IMG/VR virus record: IMGVR_UViG_3300047552_001889
Span: 1-64,000 of that record
Source of the DNA: a virus
Taxonomy: Duplodnaviria > Heunggongvirae > Uroviricota > Caudoviricetes
Strand: one strand, 5' to 3'
Length of the DNA stretch: 64,000 bases
Shown here: piece by piece, positions 1 through 64,000 of the stretch
Layout: every line of letters starts with the position of its first letter
Numbering within the stretch: the stretch's first letter is position 1
Notes under the pieces: generated by a model
What the model saw: the letters and a program-made list of their open reading frames with translations, nothing else
Told to the model about the DNA's origin: nothing
The model's database searches: none
Position numbers and translations under genes: made by a program

Positions 1-2
1 GC

Positions 3-620
3 ATGGAAAATTGTATTAAATTTCGAGGAAAGATTTTGTTCGACCCAGAGGAGATTACAAACAAGCAAGAACGTCAATCTGAGTGGAAGAAGTTTGCCAT
101 GGTTATGCTTGAGCCAGGGCTTTCCTCTAAGGAAAAGGGCATCACAGAATACTATGCCTGGCTCTTCAGAAAGAGATTTAATCTACCACTTCACAAGCCC
201 TTGAGAGGCGCTCATGTTACCATTATTAATGATAGAGAATCTGAAACAAATGGTAAGTGGGAGGAAGTTAAGGCTAGGTGGGATGGAAAGGAAATTGACA
301 TTTACTTGAATGTGGACCCATTTCTAGGAATTAAAAATAGAATGGGTAACTATGTTGACTGGTGGCTAACTGTTCCATATGAGTATCGAGATGAGCTTGG
401 AGCTATTAGAATGGAGCTTGGGCTTCCAGCTAGGCCATACTTCGGCTTCCACATGACAATTGGAACTGCTATAAACTTCTACCCAAAGACTGGCGAAGGA
501 ATAAACGCAACAAAGGCTAAGGGTATGTTTGAGGAGTATTCCAGATACATCATAGAAATGGCTCAGAGTGACTTATTAAACCTTGGCGAGATGCCAGAAC
601 ATAATAGTAAAGCAAATTGA
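3..620 (+). CDS. 2H phosphoesterase superfamily protein (LigT/cyclic phosphodiesterase-like)
   Basis: Two H-x-T-x motifs (GAHVTII and FHMTIG) about 85 aa apart, typical of 2H cyclic phosphodiesterases and LigT. The ORF begins at the window edge. Confidence 0.5.
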   Translation: MENCIKFRGKILFDPEEITNKQERQSEWKKFAMVMLEPGLSSKEKGITEYYAWLFRKRFNLPLHKPLRGAHVTIINDRESETNGKWEEVKARWDGKEIDIYLNVDPFLGIKNRMGNYVDWWLTVPYEYRDELGAIRMELGLPARPYFGFHMTIGTAINFYPKTGEGINATKAKGMFEEYSRYIIEMAQSDLLNLGEMPEHNSKAN

Positions 621-838
621 TGGAAGAATATAGACCAAAGGACGAAGAGTGTCCATCTCAAGAATTTGACTATGGAAAACCTAGTGGAGGATGCTGGGGA
701 GATGGTCACTACATGTGTGAAACCTGCAGGCATTTTAGAAAAGATTTTGTCGGAGAAAAAGGAATTCAAAAAAGAAGTGATTTACTAGCTATGCAAGGTA
801 TGCCTGGTATTGCAATTAAAATAGGAACTATAAAATGA
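617..838 (+). CDS. small Cys-rich hypothetical protein
   Basis: 73-aa ORF whose start is ATGA-coupled to the upstream gene; motif CxxxxHYMCETC. Confidence 0.3.
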   Translation: MMEEYRPKDEECPSQEFDYGKPSGGCWGDGHYMCETCRHFRKDFVGEKGIQKRSDLLAMQGMPGIAIKIGTIK

Positions 839-2010
839 AAATAAGTGTAAATGATATTCGAACTCTCCCATCAAGTATGGGATTTGGGTTCTGTGTATAT
901 GGTGAGCCAAGTGAGATAATCACTAAGTGGGCTAATCGTTGGGGATTTAGAATAGTCTCTGGAGAAGGGGGATATACAAACATTATTGTCCCTAAGAACT
1001 ATGACATTTCAGAGTGTTTTGAGCCGTTTGTAGAATATAGCTATGTTGATGGATTTAGCCCAAATCTTAACAAGCACCTGCACATTGGGCATATGTCCAA
1101 CTTCATAATAGCCAAAACCTTTCAGTCAATGGGTGTTGGGCGTGAGTTCATATCCATTCTGGGAGATACTCTTGATGGTGGTGTTGAAAAGGGTGAGGCA
1201 TATAATATGTATCGAAAGTATTGTGAAGAATTTGGTCTTGATATATCTCAAATCTTCTACGCCTCTCACATGACCTATACTGGAGATAAGTTAGAAGATG
1301 GAGAGGGTGATTATTCTGGAACAAAGGTTTTTAATACTGGTAGTGAGAAGATAGTCGGCATCAAGAGTGATGGCTCAACAAGTTACTTCTATCAAGATAT
1401 GGCTCTTGCAGAGATGTTAGGTGATTCAACCCTATACTTGACAGGTCATGAGCAAGATAACCACTTTAAGGCCTTAAAGGAATTCTATCCGCAAACAAAT
1501 CATGTTGGATTGGGTCTTGTTAAGGTTGGTACAAAGATGTCTAGTCGAGATGGGAATGTAATTTTCTTCTCAGACCTGATTGAAGAATGTCTTGAGGAGT
1601 TTGATAACGACCTAGAGCTTGTATATAACGTTCTTGCTGGGTTCATACTAAAGATTGAGCCAACAAAGGATAAAAATATTAACCTTAAGCTACTAAAGAA
1701 TCCTAAGAACTCTCCTGGGCTTTACTTGTCGTATACACTTGCTCGACTAAAGAGTGCTGGCGTTAAAGGATTAGAAACAGATGAGTTCAATAGTACAGAG
1801 CTACAATTCAAATATTTAAAGTCTCTTCATAATCTGCAGCCAAATATCCTGTTCAATGCACTTATTGAACACTGCAAGTTAATCAACAACTTATACTCCA
1901 AGTTCAAAATTGAGGGACATCCAGAAAATGAGGTAATGTTCAGCAATTTGAAGGAGGACTTAGAGTTAGGAATGAGCAAGTTAGGATTATTCTTGATAGA
2001 TAAGGTGTAA
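835..2010 (+). CDS. truncated class I aminoacyl-tRNA synthetase paralogue, ArgRS-like
   Basis: HIGH motif in SPNLNKHLHIGH (compare ArgRS SANPTGPLHVGH). The KMSKS position is GTKMSSRDGNVIF, which matches the ArgRS MSTRxG variant. LYLSYTLARLKS resembles the ArgRS DALR anticodon-binding domain. At 391 aa it is about 180 aa shorter than canonical ArgRS. Confidence 0.45.
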   Translation: MKISVNDIRTLPSSMGFGFCVYGEPSEIITKWANRWGFRIVSGEGGYTNIIVPKNYDISECFEPFVEYSYVDGFSPNLNKHLHIGHMSNFIIAKTFQSMGVGREFISILGDTLDGGVEKGEAYNMYRKYCEEFGLDISQIFYASHMTYTGDKLEDGEGDYSGTKVFNTGSEKIVGIKSDGSTSYFYQDMALAEMLGDSTLYLTGHEQDNHFKALKEFYPQTNHVGLGLVKVGTKMSSRDGNVIFFSDLIEECLEEFDNDLELVYNVLAGFILKIEPTKDKNINLKLLKNPKNSPGLYLSYTLARLKSAGVKGLETDEFNSTELQFKYLKSLHNLQPNILFNALIEHCKLINNLYSKFKIEGHPENEVMFSNLKEDLELGMSKLGLFLIDKV

Positions 2011-2065
2011 AATATTTGCACAGTTATTAATTTATCACTAATTTTGAAACGAACAAATCAAGGCT

Positions 2066-2908
2066 ATGGCAAAATTTGAAATTAAGAAAGGTATTCAGTC
2101 TGCGTTAAGTAATAGTGGTAAACCACTTCTTGATGTGCGCTTTCTTGGTATAGGAGGGGCTTTCGATACTGAAGAAGGAACTGCCAGTGTTTTGTTTAAG
2201 ACAAGGGGTGGTAAGTTCTTCCTGATTGACTGTGGATATACTGCATATTCTAAGCTTAGAAAATGGAACCAAGTTGATGTAATCGACAGAGTTTTTATCA
2301 CACACACTCATGAGGACCATATAAATGGATTGTCAACACTTGTTTATGAGCGATTCTTTGTTCACAATCAGAAGACAATTATTGAGTGTCATGATACTGT
2401 AGCCCCAAGGGTTAAGCAATACCTTGATATTTGTGGACATCCAGAAGAACAATACGAAATAAGAATTGGAAACGTCTTCATCGAAGACGAGAGTATAAGC
2501 ATTACCAAGATTGACACTACAAGCAATCATTGGCCAGTTAACAACTTTCCAAACTCAGCCCTTCTATTTCACTTCAGTGTTGGTGATGATTATGCGGTTG
2601 TAATCTACAGCGGAGACATCAATGTGCCAATCACTAATTTGATGCCAGTTGAACTTTATCCATTTGTATATGAGAAGCCTGATAATGTATTCATCTTCCA
2701 TGATATGACATCTTTGGTTCATCATCAAAACCCTCACACAAACTGGAGACTATTAGTTCCTATTAAGGAAATATTTAATAACCTGTTCACATATCATCAT
2801 AATGAAAATCAAGTTGCCATAATTAACCAGGAAAATCCTATTATGGCATCTACATCACTTATAATTAATGGTGAAAATTTTGTGATTGAAGAAAATAAGG
2901 GGATATGA
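2066..2908 (+). CDS. metallo-beta-lactamase fold hydrolase, RNase Z (ElaC)-like
   Basis: LGIGGAF..ASVLFKT..FLIDCGYTAY..VFITHTHEDHINGL matches the RNase Z/MBL HxHxDH zinc motif and its N-terminal glycine-rich region. Confidence 0.55.
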   Translation: MAKFEIKKGIQSALSNSGKPLLDVRFLGIGGAFDTEEGTASVLFKTRGGKFFLIDCGYTAYSKLRKWNQVDVIDRVFITHTHEDHINGLSTLVYERFFVHNQKTIIECHDTVAPRVKQYLDICGHPEEQYEIRIGNVFIEDESISITKIDTTSNHWPVNNFPNSALLFHFSVGDDYAVVIYSGDINVPITNLMPVELYPFVYEKPDNVFIFHDMTSLVHHQNPHTNWRLLVPIKEIFNNLFTYHHNENQVAIINQENPIMASTSLIINGENFVIEENKGI

Positions 2909-3177
2909 TAGAAGGTTTACAGCATCAGCAGAATATGAATTCCGAGATGGAGAAGTACATCAATGAAATGCAAGCAGAGCAGTCAAAATTTAACTTTGTT
3001 ACCATTGGATTCAATGTTGATATGAGAGAGGCTGAGAAGAGGTACATGGAAGAGTGGAAAAACGATATAGGTGGAGTTAAGACAGCTCAGATGACTTTCA
3101 GTCAATGGCTGGATGGAAAGAAGTATGAGGCAACTAAGTTTTACATTAAGCATAGTGATTTTTATTTAGGATTTTAA
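2905..3177 (+). CDS. hypothetical protein
   Basis: ORF with ATGA overlap with the upstream gene. Confidence 0.3.
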   Translation: MIEGLQHQQNMNSEMEKYINEMQAEQSKFNFVTIGFNVDMREAEKRYMEEWKNDIGGVKTAQMTFSQWLDGKKYEATKFYIKHSDFYLGF

Positions 3178-3179
3178 AC

Positions 3180-3449
3180 ATGGAACTAAAATTATTTTTT
3201 TCTGAACAAGAAATTATATCATTCTTAGAAAGGAGTGGATACACAGTTGAAGATGTAGATACTTGGGAGAATGAGAGTTCATATCATAATAAAGTTGAAA
3301 CTGTTTCTTATAAGGTCAAGATAGCCTTCAAGTCAAAGGATGAAATTGATGGGGACCTCCTTCTTAGAGATAAGTACTGGATAGAATCAAAAATAGGTAT
3401 TAATACTGTCTTCAGGAGTTTGATTAAAGAAAAAATTTTAAATTTGTAA
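3180..3449 (+). CDS. hypothetical protein
   Basis: ORF tightly packed in the operon. Confidence 0.3.
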   Translation: MELKLFFSEQEIISFLERSGYTVEDVDTWENESSYHNKVETVSYKVKIAFKSKDEIDGDLLLRDKYWIESKIGINTVFRSLIKEKILNL

Positions 3450-3450
3450 T

Positions 3451-4002
3451 ATGAGTGAGCAAAAGAGAATATCAGAGTGGCTGACAACAGCTGGAGTGGA
3501 AAGTCCAAAAACTCCACAATTCCCCGCAAGTGATAAATTACAACTTGCGCTTGGATTGGTACTTGAAGAATTGTTAGAAGCTGCTGAATCAGCTTCAGAT
3601 GAAGACGCAAATAAATTCTTTGATGAGGTTATTCGAGCGGCTACCATGGCTAAGTTTAACATGGTTGGTAGAAACAGAAATGAAGGTGACTTAACTGAAC
3701 TTAGAGATGCTTGTGCAGACCTAAGAGTGGTTATGGGTAATCTCATTCACTTCGCTGGAATACAAGAGCAATTTGAAGAAGACTTTGCTGAGGTCATGGA
3801 TTCAAATTTCTCTAAGTTCTGCTCAACAGAGCAAGATGCTATGTACTCTGTAGAAGCGTATGCTAAGGGAACTCACCCAAATAAGATGGGTGAAGTAATC
3901 GAGTGTTACTATGAGAAGGTTGGAAACTACTGGATTGTTAAGAGAAAATCAGACAACAAGGTTCTTAAGTCTATTGGATTTAAGGAGCCAAATTTTAAAT
4001 AA
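3451..4002 (+). CDS. hypothetical protein, possible MazG-like all-alpha NTP pyrophosphohydrolase
   Basis: Acidic helices LVLEELLEAAE and DACADLRVVMGNLIHFAG give a weak resemblance to the MazG EExxE / DxxxD core. Confidence 0.3.
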   Translation: MSEQKRISEWLTTAGVESPKTPQFPASDKLQLALGLVLEELLEAAESASDEDANKFFDEVIRAATMAKFNMVGRNRNEGDLTELRDACADLRVVMGNLIHFAGIQEQFEEDFAEVMDSNFSKFCSTEQDAMYSVEAYAKGTHPNKMGEVIECYYEKVGNYWIVKRKSDNKVLKSIGFKEPNFK

Positions 4003-4018
4003 AAAAAGAGAACAAAAA

Positions 4019-4735
4019 ATGGAAAACTTAAAGAAAGATTTTGAACTTTTCGCAAGAGACAAGGGAATTTCAAGCTTGACGCTTGATGGTTATTCTAAAA
4101 TTATAAACCATAATGTGTTTATGCCGCAGTCAATAGCGCAAACTCCTTTCGCTATGACACCAAACATCATCGAAGAGAGACAGTTGAACGCTATTGCGAT
4201 GGATGTCTTTTCAAGATTGATGATGGACAGAATCATCTTCCTTGGAACTGGAATTGATGACACTGTTGCAAACGTAATCAACGCTCAGCTATTATTCCTT
4301 GAGTCTGTAGATGCTAAGAAAGACATCACGATATACTTTAACTCTCCAGGAGGAAGTGTTTACGCTGGACTTGGTATTTATGATGTTATGCAGTATGTTA
4401 AGCCAGATATTGTAACTGTTAACACGGGTATCGCAGCTTCGATGGCATATGTGCTGGCTTGTGCTGGAGAAAAGGGTAAGAGATATTCTTTGCCTCATGC
4501 AAGATACATGCAGCATCAACCTCTTGGTGGAGCTTCAGGTCAGGCTTCTGACATTGAAATTACAGCTAAGGAGATTCAAAAGCTTAAAAAAGAGCTCTAT
4601 GAGATAATCTCACTTCACACAGGTCAACCATATGATAAAATTTGGAGTGACTGTGATAGAGACCACTGGATGACAGCTAGAGAGGCAAAAGAATACGGTT
4701 GTATAGACCACATTCTTAAGGGGGCTAAGAAATAA
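4019..4735 (+). CDS. clpP: ATP-dependent Clp protease proteolytic subunit ClpP
   Basis: FNSPGGSVYAGLGIYDVM..GIAASMAYVLACAG..MQHQPLGG are canonical ClpP Ser/His/Asp-region motifs. The ATG at 4019 is chosen over the track's 3911 start, which would overlap the previous gene by 90 nt. Confidence 0.85.
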   Translation: MENLKKDFELFARDKGISSLTLDGYSKIINHNVFMPQSIAQTPFAMTPNIIEERQLNAIAMDVFSRLMMDRIIFLGTGIDDTVANVINAQLLFLESVDAKKDITIYFNSPGGSVYAGLGIYDVMQYVKPDIVTVNTGIAASMAYVLACAGEKGKRYSLPHARYMQHQPLGGASGQASDIEITAKEIQKLKKELYEIISLHTGQPYDKIWSDCDRDHWMTAREAKEYGCIDHILKGAKK

Positions 4736-4740
4736 CAAGG

Positions 4741-4770
4741 TTGACCAGGGTTTTCTGGTCAACTTTTTTT
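4741..4770 (+). terminator. rho-independent terminator after clpP
   Basis: Hairpin TTGACCAG-ggtttt-CTGGTCAA followed by CTTTTTTT. Confidence 0.7.
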
Positions 4771-4781
4771 AATTAATTCTT

Positions 4782-5261
4782 ATGAAGGACGTAATAGCAA
4801 TATATCCTGGGAGCTTCAATCCATTTACCATTGGACATCAAAATATTCTTGAGAAAGCTGAGAGAATATTTGGACAAGGAAATGTAATTATAGCTGTTGG
4901 GGTAAACCCAGATAAGACAACGAGTGTTGATGACTCAAGGGTTCAAACCATCAAGAGGCAATTGACATCAAAGACTGTAGATAGCTATAGTGGCTTTTTG
5001 ACTGATTACGTCAGAGAAAAGGAATCTGAGACTGGTAAGCGAGTTGTGGTAATACGTGGTCTAAGAAATGGTCATGATTTTGACTATGAATATAATCAGC
5101 TTAGATTTATGTGGGACCAAATGCCAGAGCTTGACATTGTATGCTTATTTGCTGACCCCATTTACATGCATGTATCTTCAAGTGCTTATAGAGCCCTAGA
5201 AAAGGTTAAGACAGGTTCTGGACATAAGTATTTAGCTGTAGATAAAAATTTGGAAAAATAA
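4782..5261 (+). CDS. coaD: phosphopantetheine adenylyltransferase (PPAT/CoaD family nucleotidyltransferase)
   Basis: N-terminal AIYPGSFNPFTIGHQNIL matches the PPAT GSFDPxTxGH (H/T-x-G-H) motif; size 159 aa. Confidence 0.7.
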   Translation: MKDVIAIYPGSFNPFTIGHQNILEKAERIFGQGNVIIAVGVNPDKTTSVDDSRVQTIKRQLTSKTVDSYSGFLTDYVREKESETGKRVVVIRGLRNGHDFDYEYNQLRFMWDQMPELDIVCLFADPIYMHVSSSAYRALEKVKTGSGHKYLAVDKNLEK

Positions 5262-5267
5262 AATTAA

Positions 5268-5792
5268 ATGGAAACAAAAGTAGTTGATTTTAATCATACA
5301 TATAGTCTAACTAAGGGTATGTCAATGCAAAAAAAGATGAGGTCAACACCTCTTAAGGATTGGCTTACAGACCCTGAACTAAAGGATAGGTTATCTGGAA
5401 CTCTTAAAAAAAATGCCTCAATTGGCTTTAAATATTTAAGTCAACTTAATGAGGAAGCTCTGGCTCAGACTCTTGGATGGGGTTTTGAATCTTCTCCCAC
5501 TACGTTCATCACATTCAATGATGCGATAACTGAAGGAGATTGTCATTCATTAACAGAAGTTGGATGGCATGTTGATAGATTATTGAGTACTCATATTTTT
5601 GATGAGGACCACTTCGAGTTGAAATATATTGTTGTTCAGGACTATAATGGAAAAATAGAGAGACAAGGAATTGGCGTAGTTCTGAGAGAAACTAGCATTT
5701 CTTGGGTAATGAAGGGTCACTTAGTTTTTTCTTTATTGACTGAATATGATAGTGATAAAAAGGAGTGGACAGATTGTTTAAATCCATTTTAA
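5268..5792 (+). CDS. hypothetical protein
   Basis: ORF only. Confidence 0.3.
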   Translation: METKVVDFNHTYSLTKGMSMQKKMRSTPLKDWLTDPELKDRLSGTLKKNASIGFKYLSQLNEEALAQTLGWGFESSPTTFITFNDAITEGDCHSLTEVGWHVDRLLSTHIFDEDHFELKYIVVQDYNGKIERQGIGVVLRETSISWVMKGHLVFSLLTEYDSDKKEWTDCLNPF

Positions 5793-5793
5793 G

Positions 5794-6267
5794 ATGACTG
5801 TAGACATTAAGCCAATAGATTGCTATATTGAAGAATCATTTTTAACTAAACAAGATTCTGACGATATTTTGAAGTGTAAAATTATAGGAATTCAAGCTTA
5901 TAAAAACGCTTTTCCTACACTTCAAATATTAATTGAAGATTCTTATCTTTTTTCTGATATTCCAATTGAAATGGTTTTTCATAGAAAAGATGTTAAACCA
6001 GACAATATGATGCATCAGCATAAGAAGTGTCCATCGTATAAAATAGAGGTTTTTTACCATTCTATTTTTAAAAATAGAAAAATATCTTTCCTAAATGTAT
6101 TGAAGGGTAAGTTTATGGCTGGTGAGTATTTACTTAGTTTCGATTTTTATACAGACAATGAGATGCTTCACTTAATTAAAGGAGATGATGGTCTTTTTTA
6201 TATATCACCTAATCATAAAATTAATTGGTCAGCAAAAGAATATTTGCCTAATTTTAAAAAGATATGA
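5794..6267 (+). CDS. hypothetical protein
   Basis: ORF only. Confidence 0.3.
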   Translation: MTVDIKPIDCYIEESFLTKQDSDDILKCKIIGIQAYKNAFPTLQILIEDSYLFSDIPIEMVFHRKDVKPDNMMHQHKKCPSYKIEVFYHSIFKNRKISFLNVLKGKFMAGEYLLSFDFYTDNEMLHLIKGDDGLFYISPNHKINWSAKEYLPNFKKI

Positions 6268-6977
6268 AAATAGTATTTTTTTCCGATTCACACGGATTTC
6301 ACAATGAGATGACATTGCCAGAGACTGACATAGCAATTTGCTGTGGAGACATTTCTCTTCGTGGTCATAAGCATGAGGTTGAGAGCTTCATGGAGTGGTA
6401 CTCCAAGCAACCAGCTAAGCACAAAGTGATGATTGCTGGTAACCATGACTTTTGGTTTGAGCCAAGTCACCCAAGAAGCCCAAACCACAAGTTAAATGAC
6501 AACAGCTACCTTGACATCATTCCTGATGATATTATTTACCTTGAGAACTCTGAAGTGATAATCGAGGGTATAAAGATTTGGGGTAGCCCAGTTACACCAT
6601 GGTTTCACAGTTGGGCATTCAACATGATGCCTGAGGACCTTGAGACTTTTTGGGACCAGATTCCAGAGGATGCAGATATTGTTATAACTCATGGACCTTG
6701 CGCCAATACAATTCTTGATAAATGCAAGAGTGGTGATAGAGTGGGGTGTCCAAGCCTTACGAAGAGAATTGCTGACATACGTCCAAAGGTTTTGGCCTTT
6801 GGTCATATTCACGAGGCTTATGGAATTGATAGGAAATCTATTCCAGATGATGATGGTGTAGAGAAGGTTACAACCTTAATCAACTGCAGCGTTTTGAACC
6901 TGCAATACTACATGGCAAATGAGCCAGTTTTGGTAGATTGGGAAAAAATTTGTAAATTGCACGAAAATAAGAAATAA
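6264..6977 (+). CDS. calcineurin-like metallophosphoesterase
   Basis: MKIVFFSDSHG..GDISLRG..IAGNHD are metallophosphatase motifs I-III. Confidence 0.7.
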   Translation: MKIVFFSDSHGFHNEMTLPETDIAICCGDISLRGHKHEVESFMEWYSKQPAKHKVMIAGNHDFWFEPSHPRSPNHKLNDNSYLDIIPDDIIYLENSEVIIEGIKIWGSPVTPWFHSWAFNMMPEDLETFWDQIPEDADIVITHGPCANTILDKCKSGDRVGCPSLTKRIADIRPKVLAFGHIHEAYGIDRKSIPDDDGVEKVTTLINCSVLNLQYYMANEPVLVDWEKICKLHENKK

Positions 6978-6978
6978 G

Positions 6979-7425
6979 ATGAATAGTATTAAATTAACTG
7001 CTGAGCAAATTCAGTTTTTACATAATAATTCTGGATATGATGGAGGATTTAGAGAAGGTGGACAAGTTCTTAAGGGTTTTGAGAAGTGGTGGATTCATGC
7101 TGATGAGGATACGGGGGAATATGATGCAGGCAAGTCTTCTATGGTAAATTATGAGATAAAGCTATATAAGCCTTTGCTGGATGAGGATGGTAATGTAAGT
7201 GAAGACGATGAAGGGGTTCTTGTTGGAACAGCAATTGGTGGTTATTATAACGGAAATATAGGCCATCGTTTTAATTATAGCCTTGAATTTTTCCCTCCAG
7301 AGCCAGATACACCAGAGTCAAGATTTAGAAATTTTCTTATGGATATTGCTAAAGATAATTTAAGTATGGATAAGATGATTAATAAGATTGAGAAAGAAAT
7401 TAAAAATTTGAAAGATGCAAAATAA
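6979..7425 (+). CDS. hypothetical protein
   Basis: ORF only. Confidence 0.3.
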   Translation: MNSIKLTAEQIQFLHNNSGYDGGFREGGQVLKGFEKWWIHADEDTGEYDAGKSSMVNYEIKLYKPLLDEDGNVSEDDEGVLVGTAIGGYYNGNIGHRFNYSLEFFPPEPDTPESRFRNFLMDIAKDNLSMDKMINKIEKEIKNLKDAK

Positions 7426-7729
7426 AATTGAGAAAACACCAGAACAAAGAATTAAGAGACTTGAAGTTGCTGTAATAGCACTTTCAGTTGCATTTTTTGC
7501 GTCTCTTTTAATTTCATTCCTTGCCTATATGCAGATATTGACATTTTCAAGCAAAATTCCTGACTATAAGGAGATAAAGGAAGACATTAAGACACTTAAG
7601 GGTGCATATGATGTCGCTAAGGATAAGGCTCCAGTTGTAAAGGAGGCAGTTGTTAACAGCTATGAGTACACAAAGGAAAAGGCTGGAGACTTGGTTGACT
7701 ATTTTAAGGGTGATAAGGATGGCAAATAA
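7415..7729 (+). CDS. hypothetical membrane-anchored protein
   Basis: One N-terminal TM helix; start and stop overlaps with neighbours. Confidence 0.3.
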   Translation: MQNKIEKTPEQRIKRLEVAVIALSVAFFASLLISFLAYMQILTFSSKIPDYKEIKEDIKTLKGAYDVAKDKAPVVKEAVVNSYEYTKEKAGDLVDYFKGDKDGK

Positions 7730-8099
7730 TAATTCAAATACGAGTTCTGGAGGGGTAGGCTTCGTTGGTCTATTAACCATTTTATTCATAGCTCTAAAGC
7801 TGATGGGTAAGATAGATTGGTCATGGGGATGGGTTTTAAGTCCTGTTTGGATTTCTGCCCTTATACTTTTAGCTGTAGTTTTGTTCTTGTTTTGGCTTGA
7901 GAAGAGAATGAAAAGCAGAGCAAGGCATAAAATTATGAGAAGCAACCCAACTCCAGCACAAGATAGTAGGGGGTACTTTGAAACAATTCGACTTGACAGG
8001 AATAATAGAATGCTTAGAGTTGGTTTCGGCAAGAACAATGGGAGATGGTTTTTTAGAATAGACCTTTGGTTCTTTGGAATCAGAATTAAAAAGAGATAG
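7719..8099 (+). CDS. small integral membrane protein
   Basis: Two strong hydrophobic helices. The ATG at 7719 overlaps the stop of the upstream gene, so the track start 7650 is rejected. Confidence 0.35.
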   Translation: MANNNSNTSSGGVGFVGLLTILFIALKLMGKIDWSWGWVLSPVWISALILLAVVLFLFWLEKRMKSRARHKIMRSNPTPAQDSRGYFETIRLDRNNRMLRVGFGKNNGRWFFRIDLWFFGIRIKKR

Positions 8100-8376
8100 T
8101 ATGAAAAAGATTTTTTTGTTTCTTCTGAAGAAGTACTCGAAGAACGAGGCTGATAGGATGGAGATTTTAAAGCACCTACAAGAGGGTGTTCGTGAGGAAT
8201 ATAGAGAGCAAACTGGATATGGAAATATATACAACTTCTTTATTGAGTTTGCTATGTCAAATGACATAATAGTCGATGTAGTTAAGAAGGCTGAGCTAGA
8301 TAACTTTGAGATGATAAGAAGAGGTCTGAATAATGCTTATAACGAGGCTGCTATATTCATTGAAAAAGAGATGTAA
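8074..8376 (+). CDS. hypothetical protein
   Basis: ORF only. Confidence 0.3.
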   Translation: MESELKRDSMKKIFLFLLKKYSKNEADRMEILKHLQEGVREEYREQTGYGNIYNFFIEFAMSNDIIVDVVKKAELDNFEMIRRGLNNAYNEAAIFIEKEM

Positions 8377-8378
8377 TT

Positions 8379-8735
8379 ATGGGAATGTTTGATGCACTAA
8401 TTAATAGCAATAAGGAGCCAAAATTTGGAATGGAATACATCTACTTGCTCGATGTAGCATGGATTATAGGAACATTTGACACAGTTTCAGTTGATTTTGG
8501 ATGCATCATGACAGATGTTGTCAAGCTTCCAAATGATTCTTTTGAGTTTACTCACAAGGAAACTGGAAAAAGGTATAGAACAAACTATGGGTGGGCTCTT
8601 GCAGAGAATACTCCAGAAAATGTGGAGAGAATAAATGCATACCTAGAATCTAACAAGAAACTAAAGGAAGTTGAAAAAGAAAATAGTAGGCTTCGAAATT
8701 TAATAATTGACCTTGATGGTCCTAAAAAGATTTAA
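8379..8735 (+). CDS. hypothetical protein
   Basis: ORF only. Confidence 0.3.
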   Translation: MGMFDALINSNKEPKFGMEYIYLLDVAWIIGTFDTVSVDFGCIMTDVVKLPNDSFEFTHKETGKRYRTNYGWALAENTPENVERINAYLESNKKLKEVEKENSRLRNLIIDLDGPKKI

Positions 8736-8737
8736 AA

Positions 8738-9229
8738 ATGGAAAAAGAAAAGTTTACGTTCTTCTGGGGAGGGACATTTAGTCAGTGGGCACCTTCTAAA
8801 TTTATAATTGATGGAGTCGAGTTTAACACTTGCGAGCAGTACATGATGTACAAGAAGGCTCTTATGTTTCATGACTATGATTCTGCAAAGAAGGTTATGG
8901 AGACATCCAATCCTAAGGAGCAAAAGGCAATCGGAAGAAAAGTGAAGGGATTCAAGGATGATGTTTGGGTGAAGTATTGTCGTGATATTGTATACGATGC
9001 AAACGTTGCTAAGTTCACTCAAAACCCAAGCATGCTTAGCGAGCTTATGGCGACAAACGGAACAAGCTTAGTTGAGGCTTCTCCATATGATAAGCGTTGG
9101 GGAATTGGTCTTGGTGCAGAAAACCCATTTGCTCAAGATAGAAGTACTTGGGATGGGTTAAACTGGCTTGGTGAGGCAATTCAGAGGGTTCGTGAGGACA
9201 TTAATAGCGGAAAAATTTTAATCAAATAA
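8738..9229 (+). CDS. NADAR (YbiA-like, DUF1768) domain protein
   Basis: FFWGGTFSQW..DGVEFNTCEQYMMYKKALMFHD..KFTQNP..LVEASPYDKRWGIGLG matches the NADAR/YbiA signature (FxxFSNW, EQ, WGxG). Confidence 0.75.
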   Translation: MEKEKFTFFWGGTFSQWAPSKFIIDGVEFNTCEQYMMYKKALMFHDYDSAKKVMETSNPKEQKAIGRKVKGFKDDVWVKYCRDIVYDANVAKFTQNPSMLSELMATNGTSLVEASPYDKRWGIGLGAENPFAQDRSTWDGLNWLGEAIQRVREDINSGKILIK

Positions 9230-9237
9230 GTTAAGTT

Positions 9238-10206
9238 ATGGGCTGGATTAGATATAAAAATTACGCAAAAGAAGAAAAAAGTAAGCGTTGGTTAGACTCT
9301 AGGTGGGTTTGGTTTATTGGGGATGGTGAGAAGGATATTTCGTTACATATAGTCTCCAGTCCAAGATTTGCCTGGGAATTTGAGGTTGATGGATGTGAGG
9401 GTGAAGTTAGTTTTAAATTTTGGTTCTTTTTTACATTTTATTTAACATTTAGTGGGGTGTTTCCTGAGTGGGTATATCCTAGAGAATATAACCAATTCTC
9501 AGATAAAGAAGCTTCTCATATAAGAGAAAATAAAGAGAGAGAAAGTTTGGACCAGCAGGGAAAATATATCGGACACAGCCCTCTTTACTATGAGGTAATT
9601 AACAAAAATAAAAAGCTAAAAAGAAGTCAAAGAACAAGGGAAAAGGGTTGGATTAGGACTGCTAATAGAGAGTTTGGAATAAGTTTTCACCACTATATGA
9701 TGTGGTGGAGGTTTTGGACAAACCCAGATGAGTGGTCTAGTGATATTCCTAAGTGGAGACATGGTAGTTTTGACTTTGTTAGGTTATTAAAGGGTAAAGA
9801 TACTGTTGATAGAGAAGAAGTGTTCAATGGGGTTGAAGAAATTGAAATGCCAGAAGGGAAGTATAGATGTAAGATTGATTATACTAAATTCACAAGAAAA
9901 TATAGTAGATGGTGGTCAAACTCATGGCATAGATTCAGTTTTGAATTTGGATATACTGACAATGAAGGTAACTGGGTTAGTACACCAATTCCTCATTGGG
10001 GAAAGGGTGAAAATTCTTGGGATTGCGGAATGGATGGTACATATTCTATGTCTCTTGGTTCTGGAGTTAAAAATTTAGAAGACGCAAAATTGAGAGTTGT
10101 TGAAAACTGCTTGAGAGATAGGAAAAAATATGGAGAAGTAGATTTCTCAAATATAACAGGCATAGAAAATGGCTATGTAAAAGAAAATTTAATTGGAAAA
10201 TTTTAA
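9238..10206 (+). CDS. hypothetical Trp-rich protein
   Basis: 322-aa ORF with no recognisable motif. Confidence 0.3.
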   Translation: MGWIRYKNYAKEEKSKRWLDSRWVWFIGDGEKDISLHIVSSPRFAWEFEVDGCEGEVSFKFWFFFTFYLTFSGVFPEWVYPREYNQFSDKEASHIRENKERESLDQQGKYIGHSPLYYEVINKNKKLKRSQRTREKGWIRTANREFGISFHHYMMWWRFWTNPDEWSSDIPKWRHGSFDFVRLLKGKDTVDREEVFNGVEEIEMPEGKYRCKIDYTKFTRKYSRWWSNSWHRFSFEFGYTDNEGNWVSTPIPHWGKGENSWDCGMDGTYSMSLGSGVKNLEDAKLRVVENCLRDRKKYGEVDFSNITGIENGYVKENLIGKF

Positions 10207-10216
10207 AACATAAATA

Positions 10217-10798
10217 ATGTATCTTTTTTTTGACACAGAGACAAACGGTAAGGCAAAGGATTTTAACGCCCCAGTTCAGGACTTGAATAACTGGCCAAGA
10301 ATCACGCAGCTGGGTTGGCAGCTATATGATGAAAATGAGAATCTACTAAGCGAGGGTTCTTATTTAATCAAGCCTGATGGTTGGGAAATACCTAAGGAGC
10401 AGTTCTTCATTGACAACAATATGTCAACAGAGAGATGTGAGGAATTCGGTATTCCACTTGCAGAGGCTGTAACTAAGTTTATTGAGGACCTGGATAAGGC
10501 TGATTACATGATTGCTCATAATATGCAGTTTGATATTAACGTTCTAGGCGCAGAGCTTATCAGGCTTAATATGGTTCCAAAGAAGCAGACAAAAAAGGTT
10601 TGTACAATGAAGGAGAGTACAAACTTTTGTAAGTTGCCTGGATTCCGTGGAAATTACAAGTGGCCATCGTTGACAGAGCTTCACGTTAAGCTGTTCGGTG
10701 AAGAATTTGAAGGCGCTCACGATGCTCTTGATGATGTTAAGGCGTGTTCTAAGTCATTCTTTGAATTGAAGAAGAGAGGCGAGATTCTTAAGAGCTGA
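10217..10798 (+). CDS. DEDDh 3'-5' exonuclease (DnaQ/RNase T-like)
   Basis: Exo I LFFDTETNG, Exo II IAHNMQFDINVL and Exo III GAHDALDDV are all present. Confidence 0.65.
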   Translation: MYLFFDTETNGKAKDFNAPVQDLNNWPRITQLGWQLYDENENLLSEGSYLIKPDGWEIPKEQFFIDNNMSTERCEEFGIPLAEAVTKFIEDLDKADYMIAHNMQFDINVLGAELIRLNMVPKKQTKKVCTMKESTNFCKLPGFRGNYKWPSLTELHVKLFGEEFEGAHDALDDVKACSKSFFELKKRGEILKS

Positions 10799-10800
10799 TT

Positions 10801-11034
10801 ATGTATAGAGAAGACTACGATGACTACGATGGGGTTGTAACCATTGACGAGTTAAATAAGATGGTTGACCAAGAATATGAAAGCATGTCTGAAACTGAAA
10901 AGCATATCAGATTGGTTCAATGTGACCCGACTTACCTGCAGTATACTCTAAGCCTAGCATCAAACATAATTAAGAGCAATCCTGAAGCTAAGTTTTTAAT
11001 CAATGAATATACCTATAAATTTGAGGTCTTGTAA
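10801..11034 (+). CDS. hypothetical acidic protein
   Basis: ORF with start-ATGA coupling. Confidence 0.3.
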   Translation: MYREDYDDYDGVVTIDELNKMVDQEYESMSETEKHIRLVQCDPTYLQYTLSLASNIIKSNPEAKFLINEYTYKFEVL

Positions 11035-11059
11035 CAAAAAATAATATCGAAACGTATAA
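11030..11059 (+). promoter_or_regulatory. phage promoter motif GTAACA-N18-TATAAA
   Basis: Member of the recurrent GTAACA/xAAACA-N17-TATAA family; the spacer ends in ACG. The downstream gene starts at 11074. Confidence 0.4.
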
Positions 11060-11073
11060 ATAGAAAAACACAT

Positions 11074-11421
11074 ATGCAAGAAGAAAAGGAAAAGATTCAG
11101 TTTGATGAGTTTCTTGAGATTGAGAAGAAACTTGAAATCAAGTACGGAACCATCAAGTTTGTTGAGCGAATCAATAAGAAAATGCTTAAGCTCACAGTTG
11201 ACCTCAATGAGGAGTACTTGAGAACTGTTGTAACAAACATTGGCGCAAAAGTAGACCGTGATGACTACCTTGTTGGATGCCAGTTCCCATTCATTACAAA
11301 CCTGGCTCCAGCTGTTATTTCTGGGTTTGAGTCAACAGCAATGATTATGATTGTTGAAGATGAGAATGGAAAAATTCAATGGCCTACTAGAAATTTCGAA
11401 GACGGCTCTAAGTTATTTTAA
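11074..11421 (+). CDS. hypothetical protein
   Basis: ORF only. Confidence 0.3.
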   Translation: MQEEKEKIQFDEFLEIEKKLEIKYGTIKFVERINKKMLKLTVDLNEEYLRTVVTNIGAKVDRDDYLVGCQFPFITNLAPAVISGFESTAMIMIVEDENGKIQWPTRNFEDGSKLF

Positions 11422-11439
11422 AAAGATTGACCATAAATA

Positions 11440-11472
11440 AAAAAGGAGGCTTAAACAGCCTCCTTTTCTTTT
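11440..11472. terminator. bidirectional rho-independent terminator between convergent genes
   Basis: AAAAAA-GGAGGCT-taaac-AGCCTCC-TTTTCTTTT; overlaps the clpB stop codon. Confidence 0.7.
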
Positions 11473-13673
11473 GTCTCAACATTATTGAATTCCAGTTGCT
11501 CTCCGTTAACTGTAACCTCTATTGTTGAATTATTTACCACCTTTCCAGAAAGTATATCCTTAGAGAGCTTTGTTAATAGCTCATCATGAATCATTCGCTT
11601 GACTGGTCTTGCTCCATATTGAGGCTCATAGCTCATTTCTGTCATCTTGGAGAATGCATCTTCACTAGCTATCAGATTTACTCCGCTTCTTGAGAGTTTC
11701 TTTTGAAGCCCTCTAAATTGAAGCTTGACAATTTCTCGTATGTTATCTCTGTTAAGATAATCAAATACGATTGTCTTGTCGATTCTGTTGATGAATTCTG
11801 GTCTTAGCTTAGCCTTAATTAGTTCGATAGCATACTCTCCAGCTTTCTTCATGATTTCTGCAGGAGTTCCAAATTCATCTGGCTCTCCAGTCTTTTCAAT
11901 ATTCTCAATTCTTTGAATTCCTGAGATTAAGGATTCGGAACCCATGTTAGATGTCATGATGATTATTGTGTTCTTGAAGTCAGCAACTCGCCCCTTATTA
12001 TCAGTTAGCCTACCATCATCAAGAACCTGCAGCAATAAATTTAGAACATCTGGGTGTGCTTTCTCAATCTCATCTAATAGGATTACACTGTATGGCTTTC
12101 TTCTTGCCGCCTCTGTAAGCTGGCCGCCTTCCTCATATCCAACATATCCTGGAGGAGCTCCGACCATTCTTGAAGCAGAGTGCTTCTCTTGGTATTCACT
12201 CATATCAATTCTTGTGACCATTGACTCATCATTAAACAAGTACTCAGCTAAGGCCTTTGCAAGTTCTGTCTTACCGACACCAGTTGTTCCAAGAAACAAG
12301 AATGAACCGATTGGTCTATTTTCACTCCCAAGGCCAGCACGATTGATTCTGATTGCATCTGAAATTACAGTAACTGCTTCAACCTGTCCAATGATTCTAT
12401 TGTGTAGCTCATCCTCAAGCGTTAAAAGTTTATCCATATCGCTTTGGGTCATCTTAGACACTGGAATTCCAGTCATCTTTGCAATAACCTCAGCGATGTC
12501 ATCAGCGTGAACTTCCTCTTGCATCATTCGAGAGTTAGAGGCCTCAAGTTCACGTAGCTTCGCAAAAGCTTCCTCAACTTGTTTTTCTGCTTGTGGTAAT
12601 TCATTGTATTGAATTTCATAGAGCTGCTTAAAGTCTTCATTATCCTTGTCTGCCTTAGAGACAAAATTCTGGAACTTATGTTTTAAGGCTTCAACTCTTT
12701 TTTTTGCCTGACTAGCACCGTCAATGATTGCTTTCTCAGCCTGCCATCTGGCATTTATCTCATCTGCCTCTTTTTTCTTGACCTTGATTTCAGCTTCTAC
12801 CTCTTTGATTTTTACCACATTCTTCTCACGCTTCATGGCTTGCAGCTCAATCTCAAGTTGAATGATTTTTCTATTCATGTCATCAACTTCATCTGGAACA
12901 GAGTTTAATTCCATTCTAAGCTTGGAGCAAGCCTCATCCATAAGGTCAATTGCCTTATCTGGAAGACATCTGTCTGTAATGTATCTGTTGGATAGTTCCG
13001 CAGCAGCAATTAGCGCATCATCCTTAATCGTAACTCTGTGGTGAACTTCAAACTTCTCCTTGATGCCTCTTAGGATGGTAATTGCCTCATCAACTCCAGG
13101 TTCATCAACAAATACTCTTTGGAATCTTCTAACAAGTGCCTTATCACTCTCAAAGTGTTTTTGATACTCGTCAAGAGTTGTAGCTCCAATCGTTCTTAAT
13201 TCACCTCTTGCAAGAGCTGGTTTTAAGATATTAGCAGCATCCATTGCCCCTTGACCACCACCAGCTCCAACCAAGATATGAATCTCATCAATAAATAGGA
13301 CAACCCTCCCAGCTGATGCAATTACTTCTTCCACAACTCCCTTAAGCCTCTCTTCGAACTCACCCTTATATGAAGCGCCAGCAATTAGAGCTGTAAAGTC
13401 AAGTTCATATATTTCGATGTCCTTAAGATTTTCTGGAATATCACCTCTAACTATTCTCTGGGCGATACCCTCAACAATAGCTGTCTTACCAACACCTGGT
13501 TCACCAACGATGATTGGATTATTTTTTGTCCTTCTTGAGATTATTTGAAGAACTCGCCTAATCTCATCCTCACGGCCTATAATTGGGTCGATTCGACCAT
13601 TCTTAGCTTTTGCTGTTAGGTTGACTGCAAATTTATCTAAGTTTCTTATTCCAGGCTCTTGCTGTTCATTCAT
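11451..13673 (-). CDS. clpB: ClpB-like AAA+ chaperone (two AAA domains, coiled-coil M-domain, no N-domain)
   Basis: Two Walker A sites (GEPGVGKTAIVEG and GTTGVGKTELAKALA), sensor/arginine-finger regions, and a ~130-aa coiled-coil between the AAA modules. It begins directly before AAA-1. Confidence 0.8.
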   Translation of the reverse strand: MNEQQEPGIRNLDKFAVNLTAKAKNGRIDPIIGREDEIRRVLQIISRRTKNNPIIVGEPGVGKTAIVEGIAQRIVRGDIPENLKDIEIYELDFTALIAGASYKGEFEERLKGVVEEVIASAGRVVLFIDEIHILVGAGGGQGAMDAANILKPALARGELRTIGATTLDEYQKHFESDKALVRRFQRVFVDEPGVDEAITILRGIKEKFEVHHRVTIKDDALIAAAELSNRYITDRCLPDKAIDLMDEACSKLRMELNSVPDEVDDMNRKIIQLEIELQAMKREKNVVKIKEVEAEIKVKKKEADEINARWQAEKAIIDGASQAKKRVEALKHKFQNFVSKADKDNEDFKQLYEIQYNELPQAEKQVEEAFAKLRELEASNSRMMQEEVHADDIAEVIAKMTGIPVSKMTQSDMDKLLTLEDELHNRIIGQVEAVTVISDAIRINRAGLGSENRPIGSFLFLGTTGVGKTELAKALAEYLFNDESMVTRIDMSEYQEKHSASRMVGAPPGYVGYEEGGQLTEAARRKPYSVILLDEIEKAHPDVLNLLLQVLDDGRLTDNKGRVADFKNTIIIMTSNMGSESLISGIQRIENIEKTGEPDEFGTPAEIMKKAGEYAIELIKAKLRPEFINRIDKTIVFDYLNRDNIREIVKLQFRGLQKKLSRSGVNLIASEDAFSKMTEMSYEPQYGARPVKRMIHDELLTKLSKDILSGKVVNNSTIEVTVNGEQLEFNNVETKEKEAV

Positions 13674-13692
13674 ATTTTTTTGTTTAACGAGT

Positions 13693-13721
13693 ATTATACG
13701 TAAATCAAAATTTTTTGTTTA
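13693..13721 (-). promoter_or_regulatory. phage promoter motif TAAACA-N17-TATAAT upstream of clpB
   Basis: Minus strand reads taaaca-aaaaattttgatttacg-tataat, 20 nt before the clpB ATG. Confidence 0.45.
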
Positions 13722-13773
13722 AATTTTGACTATTTTTTTTTACTTTTACAAATGTAAGAAATTTATTTAAGAT

Positions 13774-14745
13774 ATGCTCAATTTGCCATTTCCAGTTATA
13801 ATGAACCTTAAGAATTGTAAGAACATCCTAATTCTAGGTATGGGTGGAGGCTTCGATGTATTTGCAGGACTCCCAATATATCTAACACTCCAGAAGATGG
13901 GATTGAAGTTGCATCTTGGTAGCTACACACATGTTCAGTGGGATGCTGTAAACAATCACTCAGAGGTTATTCCAATGTCTAGTGGGTGTGTGGGAGTTAC
14001 AGGTAATATTAGACAGGCTTCTGAATTTTTCCCAGAGATGTATCTATCGAGCTACTTCAAGGATGTTAAGGGTTTGGAAGTTCCAGTTTGGACATTTAGA
14101 AGGGACCAAAGTGTGGCGGAGTACACTTCTTCCCTAGACACTCTTGTTAAGCACATAGATATTGATGCCATAATTCTAGTTGATGGTGGTGTTGACTCAA
14201 TAATGGTTGGTGATGAAGAAGGAAGTGGCACAATGATGGAAGATTCATTAAGTCTTGCTGCGGTTAAAAATGTGGATGTGCCAGTTAAGATGCTTGGTTG
14301 TGTTGGATTTGGTACGGAGACTGATGAAAACCTATCACACTATCTGGCTCTTGAAAATATTGCCAAGATAAGTAAGCAAGGCGGGTTTTATGGAACATGT
14401 AGTCTTATTTCTTTTATGGAATGCTTCAAGGAGTATAAGGCGATTTGTGAACACGTTTGGAGTCAACCAAATCATAAGAAAAGTCACATTCAAACAAAGG
14501 TTATACCTTCTGCAGAAGGTGAGTTTGGAGATTATCACATGTTTCCTATGGAGAAGAGAAAGGATGCGTTTATTTCACCTCTTAGCAGTATTTATTGGTT
14601 CTTCAATGCGCAGGCATCAATTTATAATAACATCGTGATTCCTGTCATTGAAGAGAAGGATACGTTTTTTGACGCAGTTCAAGTTGGAGTGCCGATGATT
14701 AAGAATTTTGTAAAGAGACCAAGGAGAGAGATTCCATTAACATAA
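13774..14745 (+). CDS. conserved hypothetical protein with GxGGGxD and VDGGxDS motifs
   Basis: ILILGMGGGFDVFAGLPIY and AIILVDGGVDSIMVGDEEGSGTMMEDSLSL resemble an uncharacterised archaeal/bacterial family (possibly DUF1152-like); function unknown. Confidence 0.4.
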   Translation: MLNLPFPVIMNLKNCKNILILGMGGGFDVFAGLPIYLTLQKMGLKLHLGSYTHVQWDAVNNHSEVIPMSSGCVGVTGNIRQASEFFPEMYLSSYFKDVKGLEVPVWTFRRDQSVAEYTSSLDTLVKHIDIDAIILVDGGVDSIMVGDEEGSGTMMEDSLSLAAVKNVDVPVKMLGCVGFGTETDENLSHYLALENIAKISKQGGFYGTCSLISFMECFKEYKAICEHVWSQPNHKKSHIQTKVIPSAEGEFGDYHMFPMEKRKDAFISPLSSIYWFFNAQASIYNNIVIPVIEEKDTFFDAVQVGVPMIKNFVKRPRREIPLT

Positions 14746-14750
14746 CTAAC

Positions 14751-14933
14751 ATGAAAGTATTGAAAGATATAAAAATTGCCAAAGGAATTGTTATTAAGAA
14801 GGGTGCTGATGTTGAAATGGATGGATTTGGAGACATAATAATAACCAGAGGTAAAGAATTATACATTTGGAATTTGAATACTTATGAAATAATTAATAAG
14901 GTAAGAAAGCAACATAATCTTAAACCTTTATAA
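14751..14933 (+). CDS. small hypothetical protein
   Basis: 60-aa ORF. Confidence 0.25.
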   Translation: MKVLKDIKIAKGIVIKKGADVEMDGFGDIIITRGKELYIWNLNTYEIINKVRKQHNLKPL

Positions 14934-14939
14934 AAAATG

Positions 14940-15146
14940 GACCTGCTTATGGGTTACCAGCGTTCCTAAGCCCAGGGTGCACGAGTGGCGATAAAGAAAC
15001 AAACACAGGAGAATAACATAAGCTGAACTTTGTAAAACCAAAGCACCAGTCTATCAGGTAGAGTAGTGATAGCATCCCTGAGGGACCAAGCTCATAGTGG
15101 ATATAAGGTGGTGACCGCAGGGAAAGACCGCCCCTGAGATGGGTAT
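14940..15146 (+). ncRNA. candidate structured noncoding RNA (GC-rich island, unknown class)
   Basis: A ~200-nt ORF-free stretch of ~48% GC in a ~35% GC genome. It contains several stem-loops (CAGGG-n9-CCCTG, GGTNACC palindromes) and is followed immediately by a consensus promoter. Confidence 0.25.
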
Positions 15147-15148
15147 TT

Positions 15149-15177
15149 GTAACATATTTTCATTTTTTACGTATAAG
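15149..15177 (+). promoter_or_regulatory. phage promoter GTAACA-N17-TATAAG
   Basis: gtaaca-tattttcattttttacg-tataag, 30 nt upstream of the SPFH gene ATG. Confidence 0.55.
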
Positions 15178-15207
15178 AGCTGAATAACTTTAAAAAATCG
15201 TAGAAAA

Positions 15208-16170
15208 ATGGAAATTTCAGCATCAGAAATTGTAGGCATTATTGGTCTGTCTATCTTAGGACTTGTATCACTATTTGCTCTAATCTCATCATTTGTAGTA
15301 ACAACGCAAAAGGAGGTAAAAGTAATCGAAAGGTTTGGTAAATTTGTAGGCATCAGACGCTCAGGACTAAGTTTCAAAGTGCCTTTCATTGACCGAGTGG
15401 CATACACCCAAAGTCTTCGTATTGATGAGTTAAATGTTAATGTGGAAACAATCACACAAGATAAAGTTTCTGTACACATTAAGGTCGCAATTCAATATTA
15501 CGTTAAAGACAATGATGAGTCAATTCAGAATGCTGTATATGAGTTGTCTGATTTTCAGCAACAAATTCAATCATACGTATTTAATGAGGTTCGTGCAGAG
15601 GTTCCAAAGAATAATCTTGACCAGGTGTACGAAAATAAGATGGACATTGAGAATGCTGTTAAGGCACAGTTGTCAGATGCAATTGAAAAATATGGATACG
15701 TAATCCAAAATGCCCTGGTTGTTGACATCGCTCCTGATGGTGGAGTTAAGGATGCAATGAACCGAATTAATGCTGCAGCTAGAGACCGTAAAGCCGCTGA
15801 AGAAGAAGGTGAAGCATTAAAAATTCGTAAAATTAAAGAGGCAGAGGCAGAGGCGGAGTCTAAGAAACTTCAAGGTCAAGGTACGGCTGACCAACGAGAC
15901 GCTATTATTAAAGGTTTTGAAAAATCAATCGAGGCGTTCTCTAAGAACACTGGAATCAAGCAGGAAACTGTTATGCGATTCGTAGAAATTACACAATACT
16001 TTGACACAATGCGTGAAATGGCAAAGGATAACAAGAATGTTATCTTCATGCAACACTCACCAACTGGTGCTGGAATTGTTGACTCTCTTATCTCATCTGA
16101 GGTAGCATCAAAAGTTGTCAACACTCCAGAGAATGACAACAGCAAGAAAGAAACTGAAAACGTTGGTTAA
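15208..16170 (+). CDS. SPFH/band-7 (stomatin/HflK-like) membrane protein
   Basis: N-terminal TM helix followed by KEVKVIERFGKFVGIRRSGLSFKVPFIDRV, the band-7 core, and a charged coiled-coil C-terminus. Confidence 0.75.
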   Translation: MEISASEIVGIIGLSILGLVSLFALISSFVVTTQKEVKVIERFGKFVGIRRSGLSFKVPFIDRVAYTQSLRIDELNVNVETITQDKVSVHIKVAIQYYVKDNDESIQNAVYELSDFQQQIQSYVFNEVRAEVPKNNLDQVYENKMDIENAVKAQLSDAIEKYGYVIQNALVVDIAPDGGVKDAMNRINAAARDRKAAEEEGEALKIRKIKEAEAEAESKKLQGQGTADQRDAIIKGFEKSIEAFSKNTGIKQETVMRFVEITQYFDTMREMAKDNKNVIFMQHSPTGAGIVDSLISSEVASKVVNTPENDNSKKETENVG

Positions 16171-16172
16171 TC

Positions 16173-17162
16173 ATGGAATTTGAAAACTTAGGAGACTGGT
16201 GTAAATGGCTTGAGAAGAATTTCTCACCAGAAGTCATGATTCCAACTCTACCTGTAATCATTCGACTTGACGGAAATAATTTCCACAATTGGACAAAGGG
16301 CTTGCGTAGACCATTTGACAAGAAGCTGACACAGCTTATGGTTGAAACAACAAAGTTCTTGGTTGAGGAAACAAACGCTGTAATCGGGTACACTCAAAGT
16401 GATGAGATTACGCTCATCCTTTACTCTCCAGATAGAAAGAGTGCAATTTACAATGATGGAAAGAAACAAAAAATTCTATCAAAGTTGCCAGCGAAGTGTG
16501 TAAATTTCTTCAATGATAGAAGAAAGGAGCTTCTTCCAAATCACAACAAGAACGCAGTATTTGATGCTAGAATCTATCAGACTCCAACACTTCACGATGC
16601 TGCAATCCAGTTGCTTTGGAGGGAAAATGATGCCACAAAGAATAGTATTTCAATGTTGGCTCAAAGCTTGTTTTCTCACTCAGAGCTTCAAAATTTGAAT
16701 GGAGGCCAAATGCAAGATAAGATGATGCTTGAAAAAGGCATAAACTGGAATGAGCTTGAAACTCAGTACAAGCGTGGAACTTATGTCAAGAGGGTTAGAA
16801 CATCAAGGCCATTCACTGCAGAAGAGCTTGCAAGCTTGCCTCCAAAGCATAATGCTCATAGAAATCCTGACCTGGTTATTGAACGTAACGTAATTCAGGA
16901 AATTGAGCTTCCAATATTCAGTACGATTGAGAATAAGGCTGGTGTCGTTTTCTTTGATGAGGAACCAGTTAAAAGATATGATACTGAAGCTGGCGTAAGA
17001 CCTAGTGAGTCTCAAATTTACGCTGAGATGATTCTTAGGAAATTCATTCAAGAAGCTGGTTTTGTTGATTTCACAAAGGAGTTTGGAATTACAGGTTGGA
17101 AAGAGCTTGACAAGTGGATTAAAACTAATATACACAAAATTAAGGAGCATGAAGAAGTTTAA
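16173..17162 (+). CDS. Thg1-like tRNA(His) guanylyltransferase / 3'-5' tRNA repair polymerase
   Basis: PVIIRLDGNNFHNWTKG..IGYTQSDEITLIL matches the Thg1/TLP catalytic core (RxDGRxFHxFT...SDE). Confidence 0.65.
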   Translation: MEFENLGDWCKWLEKNFSPEVMIPTLPVIIRLDGNNFHNWTKGLRRPFDKKLTQLMVETTKFLVEETNAVIGYTQSDEITLILYSPDRKSAIYNDGKKQKILSKLPAKCVNFFNDRRKELLPNHNKNAVFDARIYQTPTLHDAAIQLLWRENDATKNSISMLAQSLFSHSELQNLNGGQMQDKMMLEKGINWNELETQYKRGTYVKRVRTSRPFTAEELASLPPKHNAHRNPDLVIERNVIQEIELPIFSTIENKAGVVFFDEEPVKRYDTEAGVRPSESQIYAEMILRKFIQEAGFVDFTKEFGITGWKELDKWIKTNIHKIKEHEEV

Positions 17163-17547
17163 TTTTATTTTTATAGCCCTGGCTATTGTTTTTCTCACAT
17201 CGTGTGAGGCATCTGAAATGAGTGATGCAGTTGTTGTAGAGCAAGTCAATAACAATGACATTCCTGATGACTGTGAGGACTGCTACAAGTATGAGGTAAA
17301 GTTGAAAACCTACAAGGGTGAAACTTATTACCTTACAAACTATAAGCACTCAGTGGGTGATACCCTATTCTCAAAGACTGAATTCAGAGACCTAAGAGTT
17401 AAGGCTATTGAGGTAAGAGATAGAAAGATTGACTCTCTAATTCAGGCGAATTCAAAGCTCTCAAAGAAAAACGAGGAGCTAGAGATGTACAATCAGCTTT
17501 TAATCGGTATTGTGAAGAATAACACTACAAAAGTGGAGCAACCATGA
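17149..17547 (+). CDS. putative lipoprotein
   Basis: MKKFNFIFIALAIVFLTSC is a signal peptide with a lipobox. A perfect AAGGAG sits 7 nt upstream, and the ATG at 17149 is chosen over the track start. Confidence 0.5.
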   Translation: MKKFNFIFIALAIVFLTSCEASEMSDAVVVEQVNNNDIPDDCEDCYKYEVKLKTYKGETYYLTNYKHSVGDTLFSKTEFRDLRVKAIEVRDRKIDSLIQANSKLSKKNEELEMYNQLLIGIVKNNTTKVEQP

Positions 17548-18923
17548 AGAAGATATATGTAATTACAGGTGGAACGATGGTTCATGTTTCGCCTCACTTC
17601 TCTCTATGCGCACCAGCCTATGGTAAGGTAGGGGATGAGCTTTCTGAATTATTGTCTGGAGAAATCCTAGATAAGGGTTTGATTGGAAAGTATGAAGTTC
17701 ATGTACTTCCTACAAAGATGGCCGAGGGAATTGCTGACGACTACTCTTGCTATCAGCAATACAAGTCAATCTATTCTCAAGCAGGATTGAAAAACCTTGA
17801 AACGAATGATGACCTATCTAAGTTGGTAGATTTCCTTCTTTCTCTTGAGGATACGAGATGCATCATCATGGCAGCGGCTGTATGTGACTTTGAGCCATCG
17901 TCAATTGCAACAATTGTTGATACTGGATTGGTAGATAACCCAGTGTTCAATTTTGGTAAGGACCAGGCTAGACTTAGTTCTTCTGAGTGCTATGCCCTTG
18001 ACATCAAACCGTCTGATAAGATTGTCTCTAAAATTAGAAAGACAAGAAAGGATGTGTTTCTTGTGTCCTTTAAGACTACATCTGGAGTCGGTAGGGATGA
18101 AACCTACAGACGAGGACTTGAGAGTCTTAAGAAGAATAGTTCAAATCTTGTCTTTGCAAATGACATCAAAGATGGAATCAATATGGTTATTACTCCTGAG
18201 GAATTCCCATATGAAGAAGTTACAAGAAAAGAGGCGTTGTCAACTCTATCGGAGATGATTATGTCAAGACTTGAGCTTACGTTCAATAGAACTGAGCTTA
18301 TTGAAGGTGAGCCTGCAAATCTTAATGAACTTGCTAACGGTGGAAATATTCCAAGCAACTTTGTTGAGGTCATGAAGTATCTTATTGTAAATGAAGCATT
18401 CAAGCCATTCCGAGGAAAAACATCAGGTCACTTTGGGTGCAAAGTTGAAGACATGCCGTTTGAGAGGGTTTCATCAATTAGAAAAGTTAATCACAACAAC
18501 ATCTTTAAAGATGGTGTTGCAAAGATTTACAGAAAAGATGGAATCATCACTGCAGAAGGTGGTAAACCATCAGTTGGAGAACACACTCAGCAAATGATTT
18601 ATGATGAACTAGGAGATAATGCACATTCTATTGTACACTTCCATTGTCCTATAAGAACAGATATTCAATATGTCCCATTCAATATTCGTGAACAGAAGCC
18701 TTTCGAGTGTGGTTCAAACGAGTGTGGAATCAATACAGCAACTGGAATGACCAGTATTGGAATTGACGGAATATATGCAGTTCACCTTGAGAACCATGGT
18801 CCAAACATCGCATTCCACAAGAATGTTGACCCTCAGAAAGTTATTGACTTCATTGAGATGTACTGGGACCTTAGCAAAAAGGAAGGTGGTATTGTAAAGG
18901 AGTTTGAAAATCACATGGTCTGA
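17544..18923 (+). CDS. phosphopantothenate-cysteine ligase (CoaB/DFP C-domain)-like protein with unknown C-terminal domain
   Basis: [24 protein letters not shown] aligns gap-free with CoaB [38 protein letters not shown] matches the AAAVADF/YRP motif, and LVSFKTTSG resembles VGFAAET. Confidence 0.55.
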   Translation: [459 protein letters not shown]

Positions 18924-18950
18924 TTAAAAAAGAAAATATCATATATTTAT

Positions 18951-18981
18951 AAGCGTAGGCAAAAATGTCTACGCTTTTTTT
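18951..18981 (+). terminator. rho-independent terminator
   Basis: AGCGTAG-gcaaaaatgt-CTACGCT followed by TTTTTTT immediately before the next ATG. Confidence 0.6.
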
Positions 18982-20043
18982 ATGAAAACAATATTATTTT
19001 TATTAGTATTTTTATGTTCATTATCTTCTGTAGGTCAATACACACTACATACTAATGGAGAATTGGATTGGAATGACACATTACTAGCAAAAGATTCATC
19101 TAATGCTTTAATGTTAAAAACTACTGCTTGTGGGAGTTCTTACATTTCAAGTGGTTACCCCTTATGGACTAATTATTGGGCAGGATATATGGTCAATATA
19201 ATAAATAATTCAACATGCCCATTAGTTATTAATAGTTTTGAGTCAAGATTTCAAGGTACTTCTGGATATAGAATTTATACTAAGGCAGGAACATTTGTAG
19301 GTTTTGAAACAAACCCTTCCGCATGGACTCTTGTTGGAAATATAACATCTGGGTTAACAGGGATTTCGACCATTTCTCCAACACCTATTCCAATAACTGT
19401 GAATATAATTATTCCATCTGGAGGAATTCAGGCTTTTTATCTAACAAGGCCTAATAACTTAGTTGAAAATAGACATCTATATGTTCCTGGTACTGGAACA
19501 GCTGGAACAACAATTTACGCTTCAGATGCTAATATATCAATAACAGAGGGTAGTTATATTGACCCATATTTTGCCGCTTTAAACACTGGAGTTAGAAGGC
19601 CAAGTCTTGATGTTTGTTATAGTTTAGCTTGTTCACTTCCTGTTGAGATTTTTGAATTTGATGTATATTCATATGAAAAAAATAATAATATACACTGGAT
19701 GACTGCTTCAGAGATAAATAATGAATACTTTAGTGTTGAGAGAAGTGAAGATGGAATTAATTGGATAGAAATAACAAAAGTCAATGGGGCTGGAAATAGT
19801 AATACAATAGTTTCATATGAATATATAGATAGATATTTTTCAAATTTATTAAATTACTATAGACTTAAGCAAACAGATTTTAATGGAGCATTCAAATACT
19901 CTGATATTGTTTCAATTGATAATTCTGTTAAAAATAAGGTTGTCTTAAATATTGTAAATTCTATCGGCCAGGAAGTTGATGAGAATTATTGTGGGATAAA
20001 GTTTGTATGCTACAGCGATGGAACAGTTGAAATGAAACTCTAA
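18982..20043 (+). CDS. secreted protein with beta-rich C-terminal domain (possible host cell-surface/adhesion function)
   Basis: N-terminal signal peptide. The C-terminal ~90 aa (WMTASEINNEYFSVERSEDGINWIEI...YYRLKQTDFNGAFKYSDIV) resembles Bacteroidota-type C-terminal sorting/Ig-like domains. Confidence 0.4.
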   Translation: MKTILFLLVFLCSLSSVGQYTLHTNGELDWNDTLLAKDSSNALMLKTTACGSSYISSGYPLWTNYWAGYMVNIINNSTCPLVINSFESRFQGTSGYRIYTKAGTFVGFETNPSAWTLVGNITSGLTGISTISPTPIPITVNIIIPSGGIQAFYLTRPNNLVENRHLYVPGTGTAGTTIYASDANISITEGSYIDPYFAALNTGVRRPSLDVCYSLACSLPVEIFEFDVYSYEKNNNIHWMTASEINNEYFSVERSEDGINWIEITKVNGAGNSNTIVSYEYIDRYFSNLLNYYRLKQTDFNGAFKYSDIVSIDNSVKNKVVLNIVNSIGQEVDENYCGIKFVCYSDGTVEMKL

Positions 20044-20053
20044 TTTTAGAAAT

Positions 20054-20245
20054 ATGAAATATGTTTTATACGAAGGACAGAATGGTGATATGTTATTCAC
20101 CAAAGAGGAGAACATAAGACTTCATCCTAATTTATTGGATAACTTTACGAATAAGCAGCCAACATTCTCTGTAGAAGCAAATAGTGATGATGAGGCTGTA
20201 AAGGAGCTAAACAATCACATGGCAAGCAGATCTCAAAATAAGTAA
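20054..20245 (+). CDS. small hypothetical protein
   Basis: 63-aa ORF. Confidence 0.25.
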   Translation: MKYVLYEGQNGDMLFTKEENIRLHPNLLDNFTNKQPTFSVEANSDDEAVKELNNHMASRSQNK

Positions 20246-20641
20246 CTATTTCTTCTTGGTAGATTTTTTAGAGACCGTCTTAGTGGCGGTCTTTTTTGTT
20301 TCCTTTTCCTGTTTCTTAGGCTCTTCAGCCTTTGGTTTGGAGTCCTTCTTTCTTTTCTTATTCAATTCATCAAGAGTCATAAGACCCTTTATAACACGAT
20401 ATTCATCTGGGTCTTCAGGCCTCTGAAGCCATCCAAGAACAAATGGTGCTAATATAACATTTAGCAATAAGATGCTTCTGTAGCCCTCTTTGGCAGCAGT
20501 CCATGAGCTGACAGACCTCTCGTAGTCTGAAATACCATTTCTAAGGCTCTCTTGATAATATAAGACAGTTGCTCTTCTTGATGGGTCCTTCACTTCACAC
20601 TTGATGCCCTCAACCTCAACATATTCTTTTTTATCAGCCAT
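20246..20641 (-). CDS. hypothetical protein with Lys-rich histone-H1-like C-terminal tail
   Basis: The C-terminus KKRKKDSKPKAEEPKKQEKETKKTATKTVSKKSTKKK suggests nucleic-acid binding. Confidence 0.35.
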   Translation of the reverse strand: MADKKEYVEVEGIKCEVKDPSRRATVLYYQESLRNGISDYERSVSSWTAAKEGYRSILLLNVILAPFVLGWLQRPEDPDEYRVIKGLMTLDELNKKRKKDSKPKAEEPKKQEKETKKTATKTVSKKSTKKK

Positions 20642-21339
20642 TATCCTCTGGATATTATTATTTCTACAATAGGAGTACCCATTGGGTGTGATATGCAGTC
20701 ATAAAGGATTTCCTCAACGACAAGACCAATCATTCTACCATTCACATCGTTAACAATAAGTCTTGTTCCCTTACCAAGGCCAGCAAGAACTTCCTTATTT
20801 GGAAGAACAAGCTCTGAGTCTGTATAGTTTGACTTAATGGAGATTTCAACATCATCATACGAGGATTTATTAGCCATTTTCTCAGTGGTCTTAAGTTGTT
20901 CCATAAGCTTCTCCAGTCTGGTATCAAGAAGTTTCTGAGCATTTTCTATTTTCTTTTCAGTATCAGATAGTTTGTGTTTAATTCCAGAAAGTTCTTCTTG
21001 AGTCTTTTTTCTTGCTTCTTCCTCAAGTTCCTTCTCTTCCTTTGTCTTTGTAGCTTCTTGTTCCTGGTTTCTCTTAATGTGCATTTCTATGGTGAAATCC
21101 TTAAGAGAACGATTTCCCTCGCTGTAGTCCTTTATAAGGGAATGAACGTATTCATCCGTGGCCTTAGTTGGGTCATAGTGAGCGTAGGATTCGTGGTTAT
21201 ACTTAATCAGGATATTCTGTATCGCATCAAATTCAAGCCTGCTATATTTTTCAACAAGCTGAGGTACATACTTAATAAAATCTGGGTTATAAGCAGAGTA
21301 TAGGTCTGTAAGCAATTCTTTAAAATCTTCCTTTCTCAT
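20641..21339 (-). CDS. hypothetical coiled-coil protein
   Basis: Charged heptad-like repeats; stop/start ATGA overlap with the downstream gene. Confidence 0.35.
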   Translation of the reverse strand: MRKEDFKELLTDLYSAYNPDFIKYVPQLVEKYSRLEFDAIQNILIKYNHESYAHYDPTKATDEYVHSLIKDYSEGNRSLKDFTIEMHIKRNQEQEATKTKEEKELEEEARKKTQEELSGIKHKLSDTEKKIENAQKLLDTRLEKLMEQLKTTEKMANKSSYDDVEISIKSNYTDSELVLPNKEVLAGLGKGTRLIVNDVNGRMIGLVVEEILYDCISHPMGTPIVEIIISRG

Positions 21340-21373
21340 TATTCAATTTTTATTCAAAAAGTAATGGATTTGT

Positions 21374-21402
21374 GTAACAAAATCAAGGTAGATTATTATA
21401 TA
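21374..21402 (+). promoter_or_regulatory. possible promoter GTAACA-N17-TATATA
   Basis: Matches the family's -35 box and spacing, but the spacer is not T-rich. Confidence 0.3.
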
Positions 21403-21436
21403 TTTTTCTTTACATTAAATTATAATTTTCATATTT

Positions 21437-22324
21437 TTGTGTATGAAAAAGTTTCACACAATAGCAGGAATGCCAAGAGCGGGGTCCACATTGCTCTGCA
21501 ACATATTAAACATGAACGAGGATTTTCATGTAACTCCAACTTCTGGTGTAATAGACATAGTTAAAAGCATAAGAGCTAATTTCTCTCACAATGTTACCTG
21601 GAAAGCTCAAAATAGGCTTAAACTTATGAACGATTTTCAAAGGGGTCTAAATGGTTTTGTTAATGGTTTTTTTGAAGATAAAAATGTTGTATTTGATAAA
21701 AATAGGTCTTGGCCAATTAATTTATCACTTATTGACGAAGTTTTACAAAATGAAAATACAAAAATTATTTGGTGCTATAGAGACCCAGTTGAAGTTATTA
21801 GTAGTATTGAGTCAAGGTATCAAAAAACAATATTATTAGAAAATACAGATGAGCAAGCTGTTCCAGCCGCATTCTCAACTCTTGATAGAAGAATTGGTAC
21901 ATACATTAATGGAGGTCTTGTTGATTCTGTTGTGGAGATGCTAATTGATGCTATTGAAATGGGCTATCACAAGAGGATTATGATAGTTAGATACCATGAC
22001 CTAACCAATAACACACAAGCTGTTCTTGATGATATACATGATTTCATCGGAGAACCAAGAAAGGTGTATGACTTGAGTCAACTTAAGCAAAATACCTTTG
22101 AGAATGATGGTGTGTACAACTATAAGTTCATGCATAAAATCAAAGAAGGTGGAGTTAACTACAAGAAAGCTGACTTCCAACTTCCACAGAAGTATGTTGA
22201 CATAATAAACAACAAGTTTGCTGGATTAAATAAATTTGTGTTTGAAGGGAATCCTGATACTTTAATGGGAGTTCCGATAGAATATGTACAAGAAGGTGCA
22301 CTTCATATAAAAAGGGACAATTAA
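21437..22324 (+). CDS. sulfotransferase family protein
   Basis: GMPRAGSTLLCNIL matches the PAPS-binding 5'-PSB loop (PKxGTT-like); an RDP motif is also present and the size fits. Confidence 0.5.
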   Translation: MCMKKFHTIAGMPRAGSTLLCNILNMNEDFHVTPTSGVIDIVKSIRANFSHNVTWKAQNRLKLMNDFQRGLNGFVNGFFEDKNVVFDKNRSWPINLSLIDEVLQNENTKIIWCYRDPVEVISSIESRYQKTILLENTDEQAVPAAFSTLDRRIGTYINGGLVDSVVEMLIDAIEMGYHKRIMIVRYHDLTNNTQAVLDDIHDFIGEPRKVYDLSQLKQNTFENDGVYNYKFMHKIKEGGVNYKKADFQLPQKYVDIINNKFAGLNKFVFEGNPDTLMGVPIEYVQEGALHIKRDN

Positions 22325-22339
22325 TTGTCCCTTTTTTTG
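22315..22339. terminator. rho-independent terminator (perfect palindrome)
   Basis: GGGACAATT-AATTGTCCC followed by TTTTTTTG; overlaps the stop of the sulfotransferase gene. Confidence 0.7.
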
Positions 22340-22478
22340 TGTTCATTGAATTCTTTAAGCATTTTCTCATTATCCGCCCGTTCAAATTCTTCTGGATAAG
22401 GTTCTGCAGTAATGATTGAATAAACTACAAAGGCTAATCCTATTCCCCAGACTACGAGTGCTACAATCCAAAGTGTAC

Positions 22479-22859
22479 TCATGGCATTTTTATTTTGATA
22501 AAGGCGAAAGGGGTTGTGAAATGGTCACCATATCTTTCTGTATCATCAATACAGAAGTCAATCTTGTGTTTTTCACAATAGTCGCCTTTTGTTCGGTCCC
22601 AAGCTTCATTATCCATCCAAGGATTACCATTGCTGTCATTACTTATAGCTGTTCCAGACTGTTCATGGTAATCTGCAATAGAAAAGAAGTGTGTGTAACT
22701 AATTCCAAGCTCCTTAATCTCATCAAGAGCACCGTCTGATACACGCATTCCTGTTAAGATGTGAACTTCATGCCCAGCCTCAACAAAGAGTCTTGACATT
22801 TCCTTAAAAAACTCTGGGTTTGTATCACAAACTCCATGAATATCTAATCCTATCTTCAT
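22479..22859 (-). CDS. hypothetical protein (possible HAD-like fold)
   Basis: The N-terminal MKIGLDIHGV resembles a DxDG-type motif only weakly. Confidence 0.3.
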   Translation of the reverse strand: MKIGLDIHGVCDTNPEFFKEMSRLFVEAGHEVHILTGMRVSDGALDEIKELGISYTHFFSIADYHEQSGTAISNDSNGNPWMDNEAWDRTKGDYCEKHKIDFCIDDTERYGDHFTTPFAFIKIKMP

Positions 22860-22861
22860 AA

Positions 22862-23767
22862 TTATCTGTATTCGATAAGTCTCATTTTTCGACTTCGCCC
22901 TTTCAATCTTCTGATTGCTTGTTCCTTGATTTGTCTCACTCTCTCTCTTGTCAATTCAAATCTAAGTCCTATTTCTTCAAGACTCATTTGTGGATTTCCA
23001 AACAGACCAAAATAATAAATTAGAACATCCTGCTCTCTCTGCTTAAGAGTGCTGATTACTCGTTTCATTTCTACTTGTAGGTCCTTGCCATCCATTAAGT
23101 GATTTGCTTCAAATTCAGAATGACCTGGAAGCACATCAATGAGCGAGCCAGCTTCGTTATCAGTGGTCATCGGTGCATCAAGTGATGCTACCTTTGATGA
23201 GCTCATTAATAATTCAGCTAACTTATCTTCTTTGAACTTAGTGGCATCTCCTCTTGAGCCTTTATCATATTCCTTAGAAGTAAGGTACTCAGAAATTTCA
23301 TCAATGCTTGGTTGTCTCTCCAGTACTTGCTCAAGGTCTGATACAGCTTGCTTGACTTTATTGACAGTGCCAATTTTATTTAGAGGCAATCTCACCATTC
23401 TTCCATGCTCAGCTAAATACTGCATAATAGCTTGACGAATCCACCAAACAGCATAGGAAATGAACTTAAAACCCTTAGTTTCATCAAACTTCTCTGCAGC
23501 CTTGATTAGACCAATGTTTCCCTCATTAACAAGGTCTGGAAGTGGTGCATGTCCGTTGTATTGTTTGGCAACACTAATCACGAATCTTAAGTTAGCCTTG
23601 CACAGCTTATTTCTGGCTTGAATATCACCTTGCTTGATTCTCTTTGTAAGTTCAATTTCCTCCTCTGCTGTGATAATATCACCGATGCTACCAACCTCGG
23701 TTAGATACTTGTTAAAGGAAATGTCTTCACGATTCGTAATTTGTTTGGTAATTTTTAATTGCCTCAT
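22862..23767 (-). CDS. sigma-70 family RNA polymerase sigma factor (RpoD/RpoS-like, regions 2-4)
   Basis: Region 2 DLVNEGNIGLIKAAEKFDETKGFKFISYAVWWIRQAI, and region 4.2 helix-turn-helix LEEIGLRFELTRERVRQIKEQAIRRLK. Confidence 0.8.
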   Translation of the reverse strand: MRQLKITKQITNREDISFNKYLTEVGSIGDIITAEEEIELTKRIKQGDIQARNKLCKANLRFVISVAKQYNGHAPLPDLVNEGNIGLIKAAEKFDETKGFKFISYAVWWIRQAIMQYLAEHGRMVRLPLNKIGTVNKVKQAVSDLEQVLERQPSIDEISEYLTSKEYDKGSRGDATKFKEDKLAELLMSSSKVASLDAPMTTDNEAGSLIDVLPGHSEFEANHLMDGKDLQVEMKRVISTLKQREQDVLIYYFGLFGNPQMSLEEIGLRFELTRERVRQIKEQAIRRLKGRSRKMRLIEYR

Positions 23768-23807
23768 GGATTAATTTATTAGTTGTTGTTTTTATTTAGT
23801 CACACGG

Positions 23808-23836
23808 TTTATACGCAGAAATTCAAAAAATGTTTA
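23808..23836 (-). promoter_or_regulatory. phage promoter TAAACA-N17-TATAAA upstream of sigma factor gene
   Basis: Minus strand reads taaaca-ttttttgaatttctgcg-tataaa. Confidence 0.45.
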
Positions 23837-23880
23837 ATAAAAATGAAAAAAGTTTTTAACATCTTGAAACTTTATGAAAA

Positions 23881-23918
23881 TAAAAAACCTCCAGTTACTG
23901 TGCTTCTCTGGAGGTTTT
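23881..23918 (-). terminator. terminator of tmRNA gene
   Basis: On the minus strand, CCTCCAG-n13-CTGGAGG is followed by TTTTTTA. The element is palindromic, with an A-run flanking it on the plus strand. Confidence 0.6.
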
Positions 23919-24231
23919 GTTAGACTGTTCTGCCGATTAGGCAGCAGCGAACTCAATGATGTCCGCAGAAGTCTCTTTCATGCTTGCGTTTGCCATAGCA
24001 GCAGCCGCAAGGCTTTTGATTGTATTTTTGTCATTTCTGACCTGTAAACGTATCCCATGGCCCTGTCTAATCATTTCATCCCCAAGTTTTAACTCTACCC
24101 CGTAAGTAGAGAGCACGATGTACGGCCTCGTGAAGCCAGTGCATTCACCCTTAGGGTGAAGCTTAGTGGAGATGGAGGGTAGCGAGCCCTCGTCCAGCTG
24201 CAAAGATTGCACATTTAAGTGCTGCTTACAT
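23881..24231 (-). ncRNA. ssrA: circularly permuted two-piece tmRNA (ssrA) precursor: acceptor piece, intervening segment, then coding piece with tag ORF
   Basis: The minus strand reads GGAC-GAGGG-CUCGCUA-CCCUC-CAUCUCC-A (T-arm plus 3' acceptor strand, 24191-24167). Compare E. coli GGAC-GCGGG-UUCAACU-CCCGC-CAGCUCC-A. About 83 nt downstream lies GGGGAUG-AAAU-GAUUAGACAGGG (24083-), which compares with GGGGCUG-AUUCUG-GAUUCGACGGG. This gives a 7-bp acceptor stem with a G3-U70 wobble. A tag frame follows: GCA AAC GCA AGC AUG AAA GAG ACU UCU GCG GAC AUC AUU GAG UUC GCU GCU GCC UAA, encoding ANASMKETSADIIEFAAA, with the stop at 23937-23939. The gene has its own consensus promoter and a terminator. 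Confidence 0.6.
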
Positions 24232-24237
24232 ATTTTA

Positions 24238-24266
24238 AATATACGAAAAAAAACAATATATGTTAC
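24238..24266 (-). promoter_or_regulatory. phage promoter GTAACA-N17-TATATT driving tmRNA
   Basis: Minus strand reads gtaaca-tatattgtttttttttcg-tatatt. The predicted transcription start is near 24231. Confidence 0.55.
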
Positions 24267-24280
24267 AAAATTTTTAAAAA

Positions 24281-24802
24281 TTATTTCCAAAATTTTGAAA
24301 TAGCTTTACAAAGCTCAACTGTTTCTTCGTGTGATAGATTATTTTTCATCATATTAATATTTCTACTTATAAATTGGACATTACCCTCAATGTACCCTTT
24401 ACTACTGTCAATTCTATCTAAAGATGCTGTATACATAGAATTGCTTTTAGGTTTATAATCCCAATCTTTTAATTTAATTCCAGTATATGGACAAATTCCA
24501 TTTTGCTTATCCCACACTTCTTTTAAATATAAAAGTGTTAGATTATTTTCTTGATTTCTATAAGTAGATTGTCTTAAATGATATTTGAATGGAGATAACT
24601 CATCTTTTAAAGAACCAGAACGATTCAAATATTTAGTATTGCCTATATTTTCTTCTGGTATATTTTTAATATTACCCCTTCCAGAGCAGCTTAAAGAGCA
24701 ATAAGTCTTTCTTCCTTTTTTTAAATTTCTTCTATGCTCCTTCTCTTCTCTTTCGAATTTTTTATCACAAATTTCACAATTTAATATAACCTTTTTACTC
24801 AT
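24281..24802 (-). CDS. HNH endonuclease (homing-endonuclease-like)
   Basis: N-terminal CxxC...CxxC zinc ribbon; the C-terminal SLDRIDSSKGYIEGNVQFISRNINMMKNN matches the HNH motif (D/H-N...N). Confidence 0.6.
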   Translation of the reverse strand: MSKKVILNCEICDKKFEREEKEHRRNLKKGRKTYCSLSCSGRGNIKNIPEENIGNTKYLNRSGSLKDELSPFKYHLRQSTYRNQENNLTLLYLKEVWDKQNGICPYTGIKLKDWDYKPKSNSMYTASLDRIDSSKGYIEGNVQFISRNINMMKNNLSHEETVELCKAISKFWK

Positions 24803-24897
24803 AATATAATATTTACCTTAGACTCCACCATTTTTGTAGTAGACTCCACTATAAATATTATAAAAAAAGAAGAAAAGTTACAATTAAATTGAAAATT

Positions 24898-25242
24898 TTA
24901 GTAATTTTTTTCTTTTTTGCCTGATTCTGAGTTAAATAGCTCCTCCAATTCCTTCAGCTTAGCCTCCATTAATGCATCATTTTTCTTTATAAAAATCAAA
25001 TATGCAATAAGATACCATACATAAGCCAGAATATGGATACTGTCTAGGATGACATTCTCAATTCCAAAGGATTTAAGAACAAAGAAGCTGGCAGTAATGA
25101 ATATGCAAGACAAAATGGTAATACCAAACATCTTAGATTGCCAATTTTCTTTAGACCTCTCCACAAATAGCGCAATAAGTGGATACTTAGTCAATTTAAC
25201 ACCATCCTCGTAGTAATATAGTCTAAATCTTTTACTTCGCAT
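24898..25242 (-). CDS. hypothetical membrane protein
   Basis: Two or three hydrophobic helices. Confidence 0.3.
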   Translation of the reverse strand: MRSKRFRLYYYEDGVKLTKYPLIALFVERSKENWQSKMFGITILSCIFITASFFVLKSFGIENVILDSIHILAYVWYLIAYLIFIKKNDALMEAKLKELEELFNSESGKKEKNY

Positions 25243-25591
25243 AATCTTTACCTATTTTCTGAAGAAATTCGTTTCGAATTAAATCGTATTCTTGCTTATA
25301 AGAGTTGTATCTGGTGTATTCATTCAAGTGTGTCTTGCTATGGTGAATGAAAGATGTTCTATCCAGCCCTACAACACTTGAAATATCCTCTTGAGTATAC
25401 TCACTGTTAATAAATGTCTCACCAAGGATGACCATAAGAGTTCGTCTGAAATAAACCAAGTGTTTCTTTCTGGACTTGTTTTTGAGAGCATCAAGACCAT
25501 CAATATCAATGTCAAATTTCTCCTTGACATGAATTCTAATCATGTCAAAGAGGATGTTTATTTCACTGATATGGTCTTTTAAGAAACTCAT
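25232..25591 (-). CDS. hypothetical protein
   Basis: ORF in minus-strand block. Confidence 0.3.
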   Translation of the reverse strand: MSFLKDHISEINILFDMIRIHVKEKFDIDIDGLDALKNKSRKKHLVYFRRTLMVILGETFINSEYTQEDISSVVGLDRTSFIHHSKTHLNEYTRYNSYKQEYDLIRNEFLQKIGKDYAK

Positions 25592-25594
25592 ATA

Positions 25595-25870
25595 TTAGCT
25601 AAGTAGTTCATGGAAAGGGTTTGCTTTAGCAATCACATATCTGATTTCTACAGCACCTTCCTTAACTTCGGCTTCAAAGCCACCGATTTCGAAATATCCA
25701 TCCTCAGACTCAAAAGCTTTCTCCATGCAGTGCTTTGCAATCTTGTTAATATCTTCAACATTAGGGATTTGTTCTCCTTCTGCAGAAGCTAGATGTTTTA
25801 ATACATCATGGATTAGCTTTGTGTCAAGCAATCGGATATTGATTTCGATTTGTTTCTCTTTTTTAGTCAT
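25595..25870 (-). CDS. hypothetical protein
   Basis: ORF only. Confidence 0.3.
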   Translation of the reverse strand: MTKKEKQIEINIRLLDTKLIHDVLKHLASAEGEQIPNVEDINKIAKHCMEKAFESEDGYFEIGGFEAEVKEGAVEIRYVIAKANPFHELLS

Positions 25871-26166
25871 ACTCTTTCTACTTGGAAATTTTCAAATAAC
25901 TTGTTAATGAAAAGACTTTGCTTAAGCTCTTTTGCGTTAAATCGCCCCCTGACCTTAACTGTCGATGTCTTAATTATATTTTCGATTAAGTCAACTGAGT
26001 TATTCTCTGGATTTTTTGGCTTTAAGCTAAACTTCTTATTGAACTCCTGCAAAAAGCTTTCTTTGCTAAAATCATCAGAATGAAAATCTCCACCAGCTCT
26101 AACCGTGTTAGATTCAAGCATTTGCTGGATTATCATCTTATTTTTTACAGTGTTACTTGCCATCAA
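25867..26166 (-). CDS. hypothetical protein
   Basis: ORF; a promoter motif lies upstream. Confidence 0.3.
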   Translation of the reverse strand: MMASNTVKNKMIIQQMLESNTVRAGGDFHSDDFSKESFLQEFNKKFSLKPKNPENNSVDLIENIIKTSTVKVRGRFNAKELKQSLFINKLFENFQVERV

Positions 26167-26184
26167 TTTACAATTTTAGCGATT

Positions 26185-26213
26185 ATTATACGTTTGTAAG
26201 TGAAAAATGTTTC
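26185..26213 (-). promoter_or_regulatory. phage promoter GAAACA-N17-TATAAT
   Basis: Minus strand reads gaaaca-tttttcacttacaaacg-tataat, 19 nt before the ATG at 26166. Confidence 0.5.
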
Positions 26214-26622
26214 AATTTTCACCCTGCTCGTTGTTTTTTTCTGCGAATTCCTTACCCTTATCAGTTAATTCAACCTTTGAATCCTTATATAGAAGAAGTG
26301 GTGAGGCGGTTACCATACCTTTTCTTCTTAGATTTTCAAGGATAACGTTTACACAGAAATATCCTATTAGTTGATTGATTAGTTCATCAGTAATTGAAAT
26401 CTCATCAATTTCAAGTTCTCTGCAGTATAAGATAATAGCATATCTACTTATTTCATATTCTTCATCATCACTTCTAAGCGTTGATTCTTTACTGCATATG
26501 GAGTGGAGTTGGTCTAACTCCCCTTGACTTAATAAGATTAGCCACTCATCCATAGTTTCTATACCCTTAGGTATTATGGAATCACCAAGCTCTGTTATTT
26601 TGTAGACAATTGAATCAGACAT
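26212..26622 (-). CDS. hypothetical protein
   Basis: ORF only. Confidence 0.3.
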   Translation of the reverse strand: MSDSIVYKITELGDSIIPKGIETMDEWLILLSQGELDQLHSICSKESTLRSDDEEYEISRYAIILYCRELEIDEISITDELINQLIGYFCVNVILENLRRKGMVTASPLLLYKDSKVELTDKGKEFAEKNNEQGEN

Positions 26623-27007
26623 TTGGAAGAGTTTTTGGATATACTAATTCATCCAGAGACTTGTGAGGGTGGAAAACTTTAAGGCCCTTATACTCGAAGC
26701 TTTCTAATAGTTCATGCTCAACAACCATCTTGACACAAACCCAAGCAGTCATTACGATACTGGTTTCACTGGCTGTGTTAATCGGTGTTGTATGCCATCT
26801 TCCCCATCCTGTGTCAAATTTTCCAGTGTTAATATCCTTTCTCTGGAAAGAGGTTCTTATAAGGAAAAGGTCTTCAACACCTTCTACACCCTTTGCTTCA
26901 CGAACTTCAAAGTCCCAGCCCATGTCTATACATGAGTGTTGTGCGAAGTTTATATTGGATAGTATGCCGATAACATCCTCCAATTTTAATTTTCTATCAA
27001 TTACCAT
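26615..27007 (-). CDS. hypothetical protein
   Basis: ORF only. Confidence 0.3.
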   Translation of the reverse strand: MVIDRKLKLEDVIGILSNINFAQHSCIDMGWDFEVREAKGVEGVEDLFLIRTSFQRKDINTGKFDTGWGRWHTTPINTASETSIVMTAWVCVKMVVEHELLESFEYKGLKVFHPHKSLDELVYPKTLPNV

Positions 27008-27183
27008 TTTTTCTTAGATATACAAAATTGATACATTTCGAGTGATTCCTCTATATTCAAACCCTTTGAAATGAAAAAACCAATAGCGATTGAGCGGAAA
27101 TCCTCATCAATTAAAATTTCAGAATCTGAATATTTATCATAAAATTCTGACTCCCACATTAAAAAGAATTTATTTTTATCCAT
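27001..27183 (-). CDS. small hypothetical protein
   Basis: 60-aa ORF whose ATG is 5 nt downstream of a consensus -10 box, so the mRNA is predicted to be leaderless. Confidence 0.3.
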   Translation of the reverse strand: MDKNKFFLMWESEFYDKYSDSEILIDEDFRSIAIGFFISKGLNIEESLEMYQFCISKKKW

Positions 27184-27188
27184 ACTAG

Positions 27189-27217
27189 GTTATACGCTTA
27201 TTTTATTTTTATGTTTC
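27189..27217 (-). promoter_or_regulatory. phage promoter GAAACA-N17-TATAAC
   Basis: Minus strand reads gaaaca-taaaaataaaataagcg-tataac; it heads the minus-strand gene block 27183 to 24898. Confidence 0.5.
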
Positions 27218-27236
27218 ATTTTTCTATATTGTTTAT

Positions 27237-27539
27237 ATGAAATCTAGTGGAAAAAGAATAAAGGTTCCAACATTTGATGGTACACTTAAGAGTTATGACC
27301 TACACGAGGAATTGTCACATAAATTAAAAGGAATCTTAGGAAGACATCATTCTAATTATACAAATTCATTAGAGTCACATAAGAAGTGGATAGATTCTTA
27401 TGGAACTCAGATAAACAGAATTATAAGAAAGAGAAGTATTATAGAATTAGATGTAACAGAGCGAAAGATGCTTATGTTATTAATTGAGGGGAGTCTTAAG
27501 CACGAATACGAATATATTTTACAAAAATACTGCATATAA
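27237..27539 (+). CDS. hypothetical protein
   Basis: ORF only. Confidence 0.3.
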   Translation: MKSSGKRIKVPTFDGTLKSYDLHEELSHKLKGILGRHHSNYTNSLESHKKWIDSYGTQINRIIRKRSIIELDVTERKMLMLLIEGSLKHEYEYILQKYCI

Positions 27540-27961
27540 TGAAAAAAATTACTGTATCATTTGATTTTGATGGAACACTAAGTGACCAATTCTTTGGAGA
27601 TATAAATTCAGAAGGTGAAGATGTCAAGGAATTGTTTAGAAGCCTTGCAAACTCTGAGGAGTTTGAGGTGTTGGTCATAACTAGAAGGTTCGGTCCAGAA
27701 AATTCTCAAGAAGGGCTAGGGGATGAGCATGTTGCCGTTTATGAATTAATCGAAAAGTTAAAAAGCGACTTTCCAAAAGAAAAAATTGTATTTACTAATA
27801 GAAAGTACAAGTTTAGCTTTATTAATAATCTTGGAGTTGATATTCATTTTGATGATGACCCTCAGGAACACTATTTGATAAGGCAGTATTCAAATGGAAG
27901 CTCAGTAGATGTTCAACAACCAGGCTGGAAAATGAAATTCGAGGAGCTTCTGCAAAAGTGA
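27539..27961 (+). CDS. HAD-superfamily phosphatase
   Basis: VSFDFDGTLSD is HAD motif I (DxDGT), and FDDDP near the C-terminus fits motif IV. Confidence 0.5.
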   Translation: MKKITVSFDFDGTLSDQFFGDINSEGEDVKELFRSLANSEEFEVLVITRRFGPENSQEGLGDEHVAVYELIEKLKSDFPKEKIVFTNRKYKFSFINNLGVDIHFDDDPQEHYLIRQYSNGSSVDVQQPGWKMKFEELLQK

Positions 27962-28353
27962 AGCTTATGAGAGAACTTAATACAAAGAAGGGGGTGCTAC
28001 TTATAACCTATACTCAATATGAGGTTGATAGGAAAGTAGAGGAATTCTTAGAAACTAATGATTCTGATGGATGTAGACAGTTTCTGGATGGGCTAAGGTC
28101 ATTTAACCCAGAGTCAAGTTCTTGCATCACCACAGAAGAGGCTGAGAAATACACTGGCCTAGAAAAGAAAAAGAACAAGTCAAACCCTTATAATCTATAT
28201 ACAAACTATAAGGGCACTCCATTTGGCATCCACATAAATGAAATTCAGCTATTATTTAAGGACCCAGTTTTAAGTCTTAAGTCTGCCTTTGAGAGAGGTG
28301 CACCAGAGTTTGACTACGAGCTAGATTTTTTCCTACCAACCAAAGAAAAGTAA
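27958..28353 (+). CDS. hypothetical protein
   Basis: ORF only. Confidence 0.3.
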   Translation: MKLMRELNTKKGVLLITYTQYEVDRKVEEFLETNDSDGCRQFLDGLRSFNPESSSCITTEEAEKYTGLEKKKNKSNPYNLYTNYKGTPFGIHINEIQLLFKDPVLSLKSAFERGAPEFDYELDFFLPTKEK

Positions 28354-28378
28354 CATTTTTATTTCTATTGCGTATAAT
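28350..28378 (+). promoter_or_regulatory. phage promoter GTAACA-N17-TATAAT
   Basis: gtaaca-tttttatttctattgcg-tataat. The next gene starts 120 nt downstream. Confidence 0.5.
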
Positions 28379-28497
28379 ACTCGATTTGAATGGCTTATAT
28401 TTCATTCTAATCATGGCGAGTATGATTTATTTTAACAAAAATTTTGCTGTATATTCAAAATGTTGTATATTCGCTACCAAATTAAAAGTATTTTAAT

Positions 28498-29229
28498 ATG
28501 GGATGGTGGAACCAAACAATCTATGGAGGAGACGAGCCTCTTAAGTGGCAGGGTGAAATTTACGGCTTCTGCAACTATGAAATCTACGGAAAGAATAATA
28601 AGGTTCAACCTATTCCTGTAGATTTATTATCTAAAAAGATTAATGACATCGTAAGCTTCATTGAAAGCAAGTCTGGAGAATACAATAGCTATATCGGATT
28701 CCAGGTTCTTGGTGCAATTTTAATGCACTCTGGGTTTAACATCAATGGTGTTGATGGTCTCTCTGAAACTATTATTAATTCAACTGATGAGGATGAGTAT
28801 GCAAAGGAAAATACCATCCGAAAAAATGTGATGAGAAACTTCAAGAAGTTAATTCAAGATTTTGACCCTTCACAACCAGTAAATGTTCAAGAGCTGATTA
28901 TCACAAAAGAGCCTGAGGAACCTGAAGATGCTCTTAGAAAAGAGTTTAAGATTATATTTGACCTCATTAAGGCTAGAAAAAGAAAGCTTGAGAAGGGCAA
29001 AGGGGAGTCATCTGGAAATGCTGAATATGATGAAGGCTTTGCTGATGCGTCTCAAGAGGAGGTAGATTTCCTTACAGACTTCACTGAATTGCTATCAAAG
29101 ATGGAGATGATGGGAGTTCTTTTTGAGAAAATATCTGAAAACATTTCAGCTCCATCAGCTAGTAGTGGTCAGAAAATAAGCTCTAGTCCATCTGGACATG
29201 GTTCAGGTAGGGACGTGATGCCAGGATAA
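28498..29229 (+). CDS. hypothetical protein
   Basis: 243-aa ORF with an acidic C-terminal half. Confidence 0.3.
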   Translation: MGWWNQTIYGGDEPLKWQGEIYGFCNYEIYGKNNKVQPIPVDLLSKKINDIVSFIESKSGEYNSYIGFQVLGAILMHSGFNINGVDGLSETIINSTDEDEYAKENTIRKNVMRNFKKLIQDFDPSQPVNVQELIITKEPEEPEDALRKEFKIIFDLIKARKRKLEKGKGESSGNAEYDEGFADASQEEVDFLTDFTELLSKMEMMGVLFEKISENISAPSASSGQKISSSPSGHGSGRDVMPG

Positions 29230-29252
29230 ATTTAAAATCAAAAACAAATACA

Positions 29253-29468
29253 ATGATAGTATCAGGATTACCAACGCTTATCGTTTTAGCGATTGCTGTA
29301 TTGATTACAGTGGTTTACTACATGAGATACAAGAAAACTTGGATGGGCCACTGGCTTGTTGTTTTGCTTGTGTTTTCTCTTAACTTCTTCTTTTTCGCAT
29401 ATGGCGTTATCGTTTTTCTTGTGGGTGAGGTTATACGCTCCAAGATGAAGAAAAAGCCTATTGAGTAA
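29253..29468 (+). CDS. small membrane protein
   Basis: Two TM helices. Confidence 0.3.
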   Translation: MIVSGLPTLIVLAIAVLITVVYYMRYKKTWMGHWLVVLLVFSLNFFFFAYGVIVFLVGEVIRSKMKKKPIE

Positions 29469-29482
29469 AAAACTTAACACCT

Positions 29483-30112
29483 TTGGATATGAGTTTAAAA
29501 TCATATAATATTCAGAACAAGGGAGACGTATCAAAGATTGTTGAGGGTTGTAAGAAAGGGGACAGAAAGATGCAACAAATTCTGTTTGAGCTTACCTATG
29601 GTAAAAGTATGTCTGCAGCTCTTAGATACTCTCCAGATAAGGCTTCCGCAATGGATGTTGTAAGTGACTCATATCTAAAGGTTTTTTCTAAGATAGACAC
29701 TTTTGATGAAAGTGGCAGCCTTGAGGGTTGGATTAGAAGAATTGTTGTTAACACAGCAATTGATGTTATCAGAAGAAATAAGGGAATTTACTTTGAAGAT
29801 GTTCAAAACGCTGAGGATGTTGGTCTAAATTTAGAAAACAACTTTATGGTTGATGGGCTTGAGTCCGCAGACCTATCTCCAGACGAGGTTATGGATATAA
29901 TTCAAAAATTGTCTCCAGGATATAAGGCGGTATTCAATATGTTTGTATTTGAAGAGATGAGCCACAAGGAAATATCTGAAGCCCTAGAAATATCTGAAGG
30001 AGCATCTAAGTCAAACCTATCCAGAGCAAGGAACACCATCAAGAAAGAAATAGAATTGCTGAAGGAAAAGAGTCTTAGAAGACAAGAAACAATGAAAGAA
30101 CTGTACAAATGA
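29483..30112 (+). CDS. ECF-type sigma-70 family sigma factor
   Basis: Region 2 (DVVSDSYLKVF...GWIRRIVVNTAIDVIRR) and region 4 HTH (MSHKEISEALEISEGASKSNLSRARNTIKKEI). Confidence 0.7.
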   Translation: MDMSLKSYNIQNKGDVSKIVEGCKKGDRKMQQILFELTYGKSMSAALRYSPDKASAMDVVSDSYLKVFSKIDTFDESGSLEGWIRRIVVNTAIDVIRRNKGIYFEDVQNAEDVGLNLENNFMVDGLESADLSPDEVMDIIQKLSPGYKAVFNMFVFEEMSHKEISEALEISEGASKSNLSRARNTIKKEIELLKEKSLRRQETMKELYK

Positions 30113-30588
30113 GTTGGCTATGGCCCATACCATCTGTTAAAAAGTCAATCCCAGGCAAAGATACTCAAGGATTCTTTGGTGCTGTAAGAAAGCATGACAT
30201 TCATACAGGAGTTGACATATATTGCAATCCAAATTGTAAGGTTATAGCTGTAGAGTCTGGTGTTGTTAAGCACATCGAAAACTTCACAGGTCCATCCGCT
30301 GGTTCTCCATGGTGGAGAGAAACCAAGGCTGTATGGGTTGAGGGTGACAGTGGAGTTGTTGTCTATGGTGAATTGGACCCAATCGTAAATATCGGAGACT
30401 CAATTAACGCTGGTGACACCATAGGATACGTTCAAACAGTTCTGGCAAATGATAAGGGCTTACCGATGACCATGCTTCATATTGAGCTTTACACCAAGGG
30501 TATGACTGAGACTGTTTGGTGGAGGCATGAAGAAGAAAAGCCAGAATCGTTGCTTGACCCAACGGAGTTTTTAATTAATTCAATTTAA
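30109..30588 (+). CDS. M23/LytM-like peptidase domain protein
   Basis: HTGVDIY..GVVKHIE..GDTIGYVQ..MLHIELY resembles the M23 HxxxD...HxH pattern. Confidence 0.45.
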   Translation: MSWLWPIPSVKKSIPGKDTQGFFGAVRKHDIHTGVDIYCNPNCKVIAVESGVVKHIENFTGPSAGSPWWRETKAVWVEGDSGVVVYGELDPIVNIGDSINAGDTIGYVQTVLANDKGLPMTMLHIELYTKGMTETVWWRHEEEKPESLLDPTEFLINSI

Positions 30589-30599
30589 AATCAATAATT

Positions 30600-31427
30600 A
30601 TGTGTATTACATCTGCATCAGCTAAGTTATCCAATACAAGAATCCTTTCAATGGCTCTTGATAATGGAAGACACATGCTATCTTACAGCAATAGTGCAAC
30701 CAATTTATCAGGCAAGAAAAATTCAATGATTCTTCCAATTCCAGGAACGCTAAGAAAGGAATGGTTCTATGATACAAGAGGATATAATAACTTCTTGAAG
30801 GATATTGAAAATAGGGCATACATTGGATATGATGAAAGCCATGGTATTTACTCAAGGGGCACTCTTAGCTTCAATTCAAAGAGCTTTGATAGATTTAATC
30901 TTGGTATATATGACGTTCTTATTGCAAATGACATAAGAAATATGGTCGATAGACTTGGGCCAACTGGTCCTGAAATATCTGAAGAGTTGATTACTTTTTT
31001 TGAGAATCACTATAGTGGTTGGTATTTCTTGATGTGCATCTTTGAAGGTAGTGAAAAAATGGATTCTCAGCCTATTACATTTGAGTATGAGCCAAAGCAC
31101 CCTAATTGGCTTTACTTCCCAACAATGGATTCTCACGATGGAAGCGCTCCTAACTTAAGTGAAAAAGTTAAGATGGAACACTCTCTTATGTATGAGTATC
31201 CAGGTCTTACAGACAGAATTGTGAACAATATGGATTTTACTCAAGGTGTTCCAGAGATTCTTAAGAGGAGAAACTATGTTTCGACCAAGTGGGATAAGGA
31301 ATACTTGAATGGCGACATGTATATGAGTCTTGAAATATTGAATAAGAGAACAGACAGTAGGTCTCTTTGCTATGACGGATTCAAGAGGTTTTCATCTCAT
31401 CCAGAGGCAAATTTAATCGTTTCTTGA
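30600..31427 (+). CDS. hypothetical protein
   Basis: ORF only. Confidence 0.3.
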   Translation: MCITSASAKLSNTRILSMALDNGRHMLSYSNSATNLSGKKNSMILPIPGTLRKEWFYDTRGYNNFLKDIENRAYIGYDESHGIYSRGTLSFNSKSFDRFNLGIYDVLIANDIRNMVDRLGPTGPEISEELITFFENHYSGWYFLMCIFEGSEKMDSQPITFEYEPKHPNWLYFPTMDSHDGSAPNLSEKVKMEHSLMYEYPGLTDRIVNNMDFTQGVPEILKRRNYVSTKWDKEYLNGDMYMSLEILNKRTDSRSLCYDGFKRFSSHPEANLIVS

Positions 31428-31454
31428 AACAAAAATGGATTATTTCCGTATAAT
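31426..31454 (+). promoter_or_regulatory. phage promoter GAAACA-N17-TATAAT
   Basis: gaaaca-aaaatggattatttccg-tataat, 26 nt upstream of the ATG at 31481. Confidence 0.5.
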
Positions 31455-31480
31455 TAATGAATTTTAAGAATTGATTAAAC

Positions 31481-32374
31481 ATGAAGATATTATTTCCTTG
31501 TCATGAACTAGATGGGCTTAAAAAAGTAGATGATGCATACTTGGAAGAGTATAATTCAGCAAAACTTATTGGTTTTGAATGCTTTCTTTTTGACCACGAC
31601 AAGTTTGTTCGAGGCTGTTTATCAACGAATCTAAATACTTTTGAGCAAGAGGAAACTATCATGCTTAGAAGCTGGATGCTAAAGCCTTCTGAGTACAGAG
31701 ACCTATTTGATATTATTAAGGAAGGTTATAATGCATTGCTAGTAAACAATCCTAATCAGTATATTAACTGTCATTACTTTACTGGTTCATACGAATTGAT
31801 AAAGAGTCACACTGCAAAGTCAATTTCAATCTCTCTTACAGAGCTTAATGAAGAAATGTTGCAGCATGTGTCTGATACTTTCTCTGGAAAGAGTTTCTTG
31901 ATGAAAGACTTTGTTAAGTCTGCTAAGGAAAGGCCTGAATTATTCATAATGCCAGCTGGAATCTCTGGAAAAGACCTCTTAAAGAAGGTTGAAGAGTTCA
32001 TAGAATATAGAGGAAGTCTATTCAATGAAGGAATCGTATTCAAGGAATTCGAAGAATTATATATTGATGTTGATGGAAATCTGAATGAGTGGAGATTATT
32101 CTTCATGAATGGAGACCTTGTTTCAAATAGTCCAAACTCCAACCAAAAAGAGCCGCTGATTAAGCCTTCAGATTTTTTTGTGAAAGATGTTGTATCAATA
32201 ATAGCTTCAAAGCTTGATAGCAACTTCTTTACAATTGATGTGGCAATGAAAAAAAATGGAACTTGGATGATTGTAGAGACTGGTGACGGTCAAGTATCTG
32301 GGTTATCTCCATTTCAAAACATACTTGAGTTCTATACTTCAATTCAAATGCGTCAATTAAAAAGTACACACTAA
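31481..32374 (+). CDS. hypothetical protein, possible ATP-grasp fold enzyme
   Basis: The C-terminal IDVAMKKNGTWMIVETGDGQVSGL weakly resembles the ATP-grasp E-x-N/G loop. Confidence 0.25.
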   Translation: MKILFPCHELDGLKKVDDAYLEEYNSAKLIGFECFLFDHDKFVRGCLSTNLNTFEQEETIMLRSWMLKPSEYRDLFDIIKEGYNALLVNNPNQYINCHYFTGSYELIKSHTAKSISISLTELNEEMLQHVSDTFSGKSFLMKDFVKSAKERPELFIMPAGISGKDLLKKVEEFIEYRGSLFNEGIVFKEFEELYIDVDGNLNEWRLFFMNGDLVSNSPNSNQKEPLIKPSDFFVKDVVSIIASKLDSNFFTIDVAMKKNGTWMIVETGDGQVSGLSPFQNILEFYTSIQMRQLKSTH

Positions 32375-32441
32375 TGATTGAAGTTGATAGTCTGACAAAG
32401 GAAAATGAAGAATTAATGTCTAAATCTAAGTAATAGAAGTT

Positions 32442-32798
32442 ATGAGTATTAAAAGAGTTGGTTACACAGAAGGTATGGGCTATGTTTATGCATATTCAAA
32501 GCCTATACATTGGCACACGTTTGAGGGTAATATAAAGCTTGTTAGTGAAATAGACCATCAGCACCTATCAAACATCTATTACTTCATCAATTATACTACT
32601 GAGGTTCCATATGAGAGCTTTGTGGTTAACATAATTAACAAAGAAATCATTGAGAGGTTTGATGGTGTAGTCCTAGACTACAGACCCTTAAGAAGATTTG
32701 CATTAGAAATGAAATTGCTATCCAGAAAAGGCTATTTGCAAGAAAATGGTGAAATCATCATAAATGGTGAGCTGGTAGGTAAAGTAGAAGAAGAATAA
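32442..32798 (+). CDS. hypothetical protein
   Basis: ORF only. Confidence 0.3.
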   Translation: MSIKRVGYTEGMGYVYAYSKPIHWHTFEGNIKLVSEIDHQHLSNIYYFINYTTEVPYESFVVNIINKEIIERFDGVVLDYRPLRRFALEMKLLSRKGYLQENGEIIINGELVGKVEEE

Positions 32799-32802
32799 AA
32801 AA

Positions 32803-34755
32803 ATGACAAAAGAACAAAAAGAAGGAATTATTGAATTATCCAGAAATGGAAATGCCTATGTAAGATTTGGAAGTGCTGAGTCTGAAGAGCGAATATTTGT
32901 ACATAAGAAAAACATCAACCGAGCGCTTGATGGCGACAAGGTGTCATTTACAATTACCTCTCAAAGTGGTGAATACAAGGAAGCAAAAGTAGATGGAATC
33001 GTAGAGAGGGTCAGAATTGACTTCTCTGGTGTTATTGAAATCAATAAGGAAAAGGGGCATGCATTTGTAAGAACATCTGGTGGAAGTATGCCAGTTGACT
33101 TTTATGTTCCAATAGAAAATATAAAGGATGCCAATAATGGTGATGTTGTGGTTGTTCGACTACTCCGTTGGTATAAGAAAGAAAAAAGCCCTACTGGGAT
33201 TGTTGTAAAAGTGCTTGGAAAGGCGAATACACATGAAACTGAGATGGGCTCTATCATGTTCAAGCATGGTATTGACTATTCTTTCCCTGAAGAGGTTGAA
33301 AAGGAAGCAAATGCAATTCCAATTGAGATTCCTGAGTCTGAAATTCTAAAGCGTAGGGATATGCGTGATGTCCTTACAATTACGATTGACCCAGAGACAG
33401 CGAAGGATTTTGATGATGCTATATCGTTTCAGAGACTGGAAAATGGTAACTACGAAGTAGGTGTTCATATTGCAGATGTGGCTCACTACATAAAGCCAGG
33501 AAGTGCTCTTGACAAAGAAGCATTTGCTAGGGCAACATCAGTTTACTTAGTGGACCGATGCATACCGATGCTTCCAGAAAGATTGTCAAATGGAATTTGC
33601 TCGCTAAGGCCAAATGAGGATAAACTTACTTTCTCTGTAATTTTTGAGATTTCGAAAGATGGTGAGATTCAGAAACATAGCTTCAAGAAGACTGTGATTA
33701 ATTCTGATGTAAGACTTACATATGAGCAAGCTCAGGAAATAATTGAATCAGGTAGTAGAGCTCATGAAATACCATTTATGGCAACAAGTTCATGGACTGC
33801 TAAGCATGCGAATGAAGATAAAGCTGTTTTGATTCTTAATGACTTGGCAAAAAAAATTAGAGCGCAGAGATTTAAGGATGGAGCTGTTAGCTTCAATAGA
33901 AGAGAACCACACTTTGTTCTTGATGAGGCTGGAGCTCCTGTGGATGTTTTCTTTCATGAGTCAGAGGATTCTCACCAGCTTATTGAAGAGTTCATGCTTC
34001 TTGCAAACAGATATGTAGCTACATTTGCTCATAAGAAGTCTGTTCCATTTGTATACAGAACACACGACCTTCCAAGTCAAGAGAAGCTTCAAGAACTAAG
34101 CTTGTTTGTTAAGCAATTCGGATATACATTCAATACATCTGGAAGCATTAGTCAAACTAAGGCATCTCTTAATGAAATGCTTAAGCAGGCTCAGGGTAGT
34201 GGTGAAGAGGCTATGATTTCTACATTGGCAATTCGCTCTATGTCGAAGGCTATTTATTCAACACAGATAATTGGTCACTATGGTCTTGGATTCAAGCACT
34301 ACAGTCACTTTACAAGTCCGATTAGAAGGTATCCAGACTTGATTGCTCATAGACTTCTTTGGAGTCTTCTTCAGAATAAGACTGGAGATGTTTCAAAGCT
34401 TAACTCGCAATGTGAACACTGCAGCGAAATGGAAAATAGAGCTGCAAAGGCACAAAGAGAGTCAATCAAGTACAAACAATGTGAGTACTTGAAGAACAAG
34501 ATTGGTGAGCAGTTCAAGGGAATCATCACAAGTGTTCCAGATTTTGGAGTCTTTGTTGAAATCATTGAGAACGGATGTGAGGGTATGATAAGCAAAGAAA
34601 ATCTTGAGAGAAATACTTTGTTTATAGACCCAGAAAACTTTTGCGTTAACAACTTGAAGAATGGTGAAACATACAGGCTTGGAGATGAGGTAACAGTGGA
34701 GGTGCTAAAGGTGAATATGCAAAGGAAACAAATTGACTTTAAAATAATTATCTAA
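32803..34755 (+). CDS. rnr: RNase R / RNase II family 3'-5' exoribonuclease (RNB domain with C-terminal S1 domain)
   Basis: RNB catalytic motifs (DPETAKDFDDAISF and HYGLGFKHYSHFTSPIRRYPDLIAHRLL) and a C-terminal S1 fold (GEQFKGIITSVPDFGVFVEI). Confidence 0.85.
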   Translation: MTKEQKEGIIELSRNGNAYVRFGSAESEERIFVHKKNINRALDGDKVSFTITSQSGEYKEAKVDGIVERVRIDFSGVIEINKEKGHAFVRTSGGSMPVDFYVPIENIKDANNGDVVVVRLLRWYKKEKSPTGIVVKVLGKANTHETEMGSIMFKHGIDYSFPEEVEKEANAIPIEIPESEILKRRDMRDVLTITIDPETAKDFDDAISFQRLENGNYEVGVHIADVAHYIKPGSALDKEAFARATSVYLVDRCIPMLPERLSNGICSLRPNEDKLTFSVIFEISKDGEIQKHSFKKTVINSDVRLTYEQAQEIIESGSRAHEIPFMATSSWTAKHANEDKAVLILNDLAKKIRAQRFKDGAVSFNRREPHFVLDEAGAPVDVFFHESEDSHQLIEEFMLLANRYVATFAHKKSVPFVYRTHDLPSQEKLQELSLFVKQFGYTFNTSGSISQTKASLNEMLKQAQGSGEEAMISTLAIRSMSKAIYSTQIIGHYGLGFKHYSHFTSPIRRYPDLIAHRLLWSLLQNKTGDVSKLNSQCEHCSEMENRAAKAQRESIKYKQCEYLKNKIGEQFKGIITSVPDFGVFVEIIENGCEGMISKENLERNTLFIDPENFCVNNLKNGETYRLGDEVTVEVLKVNMQRKQIDFKIII

Positions 34756-34756
34756 C

Positions 34757-35071
34757 ATGGAAAAGAAACAATATACAATCACAGAAGACAATGATTGGGA
34801 AGGGGAATTGTTTGGATACATTATGTATCTTACTCCTGAAGAAGCTGAAAAAATAAAAAAGAAGGCTCAAGAAATATTTGATGGGGAAGAAACTGTTACA
34901 ATTGAAGAAACAGAATATACTGCAGAAGATGTTAAGAAGATAAACAACGCATCTAGCAACTCATATATGGATAGACTTGGATTCTATGAATTTGCTTCAG
35001 AAACAGTTCTGGATGATTGGAAAGAACATGGTAGTCTTTTCTACAAGGGAAATGGACTTAATGAAATTTAA
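34757..35071 (+). CDS. hypothetical acidic protein
   Basis: ORF only. Confidence 0.3.
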   Translation: MEKKQYTITEDNDWEGELFGYIMYLTPEEAEKIKKKAQEIFDGEETVTIEETEYTAEDVKKINNASSNSYMDRLGFYEFASETVLDDWKEHGSLFYKGNGLNEI

Positions 35072-35086
35072 GCATACCAATTTAAG

Positions 35087-35281
35087 ATGGAAGATAATTT
35101 AATAAACTCCTTTGAGAGGGCTAGAAAGATTGTTCCTGGACTTAAGTTAAAACAGGAAAATTTAAAAATATCAGTCATTATTGATGATTATGAGGTTTTT
35201 TCATCTAATGGAAGCCTAAGCGAAGATTTCGTATTGGTATTTCTAAACGGTATCGCATTAGGAGTTCAATTAAAAAATTAG
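35087..35281 (+). CDS. small hypothetical protein
   Basis: ORF only. Confidence 0.25.
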   Translation: MEDNLINSFERARKIVPGLKLKQENLKISVIIDDYEVFSSNGSLSEDFVLVFLNGIALGVQLKN

Positions 35282-35285
35282 CTAT

Positions 35286-35486
35286 ATGAAAATTATTTTA
35301 AATACACTCATATACCTTGTAATTCTATCAATAGTTCAAGGTATCCTAGGTTCTCTCCTGGGGACTGAATCATTCATGTATAACTTCTTCCCAGAATCAA
35401 TCTTTAGGCTTTTAATCAGAATATGCTTTGCAGTTTATTTTGCATATCAGTGGCCAATTATAAAAAAAGATTTGTATATTAAGTAA
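35286..35486 (+). CDS. small membrane protein
   Basis: Two hydrophobic helices. Confidence 0.3.
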   Translation: MKIILNTLIYLVILSIVQGILGSLLGTESFMYNFFPESIFRLLIRICFAVYFAYQWPIIKKDLYIK

Positions 35487-35521
35487 TTATAGCATAATTT
35501 TGTCTCTTAAAGTGAGACAAA

Positions 35522-36214
35522 ATGAAATATGTAGTAATTGACATCGAGACAACAGGGGTTCCTGGAAAGGATGGGAAACTTGAAGAGCTCCAGATTATTG
35601 AGTTTGGGGCTATAATTGAGGATACAAATAATCCTCTAAGCTGGGATGATATTCCGAAGTTTAACAAGATTATACGCCATGAGCAATATAGAGGTGGAGC
35701 GTTTGCAATAAATCTTAATGCTAGGATTTTTGACATACTTGCAAAGCGTGAAAATTTTAAGAGAAACGAAAGAGGTGAATACGATTCACATCATGGGATT
35801 ATTGAGCTTGGTGACCTTGCAAAAGAGTTCTTCGATTTTTTAATTCCTCATCTTGGGAAGTTTAAAGATGATGAAAGTTTTGAGTCGGCATTGTCTAATT
35901 CTGACATTTATAGACAGGCCCCTCTGACGATTACTCCAGCTGGTAAGAACTTTGATGCATTTGATAGGAAGTTCATCGAGCTTATACCAAAGTGGGATAG
36001 CTACGTAAGACTTAGACATAGAACTCTCGACCCTACAACTGCTTATGTTGACTGGTATGTTGATGAACAGCCTCCAGGTCTTGGAGATTGCCTACAGAGA
36101 GCTGGAATAATTAAGCAAGTATCTCACTGTGCTGTTGAGGATTGCTGGGATACTCTTGAAGTGCTAAGAAAAGAATATTCAATTCAGAAGCCATGGATGA
36201 AAAAGCAAATGTGA
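35522..36214 (+). CDS. DEDD-family 3'-5' exonuclease
   Basis: VVIDIETTG (Exo I) and IIEFGAI are present, with a C-terminal H/Y-x(4)-D-type motif (HCAVEDCWD). Confidence 0.55.
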   Translation: MKYVVIDIETTGVPGKDGKLEELQIIEFGAIIEDTNNPLSWDDIPKFNKIIRHEQYRGGAFAINLNARIFDILAKRENFKRNERGEYDSHHGIIELGDLAKEFFDFLIPHLGKFKDDESFESALSNSDIYRQAPLTITPAGKNFDAFDRKFIELIPKWDSYVRLRHRTLDPTTAYVDWYVDEQPPGLGDCLQRAGIIKQVSHCAVEDCWDTLEVLRKEYSIQKPWMKKQM

Positions 36215-36597
36215 GTAATGTAGCTCAAAACATTATAGATTTAGCAACTGGATTAGTTGGGGAGTTCTTATTTAAAGAAATTTCTTATAAGAGTGAATAT
36301 TCAACAGAATTAATTTTCTGTAAAAAAAATGAAGAGCTAAATTTAGAAAAAAATTTTTATAAATTTTCAATCACTTCAACAGATAAGTGGAATTCTGTTT
36401 TTTTGATATGTCTTGAATATGTTGAAATAATTGATATTGATAAGTGGCCTTATAAACGTTATTTTGGAACATATCAAGAAATTCAAAATTTTGATAAAAT
36501 AGTTGAATTATTGAGTGAGCATAATTATAATTTTGCTGACAACATTTTATACGCTTATAATAAAGTAATTGAAAAGCAAAAAGAAAAAAGAAAATAG
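36193..36597 (+). CDS. hypothetical protein
   Basis: ORF only. Confidence 0.3.
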   Translation: MDEKANVSNVAQNIIDLATGLVGEFLFKEISYKSEYSTELIFCKKNEELNLEKNFYKFSITSTDKWNSVFLICLEYVEIIDIDKWPYKRYFGTYQEIQNFDKIVELLSEHNYNFADNILYAYNKVIEKQKEKRK

Positions 36598-36600
36598 TAT

Positions 36601-37668
36601 ATGACACAAGTAAAGAAAATAATTAAGTACCCAAGCACTGAGCAATTCAGAACCATTGTTAAGACCGTTAACGAGCGCACCGCATTCGTTGGTCTTGATG
36701 AGAATGGTAAGGCAATGTACGACCCATCAATCAAGAAGCCAGTTCTTAAGTTCAAGGGAACTGTTAAGATTCATGGAACCAACGCTGGTGTTTCTTACAA
36801 CAATTCTCATGGAATGTGGGCTCAGTCTAAGGATAATATCATTACTCCAGAGAAGGATAACTATGGGTTTGCGTTCTTTGCACACTCAAATGAATTCTTC
36901 TTTGTTCAAGCTCTTTCTGAGTTCGCTAAGAAGCATAATATTGACCTTGATGAGAACACAATCACTGTTTACGGTGAGTGGGCTGGAGAGTCTATTCAAA
37001 AAGGAATGGGAATCTCCAATATCCCAAAGTCTTTGTTTGTTTTTGGTGTTAAGGTTTCAAGGCCAGGAGATGAGGACTTCCAGTCATTCTGGATTGATGC
37101 CTCAGATTTCCCAGTAGATGAAGATAGAAGAATCTTCAATATTCATGACTTTGAGACATACGAAATTGAGGTTGACTTCAATAGGCCAGATGTTGCTCAA
37201 AATCAGATGATTGAGATTATGACTCAGGTTGAGAACGAGTGTCCTGTTGCTAAGGCTTTCGGTCACGTTGGAATTGGAGAGGGTAATGTTTGGACTGTTG
37301 AATTCAAGGGTCATACATACAGATTCAAGGTTAAGGGCGAGAAGCACGCTGGAAAGACAAAGGTTAAGACTTTGAAGGCTGTTGACAGCGACAAAATCAA
37401 TAAGATTCATGAGGTTGCTAATAAGGTAACTCCTGCGTGGCGATTAGACCAGATGTTAACTCAGGCTTGTAATATTGGTAACGGTGGAAACATTGATAGA
37501 GCAAAGCTTGGTGATTACTTGAGACTTGTTATTAACGATGTCATCAAGGAAGAGTCTGACATTATCGCTGAAGCTGGTCTTGAGCCGAAGGATGTAAATA
37601 AGTATGTTTCTCAAATTGCCAGAGAATACTTCTTCGACAGAGAGAAGGAAGACCTTGGTGTTAACTAA
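36601..37668 (+). CDS. RNA ligase, Rnl2 family
   Basis: Motif I KIHGTNAG matches T4 Rnl2 KIHGTN (ligase lysine), and YGEWAGESIQKG matches T4 Rnl2 FGEFAGPGIQK (motifs III/IV). Confidence 0.7.
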   Translation: MTQVKKIIKYPSTEQFRTIVKTVNERTAFVGLDENGKAMYDPSIKKPVLKFKGTVKIHGTNAGVSYNNSHGMWAQSKDNIITPEKDNYGFAFFAHSNEFFFVQALSEFAKKHNIDLDENTITVYGEWAGESIQKGMGISNIPKSLFVFGVKVSRPGDEDFQSFWIDASDFPVDEDRRIFNIHDFETYEIEVDFNRPDVAQNQMIEIMTQVENECPVAKAFGHVGIGEGNVWTVEFKGHTYRFKVKGEKHAGKTKVKTLKAVDSDKINKIHEVANKVTPAWRLDQMLTQACNIGNGGNIDRAKLGDYLRLVINDVIKEESDIIAEAGLEPKDVNKYVSQIAREYFFDREKEDLGVN

Positions 37669-37679
37669 AAATATGTCTT

Positions 37680-37994
37680 ATGGGATTTGAGATGGAATTT
37701 GAAGAGTTTGAAAAAGAATATATGAGCAACTTTGGCGGGTATGTTCCTACATACTTTACAGCTGATGAGGAGTTTAAAAAGAGTGGATACATCAGGATTA
37801 ATGTGGAGATGATAGCTCCATATAGAATGACAGATGGGCCCTCAAGATTCTTCAGAGTTATAAGCCTCCAGGTGAATCAGGAGCAATACGCTAAGATTAA
37901 TGAGTATGCTGTAAGGGCTGGAAATCACTGGAAGGAATATCTTGAGAAAAAGTCTGAAGAATTACTTGAATATTCTAATAATTTTGAAGGATAA
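37680..37994 (+). CDS. hypothetical protein
   Basis: ORF only. Confidence 0.3.
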   Translation: MGFEMEFEEFEKEYMSNFGGYVPTYFTADEEFKKSGYIRINVEMIAPYRMTDGPSRFFRVISLQVNQEQYAKINEYAVRAGNHWKEYLEKKSEELLEYSNNFEG

Positions 37995-38251
37995 TGGAAA
38001 AGGAACTAGAAGGTCTTGAGTATGATAAGCTCTTTCTGGACCAAAACGTACATAAGCTGACTGGAAGTCTCACAAAGCTTCAGAATGGACAAAAAGGAGA
38101 GGTAACAATTGATGAGGGTTCATTCTGGCTTGTAACTGGTCTTGGACAATTCCATGACAACCTTCCAGATAAATTAATTCAGGATTCATTGGATGATACA
38201 ATTATCATAAGTAAGTCTAAGCTGATTGAATTTATTAATAGCAAAAAGTAA
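37994..38251 (+). CDS. hypothetical protein
   Basis: ORF only. Confidence 0.3.
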   Translation: MEKELEGLEYDKLFLDQNVHKLTGSLTKLQNGQKGEVTIDEGSFWLVTGLGQFHDNLPDKLIQDSLDDTIIISKSKLIEFINSKK

Positions 38252-38255
38252 AAAT

Positions 38256-39047
38256 ATGAATAAAGAAAGCGTTTATATCAACCCACCAAAAGAAGTAATG
38301 TTAACTATTCGTGATTTTCATGAGTGTTCTTATTATGATAAAGCGGTTCAATTTTGTAATTACAATCTAATAGTAGATATAAGCGAACCAAGGGTTATTC
38401 AGCTATGGACTAGAGAGGGTAATTCTGAGGTTCTTGCTGAGAAGATACCATTTTCAAAGAAATGTTATGTATCATCCTCTATTGAGGCGGAGTTTGTGAG
38501 GATTGTAAAGTCTCCAATAACTTTAGATTGGGTTAATAAACATTTCGGATATGCAATTCTTAAAGAATCTGAAGAAGAGCTTCAAAAGATTTGGCCAGAG
38601 CTTGTTGACCAGGAAACTAGGAAAACAAAAAAGAATTTTTACAAAGAATCAAAGCACTACATAGATTTTGATAAACTATTAGATGCTAGAGAGGCTAAGT
38701 GGGAGGAAGAAAGTAAAAATTGGGCCAATAAAAGCTTTAAAAAGAATATTGAGCTGATTTGGAATCCTGATATTATGCGGGATAGGTTAGGTTATGCAAC
38801 CTTTAAAGGGTATTATTTAACTGAGGAAGGAATATTAAATCGCCATGAGTACATCTATTTGATTTGGGATACTGGAAGGGAAGATAGGGGTTATGCTGAA
38901 GGGTTTTCTAAAACAGGGAGTTCAACTGGCTCGCATTCTTATGAAAATCTTGATAAATACAATAAGTTAACCAGAGAACAGTTTTTGGAGAAGTTTTTGG
39001 AGATTAATGAATATGACAGATTAAAAGAAAAAGAAAGAGAGCAATAA
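38256..39047 (+). CDS. hypothetical protein
   Basis: ORF; the ATG at 38256 is preferred over 38226, which overlaps the previous gene. Confidence 0.3.
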   Translation: MNKESVYINPPKEVMLTIRDFHECSYYDKAVQFCNYNLIVDISEPRVIQLWTREGNSEVLAEKIPFSKKCYVSSSIEAEFVRIVKSPITLDWVNKHFGYAILKESEEELQKIWPELVDQETRKTKKNFYKESKHYIDFDKLLDAREAKWEEESKNWANKSFKKNIELIWNPDIMRDRLGYATFKGYYLTEEGILNRHEYIYLIWDTGREDRGYAEGFSKTGSSTGSHSYENLDKYNKLTREQFLEKFLEINEYDRLKEKEREQ

Positions 39048-39057
39048 GCTCTCTTTT

Positions 39058-39264
39058 TTATTTGTCTATATAGCCATGTTTTTTGATTATGCTTGCTATT
39101 TTAAATCTAACCGCATTGTAGAGCGCATACTTTTCATAGCAATGATATTCACATGTTATTTCATTATAGTGACAGATATATCCATTTGAGTTTAGAACAT
39201 ACTTTTCCCTATCTATTCTTTTTTTAATATCAGCTATTCTTTCTTGATAATCAACCTGTTCCAT
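39058..39264 (-). CDS. small Cys-rich hypothetical protein
   Basis: 68-aa ORF. Confidence 0.25.
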   Translation of the reverse strand: MEQVDYQERIADIKKRIDREKYVLNSNGYICHYNEITCEYHCYEKYALYNAVRFKIASIIKKHGYIDK

Positions 39265-39266
39265 TT

Positions 39267-41528
39267 TTAAGAAATGAATGAGTTAACGATGTCATTCTTG
39301 ATTAAGAGCTCCTTAAGAGAAGTCTGTCTAACTCTTGGGTCAACATTGTCAATTGACCTATCAAATGTATTTCTATTTCCAACAAATATAGCTAGTTTCT
39401 TTGCTCTGGTAAGTCCAGTGTATACAAGATTTCTGTAGAGCATTCTGGAGTACTGAGGCATAATTGGAAGTATTGCACAATCGAACTCAGAACCCTGTGA
39501 CTTGTGAATGGTTATAGCATACGCAAGCTCCAGTTCAAGTAAGTCAACTTTCTTATACTTAACCACTCTCTCATCTCCAAATTTTATTTCTGCAGTTCCA
39601 GCTGTCTCATCAATCTTTTGAATCCAGCCGATGTCTCCATTGAAAACCTCAATCTCATAGTTATTTATTGTGTGAATAACTTTATCACCCTGTCTGAAAA
39701 CTCTATCTTTTATAGTAATCTGACCTTTGTGAGGTGAAAAAGGATTTACCGCTTCTTGGATTATTTCATTTATTCGTATAGTTCCAAGTTCTCCAATTCT
39801 CATTGGAATAAGTATTTGAATGTCATCAGTCTGTTTATATTTTTTTATGATGTTTATGTAGAGTTGCTTAGTCATCTCAACAACATCCATCTTATATCTC
39901 AAAGAGCTCCAGTGTGGGTATTGGCCTGGGTCTTTCCCATATTCGCCAACACCAGAATCTATGAACATACAGTCTGTTCCATCTTTCCAAATCCCTGGTT
40001 CAACAATTGGAGATTCTATATTCGGATGCTCACCGTGATTAATGTTGTGTGCATATGTGATTATGTTTGACTCCTTACCTTGACGGAATATTTGAGTAAG
40101 CTTATAAGTGGGAACAACACCACTATCAATCATATCCTTGAAGAAGCTTCCAGGCCCAACTGGAGGAAGCTGGTCAACGTCACCGATGAATAACACTTGA
40201 CAACCATCTGGAATGGCTCTAAGAATTGAGCTCGCTAGATTGATGTCAAGCATGGAACTTTCATCTATAATTAGAAAATTACAATCCAGAGGATTTCTTT
40301 CATTGTGTACAAATCCACCATTGATTGGGTCCCAACCAAGAAGCTTGTGGACAGTCATGGCCTGAAGTCCAATAACTTCTGTCATTCTTTGAGATGCACG
40401 ACCAGTTGGTGCAGCAAGAGCTATGTCAAGCTGTAGGTTTGTCAAGGCCTTAACGATGGCTTTTGTCATGGTTGACTTACCTGTACCTGGTCCACCAGTT
40501 AAGATGCTGACACCTCTTGTGATTACTCCCATAACCCCCCTCTTTTGTTCCTCGCTAAGTTCAACACCTCTATATCCCTTAAGTATTGAATCTTCATCTA
40601 CAACAACGTCTAAGTCCTCTAGTAATAATCTTCCTATGATGTTTGCGCAATGATTCTCATTGTAGTAAATTTTCTTAGAGTAGTATCTGTTTGGCTGCTC
40701 ATCAACCATTTGAACCATTATTTCTCCATCCTGAACCATGTACTTTAGAATTAGGTCTACCCTATTTCTAATGTCAACACCAAGAAGCTCAGTTGATGCA
40801 ATGGTTATCTGGTCATCAAGAAGGTAGCAGTGACCATCAAGACTACCATTCTCCAAAATGTGCATGATGCAGGCTCTGATTCTGATTTCGCTATTTGGGT
40901 CAATCCCAAGCTCCATTGCAACCTTGTCGGCATACTTAAATCCGATGCCACCAATGTCTCTGGCTAAGCTATAAGGATTTTCCTTTATCTTTTGAACACA
41001 CCCCTTTCCGTAGTGCTTGTATATCTTAGCAGCATAGACTGTTGATATTCCAAATTGCTGAAGGAACATCATGACATCATTTATTTCTTGATTTTCTATC
41101 CAAGAGTTCTTTATTACTTCTAGTTTCTTTGGAGATATTCCAGGAACAAGGAGAAGTTGGTCAATATCTTCGTTGAAGATTTTTATAACATCATCCTTAA
41201 AGTATTGAATGATACGACCAGCAATTACGGGACCAATTCCAGGAAAGAAAGTTGAAGACAAATATGCTCTTAGACCAGCCTTTGTATTAGGCGGGACCTC
41301 GTAAACAGACTTAGCAAACATTTGTTTTCCATACTGTGGGTGTGTAGACCAGTCACCAGCGAATTCATATGTTAAACCCTCGTGTATAATTGGATGGAAA
41401 GTCTTGACAACAACATTTTCATTCTTATTCGGTAATTCGATGCTTAAAATATGACATCCATTTCCCTTGTTTTGGAAAATTATCCTCTCAACTATACCAG
41501 TTATTTTCTCTTGTCTTTGTTCACTCAT
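39267..41528 (-). CDS. RecD2-like SF1B 5'-3' DNA helicase
   Basis: Walker A LTGGPGTGKST, Walker B FLIIDESSM, motif V ITIHKSQGSEFDCAIL, and an N-terminal HhH-like region; 753 aa. Confidence 0.85.
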   Translation of the reverse strand: MSEQRQEKITGIVERIIFQNKGNGCHILSIELPNKNENVVVKTFHPIIHEGLTYEFAGDWSTHPQYGKQMFAKSVYEVPPNTKAGLRAYLSSTFFPGIGPVIAGRIIQYFKDDVIKIFNEDIDQLLLVPGISPKKLEVIKNSWIENQEINDVMMFLQQFGISTVYAAKIYKHYGKGCVQKIKENPYSLARDIGGIGFKYADKVAMELGIDPNSEIRIRACIMHILENGSLDGHCYLLDDQITIASTELLGVDIRNRVDLILKYMVQDGEIMVQMVDEQPNRYYSKKIYYNENHCANIIGRLLLEDLDVVVDEDSILKGYRGVELSEEQKRGVMGVITRGVSILTGGPGTGKSTMTKAIVKALTNLQLDIALAAPTGRASQRMTEVIGLQAMTVHKLLGWDPINGGFVHNERNPLDCNFLIIDESSMLDINLASSILRAIPDGCQVLFIGDVDQLPPVGPGSFFKDMIDSGVVPTYKLTQIFRQGKESNIITYAHNINHGEHPNIESPIVEPGIWKDGTDCMFIDSGVGEYGKDPGQYPHWSSLRYKMDVVEMTKQLYINIIKKYKQTDDIQILIPMRIGELGTIRINEIIQEAVNPFSPHKGQITIKDRVFRQGDKVIHTINNYEIEVFNGDIGWIQKIDETAGTAEIKFGDERVVKYKKVDLLELELAYAITIHKSQGSEFDCAILPIMPQYSRMLYRNLVYTGLTRAKKLAIFVGNRNTFDRSIDNVDPRVRQTSLKELLIKNDIVNSFIS

Positions 41529-41632
41529 GTCTAAAAAATAAGTATTGCAAATTTAAGTCAAAAAAATAGGCCAAGCAATTTTTTTTAATCGAAAATTTGA
41601 ATTAAATTTGCCAAGACGAAAAAGAGTTAAAT

Positions 41633-43393
41633 ATGATAGAGACAATTAAAACAGAGTGGGACCTGGAGAAGCATTACTTCTCCTCAATCGAGGATTCAAG
41701 AATTAAAGAAGGAATTGATGCAGATAGTAAGCAGCTTGATGAATTCATAGCAAAATATGAGGGAAAAATAGCCTCTCTATCAGATGAGGATTTTCTTCAG
41801 TTTCTTGAAGAGTCTGACTCACTAAATCAGAATATGCTGAAGGCTCACTACTACTTCTCTTACCTCAATACGCTTAACACACAGGACCAAGATGTTCTTA
41901 AGAAAATGGGTGAATTGCACAATCTTTGGGCCGAGAACTCATCAAAAACACTCTTTATAACTGAAGAACTTAAGGAAGTAGGGTATGATAAGCTAATGGA
42001 TAGAAGTGGTCTTGAATCTTATGCTCCTATTAAGAATTACATCATTGGTCTTGCAAATGACTTGAAATATACACTTTCAAAGCCAGAAGAGAAGGTATCT
42101 ATCGAAATGGGTAAAGTTACCTCAATCTTGGGTGATATTTACACGGAGCTAACAAACTCATTCGAGTTTGAAATTAATGGTGAGAATAAAACTAAGTCTC
42201 AGGTTTATGCAGACCGAATGTCGAAAGATGAAGAATTAAGAAAAGAATCTCACAAGGCTCTGCATGAGAAATATGGAGAACACCAGATTGTTCTAGGAAA
42301 CATCTATAAGTCAGTGTGTAAGGGTAATGTATGTGGAATTAAGTTAAGAGGCTATGAGGGTGTAATGCACACCAGAAACCTATCTGAAGAAATGGATGAA
42401 GAGGTGGTTGACAAGCTACTTGAGATGGTGAAGTCAAACTATCACCTGTTTCACAAACACCTAAAGAATAAGGCTAAGATGCTTGGTAAGGATAAGGTTG
42501 AGTTCCATGACTTCTTGGCACCAATTCCAGTTGAAAATCTGGATGACGAAATGACTTTTGAGGAAGGTTATGAATTGTACATGAATTGTGTAAAGAAGTT
42601 TGATGAAGACTTCTACAATTACTCAAAAGAGATTTTCGAAGATGGAAGAGTATCCGTATTCCCATCTAAGGGCAAGATGGGTGGAGCATATGCTTCATAC
42701 AATAAGAATAAGGATTCTTTTGTGATGCTTAATCACACGCCAGACTTTCAGTCAGTTATGACATTGGCTCATGAGCTTGGTCACGCAATCCACGGGTGGC
42801 TATCACAGGTTCAGCCATACTCTGTATACCATTCTCCGCTTTCACTGGCTGAAACAGCCAGCATCTTTAATGAAACTTTTGTATTTGAAGAAATCATGAA
42901 GAATATTGGTGATAATGAGAGAAATTATTTCATCATGAAAAACTTGGACGATATTTTCTCTACAATGTTCCGTCAGGTTATGTACGTTGACTTCGAGAGA
43001 GAATGTCACCAGAGAACACTTGATGGCGAGGAGTTGTCTTATGATGACTTCAACGAGATTTGGTTTAGAAAGAGTCAGGAGTACTACGGACCAGACATGG
43101 AGCTTCCAGAATACGTTAAGTATGGTTGGAGCATCATTCCTCACATCTTCCATACGAAGTTCTACTGCTATGCATACAGCTTCGGAAACATCCTAAGCTT
43201 CAACTTATACCAGATGTACAAGGATTCTGAGAACAAGGAGGAGTTTGTTGAGATGTACAAGAATATCTTGAGAGCTGGTGGCTCCAAGAGACCTAAGGAC
43301 CTGCTTGCTGACAATGGTATAGACATAACTTCAAGCGAATTTTACAATGGTGCATTTGCTGTTGTTGAGGGACTTATAAAAATGGTTGAATAA
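41633..43393 (+). CDS. pepF: oligoendopeptidase F (M3 family metallopeptidase)
   Basis: HELGHAIHG zinc HExxH motif in a ~590-aa protein with M3B-like architecture. Confidence 0.75.
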   Translation: MIETIKTEWDLEKHYFSSIEDSRIKEGIDADSKQLDEFIAKYEGKIASLSDEDFLQFLEESDSLNQNMLKAHYYFSYLNTLNTQDQDVLKKMGELHNLWAENSSKTLFITEELKEVGYDKLMDRSGLESYAPIKNYIIGLANDLKYTLSKPEEKVSIEMGKVTSILGDIYTELTNSFEFEINGENKTKSQVYADRMSKDEELRKESHKALHEKYGEHQIVLGNIYKSVCKGNVCGIKLRGYEGVMHTRNLSEEMDEEVVDKLLEMVKSNYHLFHKHLKNKAKMLGKDKVEFHDFLAPIPVENLDDEMTFEEGYELYMNCVKKFDEDFYNYSKEIFEDGRVSVFPSKGKMGGAYASYNKNKDSFVMLNHTPDFQSVMTLAHELGHAIHGWLSQVQPYSVYHSPLSLAETASIFNETFVFEEIMKNIGDNERNYFIMKNLDDIFSTMFRQVMYVDFERECHQRTLDGEELSYDDFNEIWFRKSQEYYGPDMELPEYVKYGWSIIPHIFHTKFYCYAYSFGNILSFNLYQMYKDSENKEEFVEMYKNILRAGGSKRPKDLLADNGIDITSSEFYNGAFAVVEGLIKMVE

Positions 43394-43398
43394 AGACA

Positions 43399-43977
43399 GT
43401 GGGTAGAAACTTTAAATTAGAGAGATTACAGCGTGGAGAATCCTTTATCACAAGCGAGAAGGGAAACTCCATGATGCCTCTAATTAAGTCTGGCCAAGAC
43501 CATGTTCTTGAACCAATAACTTGGGATAAGGCTGAGGTTGGAGATATTGTCTACTGTAAGGTAAAGGGGAATTGGTACACACACTTGGTTACAGCAAAGA
43601 ATGAATCTCGTGGGTGCCAGATTTCAAACAACAGTGGATATGTCAATGGATGGACAAAAGCTGTTTATGGCGTTGTTACAGAGGTAATAGGTGGAAATTA
43701 TAAAAGAAAAGAGAGAAAGATGAGCAAAAAAATATTTATCATAAGCGTCCCTTACTATGAAGCATTCTTCGACCAGGATGGAATTTACATCAAGTCTATT
43801 CACGAGAATGATGCTGAGTATAGAGAATATTTTGACGGTTTATTTGGACACTTCGGAATTGAAGTAGAGAGATTCAAACTCTCCAGAGAGTTAAGTCACA
43901 GAATTGATGTTGGAATGTACTCAGACAAGGGGCTGAGTGACTTCATATTGGATATTAAAAAAGAAATAAAAGCATAA
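43399..43977 (+). CDS. hypothetical protein, possible S24/S26-type Ser-Lys peptidase fold
   Basis: KGNSMMPLIKSGQD resembles the S24 G-x-S-M motif and GDIVYCKVKG could supply the dyad lysine; the match is weak. Confidence 0.3.
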   Translation: MGRNFKLERLQRGESFITSEKGNSMMPLIKSGQDHVLEPITWDKAEVGDIVYCKVKGNWYTHLVTAKNESRGCQISNNSGYVNGWTKAVYGVVTEVIGGNYKRKERKMSKKIFIISVPYYEAFFDQDGIYIKSIHENDAEYREYFDGLFGHFGIEVERFKLSRELSHRIDVGMYSDKGLSDFILDIKKEIKA

Positions 43978-43980
43978 GAG

Positions 43981-45471
43981 ATGAGTTCACAAGAGTTTAT
44001 AGAAAATTTCCATCAAGATTTTTGGCTAAATCCAAATGATTTGCCATATATGAATATTTGGGCTTCCTATAGTCATAAAGAAAATGATAATTATTACGAT
44101 AGAAGGAAACCTAACTTTAACCCGTTTTACGAAGTTCATGACTGCAGGGCTATTAATATTCCTGAAGACTGGGGTATTTTTGGTAAAACAAATGACAGAG
44201 ATATTTCTGAAAAAATGATATTTAATCATAAATTCATGATAAATAAATACGTTGGAAAGAATACTAAGCTGACAAAAAAATTTAACATTGGAGATTATAC
44301 TTTTTACATCTTTTTCAATAGTGGCACTTTTAGGGAAAGAGGTGATAGTGAAAAGCAACCATATCAATTAGATGAATTTTCAGTTTATCTTGAATATCAT
44401 GGATTTACTAATAGAGTTTTAAATTTATATACGCAAGAAAAAATAGAAAATGGGAAATTAACACAGCGTTCTATTGTTGTTAAGGGTTACTATGTCTTGC
44501 TAGAGTTCTTAAAAAATGCAGAAGATTTAGTTTTTGAGGATTATGCTATTGAAGATGTTTTTGGAAAGTGGGAAGAAACTTATTATTTCTGGCTTGATTC
44601 AGTTACTCCAAAAGAGTTGAGTAAATATACCAAGAAGAAATCTCAGTATTCAATCTCAAGAGATTATGATATTAATCCTCAAACAAGAGAAGTGGATTTA
44701 GATTTTTTCATTAAAATGTTTACCATCAATGGTATTTACAAGCCGAATAAGAAGACTTTTACATTGATGAATTCATTTAACAATAAGCCAAAGGCTAAAG
44801 TTAAATTCTTAAAGGACTTAGGAGTTGAAACTGTTCAATTTCAAAATAACTCTGCTTATGATATTACTAATTTTTATGATTTAACTGGTGTTGTGATTAA
44901 ATGTAGTGAATCAGTTCTTAAGCATTATGAAAGTTTTCGTAAATTTCACGTCAATAAAGAATTGGCTGATTCTGTTACTAAAAAAGAGAAAGAAGAGCGA
45001 ATCAGGCAAGAAAAGCAAAGAAAAGCTGAAATTGCAAATGATACATACACCCTTTATCAATTCGGTGTCCCAGTCTTAAAAGATGTTCGTTCATACAATA
45101 TACTCGAATATTTTGAGAACAAGAGTGGTAATGAATTTGAGACACAAGCTATAGAGGCCGCTAAGAAAGTCTTTAATGCAACCAGTGAGCTTGATGTTAT
45201 TTACTTCATGCACTACGGTATTTATACCTATACAGAATTATCTGGTGAAAAATTCTCACACTATGAAGATTTGGAGTATATAAACAAATTGAAAGGTAAT
45301 AAGCTACCTAAGAGGATTGTAACATTATTGAATCTTGGAGAAATTGAATTTCCATACTTCGATACGTATGATAAAAATGCTGATTTTGAAAGGGGTGCTA
45401 CATTTATTGGTGTTAAAAAATCTGGAGATACTTACACCCTTGTATATGAAGATGGTGACCAGGGAATATAA
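43981..45471 (+). CDS. hypothetical protein
   Basis: 496-aa ORF. Confidence 0.3.
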   Translation: MSSQEFIENFHQDFWLNPNDLPYMNIWASYSHKENDNYYDRRKPNFNPFYEVHDCRAINIPEDWGIFGKTNDRDISEKMIFNHKFMINKYVGKNTKLTKKFNIGDYTFYIFFNSGTFRERGDSEKQPYQLDEFSVYLEYHGFTNRVLNLYTQEKIENGKLTQRSIVVKGYYVLLEFLKNAEDLVFEDYAIEDVFGKWEETYYFWLDSVTPKELSKYTKKKSQYSISRDYDINPQTREVDLDFFIKMFTINGIYKPNKKTFTLMNSFNNKPKAKVKFLKDLGVETVQFQNNSAYDITNFYDLTGVVIKCSESVLKHYESFRKFHVNKELADSVTKKEKEERIRQEKQRKAEIANDTYTLYQFGVPVLKDVRSYNILEYFENKSGNEFETQAIEAAKKVFNATSELDVIYFMHYGIYTYTELSGEKFSHYEDLEYINKLKGNKLPKRIVTLLNLGEIEFPYFDTYDKNADFERGATFIGVKKSGDTYTLVYEDGDQGI

Positions 45472-45489
45472 ATTGTTAAAAAGAAAAAC

Positions 45490-45969
45490 ATGGATAAAGA
45501 AACTGCAGAATTGATTGTTGATAAAATCATCAACGATTTAAACGGAAGAAGAGGTTGTGGTATTGACTCGCTTGATGATGGAATTCAAGAAGAAATAAGA
45601 AGCTCATGGGTTAATATAGCCATGAATACAAAGGCTCCAAAAAAGCAAGAAATAAAAGTTGTTAATACTGAGTATTATGATGATGAAGCAGTGCTGGCTG
45701 ATAACCCATATAAATATATTGAGGAATTTATTCATCGTGACTGTAATGACCAAATAGAGGAGGCATATGGTGATGACCTTCCTGACGGGGGCTTCAGTTG
45801 TAAATTATATTTCTTGATAAACAAAAAATATTATTGTGCTAATATTAGTTGTGGAACCAGATGGGAAGGTGGTTGGTCAAGCAGAAGGAATTACATTGAT
45901 GGAATCAATATTAACAGCATTGAAGACTTCATTTACAATGAAGATACAATGCAAATAAAGTTTATCTAA
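45490..45969 (+). CDS. hypothetical protein
   Basis: ORF only. Confidence 0.3.
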   Translation: MDKETAELIVDKIINDLNGRRGCGIDSLDDGIQEEIRSSWVNIAMNTKAPKKQEIKVVNTEYYDDEAVLADNPYKYIEEFIHRDCNDQIEEAYGDDLPDGGFSCKLYFLINKKYYCANISCGTRWEGGWSSRRNYIDGININSIEDFIYNEDTMQIKFI

Positions 45970-45974
45970 ATTAG

Positions 45975-46700
45975 ATGAAAAGAATAGTTATTTTAACTGG
46001 AGCTGGTATTTCCAAGGAATCTGGAATAGAGACTTTCAGAGATGGTGAAAATAGTCTCTGGAACAACTATGACATCAAGGAAGTTTGCACAACAGCAGCT
46101 TACAACACGAACAGAGAGGTTGTATTGAACTTCTACAACGAGAGAAGAAAAAAGCTTGCAGATGTTGAGCCAAATCAGGCTCATATTGACCTTGTATCTC
46201 TTGAGGATTACTATGATGTCAATATTATTACACAAAATGTCGATGACCTGCATGAGAGAGCTGGCTCAAGCAATATTCTACATGTTCACGGAGAGCTTAC
46301 AAAGGCTAGAAGCTGTATGTATGAAACTAAGTCATCACCTGTTGATGAGGTTATTAAAATTGGATATAATGACATAAACCTTGGTGATGTAAATGAGCAT
46401 GGAATACAGCTTAGACCACATATTGTATTCTTTGGTGATGGTATATTGGATTTTCAGAAGGCCAAGTCCTTAACAAGACATGCAGACATCTTTATTATAA
46501 TTGGAACATCTTTAGGTGTATATCCAATAGCAGACTTACCAAGGTCAGTTAAAAGGAGCTCAAAGATTTACATTATTGACCCAAATGTTCCAGAAGGAAT
46601 GATTTACGGTGATAATGTTACATTTATTCAAGAGCCAGCAACAGTTGGGGTTGCAAAATTAGTTAGTGAATTAATCGAAAAAGCAATAGAAGATGAATAG
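45975..46700 (+). CDS. Sir2-family NAD-dependent deacylase / ADP-ribosyltransferase
   Basis: GAGISKESGIETFRD (NAD-binding), NVDDLHERAGS, HGEL (catalytic His) and IIIGTSLGVYP are present. It is short at 241 aa and the Zn ribbon appears degenerate. Confidence 0.8.
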   Translation: MKRIVILTGAGISKESGIETFRDGENSLWNNYDIKEVCTTAAYNTNREVVLNFYNERRKKLADVEPNQAHIDLVSLEDYYDVNIITQNVDDLHERAGSSNILHVHGELTKARSCMYETKSSPVDEVIKIGYNDINLGDVNEHGIQLRPHIVFFGDGILDFQKAKSLTRHADIFIIIGTSLGVYPIADLPRSVKRSSKIYIIDPNVPEGMIYGDNVTFIQEPATVGVAKLVSELIEKAIEDE

Positions 46701-55704: not shown

Positions 55705-56991
55705 ATGCTTACTTGGATTTTTATGCTAATTCCAGTCTTTGTAGCAGTAATTCTGCTCATCTTCTGGACAAAGAGTATTGTTTGGTGGGAAATCGCAGCT
55801 CTTGTACTACCCACATCAATCATCATTCTCTTGATGAATACAATTATGGTATCTTACAACATGTCAGATACCGAATATTTGGGTTCATACACAAAGAGAG
55901 TTAGCTACTACGAGCCTTGGGATGAGGAAGTTCCATGTAGGCACCCTATTTATTGTACAAGAATGGTAACATATTCTTGCGGAACGTCTAAGAGTCCAAG
56001 AACTTGTACAAGAATGGAAAGATACATATGTGGGTACGAACATCCATATGATGTTGACTATCACCCTGCAGAGTGGACAAAAGAAGATAACTTCGGGGCT
56101 GAACATGACATCAGTCGAGAGTACTATGTTCATCTTAAGCAGAGGTTTAATACCAAGGAGTATTTTACAGAGCTTCACAGAGACTATCACGCAATTGATG
56201 GTGATAAGTACTCAACTGACTGGGCTGGGCAGCCTGAGCGCTCGGATGTGATGTCAACAAGTGGTTCATATAAGAACAGAACTCAAGCATCAAAGTCTGT
56301 CTTTAAGTTTCAGAGGATAGATGATAAGCAAAAGAAGAAGTGGAAGCTTTACGACTATCCGTCTATTGAAGGTGGATACCAATCAGTTGTTATGGGTAGA
56401 AAAGTTGATGGAATGACAGATAGAAAACTTCAGTACATCAATGGATTCTACGGTCCTAATAAACAATTTAGAATGTTCATTCTATTCTTCAAGAACCAAA
56501 GCATGGAAGTTGTTCACAAGCAACGCTCTTACTGGGAAGGCGGAAACAAGAATGAGTTCATTGTCTGTATAGGGGTTGATGGCTCTGGAAAATTTGAGTG
56601 GGTTGATGCTTTTTCTTGGATGGATAGACCGACTCTTGAGGTTGAGGTTGAGGACTACTTCAATTCAAACCAAGACTTAAACCTTTCTAAGTTCGCTGAT
56701 TGGATGCCTGAGCAGGTAGAACACAAGTGGGTAAGAAAGAACTTTAAGGACTTTGAATATCTTCAGATAGAACTTTCATCTACACAGCTTTGGTGGGTTA
56801 TGACAATTGTCTTCATCTATAACATTGCTATATCTATCTGGGTTGTTAAGAATGAGCATGGAAACGTAGCAATTCAAGATAATTTCTCAGAGAGGTTTGA
56901 TTCAATATTAAGCAAGATAAAGTCAGCCATTAGGACTGCATATGACAAGACAGTTCAATTCTTTTCAAGGCTACTTTTTAAAAAGGAGTAA
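55705..56991 (+). CDS. hypothetical membrane protein
   Basis: TM helices at the N- and C-termini; 428 aa. Confidence 0.3.
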   Translation: MLTWIFMLIPVFVAVILLIFWTKSIVWWEIAALVLPTSIIILLMNTIMVSYNMSDTEYLGSYTKRVSYYEPWDEEVPCRHPIYCTRMVTYSCGTSKSPRTCTRMERYICGYEHPYDVDYHPAEWTKEDNFGAEHDISREYYVHLKQRFNTKEYFTELHRDYHAIDGDKYSTDWAGQPERSDVMSTSGSYKNRTQASKSVFKFQRIDDKQKKKWKLYDYPSIEGGYQSVVMGRKVDGMTDRKLQYINGFYGPNKQFRMFILFFKNQSMEVVHKQRSYWEGGNKNEFIVCIGVDGSGKFEWVDAFSWMDRPTLEVEVEDYFNSNQDLNLSKFADWMPEQVEHKWVRKNFKDFEYLQIELSSTQLWWVMTIVFIYNIAISIWVVKNEHGNVAIQDNFSERFDSILSKIKSAIRTAYDKTVQFFSRLLFKKE

Positions 56992-57320
56992 TGAAATGGC
57001 TTAAGTGGGTTCCTGGAAGACAGGGAGGTGACTATCAAAAAAAACTAATAATAGCCATGCGTTTGCCGTGGCTATTTGGTTTTGATGTATATTTGCTAAA
57101 GTTTGCCCCTAACTTTCTACTACCAGAGCATGTAGATAAGGTTGACAAGGGTGTTCACCTTAGAATGAACATCATACTTAAGGGTAGTGGTGAATTTAGG
57201 TGCGATAAGGCTATAATTAGAACTCGGAGAGTAATCTTATTTAGGCCAGATAAATATCTCCACTCAATGCAAAATGGAGATTCAGAGAGAAAGGTATTAT
57301 CAATAGGATTAAATTTTTGA
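56991..57320 (+). CDS. hypothetical protein
   Basis: ORF only. Confidence 0.25.
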   Translation: MKWLKWVPGRQGGDYQKKLIIAMRLPWLFGFDVYLLKFAPNFLLPEHVDKVDKGVHLRMNIILKGSGEFRCDKAIIRTRRVILFRPDKYLHSMQNGDSERKVLSIGLNF

Positions 57321-57733
57321 TTATGATAGATTGGACAAAAGAGACAAGTGGTGGAAAGAATTACTGTGGATATTGCACTGGAACGCCAGCTGATGGAACG
57401 GCTAAGTGTAATGGTGATTGCTTTAAGGAAACTTCTCCAAATTTCAAGGAGAATAGAGAGGACCAGATTAAAAGAAAAATACACTTTCATAAGTATATGC
57501 TTGCTCGATATGAGTTTGACAAGCAAGACTGGGCATCTTTTCATGATGCGCTCTTTAATGCAACTTATGATGATAAATCTGATGAAGGAAAAAATTTTAC
57601 ACAAGATGAGCTTGAAGTTTTATTCATGACCCTTTCAGATGATTTACAATATAAAGCTTTTTTGTGGGGCATGAGTGATACAGAGTGGAGAGAGAATGTA
57701 TATAAGTGGTATCAAGAAAATATGATGAAATGA
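57317..57733 (+). CDS. hypothetical Cys-rich protein
   Basis: ORF only. Confidence 0.3.
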   Translation: MIMIDWTKETSGGKNYCGYCTGTPADGTAKCNGDCFKETSPNFKENREDQIKRKIHFHKYMLARYEFDKQDWASFHDALFNATYDDKSDEGKNFTQDELEVLFMTLSDDLQYKAFLWGMSDTEWRENVYKWYQENMMK

Positions 57734-58074
57734 CACAGAACTTAAATGGAGTTGACATTTACGATTGTCCATACTTTGAGGTGGACTCAAGTGGTAGGCT
57801 GAAGTTTGTTCGTGGAGTTTATTATGATAGAACCCCAGAGAGCTTCAAGACCATAACAGAAATATACAATATCTCAAGATATTGCATGTGGATTATTAAT
57901 CAGAAAGATTCCTCTAATGTAAGTAAGTATGCTGCAATAGTGTATATGAACAGGGTCAATCAGAAACTACTGGAAATTGAAAGTGGTTTACGAAACATAC
58001 TTAAGGAAGTTCAAGATAAAAATGAAGAAGAACTCAAGAAATCAATAGAAAAACCAGGAAGGACTTATCTATGA
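57706..58074 (+). CDS. hypothetical protein
   Basis: ORF only. Confidence 0.3.
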   Translation: MVSRKYDEMTQNLNGVDIYDCPYFEVDSSGRLKFVRGVYYDRTPESFKTITEIYNISRYCMWIINQKDSSNVSKYAAIVYMNRVNQKLLEIESGLRNILKEVQDKNEEELKKSIEKPGRTYL

Positions 58075-59642
58075 AACCAGAGATTAGAGAGATAGTTGAC
58101 TTAATTATTAGCGGAGCTAGGTATGCTGGCGAATTTAGACACTTTGAAAATGAACACTTCATGTACTGGGTGTTTAATGACAGATACTATTATGATGGGA
58201 ATAGAGTGTCAAGAGATGAATTCAAGTGTGTAAATGATTACGCAATTCATCTGGGAACTCTGCCAAATGTAGAAAGAAAAAAGAGAAATGCCGAGAAGCC
58301 TGTTGATGATGCAACAGAAAATAAAATAAAGTCAGCTACTAATATTTCAACTGGCACTTCTTCTGGCGAATCAATCATAAGGTATTCAAAAACATATGAT
58401 ACTCTTGAGTATTATAAGTACTCTACAGAGATAAGGACTCCGCATAATAAAAAAATTGACAGAATTATTGCTATGAGAAAAAAGTATAAAGTTTTCTCAA
58501 TAAGAAATAATGGATATGTCATATTTGGAAAGAAGTGGCTCTCACTAAAAAACTGGGCTGCATTAAAGTATCAAAATGGACTTTCTGAGGAGCTGATGAC
58601 TAATCTTATACACTTAATGATTGGTAAAGATTGGGTGAGAGATTTAGACACAGATAATACTTATATGATAACCAATAAGAATGCTAGGAAGGCCAACTCT
58701 CTTGAGGAAGCAGTAGAGCTTGAGTGTGGATGCAAGCCAGCAAAAAATATCGAAAGAATTTTAGGTGGAGATATAAATGAGATAATTAATTTGTATAATT
58801 TAATTGAACCAAATAAGATAAATTATATTACTTCATTTATACTAAAGAATAAAAAAGCTATTGAATTAATGGGTAAAAAATCATACTCAGGATGTTCTTA
58901 CTTAATTTTTCTTTATTTCTTGTGCAGAGACAACCGCTGTGAGTTTCATATAATTAATGACTACGTTAAGATGTTATTGAAGCTTGGTCAGAAATTAAAT
59001 TTGAAGATTTCATCATATTCTACAATCAAAGCAAATCACGATAAGGCAAGCAAAGAAATCTTAATAAGAGAGGCTGGGAAAGGTAGGCTTAGGATTAAGA
59101 GTGTATATCCTAACATTAAGTCAATCGAGGGTCTTGAAGTTGAAAAGATTAGAACAATATTAAGACTTAAAGAAGAGAGTAGTAAGCTTCACCACTGTGT
59201 TATAACATATAAAGACAGAATTAACAGAGGAGAGTGTGCAATATATAGCCTTAAATTTAATGACAATTCTTACACAATGGAATTGCAAGCAAAAAGCACA
59301 TTTGATGGCGAAAAAGAGGAGAAATACTTACACGTCAACCAACTTCGTGGACTCTTCAATTGTGACCCGCCAATTCAGATGAAAGAGTTGTTTATTAAGA
59401 TGTGCGAAAACGCTGGAATAATATCTGCTAACATTAATTTTTCTTTAACTGATAAAAGGGAGAAAAAATCTGAAAGAAAAGTAATAAATATTGGGGAAAA
59501 AATTCTTGACCGTATTGATAATTATGGAAATATAGAAAGAGTGTATGATGAGCCTAAGGAGGAACAGACCCCTTCAACAAATTTCCCCCAATATGAAAAC
59601 CTAAGGCTTGGAACTTACGAAAATACAGATTTACCATGGTAA
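58071..59642 (+). CDS. hypothetical protein
   Basis: 523-aa ORF. Confidence 0.3.
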   Translation: MKPEIREIVDLIISGARYAGEFRHFENEHFMYWVFNDRYYYDGNRVSRDEFKCVNDYAIHLGTLPNVERKKRNAEKPVDDATENKIKSATNISTGTSSGESIIRYSKTYDTLEYYKYSTEIRTPHNKKIDRIIAMRKKYKVFSIRNNGYVIFGKKWLSLKNWAALKYQNGLSEELMTNLIHLMIGKDWVRDLDTDNTYMITNKNARKANSLEEAVELECGCKPAKNIERILGGDINEIINLYNLIEPNKINYITSFILKNKKAIELMGKKSYSGCSYLIFLYFLCRDNRCEFHIINDYVKMLLKLGQKLNLKISSYSTIKANHDKASKEILIREAGKGRLRIKSVYPNIKSIEGLEVEKIRTILRLKEESSKLHHCVITYKDRINRGECAIYSLKFNDNSYTMELQAKSTFDGEKEEKYLHVNQLRGLFNCDPPIQMKELFIKMCENAGIISANINFSLTDKREKKSERKVINIGEKILDRIDNYGNIERVYDEPKEEQTPSTNFPQYENLRLGTYENTDLPW

Positions 59643-60250
59643 AAGCGTTAATTTGTGGAGGTATTGGCTCTGGAAAGAGTACGGCCTGTAAAATTTTTGA
59701 GCAACTTGAGGTGCCTGTTTTTTACTCAGATGAAGCAGCTAAGAGCTTGATGAATTCAAACCCTTTCATTATTGGTAAGATAAAGAAGGAATTTGGAGAT
59801 AACCTATATATAGGTGGTCAGCTTAATCGGAAGATGCTGGCGGAGATAGTGTTCAATGATAAGGATAAGCTGGAGAGGCTTAATAAAATAGTTCATCCAT
59901 GGGTTGGTGAGGCTTTTAAGAGCTTTTGCTGTGAATATGAGAATGAGCCTTTCAATCACCCTAGTGTTCACTATGCTATAGAAGAGGCTGCAATTGGAAT
60001 AGAAACTGGAATCTATAAGGATTTTGACTACGTTATTCTGGTTACTGCAGATGAGGATGTGAGAATTAAGAGAGTAATGGAAAGGGATGGTTGCTCTGAA
60101 GAAAGTGTTCGTGATAGAATGAGTCGTCAAATGTCTGATGAGGAAAAGAAGCAGCATGCTGACTTCGTTATAATCAACAATGATTTTCCAAATCTTGAGT
60201 GTCAAGTTAATTCTATTCACAAAAAGATTTTGGAATATTCAAAAAAGTGA
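59636..60250 (+). CDS. coaE: dephospho-CoA kinase
   Basis: The N-terminal ALICGGIGSGKSTACKIF P-loop, with the following VPVFYSDEAAKSLM, matches CoaE (GLTGGIGSGKST...VIDAD); size 204 aa. Confidence 0.75.
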   Translation: MVKALICGGIGSGKSTACKIFEQLEVPVFYSDEAAKSLMNSNPFIIGKIKKEFGDNLYIGGQLNRKMLAEIVFNDKDKLERLNKIVHPWVGEAFKSFCCEYENEPFNHPSVHYAIEEAAIGIETGIYKDFDYVILVTADEDVRIKRVMERDGCSEESVRDRMSRQMSDEEKKQHADFVIINNDFPNLECQVNSIHKKILEYSKK

Positions 60251-60273
60251 TTAACTTTGTTTAAATTTACGAC

Positions 60274-60537
60274 ATGAATAAGGCAGTTACACTAGATAAG
60301 TTCTTTGAATCAAGCTACCCAGATGGACATTACGCTGTTTGGAAGACTGGGAAAATTTTAAACCCTAGCCAAGATGGGTTTCTATACGGATTCTCAGGTG
60401 CGGTTGTTGAATATAATAACTGTGAAGGATTCAAGGATTATCCAGAATGGATGGATAACACTGATGACCAGCAAATAAATATTGTTCTATTGAGCGAGAT
60501 TCCAATGGCACATGAATTATCTACTGGAGAATTTTAA
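60274..60537 (+). CDS. hypothetical protein
   Basis: ORF only. Confidence 0.3.
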   Translation: MNKAVTLDKFFESSYPDGHYAVWKTGKILNPSQDGFLYGFSGAVVEYNNCEGFKDYPEWMDNTDDQQINIVLLSEIPMAHELSTGEF

Positions 60538-60578
60538 TAATTTTGTAACAAATAAAACGAAGTTCCGTATAACGTAGT

Positions 60579-61133
60579 ATGGGAGATAATGAAAATATCA
60601 AGGAAGTAATTCAGGAAAATCTTGTAAATAATTTCATCAACAATAAAGCTGATGTTGAGAAAGAAATGAATCTTCTAAATGTTTTGATTTCCACTTTTTG
60701 TGATAATCAGTATACATACGATGAGTATTGCAAAAAAAGAATGAACTTTGAGCTTGAGGCTTGCGATAAGAGTGTGACTGTTGATGCAGAGGCTAAGGTG
60801 GAGCTATCAGACGCTGAGAGAATCATCATTCAGAACAAGGCGATGAGAAAGGTAATGAATAATACAAAGGCTGACTTTGAAGAAATTCTTAAGGAAGAGT
60901 ATGTTCAGCACCTTACTCAAAAGTGCTACGAAATTGACCAAAAGTTGTTTTACCAAATTTCAAAGTACTCATCTTTGAATTTGTTGAAGCATAAGATTCC
61001 AGATGATGTCTGGGAGAATAAGAGAGCCTACTTTGAGGGTATTTGTGAAAACAAGGCTAAGAAATATGCCAATGATTGCGCAAACGCCAACAAGGAAAGA
61101 CATGAGCAGGATATTAGAACTTCAATGATTTAA
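60579..61133 (+). CDS. hypothetical protein
   Basis: ORF only. Confidence 0.3.
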   Translation: MGDNENIKEVIQENLVNNFINNKADVEKEMNLLNVLISTFCDNQYTYDEYCKKRMNFELEACDKSVTVDAEAKVELSDAERIIIQNKAMRKVMNNTKADFEEILKEEYVQHLTQKCYEIDQKLFYQISKYSSLNLLKHKIPDDVWENKRAYFEGICENKAKKYANDCANANKERHEQDIRTSMI

Positions 61134-61495
61134 TGATGGACTTTTCTGTTTCTGAATTTGGCTTTATTACTGACTTCAATAATTTTGAAGATGCAGTAAA
61201 GTATTGCAAGGACAATGGACTTGTCGATGGTGAAGATGGTCTTCTTTGGATTATTGGGTCTGACATGAGTGAGTTGAAGGAGTTCATGGAGAACAATGAG
61301 ATAGACCATGAATTCATGATGCTTAAGTGTATGGGTGATGACAAGAATCTAATTTACTCGACTATCACTGGAGAGTGGGAAGATGCCACTGAGGTGGAGC
61401 AGGATGGTGAAGAGGATTTTGATGAGATGTTCGAAGTAAGAAAAGCATACATAGAAGATAAATATGGTGTAAACCACGGAAAAAGAATTTTGTAA
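61133..61495 (+). CDS. hypothetical acidic protein
   Basis: ORF only. Confidence 0.3.
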   Translation: MMDFSVSEFGFITDFNNFEDAVKYCKDNGLVDGEDGLLWIIGSDMSELKEFMENNEIDHEFMMLKCMGDDKNLIYSTITGEWEDATEVEQDGEEDFDEMFEVRKAYIEDKYGVNHGKRIL

Positions 61496-61584
61496 CTGGT
61501 AGTGTGGAGCAAGGACAAGTAAGAATACCTTGAAAGAAAGGCAATGTCAACCACTTAGCACTCAAAGGAGATAGATGCCAGTTA

Positions 61585-61658
61585 TTTTAAACGGCCCGTT
61601 AGCTCAGCTGGATAGAGCAACTGCCTTCTAAGCAGTAGGTCTCAGGTTCGAATCCTGA
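61585..61658 (+). tRNA. tRNA-Arg (anticodon TCT)
   Basis: The 74-nt sequence folds into a cloverleaf: acceptor GGCCCGT/ACGGGTC, D-arm GCTC-AGCTGGATA-GAGC, anticodon stem ACTGC/GCAGT with loop CTTCTAA, T-arm TCAGG-TTCGAAT-CCTGA, and discriminator A. No CCA is encoded. Confidence 0.85.
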
Positions 61659-61740
61659 ACGGGTCACAAAGCGTTGGTTGTCGCTTTATAAAACTCCCAC
61701 TAGATAATGCATCACTGTCTGGTGGGAGTGCAACTATGAA

Positions 61741-61815
61741 GGTCCTATAGCTCAGTTGGTTAGTAGCGCCTGACTCATAATCAGGGGGTCGCAGGTTCAA
61801 GTCCTGCTGGGACCA
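61741..61815 (+). tRNA. tRNA with CAT anticodon (elongator Met or Ile2-lysidine type)
   Basis: Acceptor GGTCCTA/TGGGACC, anticodon stem CCTGA/TCAGG with loop CTCATAA, and T-arm GCAGG-TTCAAGT-CCTGC. The anticodon stem lacks the three G-C pairs of an initiator tRNA. Confidence 0.8.
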
Positions 61816-62110
61816 CAAATAAGTTCTTTGAAAATATTACCTGTTGAAGATGGAGAGGCGAAGCAGTTGTCGATGAGGAGATGAAACCCCCTTCTACTAA
61901 CGCAAACCAAGTCAAGTGTTATGTCTATTGGATGGTGAGGAGGTCGGCTCATTAAAGATAATATCTTTTCTAAAACTCTGCTACTTGGAGCCAGGTAATT
62001 TTTTTTATAAGATTGACATTTTGTGAATATTTATTTTTATGAAAAAAGACACAAATACATTCTTCATGTAACGAGCTTGGCGCTTGTCTCGAAAGCGCTG
62101 AGCCATAACC

Positions 62111-62395
62111 ATGAAGAAAATGAAAAGCTTAAAGAGAGCGTACAGAAGGTACAAAAAGGAGGTCCACCTAAAGAGGAGGGCTAGAAACTATTACGATTGG
62201 AGCAATTCCATGAGTATAAACAGAGATAATCTTAGCTGGGCTGATTACTGGAAGGAAGTAAAGTCTGGGGAGTCTGGCCTATGGATGAGGCATACTGGAA
62301 AGGTTTGCAGCTGCTGGATGTGTTCATACGAAAAGTATGAGAGACCACAAAAGCAAGACATTCAAAAAGGTATCTCTGAAGAAATTGATGATTAG
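62111..62395 (+). CDS. hypothetical basic protein
   Basis: ORF preceded by a GCGCTT-n7-AAGCGC hairpin in the 5' region. Confidence 0.3.
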   Translation: MKKMKSLKRAYRRYKKEVHLKRRARNYYDWSNSMSINRDNLSWADYWKEVKSGESGLWMRHTGKVCSCWMCSYEKYERPQKQDIQKGISEEIDD

Positions 62396-62411
62396 TTTAT
62401 GCTAATTTTAG

Positions 62412-62439
62412 GCCTCAGGTTTTGCTTGAGGCTTTTTTG
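62412..62439 (+). terminator. rho-independent terminator
   Basis: GCCTCA-ggttttgct-TGAGGC followed by TTTTTTG. Confidence 0.6.
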
Positions 62440-62467
62440 TAACATTTTATTTTTATTTTCGTATAAG
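62439..62467 (+). promoter_or_regulatory. phage promoter GTAACA-N17-TATAAG
   Basis: gtaaca-ttttatttttattttcg-tataag, 6 nt upstream of the ATG at 62474, so the mRNA is predicted to be leaderless. Confidence 0.55.
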
Positions 62468-62473
62468 TCAAAG

Positions 62474-62797
62474 ATGGAAATACTTGTTTGGATTATAGTG
62501 GGCGCTGCCTTAATGGCTGTATCATTCTGGATGTCATCCTATATTATCGGCAGTTCTAAAAATAGAAAGAAATCAGACAAAGTTCAAGTGCCAAATCATA
62601 AGAGTCTCTTTAAGGTTCCTACCTGGAGGTTTCAAAAGTTCCCACCCTCAAATTGCCCTCATCACAATGGAATATACAGAACGGTTGAGGTTAGGGTCTT
62701 GAGTGAAAAGGTTAAGAAGAAAGTGTTCGTTTGCGCTGATTGTGTAAGCGCTATAGAAATTGAAGAAATTAACGAAAGAGATAAGTTTAAAGTCTAA
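62474..62797 (+). CDS. membrane-anchored protein with C-terminal Cys4 zinc-ribbon
   Basis: TM helix (ILVWIIVGAALMAVSFWM) followed by a CPHH...CADC motif. The ATG at 62474 is chosen over 62399 because of the promoter position. Confidence 0.35.
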   Translation: MEILVWIIVGAALMAVSFWMSSYIIGSSKNRKKSDKVQVPNHKSLFKVPTWRFQKFPPSNCPHHNGIYRTVEVRVLSEKVKKKVFVCADCVSAIEIEEINERDKFKV

Positions 62798-62802
62798 GTA
62801 TT

Positions 62803-63132
62803 ATGCTGGAGAAATTACAATTAACAGAATCTAAGTTATTCGTTGGACATAATCACAGAGATATGCTTACAGAAATGTGTGGCAGCCTGATTGGTCCTTG
62901 CTCCTGGTCAGAAGATGGGGAGAGCATAGTTTTTGATTCTGAAAAAATATCTTGGATGGAGGTCTGTATGGTCCACCTTCCAAAGTTCTTGAATACAGAA
63001 GTAAACTGGAGTCATAGCATAGCTGTCACACTGGCTCTTCATGTGCAGGAGTTTTATTATCATCCAAGACACATTGTCGATGCCCTGTATCAAATGTACA
63101 GAGATAAGACGGTTTGGAAAAAAACAAAGTAA
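62803..63132 (+). CDS. hypothetical protein
   Basis: ORF only. Confidence 0.3.
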   Translation: MLEKLQLTESKLFVGHNHRDMLTEMCGSLIGPCSWSEDGESIVFDSEKISWMEVCMVHLPKFLNTEVNWSHSIAVTLALHVQEFYYHPRHIVDALYQMYRDKTVWKKTK

Positions 63133-63145
63133 AAATAGAAATGGT

Positions 63146-63784
63146 ATGTTTGACGATTTAAAGCACATGCACATCAGTGCAATCAATCAAATGGTTGAGA
63201 GAGGGGAAATGATTCCAACAAAGAATATTGGAATTGAATTATTGAATCTGGAGGAGCTGAAGTTTACCGTAAAGAATGGTGGCAAAGTAAATGTTGCAGA
63301 GCTAATCAAGATAAGTAAATTTATTGATGACACGCTTAATAGTATGTCATGGGCCTGCAGAACCATAATGTTTTATCACAAAAAATCTCCTCACTATTGG
63401 GGGAAAGTTGAGAAAAACAAGGATAGAAAGGAATATAATGTATCTATTGACCTAGAGCCTTTCATGGAGAACGAATCAAAGTCAAAAGAACTTTATCCAG
63501 GATACAGAATCCCAGACAACTACCACCTGGCAGCTGAGCTTCTTAAGAAATTCAAGGAAGACGGAAATGACATTGAGGGTATTGAGGATGATGCATATAG
63601 AGAATGTGCTAACTGGTACATGAAAGATAAGAAGAAAGCCAAGGCTCTTGTTGACTTCATCGACAAGAACTATGTTATGCCTTATCTTAAGGAGCTCATA
63701 GAATTCTACAATATTAAGGAAGTGAAATTCCTGGAGGATAAAATGGACTTCGTATTTAAGAAAAGAAGAACAGTCAAAAAATAA
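63146..63784 (+). CDS. hypothetical protein
   Basis: ORF; the start at 63146 is preferred over the overlapping 63041. Confidence 0.3.
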   Translation: MFDDLKHMHISAINQMVERGEMIPTKNIGIELLNLEELKFTVKNGGKVNVAELIKISKFIDDTLNSMSWACRTIMFYHKKSPHYWGKVEKNKDRKEYNVSIDLEPFMENESKSKELYPGYRIPDNYHLAAELLKKFKEDGNDIEGIEDDAYRECANWYMKDKKKAKALVDFIDKNYVMPYLKELIEFYNIKEVKFLEDKMDFVFKKRRTVKK

Positions 63785-63795
63785 CGAAATAAAAA

Positions 63796-63821
63796 AGGAC
63801 CCAAGTTAAGGGTCCTTTCTT
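63796..63821. terminator. bidirectional terminator between convergent genes
   Basis: AAAAA-AGGACCC-aagttaa-GGGTCCT-TTCTT. Confidence 0.6.
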
Positions 63822-64000
63822 AATGCTCAAAATATTCTTTTGAAAGCCTGTCAATCAAAATGAGTGTTTGAGTTATAATTCCAATGTCCTCAAGCTCTGA
63901 ATCGTATATCTTATTATACTGCTTTGAGAAATCCTTCTTGAACTCCTTGTAGTTTTCGTGCTTCTTGTATGCAACCAAGTATGAGTGAATGGTTTTGTTA
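63820..64000 (-). CDS. hypothetical protein (3' part only; gene continues beyond window end)
   Basis: Open minus-strand frame ...LVAYKKHENYKEFKKDFSKQYNKIYDSELEDIGIITQTLILIDRLSKEYFEH* terminating at 63820-63822. Its start lies outside the window. Confidence 0.45.
   Translation of the reverse strand, partial: NKTIHSYLVAYKKHENYKEFKKDFSKQYNKIYDSELEDIGIITQTLILIDRLSKEYFEH

Follow-up and report, generated by a model that had tools for sequence, protein, structure and literature searches.

A loose repertoire of candidate tRNA-maintenance genes, including a compact arginyl-tRNA synthetase, in a segment of a phage genome

The first 64,000 nucleotides of the tailed-phage record IMGVR_UViG_3300047552_001889 (hereafter the window) carry genes of several RNA-processing families, raising the question of whether these form a pathway that rebuilds tRNAs cut by host anticodon nucleases, as a preliminary description proposed. 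That observation held in part. The six reading frames it listed exist, all on the plus strand of the ORF list (Table 1), and both tRNAs and most family calls stand, while the HAD assignment is weak and an RNase Z label was not established. Three further genes of the window had been overlooked, encoding a Trbp111-like tRNA-binding protein, a calcineurin-type phosphoesterase and an RNase II/R, and the RlaP and YqeY genes directly upstream of the window edge lay outside its view. The set spans 37 kb and is interspersed with Clp protease, CoA-synthesis, sigma-factor, NAD and peptidase genes. Relatives of this huge phage are ~635-kb uncultured phages; the published placement of phage genomes >634 kb is the Mahaphage clade, with Bacteroidetes as predicted hosts. 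With a probability of roughly one half, the genes constitute a loose repertoire for maintaining the tRNA pool during infection (supply, charging and end repair), rather than a demonstrated pathway against anticodon nucleases.

Table 1. Features of the window discussed in the text.
Feature	Length	Position	Strand	Motifs or basis
2H phosphoesterase, divergent	205 aa	3..620	+	HxT motifs H71-V-T, H150-M-T
ORF73, conserved putative protein	73 aa	617..838	+	ORF list
Mini-ArgRS	391 aa	835..2010	+	Class I catalytic core, helical C-terminal domain, short N-terminal region
Small MBL-fold phosphodiesterase	280 aa	2066..2908	+	H80xH82xD84H85, H155, D184, H212/H224, H244-H245
Calcineurin-type metallophosphoesterase	237 aa	6264..6977	+	Pfam Metallophos 7.2e-11
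Stand-alone tRNA-binding domain protein, Trbp111/EMAP-like	115 aa	11074..11421	+	Pfam tRNA_bind 9.5e-10
Bacterial-type Thg1-like protein (TLP)	329 aa	16173..17162	+	Pfam Thg1, PHROG 4717, 4KGK
Putative cap-less HAD-like hydrolase	140 aa	27539..27961	+	Motif I F8-D-F-D-G-T-L
RNase II/R-type 3'-5' exoribonuclease	650 aa	32803..34755	+	Pfam RNB 5.7e-117, CSD2, S1
Rnl2-family ATP-dependent RNA ligase	355 aa	36601..37668	+	Motif I K56-I-H-G-T-N
tRNA-Arg(UCU)		61593..61667	+	ARAGORN; Rfam 70.2 bits
tRNA, anticodon CAU (elongator Met or Ile2)		61741..61816	+	ARAGORN; Rfam 64.8 bits

Two of the enzymes proposed for repair were borne out by profile searches. The Thg1-like protein matches Pfam Thg1 at 4.5e-23 (82 bits against a cut-off of 29) and PHROG 4717 at 3.5e-69, and is 50% identical to the product of a gene of the 634-kb phage LR745206. 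Residues 5–205 align to the Bacillus thuringiensis TLP 4KGK at 1.1e-38, with the catalytic RxDG and SDE retained, against ~1e-7 for eukaryotic Thg1; unlike that TLP the protein is phage-encoded, carries an additional C-terminal tail of ~65 aa, and has a predicted activity. The ligase belongs to a family of 3134 representative clusters and matches Pfam RNA_ligase (3.9e-8) and PHROG 548 (1.2e-45), with 31 bits for TIGR02307 against a cut-off of 197. Its likeness to T4 Rnl2 is detectable only by profile: a single-sequence PDB search found nothing, while the family profile aligns over its full length to residues 35–327 of 2HVQ (3.1e-12), covering the nucleotidyltransferase and C-terminal domains. 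Conservation extends to the lysine of motif I, to the residues of motifs III, IV and V, and to E126, E227, K243 and K245.

Most of the chemistry for rebuilding cleaved tRNAs had been said to be covered, but this does not hold for a key step: a search from -9 kb to +10 kb yielded no polynucleotide kinase. The 5'-OH ends left by metal-independent anticodon nucleases could therefore not be sealed by Rnl2 with these genes alone. Nor does anything tie the set to a particular anticodon nuclease, and the ligase is of the Rnl2 rather than the Rnl1 type. Rnl2 enzymes such as that of T4 favour nicks in duplex RNA over anticodon loops, on which T4 acts with an Rnl1-type ligase. Any link to an anticodon nuclease, like the substrates of all the enzymes described here, would be a prediction, whereas the domain assignments are established. 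In favour of a repair role, Rnl2, 2H, Thg1, stand-alone HAD, calcineurin-like and RlaP proteins and phage tRNAs have been published as phage RNA or tRNA repair families (Iyer 2021; Al-Shayeb 2020), and the gene context at the left edge of the window agrees with such a role; the dispersal of the other genes, together with the lack of a kinase, weighs against it.

At the left edge, the RlaP, YqeY, 2H, ORF73, mini-ArgRS and MBL genes form an uninterrupted run in one direction, with stop codons that overlap start codons. The 2H stop codon overlaps the start of ORF73, whose own stop overlaps the mini-ArgRS gene. ORF73 is without a match in Pfam or PHROG; two other loci (L010 and L011) have a called gene of 72 aa at the matching place. 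Judged from this arrangement, the left-edge block alone looks co-expressed, and the remaining genes are isolated; within the window, nothing of repair type adjoins the ligase, Thg1-like or HAD genes. The 2H call is well supported for a divergent member of the family that falls below curated cut-offs. Homologues of the 2H protein elsewhere (~45% identity) adjoin genes for the RNase P protein and HAD_SAK_2, and others an AAA_33 kinase and an HD domain.

The most original element of the locus is the mini-ArgRS, a member of a widespread family of ~392-aa proteins with >589 homologues. A truncated ArgRS-like enzyme had been proposed, and motifs, structural model and structural matches agree on a compact ArgRS fold. 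The HIGH (H83-I-G-H86) and K234-M-S-S signatures are present, Pfam tRNA-synt_1d is matched at 2.6e-7, and TIGR00456 yields 56 bits against a cut-off of 262. The protein aligns to yeast ArgRS, and D72, N77, Y184 and D188 are invariant in the family. An AF2 model (pLDDT 91) retrieved ArgRS as each of the top 19 Foldseek matches (E ~1e-15, TMq 0.61–0.72). Canonical enzymes (yeast 1BS2/1F7U, E. coli 5YYM) share the fold, the HIGH motif, the MSxR/KMSS loop, the helical C-terminal domain and the residues at arginine-binding positions, but comprise ~550–610 aa rather than 391; in the phage protein the N-terminal additional domain is cut to ~65 residues and the insertions in the catalytic core are shorter. 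With ATP- and arginine-binding residues kept, it most likely aminoacylates tRNA-Arg.

Homologues of the mini-ArgRS at ~55% identity lie beside genes of related function. In one case (L012) the neighbours are a CCA-adding enzyme, 2H-SAK, a PF09414 ligase and Metallophos; in another, a HAD_SAK_2-tRNA_bind fusion plus a Pol-beta NTase; and in one relative the mini-ArgRS is sandwiched by two other small aminoacyl-tRNA synthetases. Across 40 distant mini-ArgRS loci, homologues of the toolkit occurred within 10 kb in 2.6% of query-locus cells against 1.3% in controls, a weak enrichment; the loci are not independent lineages. This weakness would suit the view that there is no system at all, only unrelated nucleic-acid enzymes expected in any 64-kb slice of a phage genome of several hundred kb, as would the scatter of the genes over 37 kb amid unrelated functions and the Thg1-like genes of 201phi2-1, FADO and PMBT8, which have no repair-type neighbours. 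The contiguous RlaP-YqeY-2H-ArgRS-MBL block and the recurrence of repair-type neighbours across independent contexts make this view improbable. Vibrio phage D69 encodes an NTase, an Rnl1-type ligase and a polynucleotide kinase no more than 8 kb from a Thg1-like gene.

Both tRNAs, Arg(UCU) and CAU, were found where previously described. Neither gene encodes CCA (in tRNA-Arg, CAA comes after the discriminator A), and the transcripts therefore need maturation. In the genes of the window AGA accounts for 64% of Arg codons and ATA for 27% of Ile codons, so the ArgRS and the two tRNAs are more simply explained as codon supply. Extended to the whole set, translation supply would have the tRNAs, mini-ArgRS, tRNA-binding protein and Thg1-like protein serve the production and charging of phage tRNAs that fit an AT-rich codon usage; the Thg1-like protein might, for instance, add G-1 to a phage tRNA-His from another part of the genome. 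On this view the roles of the ligase and phosphoesterases would be unrelated, and no defence-related repair would take place. The need for tRNA maturation, the relative whose mini-ArgRS lies between two other synthetases, and the proposal that huge phages charge their own tRNAs (Al-Shayeb 2020) all accord with supply. As the sole function it is nonetheless unlikely, since RlaP, 2H and Rnl2 are hallmark repair families, ARAGORN found no tRNA-His in the window, and the Thg1-like protein is far nearer to bacterial TLPs than to the G-1-adding Thg1. Bacterial TLPs carry out template-dependent 5'-end repair.

The MBL protein certainly belongs to the MBL superfamily, as described, but the more specific RNase Z call did not hold (58.7 bits against a cut-off of 252, with no flexible-arm insertion). 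The best PDB profile matches were 7FCT and Apyc1 structures, the latter (7U2R 4.9e-17, 7T28 2.6e-16, 7U2S 3.5e-15) outranking RNase Z (1.3e-10), and the absence of the arm and the size (~250–280 aa) also suit Apyc1. These matches raise the prospect that the MBL protein is Apyc1-like and the 2H protein Acb1-like, and that they degrade the cyclic oligo- or mononucleotide alarm signals of CBASS, Pycsar or type III CRISPR instead of processing RNA ends. The Pfam Apyc1 match (E 2.8e-6), however, scores 27.4 bits where the cut-off is 50, and what similarity there is stays within the N-terminal ~90 residues common to all RNase Z/ELAC relatives. The metal-binding motifs are likewise shared with both Apyc1 and RNase Z (1Y44), a conserved 21-aa N-terminal extension sets the protein apart from both, and for its C-terminal half the uncharacterised 7FCT protein gives the sole good alignment. 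By sequence, the protein is in the RNase Z/Apyc1 neighbourhood, at least as near Apyc1 as RNase Z and assignable to neither family. In addition, Usb1, ns2, LigT, AKAP18 and CNPase all ranked above Acb1 for the 2H model, the neighbours RlaP, YqeY and mini-ArgRS are tRNA-related, and 2H homologues next to RNase P protein and HAD_SAK_2 genes point the same way, leaving anti-signalling a tentative, minority explanation.

The HAD-like protein, suggested earlier as a 3'-phosphatase, had no profile match in Pfam, NCBIfam or PDB. Its DxDxT motif and other motif residues (T48, K82/K91 and D101) are conserved in an alignment of four sequences; homologues occur in LR745206 and LR756502 (38–40% identity) and in Flavobacterium phages, where they are annotated 'HAD family hydrolase'. 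The HAD call, a weak one, comes from these motifs, and a 3'-phosphatase role would be a prediction. The calcineurin-type protein is possibly an RNA-end phosphoesterase, calcineurin-like domains being counted among jumbo-phage RNA-end phosphatases (Iyer 2021). The tRNA-binding protein shares 51% identity with the C-terminal half of a HAD_SAK_2-tRNA_bind fusion encoded by a 640-kb relative, and the RNase II/R gene lies 2 kb upstream of the ligase gene in the same orientation.

In the preferred reading, a loose tRNA-maintenance repertoire, the phage tRNA-Arg(UCU) and tRNA-CAU would serve very AGA- and ATA-rich genes, and the compact ArgRS would charge tRNA-Arg with the Trbp111-like protein also on hand. 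For end repair, the Thg1-like polymerase could rebuild 5'-truncated acceptor stems, the 2H phosphoesterase open 2',3'-cyclic phosphate ends, and the Rnl2-type ligase seal 3'-OH/5'-P nicks, with the RlaP nucleotidyltransferase as a further member. The HAD-like, calcineurin-like and small MBL phosphoesterases may act as helpers, and RNase II/R and DEDD-type exonucleases could provide RNA turnover.

The logic resembles that by which T4 Pnkp and Rnl1 repair tRNA-Lys against PrrC, in that a phage end-healing enzyme is combined with an ATP-dependent RNA ligase. Here, however, the region from -9 kb to +10 kb lacks a kinase, the ligase is Rnl2-type and the genes are not adjacent; healing, a function of the phosphatase domain in T4 Pnkp, would fall to separate 2H, HAD-like or calcineurin-like proteins. 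Comparable repertoires have already been described for huge and jumbo phages (Iyer et al. 2021, Viruses 13:63; Al-Shayeb et al. 2020, Nature 578:425), with matching families (Rnl2, 2H, stand-alone HAD, calcineurin-like, RlaP, sporadic Thg1, phage tRNAs and aminoacyl-tRNA synthetases) scattered through very large genomes. The present set differs from these in belonging to a new genome with its own combination of genes, in 2H, HAD-like and MBL members too divergent for curated family cut-offs, and in its unusually small ArgRS.

The six open reading frames that the preliminary description had grouped as a dispersed tRNA maturation and repair toolkit, countering host anticodon nucleases, were all found exactly where it had placed them, and the two accompanying tRNA genes were confirmed with ARAGORN and Rfam. 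That observation is largely real; the interpretation given to it is reasonable but overstated. With a probability of about one half, the set is best read as a loose repertoire for maintaining the tRNA pool, typical of huge phages, comprising a single genuine local cluster at the window’s left edge plus several isolated enzymes, with no demonstrated tie to anticodon nucleases.

The window has a G+C content of ~36%; its genes are densely packed, most of them on the + strand. When two segments of the window were compared by megablast with 50,697 GenBank phage records, no close DNA relative was returned. The nearest protein matches, obtained through the Thg1-like, HAD-like and ArgRS-like proteins, were to LR745206, LR745208, LR756502 and LR756504, uncultured phages with genomes of 485–642 kb; in one survey of huge phages, all of its genomes larger than 634 kb were placed in the Mahaphage clade, with Bacteroidetes as predicted hosts (Al-Shayeb et al. 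2020). The 9 kb preceding the window were read from a near-identical assembly (JGI metagenome 3300042988, contig Ga0451687_0000169, 99.99% identity).

Features of the window and of the upstream sequence. Positions are those of the window unless marked L010, a locus that overlaps the window (L010 9167 is window 1) and extends upstream of it.
Feature	Position	Strand	Remark
RlaP nucleotidyltransferase, 570 aa	L010 5336–7048	same direction as 2H	upstream of window; PF10127, 1.8e-22
380-aa protein between RlaP and YqeY	L010 7465–8607		weak Pfam Thg1 match, E 0.004; Cys/His-rich C-terminus
YqeY-domain protein	L010 8663–9082	same direction as 2H	directly upstream of 2H gene
2H phosphoesterase	3–620	+	
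ORF73	617–838	+	
Mini-ArgRS	835–2010	+	
MBL protein	2066–2908	+	
ClpP	3911–4735		
CoaD/PPAT-like	4782–5261		TIGR01510, 95 bits against a cut-off of 103
Calcineurin-type phosphoesterase	6264–6977		
NADAR domain protein	8738–9229		
Trbp111-like tRNA-binding protein	11074–11421		
ClpB/ClpC-like double AAA+ chaperone	11451–13673	-	
Thg1-like protein	16173–17162	+	
DFP/CoaB-like	17544–18923		PF04127, 7e-7
Group-1-like sigma-70	22862–23767	-	regions 1.2–4
HAD-like protein	27539–27961	+	
ECF-type sigma factor	29483–30112		
M23 peptidase	30109–30588		
RNase II/R	32803–34755		
RNA ligase	36601–37668	+	
Oligoendopeptidase F (M3) homologue	41633–43393		
Sir2-family protein	45975–46700		
Dephospho-CoA kinase CoaE	59636–60250		clear match; PF01121, 2.4e-42
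tRNA-Arg(UCU)	61593–61667		
tRNA with CAU anticodon	61741–61816		

A contiguous, co-directional array crosses the left edge of the window in the order RlaP, a 139-aa protein, the 380-aa protein, YqeY, 2H, ORF73, mini-ArgRS and MBL. At both the 2H/ORF73 and the ORF73/ArgRS junction the stop codon of one gene overlaps the start of the next, and translation of the mini-ArgRS is presumably coupled to that of the 2H phosphoesterase. Of the toolkit, this array alone has the appearance of an expression unit. The order 2H, mini-ArgRS, MBL, ClpP, CoaD-like, Metallophos and NADAR is conserved in relatives with 70–80% protein identity, which shows relatedness, not functional linkage. The 380-aa protein was considered as a second Thg1-like gene; BLASTP similarity to the Thg1-like protein of the window was absent and its Pfam match was treated as noise. 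Farther upstream, beyond RlaP, lie genes for a PP2C, a protein-kinase-like protein, a DUF3268 zinc finger protein and an AAA ATPase.

The compact mini-ArgRS family is the most original element of the set. The window protein had been called a truncated ArgRS-like enzyme, and this was borne out: it keeps the HIGH (H83-I-G-H86) and KMSKS-type (K234-M-S-S) motifs, and its predicted model (pLDDT 91) returned only ArgRS structures among its top 19 Foldseek matches. Residues D72, N77, Y184 and D188 are invariant across the family and lie in two segments, SPN and Y-x3-D, alignable with yeast ArgRS (1BS2), where we take them to correspond to the arginine-binding residues E148, N153, Y347 and D351. With 391 aa against ~550–610 in canonical ArgRS, the protein owes its small size chiefly to a reduced N-terminal domain and to shorter insertions; it scored 56 bits against the TIGR00456 cut-off of 262, and Pfam matches to Arg_tRNA_synt_N and DALR were absent, with the helical C-terminal domain present in the predicted model. 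More than 589 homologues of ~392 aa were collected, on viral contigs of up to 675 kb, with a mean column identity of 66%; among GenBank phages the family occurs only in two ~635-kb genomes. A sequence identical to the window’s mini-ArgRS was matched on a contig of up to 140,950 bp. A literature search for truncated phage ArgRS found nothing relevant. It is conceivable, if rather unlikely, that within the RlaP-YqeY-2H-ArgRS-MBL block the enzyme forms part of a phage ‘repair-and-recharge’ module, as a minimal synthetase without the D-loop-reading N-terminal domain that would be specialized for the phage’s own or freshly repaired tRNA-Arg(UCU), or that its arginyl-adenylate chemistry would serve something other than translation.

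Two of the isolated enzymes were assigned to the families previously proposed for them. The Thg1-like protein scored 82 bits with Pfam PF04446 (cut-off 29.2) and matched PHROG 4717 at 3.5e-69. Its best solved relative is the Thg1-like protein (TLP) of B. thuringiensis (4KGK, 1e-38), with eukaryotic Thg1 at ~1e-7, and both palm carboxylate motifs, RxDG and SDE, are kept (‘iirlDGnnfh’ and ‘tqSDEitl’), in alignment with the same motifs of 4KGK. The predicted assignment to the Thg1/TLP family is solid. Immediately upstream of this gene (window 13774–16170) are a DUF1152 protein and an SPFH/Band-7 protein, and downstream are an unannotated 459-aa DFP-like protein and a 353-aa protein. The RNA ligase belongs to a very large family (3134 representative clusters). 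A single-sequence PDB search gave no useful match, and the score with TIGR02307 was far below the equivalog cut-off (31.3 bits against 197). The family profile, in turn, aligns with T4 Rnl2 at 3e-12; the alignment runs from the motif I lysine through the whole of the Rnl2-specific C-terminal domain and reaches residue 327 of the 335-residue chain. Residues K56, E126, E227, K243 and K245 (motifs I, III, IV and V) are invariant or nearly so and fall on the T4 Rnl2 segments KIHGTN, FGEFAG, EGYVLK and KCKNSK; they are presumably equivalent to K35, E99, E204, K225 and K227. The Rnl2-family call is upheld by this profile match and these conserved residues.

For the two phosphoesterases of the left-edge block, healing or maturation of RNA ends had been proposed, with degradation of immune signals as the alternative. 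The 2H protein has a pseudo-symmetric fold that bears two HxT/S motifs and reached the curated cut-off of neither 2H-SAK (20 bits against 27) nor LigT; a few homologues carry PF22547 or PF02834 matches, and a single-sequence PDB search gave no useful match. The metal-binding motifs of the MBL protein are complete. Its label as RNase Z-like was not sustained, given scores of 58.7 bits with NF000801 (cut-off 252) and 53.9 bits with TIGR02651 (cut-off 293), and a spacing between H155 and D184 of only 29 residues, which leaves no room for a flexible arm. This is the segment, between the motif III His and the motif IV Asp, in which we take the flexible arm (exosite) of RNase Z to lie from the B. 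subtilis structure. In longer homologues the additional length is a C-terminal extension and not an insertion in this segment. An anti-signalling role may apply to the MBL protein, and less so to the 2H protein. In a PDB search with the MBL family profile, the uncharacterized protein of 7FCT and three Apyc1 structures ranked above ELAC2, ELAC1 and RNase Z, which slightly favours the Apyc1-like alternative; the Pfam Apyc1 model PF23023, however, gave 27.4 bits against a cut-off of 50 and matched over profile positions 3–75 only. Past the first ~90 residues only 7FCT aligns, and a literature search on this entry found nothing relevant. Because neither the RNase Z nor the Apyc1 cut-offs are reached and only 7FCT aligns over the remainder, we call the protein a small, predicted phosphodiesterase of the RNase Z/Apyc1 neighbourhood, assigned to neither family.

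The proposal of a HAD phosphatase held in part. Motifs I–IV are present as FDFDGTL (D9, D11, T13), T48, K82/K91 and D101, invariant in four homologues, whereas single-sequence and profile searches of Pfam, NCBIfam and PDB were empty. The sole other support is a distant Flavobacterium-phage relative, 30% identical and annotated as HAD, and the protein is a putative HAD member on its motifs. A pattern scan of IMG/VR found no relatives. Membership of HAD_SAK_2 was considered and dropped, as no similarity was seen to the HAD_SAK_2 domain of a fusion protein in a 640-kb relative (L002 13049–13888). In two phages of 634 and 642 kb (L060 2384–3004 and L061 2376–3002), a conserved ~207-aa protein with ‘CHSGGAxGSD’, which may be SLOG/DprA-like, precedes the HAD-like gene; at this position the window has a different, 100-aa ORF.

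Gene neighbourhoods elsewhere were compared for the 2H and mini-ArgRS families. On a 201-kb contig (L057 4811–6528) a single array contains RNase P protein, HAD_SAK_2, a 126-aa ORF and a 2H homologue. A second 2H homologue has an AAA_33 kinase on one side and an HD protein on the other, and the neighbours of a third are not telling. Mini-ArgRS homologues adjoin a CCA-adding enzyme, 2H-SAK, a PF09414 RNA ligase and Metallophos, and another adjoins the HAD_SAK_2-tRNA_bind fusion of the 640-kb relative and a Pol-beta NTase. One (L013) is flanked on either side by a further aaRS of unusually small size (381 and 393 aa), and one is found among unrelated genes. The fusion and the RNase P/HAD_SAK_2/2H array tie SAK-type phosphatases and the 2H family to tRNA. 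In tblastn searches of 40 distant IMG/VR mini-ArgRS loci, 2.6% of query-locus cells contained toolkit homologues, compared with 1.3% when control genes of the window were used; the matches cluster in a few related loci. Linkage around mini-ArgRS is recurrent but loose, and because the enrichment is weak and confounded by shared ancestry, conserved linkage is not claimed.

For part of the set, the tRNA genes offer a simpler account. AGA accounts for 64% of Arg codons and ATA for 27% of Ile codons in the window’s genes, a usage that fits tRNA-Arg(UCU) and the CAU tRNA, a possible Ile2. The CAU tRNA may decode AUA rather than AUG because it has the pairs C4:G69 and C5:G68, which we take to be as in E. 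coli tRNA-Ile2. Both genes continue from discriminator A into CAA, and neither encodes CCA; 3’ processing and CCA addition are therefore needed. For a phage ArgRS, a role in tRNA supply and charging is no less plausible than one in repair. Downstream of the tRNAs is a ~295-nt ORF-free stretch (window 61817–62110) with a TTGACA-like element near 62013 and no Rfam family match.

The Trbp111-like protein, the calcineurin-type phosphoesterase, RNase II/R and, in addition, DEDD-type exonucleases had been missed by the preliminary description. The CoaD- and DFP/CoaB-like genes together with CoaE may form a phage-encoded late CoA pathway. NAD+/ADP-ribose-linked domains such as NADAR and Sir2 have been tied to counter-defence and to NAD-dependent RNA repair (Iyer 2021). 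Host-like enzymes (sulfotransferase, R2K-clade ATP-grasp, MazG-like, dCMP/cytidine deaminase and PcfJ-like) are encoded at 21437–22324, 31481–32374, 50217–52231 and 58071–59642.

Were the genes to work as inferred, the phage would itself supply, charge and mend tRNAs, blunting host defences that starve the phage of tRNA, an idea that has been published before for jumbo and huge phages. The window also yields specific, divergent enzymes for biochemical study: the 2H and MBL proteins lend themselves well to telling RNA-end healing from immune-signal degradation, and the compact ArgRS family is a possible minimal synthetase scaffold and a way to ask which of its domains an ArgRS can do without.

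PrrC-, RloC- and colicin-type anticodon nucleases leave 2’,3’-cyclic phosphate and 5’-OH ends, and sealing by an ATP-dependent ligase therefore needs a 5’-kinase, as established for T4 Pnkp/Rnl1. Rnl2 enzymes favour nicks in duplex RNA over anticodon loops. The Walker A proteins of the window are only the ClpB-like chaperone, RecD2 and CoaE, with no polynucleotide kinase (Pnk) among them, and those genes of the upstream 9 kb that were scanned against Pfam gave a 482-aa AAA ATPase as the sole P-loop match and no Pnk. Within 10 kb downstream there is a single P-loop protein, just past the right edge; it was considered as a hidden Pnk and resembles RadA/KaiC instead. As a T4-type healing-and-sealing pathway the set is accordingly incomplete over the stretch covered: in T4 the 5’-OH kinase is encoded with the ligase, whereas none was found here from 9 kb upstream to 10 kb downstream of the window, and one may lie elsewhere in this very large genome.

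RNA-repair repertoires of jumbo and huge phages are an already described class, to which the window mainly adds another example. In Vibrio phage D69 an NTase, a Thg1-like protein, an Rnl1-type ligase and Pnk are truly clustered within 8 kb; phages 201phi2-1, FADO and PMBT8 have no such clustered kit. The mini-ArgRS has motifs and fold in common with canonical ArgRS (yeast 1BS2), but not the full domain set, and the window ligase shares with T4 Rnl2 the motif I lysine (KxHGxN), the motif III, IV and V residues and the C-terminal domain.

What the first reader, a model, noticed from the sequence alone, without database searches (positions are those of the whole stretch)
11030..62467. Highly conserved phage promoter family [G/T][T/A]AACA-N17(T-rich, ending CG)-TATAA[G/T] on both strands
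I found 12 sites with nearly identical architecture:
- Plus strand: 11030, 15149, 21374 (weaker), 28350, 31426, 52588, 62439.
- Minus strand: 13693-13721 (clpB), 23808-23836 (sigma factor), 24238-24266 (tmRNA), 26185-26213, 27189-27217.

Each has a -35-like hexamer GTAACA, GAAACA or TAAACA, a 17-nt T-rich spacer ending ...CG, and TATAAG, TATAAT or TATATT. In four cases even the flanks are near-identical over ~32 nt (for example gtaacatttttttattttcttcgtataag versus gtaacattttatttttattttcgtataag). This differs from the usual Bacteroidota sigma-A promoter (TTG / TAnnTTTG) and from TTGACA, so it may be read by one of the two phage sigma factors present at 22862-23767 and 29483-30112. It identifies transcription units: clpB, the sigma factor, tmRNA, smpB, the SPFH gene and the minus-strand gene block.
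Basis: seen in the sequence. Interest (0 to 1): 0.7.

Follow-up and report, generated by a model that had tools for sequence, protein, structure and literature searches.

The report
ECF-type promoter family in a phage
A large uncultured Bacteroidota phage places the same stress-sigma (ECF) type promoter, TG(T/A)AAC-N16-CGTATAA, in front of at least 12 transcription units, and the identical promoter sits in front of the host bacteria's own main sigma-factor gene, so the phage is reusing a host promoter class rather than inventing one.

Summary

All 12 sites lie in the 4.9% of the window that is intergenic. All point at the next gene or at a permuted tmRNA. CGTATA is the hexamer most enriched between genes. 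Related phages carry the same motif at matching positions (83 distinct sites in 13 loci).

The core, the spacing and the T-tract next to the -35 element are those of ECF (group 4) sigma promoters. The closest match is B. subtilis SigW: TGAAAC-N16-CGTA.

- The 301-aa phage sigma copies the host primary sigma and has identical DNA-reading regions, so it is unlikely to read the motif.
- The same motif lies 45-90 nt upstream of chromosomal rpoD in about a third of the Bacteroidota host loci sampled. A host sigma must therefore read it.
- The phage ECF gene is variable. It is fused to an HNH domain, highly diverged, or absent from its slot in relatives that keep the motif.

Best reading: these are ECF-type promoters borrowed from the host. 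They are read by the phage's own ECF sigma (positive feedback) and/or an unidentified host ECF sigma. This is a new member of a known kind, of moderate interest.

The parts
11030..11059 (+). Promoter site, N17 variant: TGTAAC-N17-CGTATAA. It lies upstream of the 115-aa gene 11074-11421.
   Evidence: Intergenic gap 11035-11073.
13694..13722 (-). Promoter site TTAAAC-N16-CGTATAA upstream of clpB (13673-11451).
   Evidence: A host-type TAnnTTTG box lies just upstream at 13756.
15148..15176 (+). Promoter site TGTAAC-N16-CGTATAA upstream of the SPFH/Band 7 gene (15208-16170) and the Thg1-like gene (16173-17162).
23809..23837 (-). Weaker promoter variant TTAAAC-N16-CGTATAAA upstream of the sigma-A-like gene. 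Relatives carry CGTATCA at this position.
   Evidence: Conserved upstream of the orthologous sigma gene in L003, L004, L093, L175, L176 and L177.
22862..23767 (-). Phage copy of the host primary sigma factor (301 aa; regions 1.2, 2, 3 and 4).
   Evidence: - Pfam domains.
- Best solved structures are SigA and RpoS.
- 52-56% identical to chromosomal Bacteroidota RpoD.
- DNA-reading regions identical to host RpoD.
24239..24267 (-). Promoter site TGTAAC-N16-CGTATATTTA driving the non-coding tmRNA.
   Evidence: The same -10 variant lies upstream of the tmRNA region in L003, L004, L175 and L176; L093 has CGTATTTATA at this position.
23937..24216 (-). Permuted (two-piece) tmRNA candidate. The tag reading frame ends ...EFAAA*.
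   Evidence: - Rfam RF04321: 38.3 bits, below the gathering score of 47; local E = 3.8e-6.
- ARAGORN and the Rfam gathering search find nothing in the window.
- ARAGORN calls a permuted tmRNA at the homologous place in L093.
- Alignment with relatives.
23882..23914 (-). Hairpin plus T-run (CCTCCAG...CTGGAGG TTTTTT) that ends the tmRNA unit.
   Evidence: Read directly from the sequence. The scanner missed it because the loop is longer than 8 nt.
26186..26214 (-). Promoter site TGAAAC-N16-CGTATAAT upstream of the 99-aa gene 26166-25867 and the minus-strand block down to 24281.
   Evidence: The orthologous sites in L002, L003, L093, L175 and L176 share the leader CGTATAATAAnnGCTAAA.
27190..27218 (-). 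Promoter site TGAAAC-N16-CGTATAAC. The ATG of the 60-aa gene (27183-27001) starts 7 nt after CGTATA.
   Evidence: L003 6845 is the orthologous site with the same spacing.
28349..28377 (+). Promoter site AGTAAC-N16-CGTATAAT at the head of the operon that contains the ECF sigma gene.
   Evidence: It is followed by 28498-29229, 29253-29468, 29483-30112, 30109-30588 and 30600-31427.
29483..30112 (+). Phage ECF (group 4) sigma factor, 209 aa (207 aa from the first Met).
   Evidence: - Pfam Sigma70_r2, Sigma70_r4_2 and Sigma70_ECF.
- Best solved structure is B. subtilis SigW, 5wuq, E = 3.3e-16.
- 41-49% identical to a widespread Bacteroidota ECF family.
31425..31453 (+). Promoter site TGAAAC-N16-CGTATAAT upstream of the ATP-grasp gene (31481-32374). 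The RNase R-like gene (32803-34755) lies downstream.
   Evidence: Orthologous sites in L002, L003, L004, L093 and L177.
52587..52615 (+). Promoter site AGTAAC-N16-CGTATAAG. The ATG of smpB (52622-53080) starts 7 nt after CGTATA.
60544..60572 (+). The ATG of the 184-aa gene (60579-61133) starts 7 nt after CGTATA. tRNA-Arg and tRNA-Met lie downstream.
62438..62466 (+). Promoter site TGTAAC-N16-CGTATAAG, directly after a terminator hairpin (62410-62434). The true gene start is the ATG at 62474, 8 nt after CGTATA.
   Evidence: The gene call in the identical contig L174 starts at that ATG.

Best explanation
**What the sites are.** They are promoters of the ECF (group 4 sigma) class. The -35 element is TG(T/A)AAC, followed by A and a T-tract. 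The -10 element, CGTATAA, lies exactly 16 nt after AAC. Transcription should start about 6-8 nt after CGTATA. For four genes (smpB, 60579, 62474, 27183) that predicts mRNAs with almost no leader.

**Where the class comes from.** It is not a phage invention. The same sequence stands in front of the chromosomal rpoD gene of Flavobacteriia-like Bacteroidota. The phage lineage has spread it over many of its accessory operons.

**Who reads it (proposed).**
- RNA polymerase carrying an ECF sigma of TGWAAC/CGTA specificity reads the sites.
- In this phage that sigma is most likely the phage's own ECF protein (29483-30112). Its gene lies in a motif-driven operon, so it would amplify itself.
- It would also switch on clpB, the SPFH gene, the phage copy of sigma-A, and a ribosome-rescue set (tmRNA, smpB, and an RNase R-like gene downstream of site 31425).
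- The still unidentified host ECF sigma that serves the identical rpoD promoter can probably fire these promoters first. It could substitute in relatives that lack the phage gene.

**Shown:** the motif, its placement, its conservation, its ECF-type anatomy, and its presence at host rpoD.
**Inferred:** which sigma binds, the start sites, and the timing.
For: **The motif is real and placed like a promoter**
- Spacing is strict: 12 hits at N16 against 0-4 at other spacings.
- All 12 sites are in the 4.85% intergenic fraction and co-oriented with the next gene.
- One site drives a non-coding tmRNA that ends in a terminator.
- One site directly follows a terminator.
- Four more sites lie in flanking DNA of the same phage, all in intergenic gaps.

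**Conservation**
- Relatives whose sigma proteins are only 26-69% identical carry the motif at matching positions.
- 83 distinct sites from 13 loci give the consensus tTgWAAC-A-TTTTT...CGTATAA.
- Density is 12 sites in the 64 kb window, against 13 in about 902 kb of bacterial loci.

**ECF-type anatomy**
- PMC5758882 gives tGAAACnTTTt at -35 and CGTA at -10 for SigW, with a stimulatory T-tract next to the -35 element.
- The phage ECF's best solved relative is SigW.
- Its cellular homologs carry AAC-N16-CGT within about 100 nt upstream of their own gene in 47 of 80 genomes.

**The ECF gene sits behind the motif**
- This holds in the window and in L002, L003, L004, L175 and L222.
- The window has no other ECF-type motif: zero GCAAC-N15-17-CGT sites.

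**A host reader exists**
- The same motif lies 45-90 nt upstream of host rpoD: AAC-N16-CGT in 16 of 71 loci, plus 13 matches at N17.

**The sigma-A-like phage sigma is excluded**
- Its regions 2.3/2.4 and 4.2 are identical to those of host RpoD.

**Association across viral loci**
- 80 viral loci carry a sigma-A-like gene. Only 5 lineages are motif-rich, and 3 of those 5 carry an ECF of this family.
- None of the 73 motif-poor loci carries an ECF of this family; 3 of them have a distant ECF at 27-30% identity.
Against: **No experiment.** Start sites and sigma dependence are inferred.

**The phage ECF gene is dispensable or variable while the motif is constant**
- L176 lacks it in the syntenic slot and in 31.8 kb of its 47 kb contig, yet has about 12 sites.
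- No ECF was found in the roughly 21 kb examined around the sigma gene in L181/L221. Neither contig (47 kb and 189 kb) appeared in the peptide-pattern scan for this ECF family.
- L093 has only a 26%-identical, short ECF-like protein, but an unchanged motif.
- In several relatives the gene is fused to an HNH endonuclease domain, which suggests a mobile accessory gene.

**The phage ECF's closest cellular relatives use a different flavour**
- They use AGGCAACC...CGTC/T, with an A-rich spacer.
- The sigma-2 and sigma-4 segments look very similar between host and phage copies. Homology alone would therefore predict that flavour rather than TGWAAC...CGTATAA.
Confidence: 0.55

Rival explanations
1. 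The promoters are read only by a host ECF sigma, the one that serves the identical promoter in front of host rpoD. The phage exploits a host stress response that infection triggers. The phage ECF protein has another job, such as acting on host promoters of the GGCAACC/CGTC type, or is a dispensable mobile passenger.
For: - Identical motif upstream of host rpoD.
- The motif is unchanged in relatives with no ECF in the slot (L176), a degenerate ECF (L093), or none detected (L181/L221).
- HNH fusion and slot variability of the ECF gene.
- Cellular homologs of the phage ECF use a different promoter flavour.
Against: - The window has no GCAAC-type ECF promoter, so the phage ECF would have no phage target.
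- The ECF gene is always behind the motif, which is the usual autoregulatory arrangement.
- The host sigma was not identified. A second host ECF family gave mixed promoters: TGAAAC-N16-CGTAAGAA in one lineage, AGCAAC-N16-CGTAAAAA in another, and none in two others.
- ECF absence in relatives rests on partial contigs and a pattern-limited scan.
Confidence: 0.3
2. The 301-aa phage sigma (22862-23767) reads the motif as a sigma-70-like promoter: GTAACA, a 17-nt spacer, then TATAAT.
For: - The geometry fits a 17-nt spacer, and some sites contain TATAAT.
- This sigma is present in every motif-bearing phage found.
Against: - Its DNA-reading regions are identical to those of host RpoD. Host RpoD uses this motif almost nowhere: 13 sites in about 902 kb.
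- 73 of 80 viral loci with such a sigma have 0-2 sites.
- The base matching T-7 of TATAAT varies freely, while CG just upstream is invariant.
- There is no TTG at the -35 position.
- Generic sigma-70 matches are not enriched: 82 found against 67 expected, and 74 against 71.
Confidence: 0.05
3. The motif is not a promoter but a binding site for a repressor or activator, or another repeated intergenic element.
For: It is short, conserved and intergenic, which such sites also are.
Against: - The two-block structure has a strictly fixed spacing and a variable T-rich spacer.
- Orientation is always toward the next gene, and distance to the start codon is 7-83 nt.
- One site precedes a non-coding RNA gene.
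- It matches a well-characterised promoter class position by position.
Confidence: 0.03

Closest known systems
B. subtilis SigW-type ECF promoters (TGAAAC-N16-CGTA with a T-tract next to the -35 element; PMC5758882)
   Same: - Same -35 core, same 16-nt distance to CGTA, and the same AACnTTTT tract.
- SigW is the best solved-structure match of the phage ECF protein.
   Different: - Different phylum (Bacteroidota rather than Firmicutes).
- The -10 element extends to CGTATAA.
- No anti-sigma gene is recognisable next to the phage sigma.
- Dependence on any given sigma is untested.
Phage-encoded sigma factors with their own promoter sets, such as phiEco32 gp36 (PMC12276001) and phage 7-11 (PMC4331800)
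   Same: - A phage carries a sigma gene and a small set of highly conserved promoters in front of non-early genes.
- The sigma gene itself sits behind such a promoter.
   Different: - Here the promoter class is shared with a host gene (rpoD).
- The phage sigma is a canonical ECF protein with close cellular homologs, not a distant sigma homolog.
- The sigma gene is variable among relatives, and no gp79-like partner is known.
Conserved Bacteroidota ECF sigma family with a downstream PKD/CHU_C protein ('family 1' in this report)
   Same: - 41-49% identity to the phage ECF.
- Same AAC-N16-CGT skeleton in front of its own gene.
   Different: - Its promoter reads AGGCAACC...CGTC/T with an A-rich spacer.
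- It is followed by a large overlapping gene of 392-471 aa, presumably an anti-sigma, which the phage lacks.
ECF-type promoter upstream of chromosomal rpoD in Flavobacteriia-like Bacteroidota (found here; I know of no description)
   Same: Identical consensus, TGTAAC-(A/C)-TTTT...CGTATAA, at N16 or N17, 45-90 nt before the start codon.
   Different: One copy per host locus, against at least 16 in 81 kb of phage DNA. Its sigma is unknown.
Bacteroidota sigma-A promoters (TTTG at -33, TAnnTTTG at -7; from my own knowledge of the literature)
   Same: They also occur in this window, as candidates at 2039, 35495, 41555(-), 41603 and 60252.
   Different: The family studied here has no TTTG in its -10 region and a different -35 element.

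Membership tests
ECF (group 4) sigma-dependent promoter | AAC core in the -35 element | tested here: met
   Invariant in all 12 window sites and in 83 sites from 13 loci.
ECF (group 4) sigma-dependent promoter | CGT core in the -10 element | tested here: met
   CG carries 2.0 bits per position and is invariant.
ECF (group 4) sigma-dependent promoter | Fixed spacing of about 16-17 nt between AAC and CGT | tested here: met
   12 hits at N16 against 0-4 at other spacings; one true site at N17.
ECF (group 4) sigma-dependent promoter | The sigma's own gene lies behind such a promoter (autoregulation) | tested here: met
   Site 28349-28377 heads the operon holding 29483-30112. The same holds in L002, L003, L004, L175 and L222. 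This is weakly specific, because most neighbouring operons also carry the motif.
ECF (group 4) sigma-dependent promoter | Transcription depends on an ECF sigma and starts just downstream of the -10 element | not testable with these tools
   Needs 5'-end mapping or in vitro transcription.
SigW-type promoter (B. subtilis) | TGAAAC at -35, CGTA at -10, and a T-tract next to the -35 element | tested here: met
   Consensus TG(T/A)AAC-A-TTTTT...CGTATAA, compared with PMC5758882. This is a resemblance in sequence only; the organism and the sigma differ.
Canonical sigma-70 promoter (TTGACA-N17-TATAAT) | Conserved TTG at -35, and conserved A-11 and T-7 at -10 | tested here: not met
   There is no TTG at the -35 hexamer position. 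The base matching T-7 is T, G, C or A. Generic matches are not enriched.
Bacteroidota sigma-A promoter | TAnnTTTG at -7 and TTTG at -33 | tested here: not met
   The -10 block is CGTATAA with no TTTG. Separate TAnnTTTG candidates exist at other intergenic positions.
ECF sigma factor protein (for 29483-30112) | Sigma-2 and sigma-4 domains only, about 200 aa, with no region 1.2 or 3 | tested here: met
   Pfam Sigma70_r2, Sigma70_r4_2 and Sigma70_ECF. NCBIfam TIGR02937 scores 73 bits, above its cutoff of 42.9.
ECF sigma factor protein (for 29483-30112) | A cognate anti-sigma factor encoded next to it | tested here: not met
   The neighbours are a 71-aa two-helix membrane protein and an M23 peptidase. 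Neither hits an anti-sigma family. Host homologs have a 392-471-aa overlapping downstream gene.
Phage-specific promoter set of a phage-encoded sigma (SPO1, phiEco32 type) | The promoter class is absent from the host genome | tested here: not met
   The same motif lies upstream of host rpoD.
Phage-specific promoter set of a phage-encoded sigma (SPO1, phiEco32 type) | The sigma gene is present wherever the promoters are | tested here: inconclusive
   Present in 3 of 5 motif-rich viral lineages. Not found in L176 (31.8 kb checked) or in L181/L221 (about 21 kb checked, plus a pattern scan of the collection). The contigs are incomplete.

The most novel reading that the evidence does not exclude
A lineage of large Flavobacteriia phages runs much of its accessory gene expression by mimicking the promoter of a conserved but uncharacterised host ECF stress regulon, the regulon that also drives host rpoD.
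- The phage ECF sigma is a mobile booster associated with a homing endonuclease. It frees this regulon from host anti-sigma control.
- The regulon delivers a complete phage-encoded ribosome-rescue and proteostasis kit: permuted tmRNA, SmpB, RNase R and ClpB.
- Part of that kit is expressed from leaderless mRNAs.
Probability: 0.3. Interest if true: 0.65.

Novelty: new member of a known kind. Interest (0 to 1): 0.45.

Why it matters
- **Operon map.** The family gives a ready-made transcription-unit map for an uncultured phage of about 140 kb that has no cultured relative. It also gives a testable link between a sigma and its promoters.
- **An undescribed host promoter.** The side result may matter more: Flavobacteriia-like bacteria carry the same ECF-type promoter in front of their main sigma-factor gene. 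That points to a host stress circuit I have not seen described, which these phages appear to tap.
- **What the phage switches on.** The genes behind or downstream of the motif include a phage-encoded trans-translation system (tmRNA, SmpB, RNase R-like), ClpB and a second copy of sigma-A. The circuit may therefore show how large phages keep host translation and transcription going late in infection.
- **Possible tools.** The promoters and the sigma are short, modular parts that could be tried as orthogonal expression tools in Bacteroidota.

Tried and rejected
- **Cultured relatives.** Megablast of 24 kb against GenBank phages found nothing. Protein searches found only distant sigma hits, 25-32% for the ECF, including crAss-like phages.
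- **tmRNA callers.** ARAGORN and the Rfam gathering search found no tmRNA in the window. Only the permissive search did.
- **Generic sigma-70 scan.** It was not enriched, so it is useless for this family.
- **PHROG 'head maturation protease' at 3911-4735.** This first suggested a structural module. Pfam on the identical contig calls it ClpP-like, so no structural genes were seen in the window.
- **The sigma-A-like sigma as reader.** Rejected after alignment with host RpoD.
- **Host family-1 ECF as the sigma behind the rpoD promoter.** Its own promoters have a different flavour in all 80 genomes.
- **A second host ECF family (L011 2930-3517) as that sigma.** Inconclusive: two lineages have TGAAAC or AGCAAC-N16-CGTAA and two have none.
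- **Walking the L176 contig to look for a relocated ECF.** The right end was reached with no ECF. The left 15.6 kb could not be reached because stored stretches are fixed blocks.
- **GC-rich non-coding stretch 14934-15147.** No Rfam match and no unusual folding energy on either strand.
- **Literature search for the motif in Bacteroidota.** It returned only primer noise.

Full report

Yes. Reading the 12 listed sites shows a tighter invariant core: AAC, 16 nt, CGTATAA.

AAC-N16-CGTAT occurs 12 times at spacing 16, against 0-4 times at each spacing from 13 to 20.
The twelfth (about 9015, -) lies inside a gene and is taken as chance.
- Site 11030 is a true member with a 17-nt spacing.
- Site 21374 has TGTAAC but ATTATATA in place of CGTATAA, so it is not a member. 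A similar degenerate site (TGTAAC-N16-TAATAT) lies at about 24855-24882 (-).

Of 24 CGTATA hexamers in the window, 12 are intergenic, and every one of those has AAC at the right distance. The other 12 are intragenic, and all but one lack it.

With a rough gene model, 4.85% of the window is intergenic, in 24 gaps. The 12 sites occupy 12 of those gaps, each pointing at the next gene. An unbiased hexamer count puts CGTATA first for intergenic enrichment (10.8-fold), followed by GTAACA and TGTAAC.

Near-identical contigs from another sample extend the window on both sides. They hold four more sites, all in intergenic gaps.

**2. Evidence that the sites are promoters**

- One site (24239-24267, -) precedes a non-coding RNA rather than an ORF. 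The RNA is a permuted tmRNA candidate: Rfam RF04321, 38.3 bits, below the gathering score. Its tag frame ends EFAAA*, and a hairpin plus T-run follows at 23914-23882.
- ARAGORN calls a permuted tmRNA at the homologous place in a relative.
- Site 62438 directly follows a terminator hairpin.
- From the end of CGTATA to the first long ATG-initiated ORF is 7-83 nt. At four sites the ATG begins 7-8 nt after CGTATA: smpB, 60579, 62474 and 27183. That predicts leaderless or nearly leaderless mRNAs (inference).

**3. Conservation**

Homologs of the ECF sigma and of the 301-aa sigma led to syntenic contigs of related phages: L002, L003, L004-6, L093, L175, L176, L177/178, L181/221, L222 and L258.
- All carry the motif with the same N16 spacing.
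- It sits at matching intergenic positions: before the 301-aa sigma, the tmRNA, the ATP-grasp gene, the 99-aa and 60-aa genes, and the ECF operon. The sigma proteins of these phages are only 26-69% identical to the window's.
- 83 distinct sites give the consensus tTg(A/T)AAC-A-TTTTT...(T-rich)...CGTATAA.
- As background, about 902 kb of bacterial loci hold 13 AAC-N16-CGTATA sites, against 12 in the 64 kb window.

**4. What kind of promoter?**

AAC at -35 and CGT at -10, 16-17 nt apart, is the hallmark of ECF (group 4) sigma promoters. PMC5758882 gives tGAAACnTTTt and CGTA for B. subtilis SigW, and shows that a T-tract next to the -35 element stimulates ECF promoters. The phage motif matches all three features.

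It does not fit TTGACA/TATAAT.
- There is no TTG at the hexamer position.
- The base matching T-7 varies freely, while CG just upstream is invariant.
- Generic sigma-70 matches are not enriched.

It also lacks the TAnnTTTG box of Bacteroidota sigma-A. Such boxes do occur at other gaps in the window: 2039, 35495, 41555(-), 41603 and 60252.

**5. The two phage sigmas**

*29483-30112.* This is a canonical ECF protein (Pfam r2 + r4_2 + ECF). Its best solved relative is SigW. It is 41-49% identical to a very widespread Bacteroidota ECF family.

*22862-23767.* This protein has regions 1.2, 2, 3 and 4 and is 52-56% identical to chromosomal Bacteroidota RpoD, which begins MRQLKITK.
- In an alignment its regions 2.3/2.4 (FKFISYAVWWIRQSI) and 4.2 (LTRERVRQIKE.AIRRLK) are identical to those of host RpoD.
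- It should therefore read ordinary host-type promoters, not this motif.
- In keeping with that, 73 of 80 viral loci with such a sigma have 0-2 sites.

**6. Twist one: the motif is also a host promoter**

In the bacterial loci fetched with the RpoD query, the same sequence lies 45-90 nt upstream of rpoD. Example from L137: TTTGTAAC ATTCGTAGCTTTTTTA CGTATAAGTA.
- AAC-N16-CGT occurs in 16 of 71 loci, with 13 further matches at N17.
- About 8 of the 13 CGTATA-type sites in that 902 kb are these rpoD promoters.
- The logo, including the T-rich spacer, is the same as the phage logo.
- The loci that have it carry the Flavobacteriia-like RpoD N-terminus (KQVTNRETASLDKYLQEIGK). The phage copy is closest to that type, which suggests the host group (inference).

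A host sigma with this specificity must therefore exist. The phage copy of rpoD still has the motif in front of it, in a weaker form (CGTATAAA or CGTATCA).

**7. Twist two: the phage ECF gene is variable**

- In L002-4 and L175 it carries an N-terminal HNH endonuclease domain.
- In L093 the slot holds a 167-aa protein only 26% identical.
- In L176 the slot is empty. The order there is the 71-aa membrane protein, then the 82-aa protein, then the M23 peptidase. No ECF was found in 31.8 kb of that 47 kb contig, which still has about 12 sites.
- No ECF was found in the roughly 21 kb examined around the sigma gene in L181/L221. Neither contig came up in the pattern scan for this ECF family.
- The motif, including the A after AAC, is the same across all of the window's close relatives.

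**8. Twist three: the phage ECF's cellular relatives use another flavour**

47 of 80 genomes have AAC-N16-CGT within about 100 nt upstream of the homologous gene, and more have it at N15 or N17. The flavour is AGGCAACC...CGTC/T with an A-rich spacer. The window has no GCAAC-type site at all. A second host ECF family gave mixed results, so the host reader is not identified.

**9. Weighing**

That these are ECF-type promoters I hold at about 0.9.

For the reader of the motif, the phage ECF is favoured by three points:
- It sits behind the motif.
- The phage has no other ECF-type motif that it could serve.
- It is associated with motif-rich lineages: 3 of 5, against none of this family in the 73 motif-poor loci, 3 of which have only a distant ECF at 27-30% identity.

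A host ECF is favoured by twists one to three. The two are not exclusive.

The model I commit to (0.55):
- A host ECF sigma can fire these promoters.
- The phage's own ECF, which has no recognisable anti-sigma partner, takes over and amplifies itself.
- It drives clpB, the SPFH gene, the ribosome-rescue genes (tmRNA, smpB; an RNase R-like gene lies downstream of site 31425), and the phage sigma-A copy.

Rivals: host sigma alone, 0.3; the sigma-A-like phage sigma, 0.05; not a promoter, 0.03.

**10. Novelty**

Phage-encoded sigmas with small, sharply conserved promoter sets are a classical theme; phiEco32 and phage 7-11 are examples. Huge phages with tmRNA, SmpB and sigma genes have been reported (PMC7162821).

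This case is a new member of that kind. It has two less common features: the promoter class is shared with the host's own rpoD gene, and the sigma gene is a variable, HNH-linked accessory. No cultured relative exists in GenBank phages.

Noticed in passing
window 23937-24216 (-); L093 9573-9936: Permuted (two-piece) tmRNA conserved in this phage lineage. ARAGORN and the Rfam gathering search miss it in the window. The tag ends ...EFAAA* here and ...VAMAA* in L093.
   Followed up: partly
window 23937-24216, 52622-53080, 32803-34755, 11451-13673: The phage encodes a full trans-translation set (tmRNA, SmpB, RNase R-like nuclease) plus ClpB. The tmRNA, smpB and clpB each have a motif site directly upstream. 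RNase R lies downstream of site 31425, with no site of its own in this phage, although relatives have one.
   Followed up: partly
L094-L172 (host rpoD loci), for example L137, L156, L153, L148, L118, L119, L169, L110: Chromosomal rpoD of Flavobacteriia-like Bacteroidota is preceded by an ECF-type promoter, TGTAAC-N16/17-CGTATAA. It implies an ECF-to-rpoD circuit in the host whose sigma I could not identify.
   Followed up: partly
L013-L092 (80 Bacteroidota genomes): A widespread Bacteroidota ECF sigma family has a sharply conserved putative autoregulatory promoter, AGGCAACC-N15-CGTC/T. Where gene calls were available (L007-L012), an overlapping PKD/CHU_C gene follows the sigma gene.
   Followed up: partly
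L002 6398-7477, L003 10001-11101, L004 9662-10750, L175 1612-2715: In relatives the ECF sigma carries an N-terminal HNH_3 endonuclease domain of about 150 aa. The slot is empty in L176 and holds a 26%-identical short protein in L093. This looks like a mobile cassette.
   Followed up: partly
window 29253-29468 and 30109-30588: The ECF gene is flanked by a 71-aa protein with two predicted membrane helices and an M23 peptidase that PHROGs labels endolysin-like. This may be a lysis-type pair into which the sigma gene was inserted.
   Followed up: no
window 22862-23767 (-): Compared with host RpoD, the phage sigma-A copy has an insertion of 7-24 residues, depending on the phage, in the stretch between regions 3 and 4. 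Its DNA-reading regions are unchanged. Its role (competition with or replacement of host sigma-A?) is open.
   Followed up: partly
window 52616-52624, 60573-60581, 62467-62476, 27181-27189: At four motif sites the start codon begins 7-8 nt after CGTATA, which predicts leaderless mRNAs. The same is seen at L002 2195 and L003 6845.
   Followed up: partly
window 14934-15147; also 61817-62110 and 62798-63040: Non-coding stretches in a tightly packed genome. The first was checked and has no Rfam match and no unusual folding energy. Their function is unknown.
   Followed up: partly
window 26160-26185 (-) and orthologous leaders in L002, L003, L093, L175, L176: The leader after the 26186 promoter (CGTATAATAAnnGCTAAAATT...) is conserved across phages well beyond the promoter itself. 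It may be a 5'-UTR element.
   Followed up: no
window 2066-2908 and 3911-4735: Pfam on the identical contig L173 marks 2066-2908 as anti-Pycsar Apyc1-like and 3911-4735 as ClpP-like. PHROGs calls the latter a head maturation protease. No clear structural genes were seen in the 64 kb.
   Followed up: partly
window 21374-21402 (+) and about 24855-24882 (-): Two degenerate sites have a good TGTAAC, the right spacing, and an A/T-only -10 region (ATTATATA, TAATAT) without CG. They may be weak or decayed promoters.
   Followed up: no
L291, L293, L295, L011 (upstream of a second host ECF family): These leaders share a conserved sequence, GGAGGAyTGyTTATmGA...TTCTACC...GGAGG, between the promoter region and the start codon. 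It may be a regulatory leader.
   Followed up: no
window 61593-61667 and 61741-61816 (+): tRNA-Arg(TCT) and tRNA-Met(CAT) lie downstream of the 60544 promoter unit.
   Followed up: yes

Follow-up and report, generated by a model that had tools for sequence, protein, structure and literature searches.

Elements of the locus

The window analysed here is a stretch of 64,000 nucleotides of a Caudoviricetes genome (IMG/VR record IMGVR_UViG_3300047552_001889, positions 1 to 64,000), and the locus described below lies on its minus strand. In the direction of transcription, the T-arm and the 3′ acceptor strand of a tRNA-like domain stand upstream of the 5′ acceptor strand and of a tag frame, which is the permuted ssrA order that an earlier note had read from this DNA, and all clade members have the same order. 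Every element listed in that note for a two-piece tmRNA was confirmed at its coordinates. tmRNA is the RNA that rescues stalled ribosomes.

The locus opens with a phage promoter-like motif, AACA-N-CGTATA (AACATATATTGTTTTTTTTCGTATA; 24240..24264), which immediately precedes the predicted 5′ end of the precursor. The earlier note had placed a consensus promoter at 24266-24238; the sigma-70-type match found there (GTAACA-17-TATATT, 9/12) is at chance level, with three such sites found against 2.4 expected, but it overlaps the enriched phage motif AACA-N13-17-CGTATA, which has 13 occurrences in the window where 0.46 would be expected, is conserved in the relatives and also lies upstream of the sigma gene (23834-23810) and of smpB (52590-52614).

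The acceptor piece begins with a 5′ leader (24192..24230), delimited by the two-strand fold and by the minimum free energy (MFE) fold of the whole precursor. It holds the 5′ strands of a helix, P2 (24230-24224, 24207-24203, 24201-24200 and 24197-24195; two-strand fold, MFE fold and Rfam alignment), and a small internal hairpin (24222-24219 / 24212-24209) predicted by folding. The T-arm (24175..24191) has the stem GAGGG/CCCUC (24191-24187 / 24179-24175) and the loop CUCGCUA, and is followed by the 3′ acceptor strand CAUCUCC (24174-24168) and the discriminator A (24167), so that the bases between 24191 and 24167 are those given in the earlier note. The intervening segment, estimated there at about 83 nt, is exactly 83 nt long (24084..24166), forms several hairpins in the MFE fold and is predicted to be excised.

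The coding piece would start at the 5′ acceptor strand GGGGAUG (24077..24083), the predicted product end of RNase P, which pairs with CAUCUCC over the 7 bp originally proposed, including the G3:U70 wobble. Next come a D-loop analogue, AAAUGAUUAGA (24066..24076), placed by the Rfam alignment and the relatives and lacking the usual GG, and the 3′ strands of P2 (24065-24063, 24061-24060, 24056-24052 and 24049-24043, within 24043..24065), which are supported by the folds and by the Rfam alignment. A small hairpin found with RNAalifold, GUCA-GAAA-UGAC (24030..24041), holds the likely resume codon in its 3′ strand and leads into the tag frame (GAC...GCC UAA, 23937..24032), which encodes the 31 amino acids DKNTIKSLAAAAMANASMKETSADIIEFAAA before its stop and lacks a start codon. 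The coding piece ends at an intrinsic terminator (23882..23918), identified from an 11-bp stem, its covariation and a U-run. The hairpin reported earlier at 23914-23888 is present, with a stem of 23914-23908 / 23894-23888, and covariation widens it to 23918-23882; a consensus scan did not detect it because its loop is 13 nt long.

The space around the tag is small. A 12-nt hairpin alone lies between P2 and the tag, where pseudoknot PK1 normally sits, and the terminator follows the stop codon after only 18 nt, so that there is no room for the PK1 and PK2 of cellular tmRNAs. We found no pseudoknot partner for the conserved terminator loop that was consistent across members.

Detection and conservation of the RNA structure

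Detection by the standard tools, which the earlier note had put forward as a check, gave a divided answer. ARAGORN reported no tmRNA in the window. In the Rfam search, the permuted tmRNA family RF04321 matched the locus end to end with 38.3 bits (E 5.3e-6 for the 901 nt searched), below its gathering score of 47 bits, and no family reached its gathering score in the window. The betaproteobacterial two-piece model RF01850 aligned with the tRNA-like domain alone, over model positions 80-163, at 26.5 bits against a threshold of 84, and gave no full-length match including its clade-specific helices and pseudoknots. Neither the alphaproteobacterial RF01849 nor the cyanobacterial RF01851 was among the Rfam matches at E ≤10, in a search that discards lower-scoring overlapping matches of the same clan and could thus hide an alpha or cyanobacterial match weaker than that of RF01850.

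Two features of the window copy account for the ARAGORN miss, since its T-loop and its D-loop analogue are both non-canonical. The loop CUCGCUA deviates from UUCRANY in lacking the canonical U54 and A58, and when a canonical T-loop and a D-loop GG were introduced together in silico the call was restored. None of the single changes did so (C54U, C58A, a canonical T-loop, an encoded CCA, repair of the P2 mismatch or a D-loop GG). The same loop type is common to the relatives L201, L204 and L209 (T-loops UUCGCUA in the first two and CUCAUUA in the third), and the seven other members are canonical; within the clade, D-loops without GG co-occur with non-canonical T-loops.

The same gene is present in 11 related phage contigs, ten of which were fetched by means of the neighbouring sigma gene. 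All of these ten match RF04321, with scores of 24.6-52.7 bits; L199 exceeds the gathering score at 52.7 bits, with L196 (46.4) and L198 (46.2) next to it. ARAGORN calls a permuted tmRNA in four relatives (L001/L203, L196, L197 and L198). Across the relatives, 98.9% of the cells in the helices are paired, compared with 42-58% in slid controls, and both partners change in 12 of the 27 pairs. None of 500 shuffles matched the observed values on four of five covariation measures; the fifth, the count of further pair types, was the same as in the shuffles (310/500). The compensatory changes anticipated for related phages were found, in the T stem, the acceptor stem, the resume hairpin and the terminator, and the two pieces are complementary in the relatives as well. 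Four of the five T-stem pairs show double compensatory changes and six terminator pairs show double changes, with 100% of cells paired in both stems, and the acceptor stem has one compensatory pair change, U-A to C-G, in L201 and L204. Both G3:U70 and the discriminator A are invariant in the ten aligned sequences. When the 348-nt transcript was folded, its MFE structure contained the T-arm, the acceptor stem and the connecting helix, with z = -3.7 against shuffles. Taken with the Rfam match and the compensatory changes, this makes the arrangement more than a chance one.

Helix P2, which links the acceptor-piece leader to the coding piece, forms in every clade member, with sequences specific to each class. 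The architecture seen in the window recurs in L201, L204 and L209, where GCG/CGC becomes GUG/CAC, a single double change from C-G to U-A, and the further changes within this class are wobble-compatible. Duplex energies, compared between cognate and non-cognate strands to look for covariation in P2, did not discriminate between them, since one G-rich tail pairs well with every P2 leader. In the window, P2 has one A.G mismatch in the Rfam alignment and is the weakest of the clade, and for this reason the function of the window copy could be impaired. The intervening segment ranges from 18 to 83 nt in the relatives and is 96-98% identical in L196, L197 and L198; no copy suggestive of a mobile element was found beyond these three among the sequences compared, and the segment had no Rfam match. 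CCA is not encoded, the discriminator A being followed by CUA (ACUA), as is also the case for CCA in 30 of the 87 permuted-order tmRNA loci that we found, nearly all of them in IMG/VR scans.

A blastn search of 50,697 phage records with the locus as query gave no match. The pattern GGGGATGAAN{2,5}ATTAGAC had 44 matches in IMG/VR, mostly due to chance, the others being the known relative L175 and three permuted tmRNAs outside the clade (L160, L179 and L180). The pattern GTCAGAAATGRCAAAA, with at least 120 matches, was too unspecific, and two permuted tmRNAs were among them, the clade member L310 and the unrelated L248. A metagenome scan for the D-loop type of the window retrieved two contigs. 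Among 185,579 species-representative genomes there were 21 pattern matches, of which one was a real clade member, in a misbinned contig; the clade is essentially absent from such genomes.

The tag frame and the alternatives to a tagging RNA

The tag frame is open in all relatives, with a length of 29-31 amino acids, and in every member the spacing that separates it from the 5′ acceptor strand and P2 upstream is short and fixed. Differences in the tag are distributed over the codon positions as 493/478/829, a third-position excess; 388 codon differences are synonymous, and the members use both AGC and TCT for Ser. These substitutions show the frame to be under constraint at the amino-acid level. 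The earlier note had the frame and its UAA (23939-23937) right, but its start at GCA (ANASM...) is not likely, and its alternative resume codon, GCG at 24008, is disfavoured as well, because amino-acid conservation begins upstream of both, at D/G-K-N-T. GAC at 24032-24030 is thus the likely resume codon. The first tag codon begins with G in all members and an A at position -4 is invariant, which fits the -6 to +1 rule of resume-codon selection (PMC3985003); the stop-codon argument permits any in-frame resume codon from about -5 to +1. The hairpin around this codon is kept through sequence changes (UCCA/UGGA in L197, GUCAUU/AAUGGC in L203), and the element is also present in the unrelated viral permuted tmRNA L248. 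A resume codon inside a hairpin is unusual. We also considered an AUG-initiated frame inside AAAUGAC and rejected it, as it is unconserved and has only four codons in L199.

Given the deviant T-loop, the deviant D-loop and the mismatched P2 of the window copy, the RNA could be a tmRNA derivative that binds SmpB or ribosomes and does not tag. It would then interfere with host trans-translation, as a decoy or an inhibitor, or provide rescue only, similar to the form of mycobacteriophage DS6A, which is tRNA-like and devoid of a CDS; inhibition of host tmRNA by a phage form without a CDS has been described (PMC11915505). We regard such an RNA as unlikely, since the open tag frame and its amino-acid constraint extend to every member, the alanine identity pair and the discriminator A are invariant, and the retention of the deviant loop type in L201, L204 and L209 argues against decay.

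The protein-level conservation of a 29-31-aa frame, with an in-frame AUG at codon 13 in the window, could also be expected of an ordinary short gene that encodes a peptide of some 20-30 amino acids and lies beside an unrelated tRNA-like structure. However, no start codon is conserved in the tag, L199 and L200 are without AUG, GUG or UUG in the early frame, the spacing from the 5′ acceptor strand and P2 is fixed, and the tRNA-like parts covary with the frame in all members, all of which makes such a gene very improbable. No more credible is a remnant of the 3′ end of a host tmRNA carried as a phage attachment site: a T-arm plus the CAUCUCCA pattern is very common in viral contigs and many integrative elements target ssrA (PMC11915505), but here the permuted order continues through the 5′ acceptor strand, P2, the tag and the terminator, all of which covary, a promoter motif of its own precedes the gene, the species-representative genomes yielded the clade only in the one misbinned contig, and no integrase was seen among the subset of window proteins that was scanned.

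The least tenable reading, which we can practically dismiss, is a protein gene corresponding to the 117-aa ORF with a TTG start at 23937..24290, since this ORF, open in the window and with a 78-codon open stretch in L197, has no family match, is interrupted in 9 of 11 relatives by an in-frame stop 5-15 codons upstream of the tag, spans an intervening segment that varies from 18 to 83 nt regardless of frame, and is uncalled by gene finders in public records. The earlier note had the RNA gene currently hidden under this ORF: the ORF is present and is judged not to be a gene, as claimed, but it is absent from the available gene calls, and neither the public calls for the relatives nor the short Logan contig L206, which encodes a sigma protein identical to that of the window, have a gene call over the tmRNA interval.

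A phage two-piece tmRNA gene and its possible partners

With these alternatives weighed, we conclude that the locus is in all likelihood the circularly permuted ssrA gene of a large phage, specifying a two-piece tmRNA that would be charged with alanine, bound by SmpB and active in tagging; the core of the earlier reading, a permuted phage tmRNA and a spurious ORF, is supported. A precursor of about 350 nt would be transcribed from the phage-specific promoter, whose motif is observed, and cut into two RNAs by host tRNA-processing enzymes, with an RNase P cut at G24083 and RNase Z-type or exonucleolytic trimming after A24167, as predicted from the maturation of known two-piece tmRNAs. The resulting acceptor piece of about 65 nt, to which CCA would be added post-transcriptionally as it is not encoded, and coding piece of about 200 nt would be held together by the 7-bp acceptor stem and P2, in a tRNA-like domain with the alanine identity pair G3:U70. 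After charging with alanine and binding by the phage's own SmpB, the RNA could enter stalled ribosomes, where translation would switch to the internal frame, probably at GAC 24032-24030, and the nascent chain would gain Ala and a 31-residue peptide. The tag ends in FAAA, and this non-polar C-terminus could act as a degradation signal.

The protein partner is encoded in the same window. The smpB gene (52622..53080, plus strand) is supported by PF01668 (180 bits) and NF003843 (183.6 bits against a cut-off of 130), and is preceded by the AACA-N13-17-CGTATA motif that it has in common with the tmRNA and sigma genes. SmpB relatives co-occur with the tmRNA gene across the clade, on contigs judged from their matching lengths to be the same as those of the sigma relatives. 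The window SmpB has 50-52% sequence identity with the SmpBs of 636-735-kb phages, and 46-50% with those of Lak phages. An RNase R gene (32803..34755, plus strand; TIGR02063 at 694.5 bits against a cut-off of 597.85, with RNB, CSD2 and S1 domains) may serve the same pathway by degrading non-stop mRNA, by analogy with the RNase R-tmRNA link known for bacteria. A ClpP subunit that is extended by about 80 aa at its N-terminus (3911..4735, plus strand; PF00574 at 251.8 bits, NF001368 at 277.3 against a cut-off of 249) might degrade the tagged proteins. The window yielded no ClpX or ClpA partner for it. A 740-aa AAA+ protein was considered for this role; it is ClpB-like, its N domain is absent, and it is not to be assumed to feed ClpP.

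The gene shares its order (acceptor piece, intervening segment, coding piece) with the two-piece tmRNAs of Betaproteobacteria and with RF04321, and its tRNA-like domain, CUGGACGAGGG...CCCUCCAUCUCCA ... GGGGAUGAAAUGAUUAGACAG, is nearly collinear with their consensus, CUGGACgggGG...cccCAccUCCA ... GGGggUGuaCUGGUUUCGACAG; both have G3:U70, P2 and a tag frame without a start codon. In cellular two-piece tmRNAs the tag is typically flanked by PK1 and PK2 (PMC3985003), whereas the window gene has space for neither, and its tag is 31 aa long as opposed to about 10-14 aa, its T-loop and D-loop are non-canonical and CCA is unencoded. The standard one-piece bacterial tmRNA (RF00023) also has a tRNA-like domain with G3:U70, works with SmpB and carries an internal tag frame whose C-terminus is non-polar and rich in Ala; it is the form of nearly all Bacteroidota, with 24,380 standard and 48 permuted tmRNAs in their assemblies (PMC11915505), and the window gene differs from it in its permuted order, its lack of pseudoknots and its mature RNA in two pieces, as predicted.

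The earlier note considered a permuted tmRNA together with smpB unusual for a phage. Both genes are indeed present, but the rarity was overstated in view of published cases and of the 87 permuted loci. Two-piece forms make up 53 of 133 unique phage tmRNAs, among them those of the OM43 phage Melnitz, pelagimyophages and cyanophages (PMC9004378). These and the permuted loci that we found are, like the window gene, phage-borne permuted ssrA genes under a phage promoter; the latter have intervening segments of 16-162 nt and often lack an encoded CCA, as in the window. On RF04321, the other permuted loci sampled reach 55-147 bits, compared with 25-53 bits for the window clade, and the beta model is passed by 7 of 15 of them. 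ARAGORN calls most of them and they have short tags such as ANDETFALAA, in contrast to the 29-31 aa of the window clade, which, unlike them, is linked to a Bacteroidota-like sigma factor. The tmRNA of Melnitz has a glutamine riboswitch, and the Rfam search found none at this locus. Huge phages with tmRNA and SmpB have been published (Al-Shayeb et al. 2020, PMC7162821), with tmRNAs that were found by ARAGORN and whose form was not described; such phages, Lak megaphages included, have their own SmpB, tRNAs and other translation-related genes, as does the large phage of the window. The 245-290-kb IMG/VR contigs examined carry standard one-piece tmRNAs with 24-aa tags, while the window gene is permuted. 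Phage two-piece tmRNAs are thus a known kind, and what is new here is a divergent, stripped-down member, distinguished by the lack of room for pseudoknots, the long tag, the non-canonical T-loop and D-loop and a probable Bacteroidota host.

A broader reading, which we put forward only tentatively, is that the clade represents a distinct pseudoknot-free two-piece tmRNA lineage, confined to large phages with Bacteroidota as their probable hosts, bacteria that themselves have a one-piece tmRNA. The conserved tag of about 30 aa (D/G-K-N-T-I-K-S-L-A...) might then be more than a generic degron and address chains to phage machinery such as ClpP; the tmRNA, the phage SmpB and the sigma factor, expressed together under a single promoter class, would amount to a phage-controlled trans-translation module, and misbinned contigs could lie behind some permuted tmRNAs of 'archaeal' MAGs, of which PMC11915505 has 19.

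For annotation, a real RNA gene was missed here by two standard detectors, ARAGORN and the Rfam gathering score. Members of the clade fall on both sides of the Rfam threshold, so that a model built for the clade would recover the gene. Misbinned phage contigs offer an explanation for some of the tmRNAs and SmpB genes recorded under archaeal MAGs. The window represents a compact phage ribosome-rescue set of tmRNA, SmpB, RNase R and ClpP, with the last two possibly acting in the same pathway. A naturally minimised tmRNA, with no pseudoknots, a resume hairpin and a tag of about 30 aa, could serve as a model of what a tmRNA minimally needs, and such a small tmRNA could help in asking why phages carry their own copy.

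The permuted locus and its recognition by search models

Direct inspection of the minus strand recovered every element of the permuted tmRNA gene that the earlier note had proposed: the T stem GAGGG/CCCUC with loop CUCGCUA (24191-24187 and 24179-24175), the 3′ acceptor strand CAUCUCC (24174-24168), the discriminator A (24167), an 83-nt intervening segment (24166-24084), the 5′ acceptor strand GGGGAUG (24083-24077), the UAA stop of the tag frame (23939-23937) and a terminator made of a hairpin and a U-run (23918-23882). Minimum-free-energy folding of the 348-nt transcript gives the T-arm, the acceptor stem and the connecting helix (z = -3.7), and the stretch matched by RF04321 (tmRNA_permuted) has 49% G+C, versus about 36% for the window.

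ARAGORN called no tmRNA in the window, its sole output being two tRNAs, and an Rfam scan of the window left the locus below the gathering score in every family. A permissive search of 23600-24500 did yield a full-length RF04321 match (38.3 bits, E 5.3e-6), but under that family's gathering score of 47 bits, and RF01850 (beta_tmRNA) aligned to the tRNA-like domain with 26.5 bits. Among contigs carrying relatives of the gene, ARAGORN called permuted tmRNAs in L001/L203, L196, L197 and L198, and RF04321 gave 24.6-52.7 bits across the ten linked to a sigma-factor gene, L199 exceeding the threshold and L196 and L198 reaching 46.4 and 46.2 bits. The window's copy is thus assigned to the family because it is homologous to copies that do pass.

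Altering the window's sequence in silico, we found that ARAGORN recovers the gene once a canonical T-loop and the GG of the D-loop analogue are introduced together; the T-loop alone, the GG alone, an encoded CCA or P2 repair (the helix joining the acceptor-piece leader to the coding piece) gave no call. T-loops off canon occur as UUCGCUA (L201, L204), CUCGCUA (window) and CUCAUUA (L209), all with D-loops lacking GG, while canonical T-loops in other members of the clade (the window's tmRNA and its relatives) are accompanied by it. Judged from these sequences, the two loops seem to have changed together, altering the elbow contact, rather than to have decayed.

Relatives, covariation and reduced architecture

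Ten contigs were obtained through relatives of the sigma factor (62-79% identity), and all ten have the same arrangement upstream of sigma, as has the IMG/VR contig L001; pattern scans added L208/L209, L310 and L344. Only one of 21 pattern matches in 185,579 species-representative genomes was a true member, on a 2.6-kb MAG contig; the clade is nearly absent from them. L344 is a 2.6-kb contig of a 'Deltaproteobacteria bacterium' MAG, and the clade's sigma factor and SmpB (P0014, P0132) are filed under an NCBI 'Nanoarchaeota archaeon' MAG on a 99,492-bp contig, to which L202, itself carrying a permuted tmRNA, is protein-identical. Of the 19 permuted tmRNAs that PMC11915505 describes from archaeal MAGs, some may stem from phage contigs binned in error.

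The compensatory changes to be sought in relatives are present in both the T stem (GAGGG/CCCUC, UGGGG/CCCCA, GGGGG/CCCCC, GAGGG/CCCUU, GGGGA/UCCCC, GAGAG/CUCUC, AGGAG/CUCCU and GUGGG/CCCAC) and the acceptor stem (CAUCUCC/GGGGAUG and CACCUCC/GGGGGUG). Over four helices (T stem, acceptor stem, a 4-bp hairpin and the terminator) in an alignment of ten clade sequences, 98.9% of helix cells are paired, as against 42-58% when partners are shifted by 1-3 columns, and 12 of the 27 pairs show changes on both sides. The observed values on four of five covariation measures were reached by none of 500 shuffles; the fifth, a count of further pair types, did not differ from them (310/500). The alanine identity pair G3:U70 is U:G in all ten sequences, and unguided RNAalifold returned the same helices.

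P2 is found in every member as a long, interrupted pairing of the 5′ leader with a stretch past the D-loop analogue, its sequence differing among three classes. The window pairs 24230-24224 with 24049-24043, 24207-24203 with 24056-24052, 24201-24200 with 24061-24060 and 24197-24195 with 24065-24063 (minus strand), with one A.G mismatch in the Rfam alignment. The sole element between P2 and the tag is a resume hairpin, GUCA-GAAA-UGAC (24041-24030, minus strand), retained as UCCA/UGGA in L197 and GUCAUU/AAUGGC in L203. Cellular two-piece tmRNAs typically retain PK1 and PK2 (PMC3985003). Since only this 12-nt type of hairpin precedes the tag and 18 nt separate the stop codon from the terminator, the window's tmRNA has a reduced architecture without room for either pseudoknot. 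The terminator loop (23895-23907; L196-L205) keeps the consensus GAAnnAnAGUA while its stem covaries; a pairing partner sought across the clade gave no consistent candidate. An unrelated viral permuted tmRNA (L248, IMGVR_UViG_3300045988_065074, about 2886-3300) has the same resume hairpin, GUCAGAAAUGAC, a tag DKTFVTDYTRIAA and a tRNA-like T-arm directly downstream.

The window's gene is a mosaic. Its intervening segment and tag-to-terminator part (24084-24166 and 23882-24032) share 96-98% identity with L196 and L197, whereas the tRNA-like halves (24167-24230 and 24043-24083) are nearer L201 and L204 (64-84%). The contrast is clearest from the 5′ acceptor to the resume codon (75-78% to L201/L204 versus 44-51% to L196/L197); the leader lies at a similar distance from both (71% to L196, 64-68% to L201/L204). 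This pattern points to reshuffling by recombination within the gene.

The tag frame and the overlapping ORF

The 117-aa ORF (23937-24290, minus strand, TTG start) is present mechanically, but the suspicion that it is spurious is borne out: it has no Pfam match, its frame is interrupted by stops in L001, where the locus lacks any long ORF, and public annotations call no gene across the interval, either in the relatives or in L206 (a short Logan contig whose sigma protein is identical to the window's).

From a conserved GAC, GGC or GGA, the tag frame of every member runs 29-31 codons without interruption, with the nearest in-frame stop 5-15 codons upstream of it in nine of 11 relatives. The tags read DKNTIKSLAAAAMANASMKETSADIIEFAAA in the window, DKNLTKSLALAAISNSERAEVAVMAPVAMAA in L199, GKNTKSLAEAAMSYAAMKEVVSTPVVELA in L203 and DKNTQKALAESACAYASAPETNAVLVAELV in L205. 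Differences by codon position number 493/478/829 across the clade, 388 codon differences are synonymous, and a conserved Ser uses both AGC and TCT; no start codon is conserved in the frame among clade members. This codon-level pattern in an open frame without a conserved start argues that the frame is translated. An AUG frame within AAAUGAC, only 4 codons long in L199, was rejected.

Judging from the upstream stops, translation would have to start no more than about 5 codons from GAC 24032-24030. The likely resume codon begins with G in all members and the A four bases upstream is invariant, which agrees with the known influence of positions -6 to +1 on where translation resumes (PMC3985003). 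The tag first proposed, ANASMKETSADIIEFAAA, was in the correct frame but probably covers just the C-terminal 18 of 31 residues. One-piece tmRNAs of standard type in other IMG/VR contigs (L055, L060, L066, L074, L088, L082, L083 and L085, most 245-290 kb) have 24-aa tags (GNTNFWSLVNESVNAPVTEELLAA; AVELSTMTFEDAMAFVGADYAVAA), and lengthy tags may be a frequent feature of large phages.

Helices, tag frame and passing homologues together support the reading as a permuted tmRNA gene in a phage, and we hold with very high confidence that the locus is a genuine permuted ssrA homologue. The RNA is also quite likely to work as a tagging tmRNA, our confidence being limited by the deviant T-loop and weak P2 of the window's copy.

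Phage context, probable host and known permuted tmRNAs

The window also encodes SmpB (52622-53080; Pfam 180 bits; NCBIfam 183.6 versus a cut-off of 130), nearest to that of 636-735-kb uncultured phages (51-52% identity) and 46-50% identical to that of Prevotella Lak megaphages, together with RNase R (TIGR02063, 694.5 versus 597.85), a RecD2-type helicase and two tRNAs. A phage-encoded proteostasis set lies near the rescue genes: ClpP extended N-terminally by about 80 aa (3911-4735, +), a ClpB-like AAA+ protein without the N domain (11451-13673, -) and an M3 peptidase (41633-43393, +). Genes of tRNA repair or modification encode a Thg1-like protein (16173-17162, +), a 391-aa protein with a partial arginyl-tRNA synthetase-like domain (835-2010, +) and an Rnl2-like RNA ligase (36601-37668, +). 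A 280-aa metallo-beta-lactamase-fold protein (2066-2908, +) weakly matches RNase Z (58.7 bits, cut-off 252) and anti-Pycsar Apyc1, and could be a tRNA/tmRNA 3′-end processing enzyme or an anti-defence nuclease. Elsewhere, the viral contig L047 has two tRNAs with anticodon UUA, reading the UAA stop (3878-3953 and 4375-4448), and L085, a 288-kb viral contig, a tRNA with the four-base anticodon GUGA (4635-4707).

A 173-aa HNH/endonuclease VII-like gene (PHROG 3322, 1035, 3118) adjoins the tmRNA (24281-24802, -; L001 3321-3839, -; L199 2008-2526; L203 2321-2839); varying in position and orientation among relatives and missing in others, it behaves as a mobile homing endonuclease would. A Terminase_6N-like ORF lies between tmRNA and sigma in L201, L204 and L205, joined in L205 by a GIY-YIG ORF.

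The promoter proposed at 24266-24238 is not significant by itself as a sigma-70 consensus match. The window has 13 copies of the motif AACA-N13-17-CGTATA, versus 0.46 expected and at most 3 in 200 simulations, starting at 11033, 15151, 28352, 31428, 52590, 60547 and 62441 (+) and at 60408, 27215, 26211, 24264, 23834 and 13719 (-). Copies stand upstream of smpB (52590-52614) and, on the minus strand, of the tmRNA (24264-24240) and the sigma gene (23834-23810), suggesting that the three share a single class of phage promoter, possibly recognised by the phage's own sigma factor. This 301-aa sigma-70 protein is encoded directly downstream of the tmRNA and has relatives on IMG/VR viral contigs; its nearest named cellular counterparts (52-56% identity) are all from Bacteroidota (Brumimicrobium, Crocinitomicaceae, Fluviicola, Sphingobacteriaceae and Bacteroidales), so the host is probably a member of that phylum. 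Bacteroidota assemblies contain 24,380 standard and 48 permuted tmRNAs (PMC11915505).

The earlier note held a phage permuted tmRNA with smpB to be unusual, yet a two-piece tmRNA is published for phage Melnitz, with 53 of 133 unique phage tmRNA structures two-piece (PMC9004378), as are huge phages with tmRNA and SmpB (PMC7162821). That Alpha- and Betaproteobacteria and Cyanobacteria carry permuted genes is established, and RF04321 merges the models for these three groups (PMC11915505). One T-arm and acceptor-strand pattern matched at least 120 IMG/VR contigs, and 87 collected loci have the permuted order, with CCA encoded in 57 and not in 30 and intervening segments of 16-162 nt. Other permuted loci sampled score 55-147 bits with RF04321, seven of 15 pass the beta model, and most receive short tags from ARAGORN. 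The beta type is closest to the window's tRNA-like domain; the clade differs from other permuted loci in its low model scores, absence of pseudoknots, tag length (about 30 aa), linkage to a Bacteroidota-like sigma factor and, in one class, deviant elbow. Given the published phage two-piece tmRNAs and the loci surveyed here, we regard the window's gene as a divergent representative of a kind already known.
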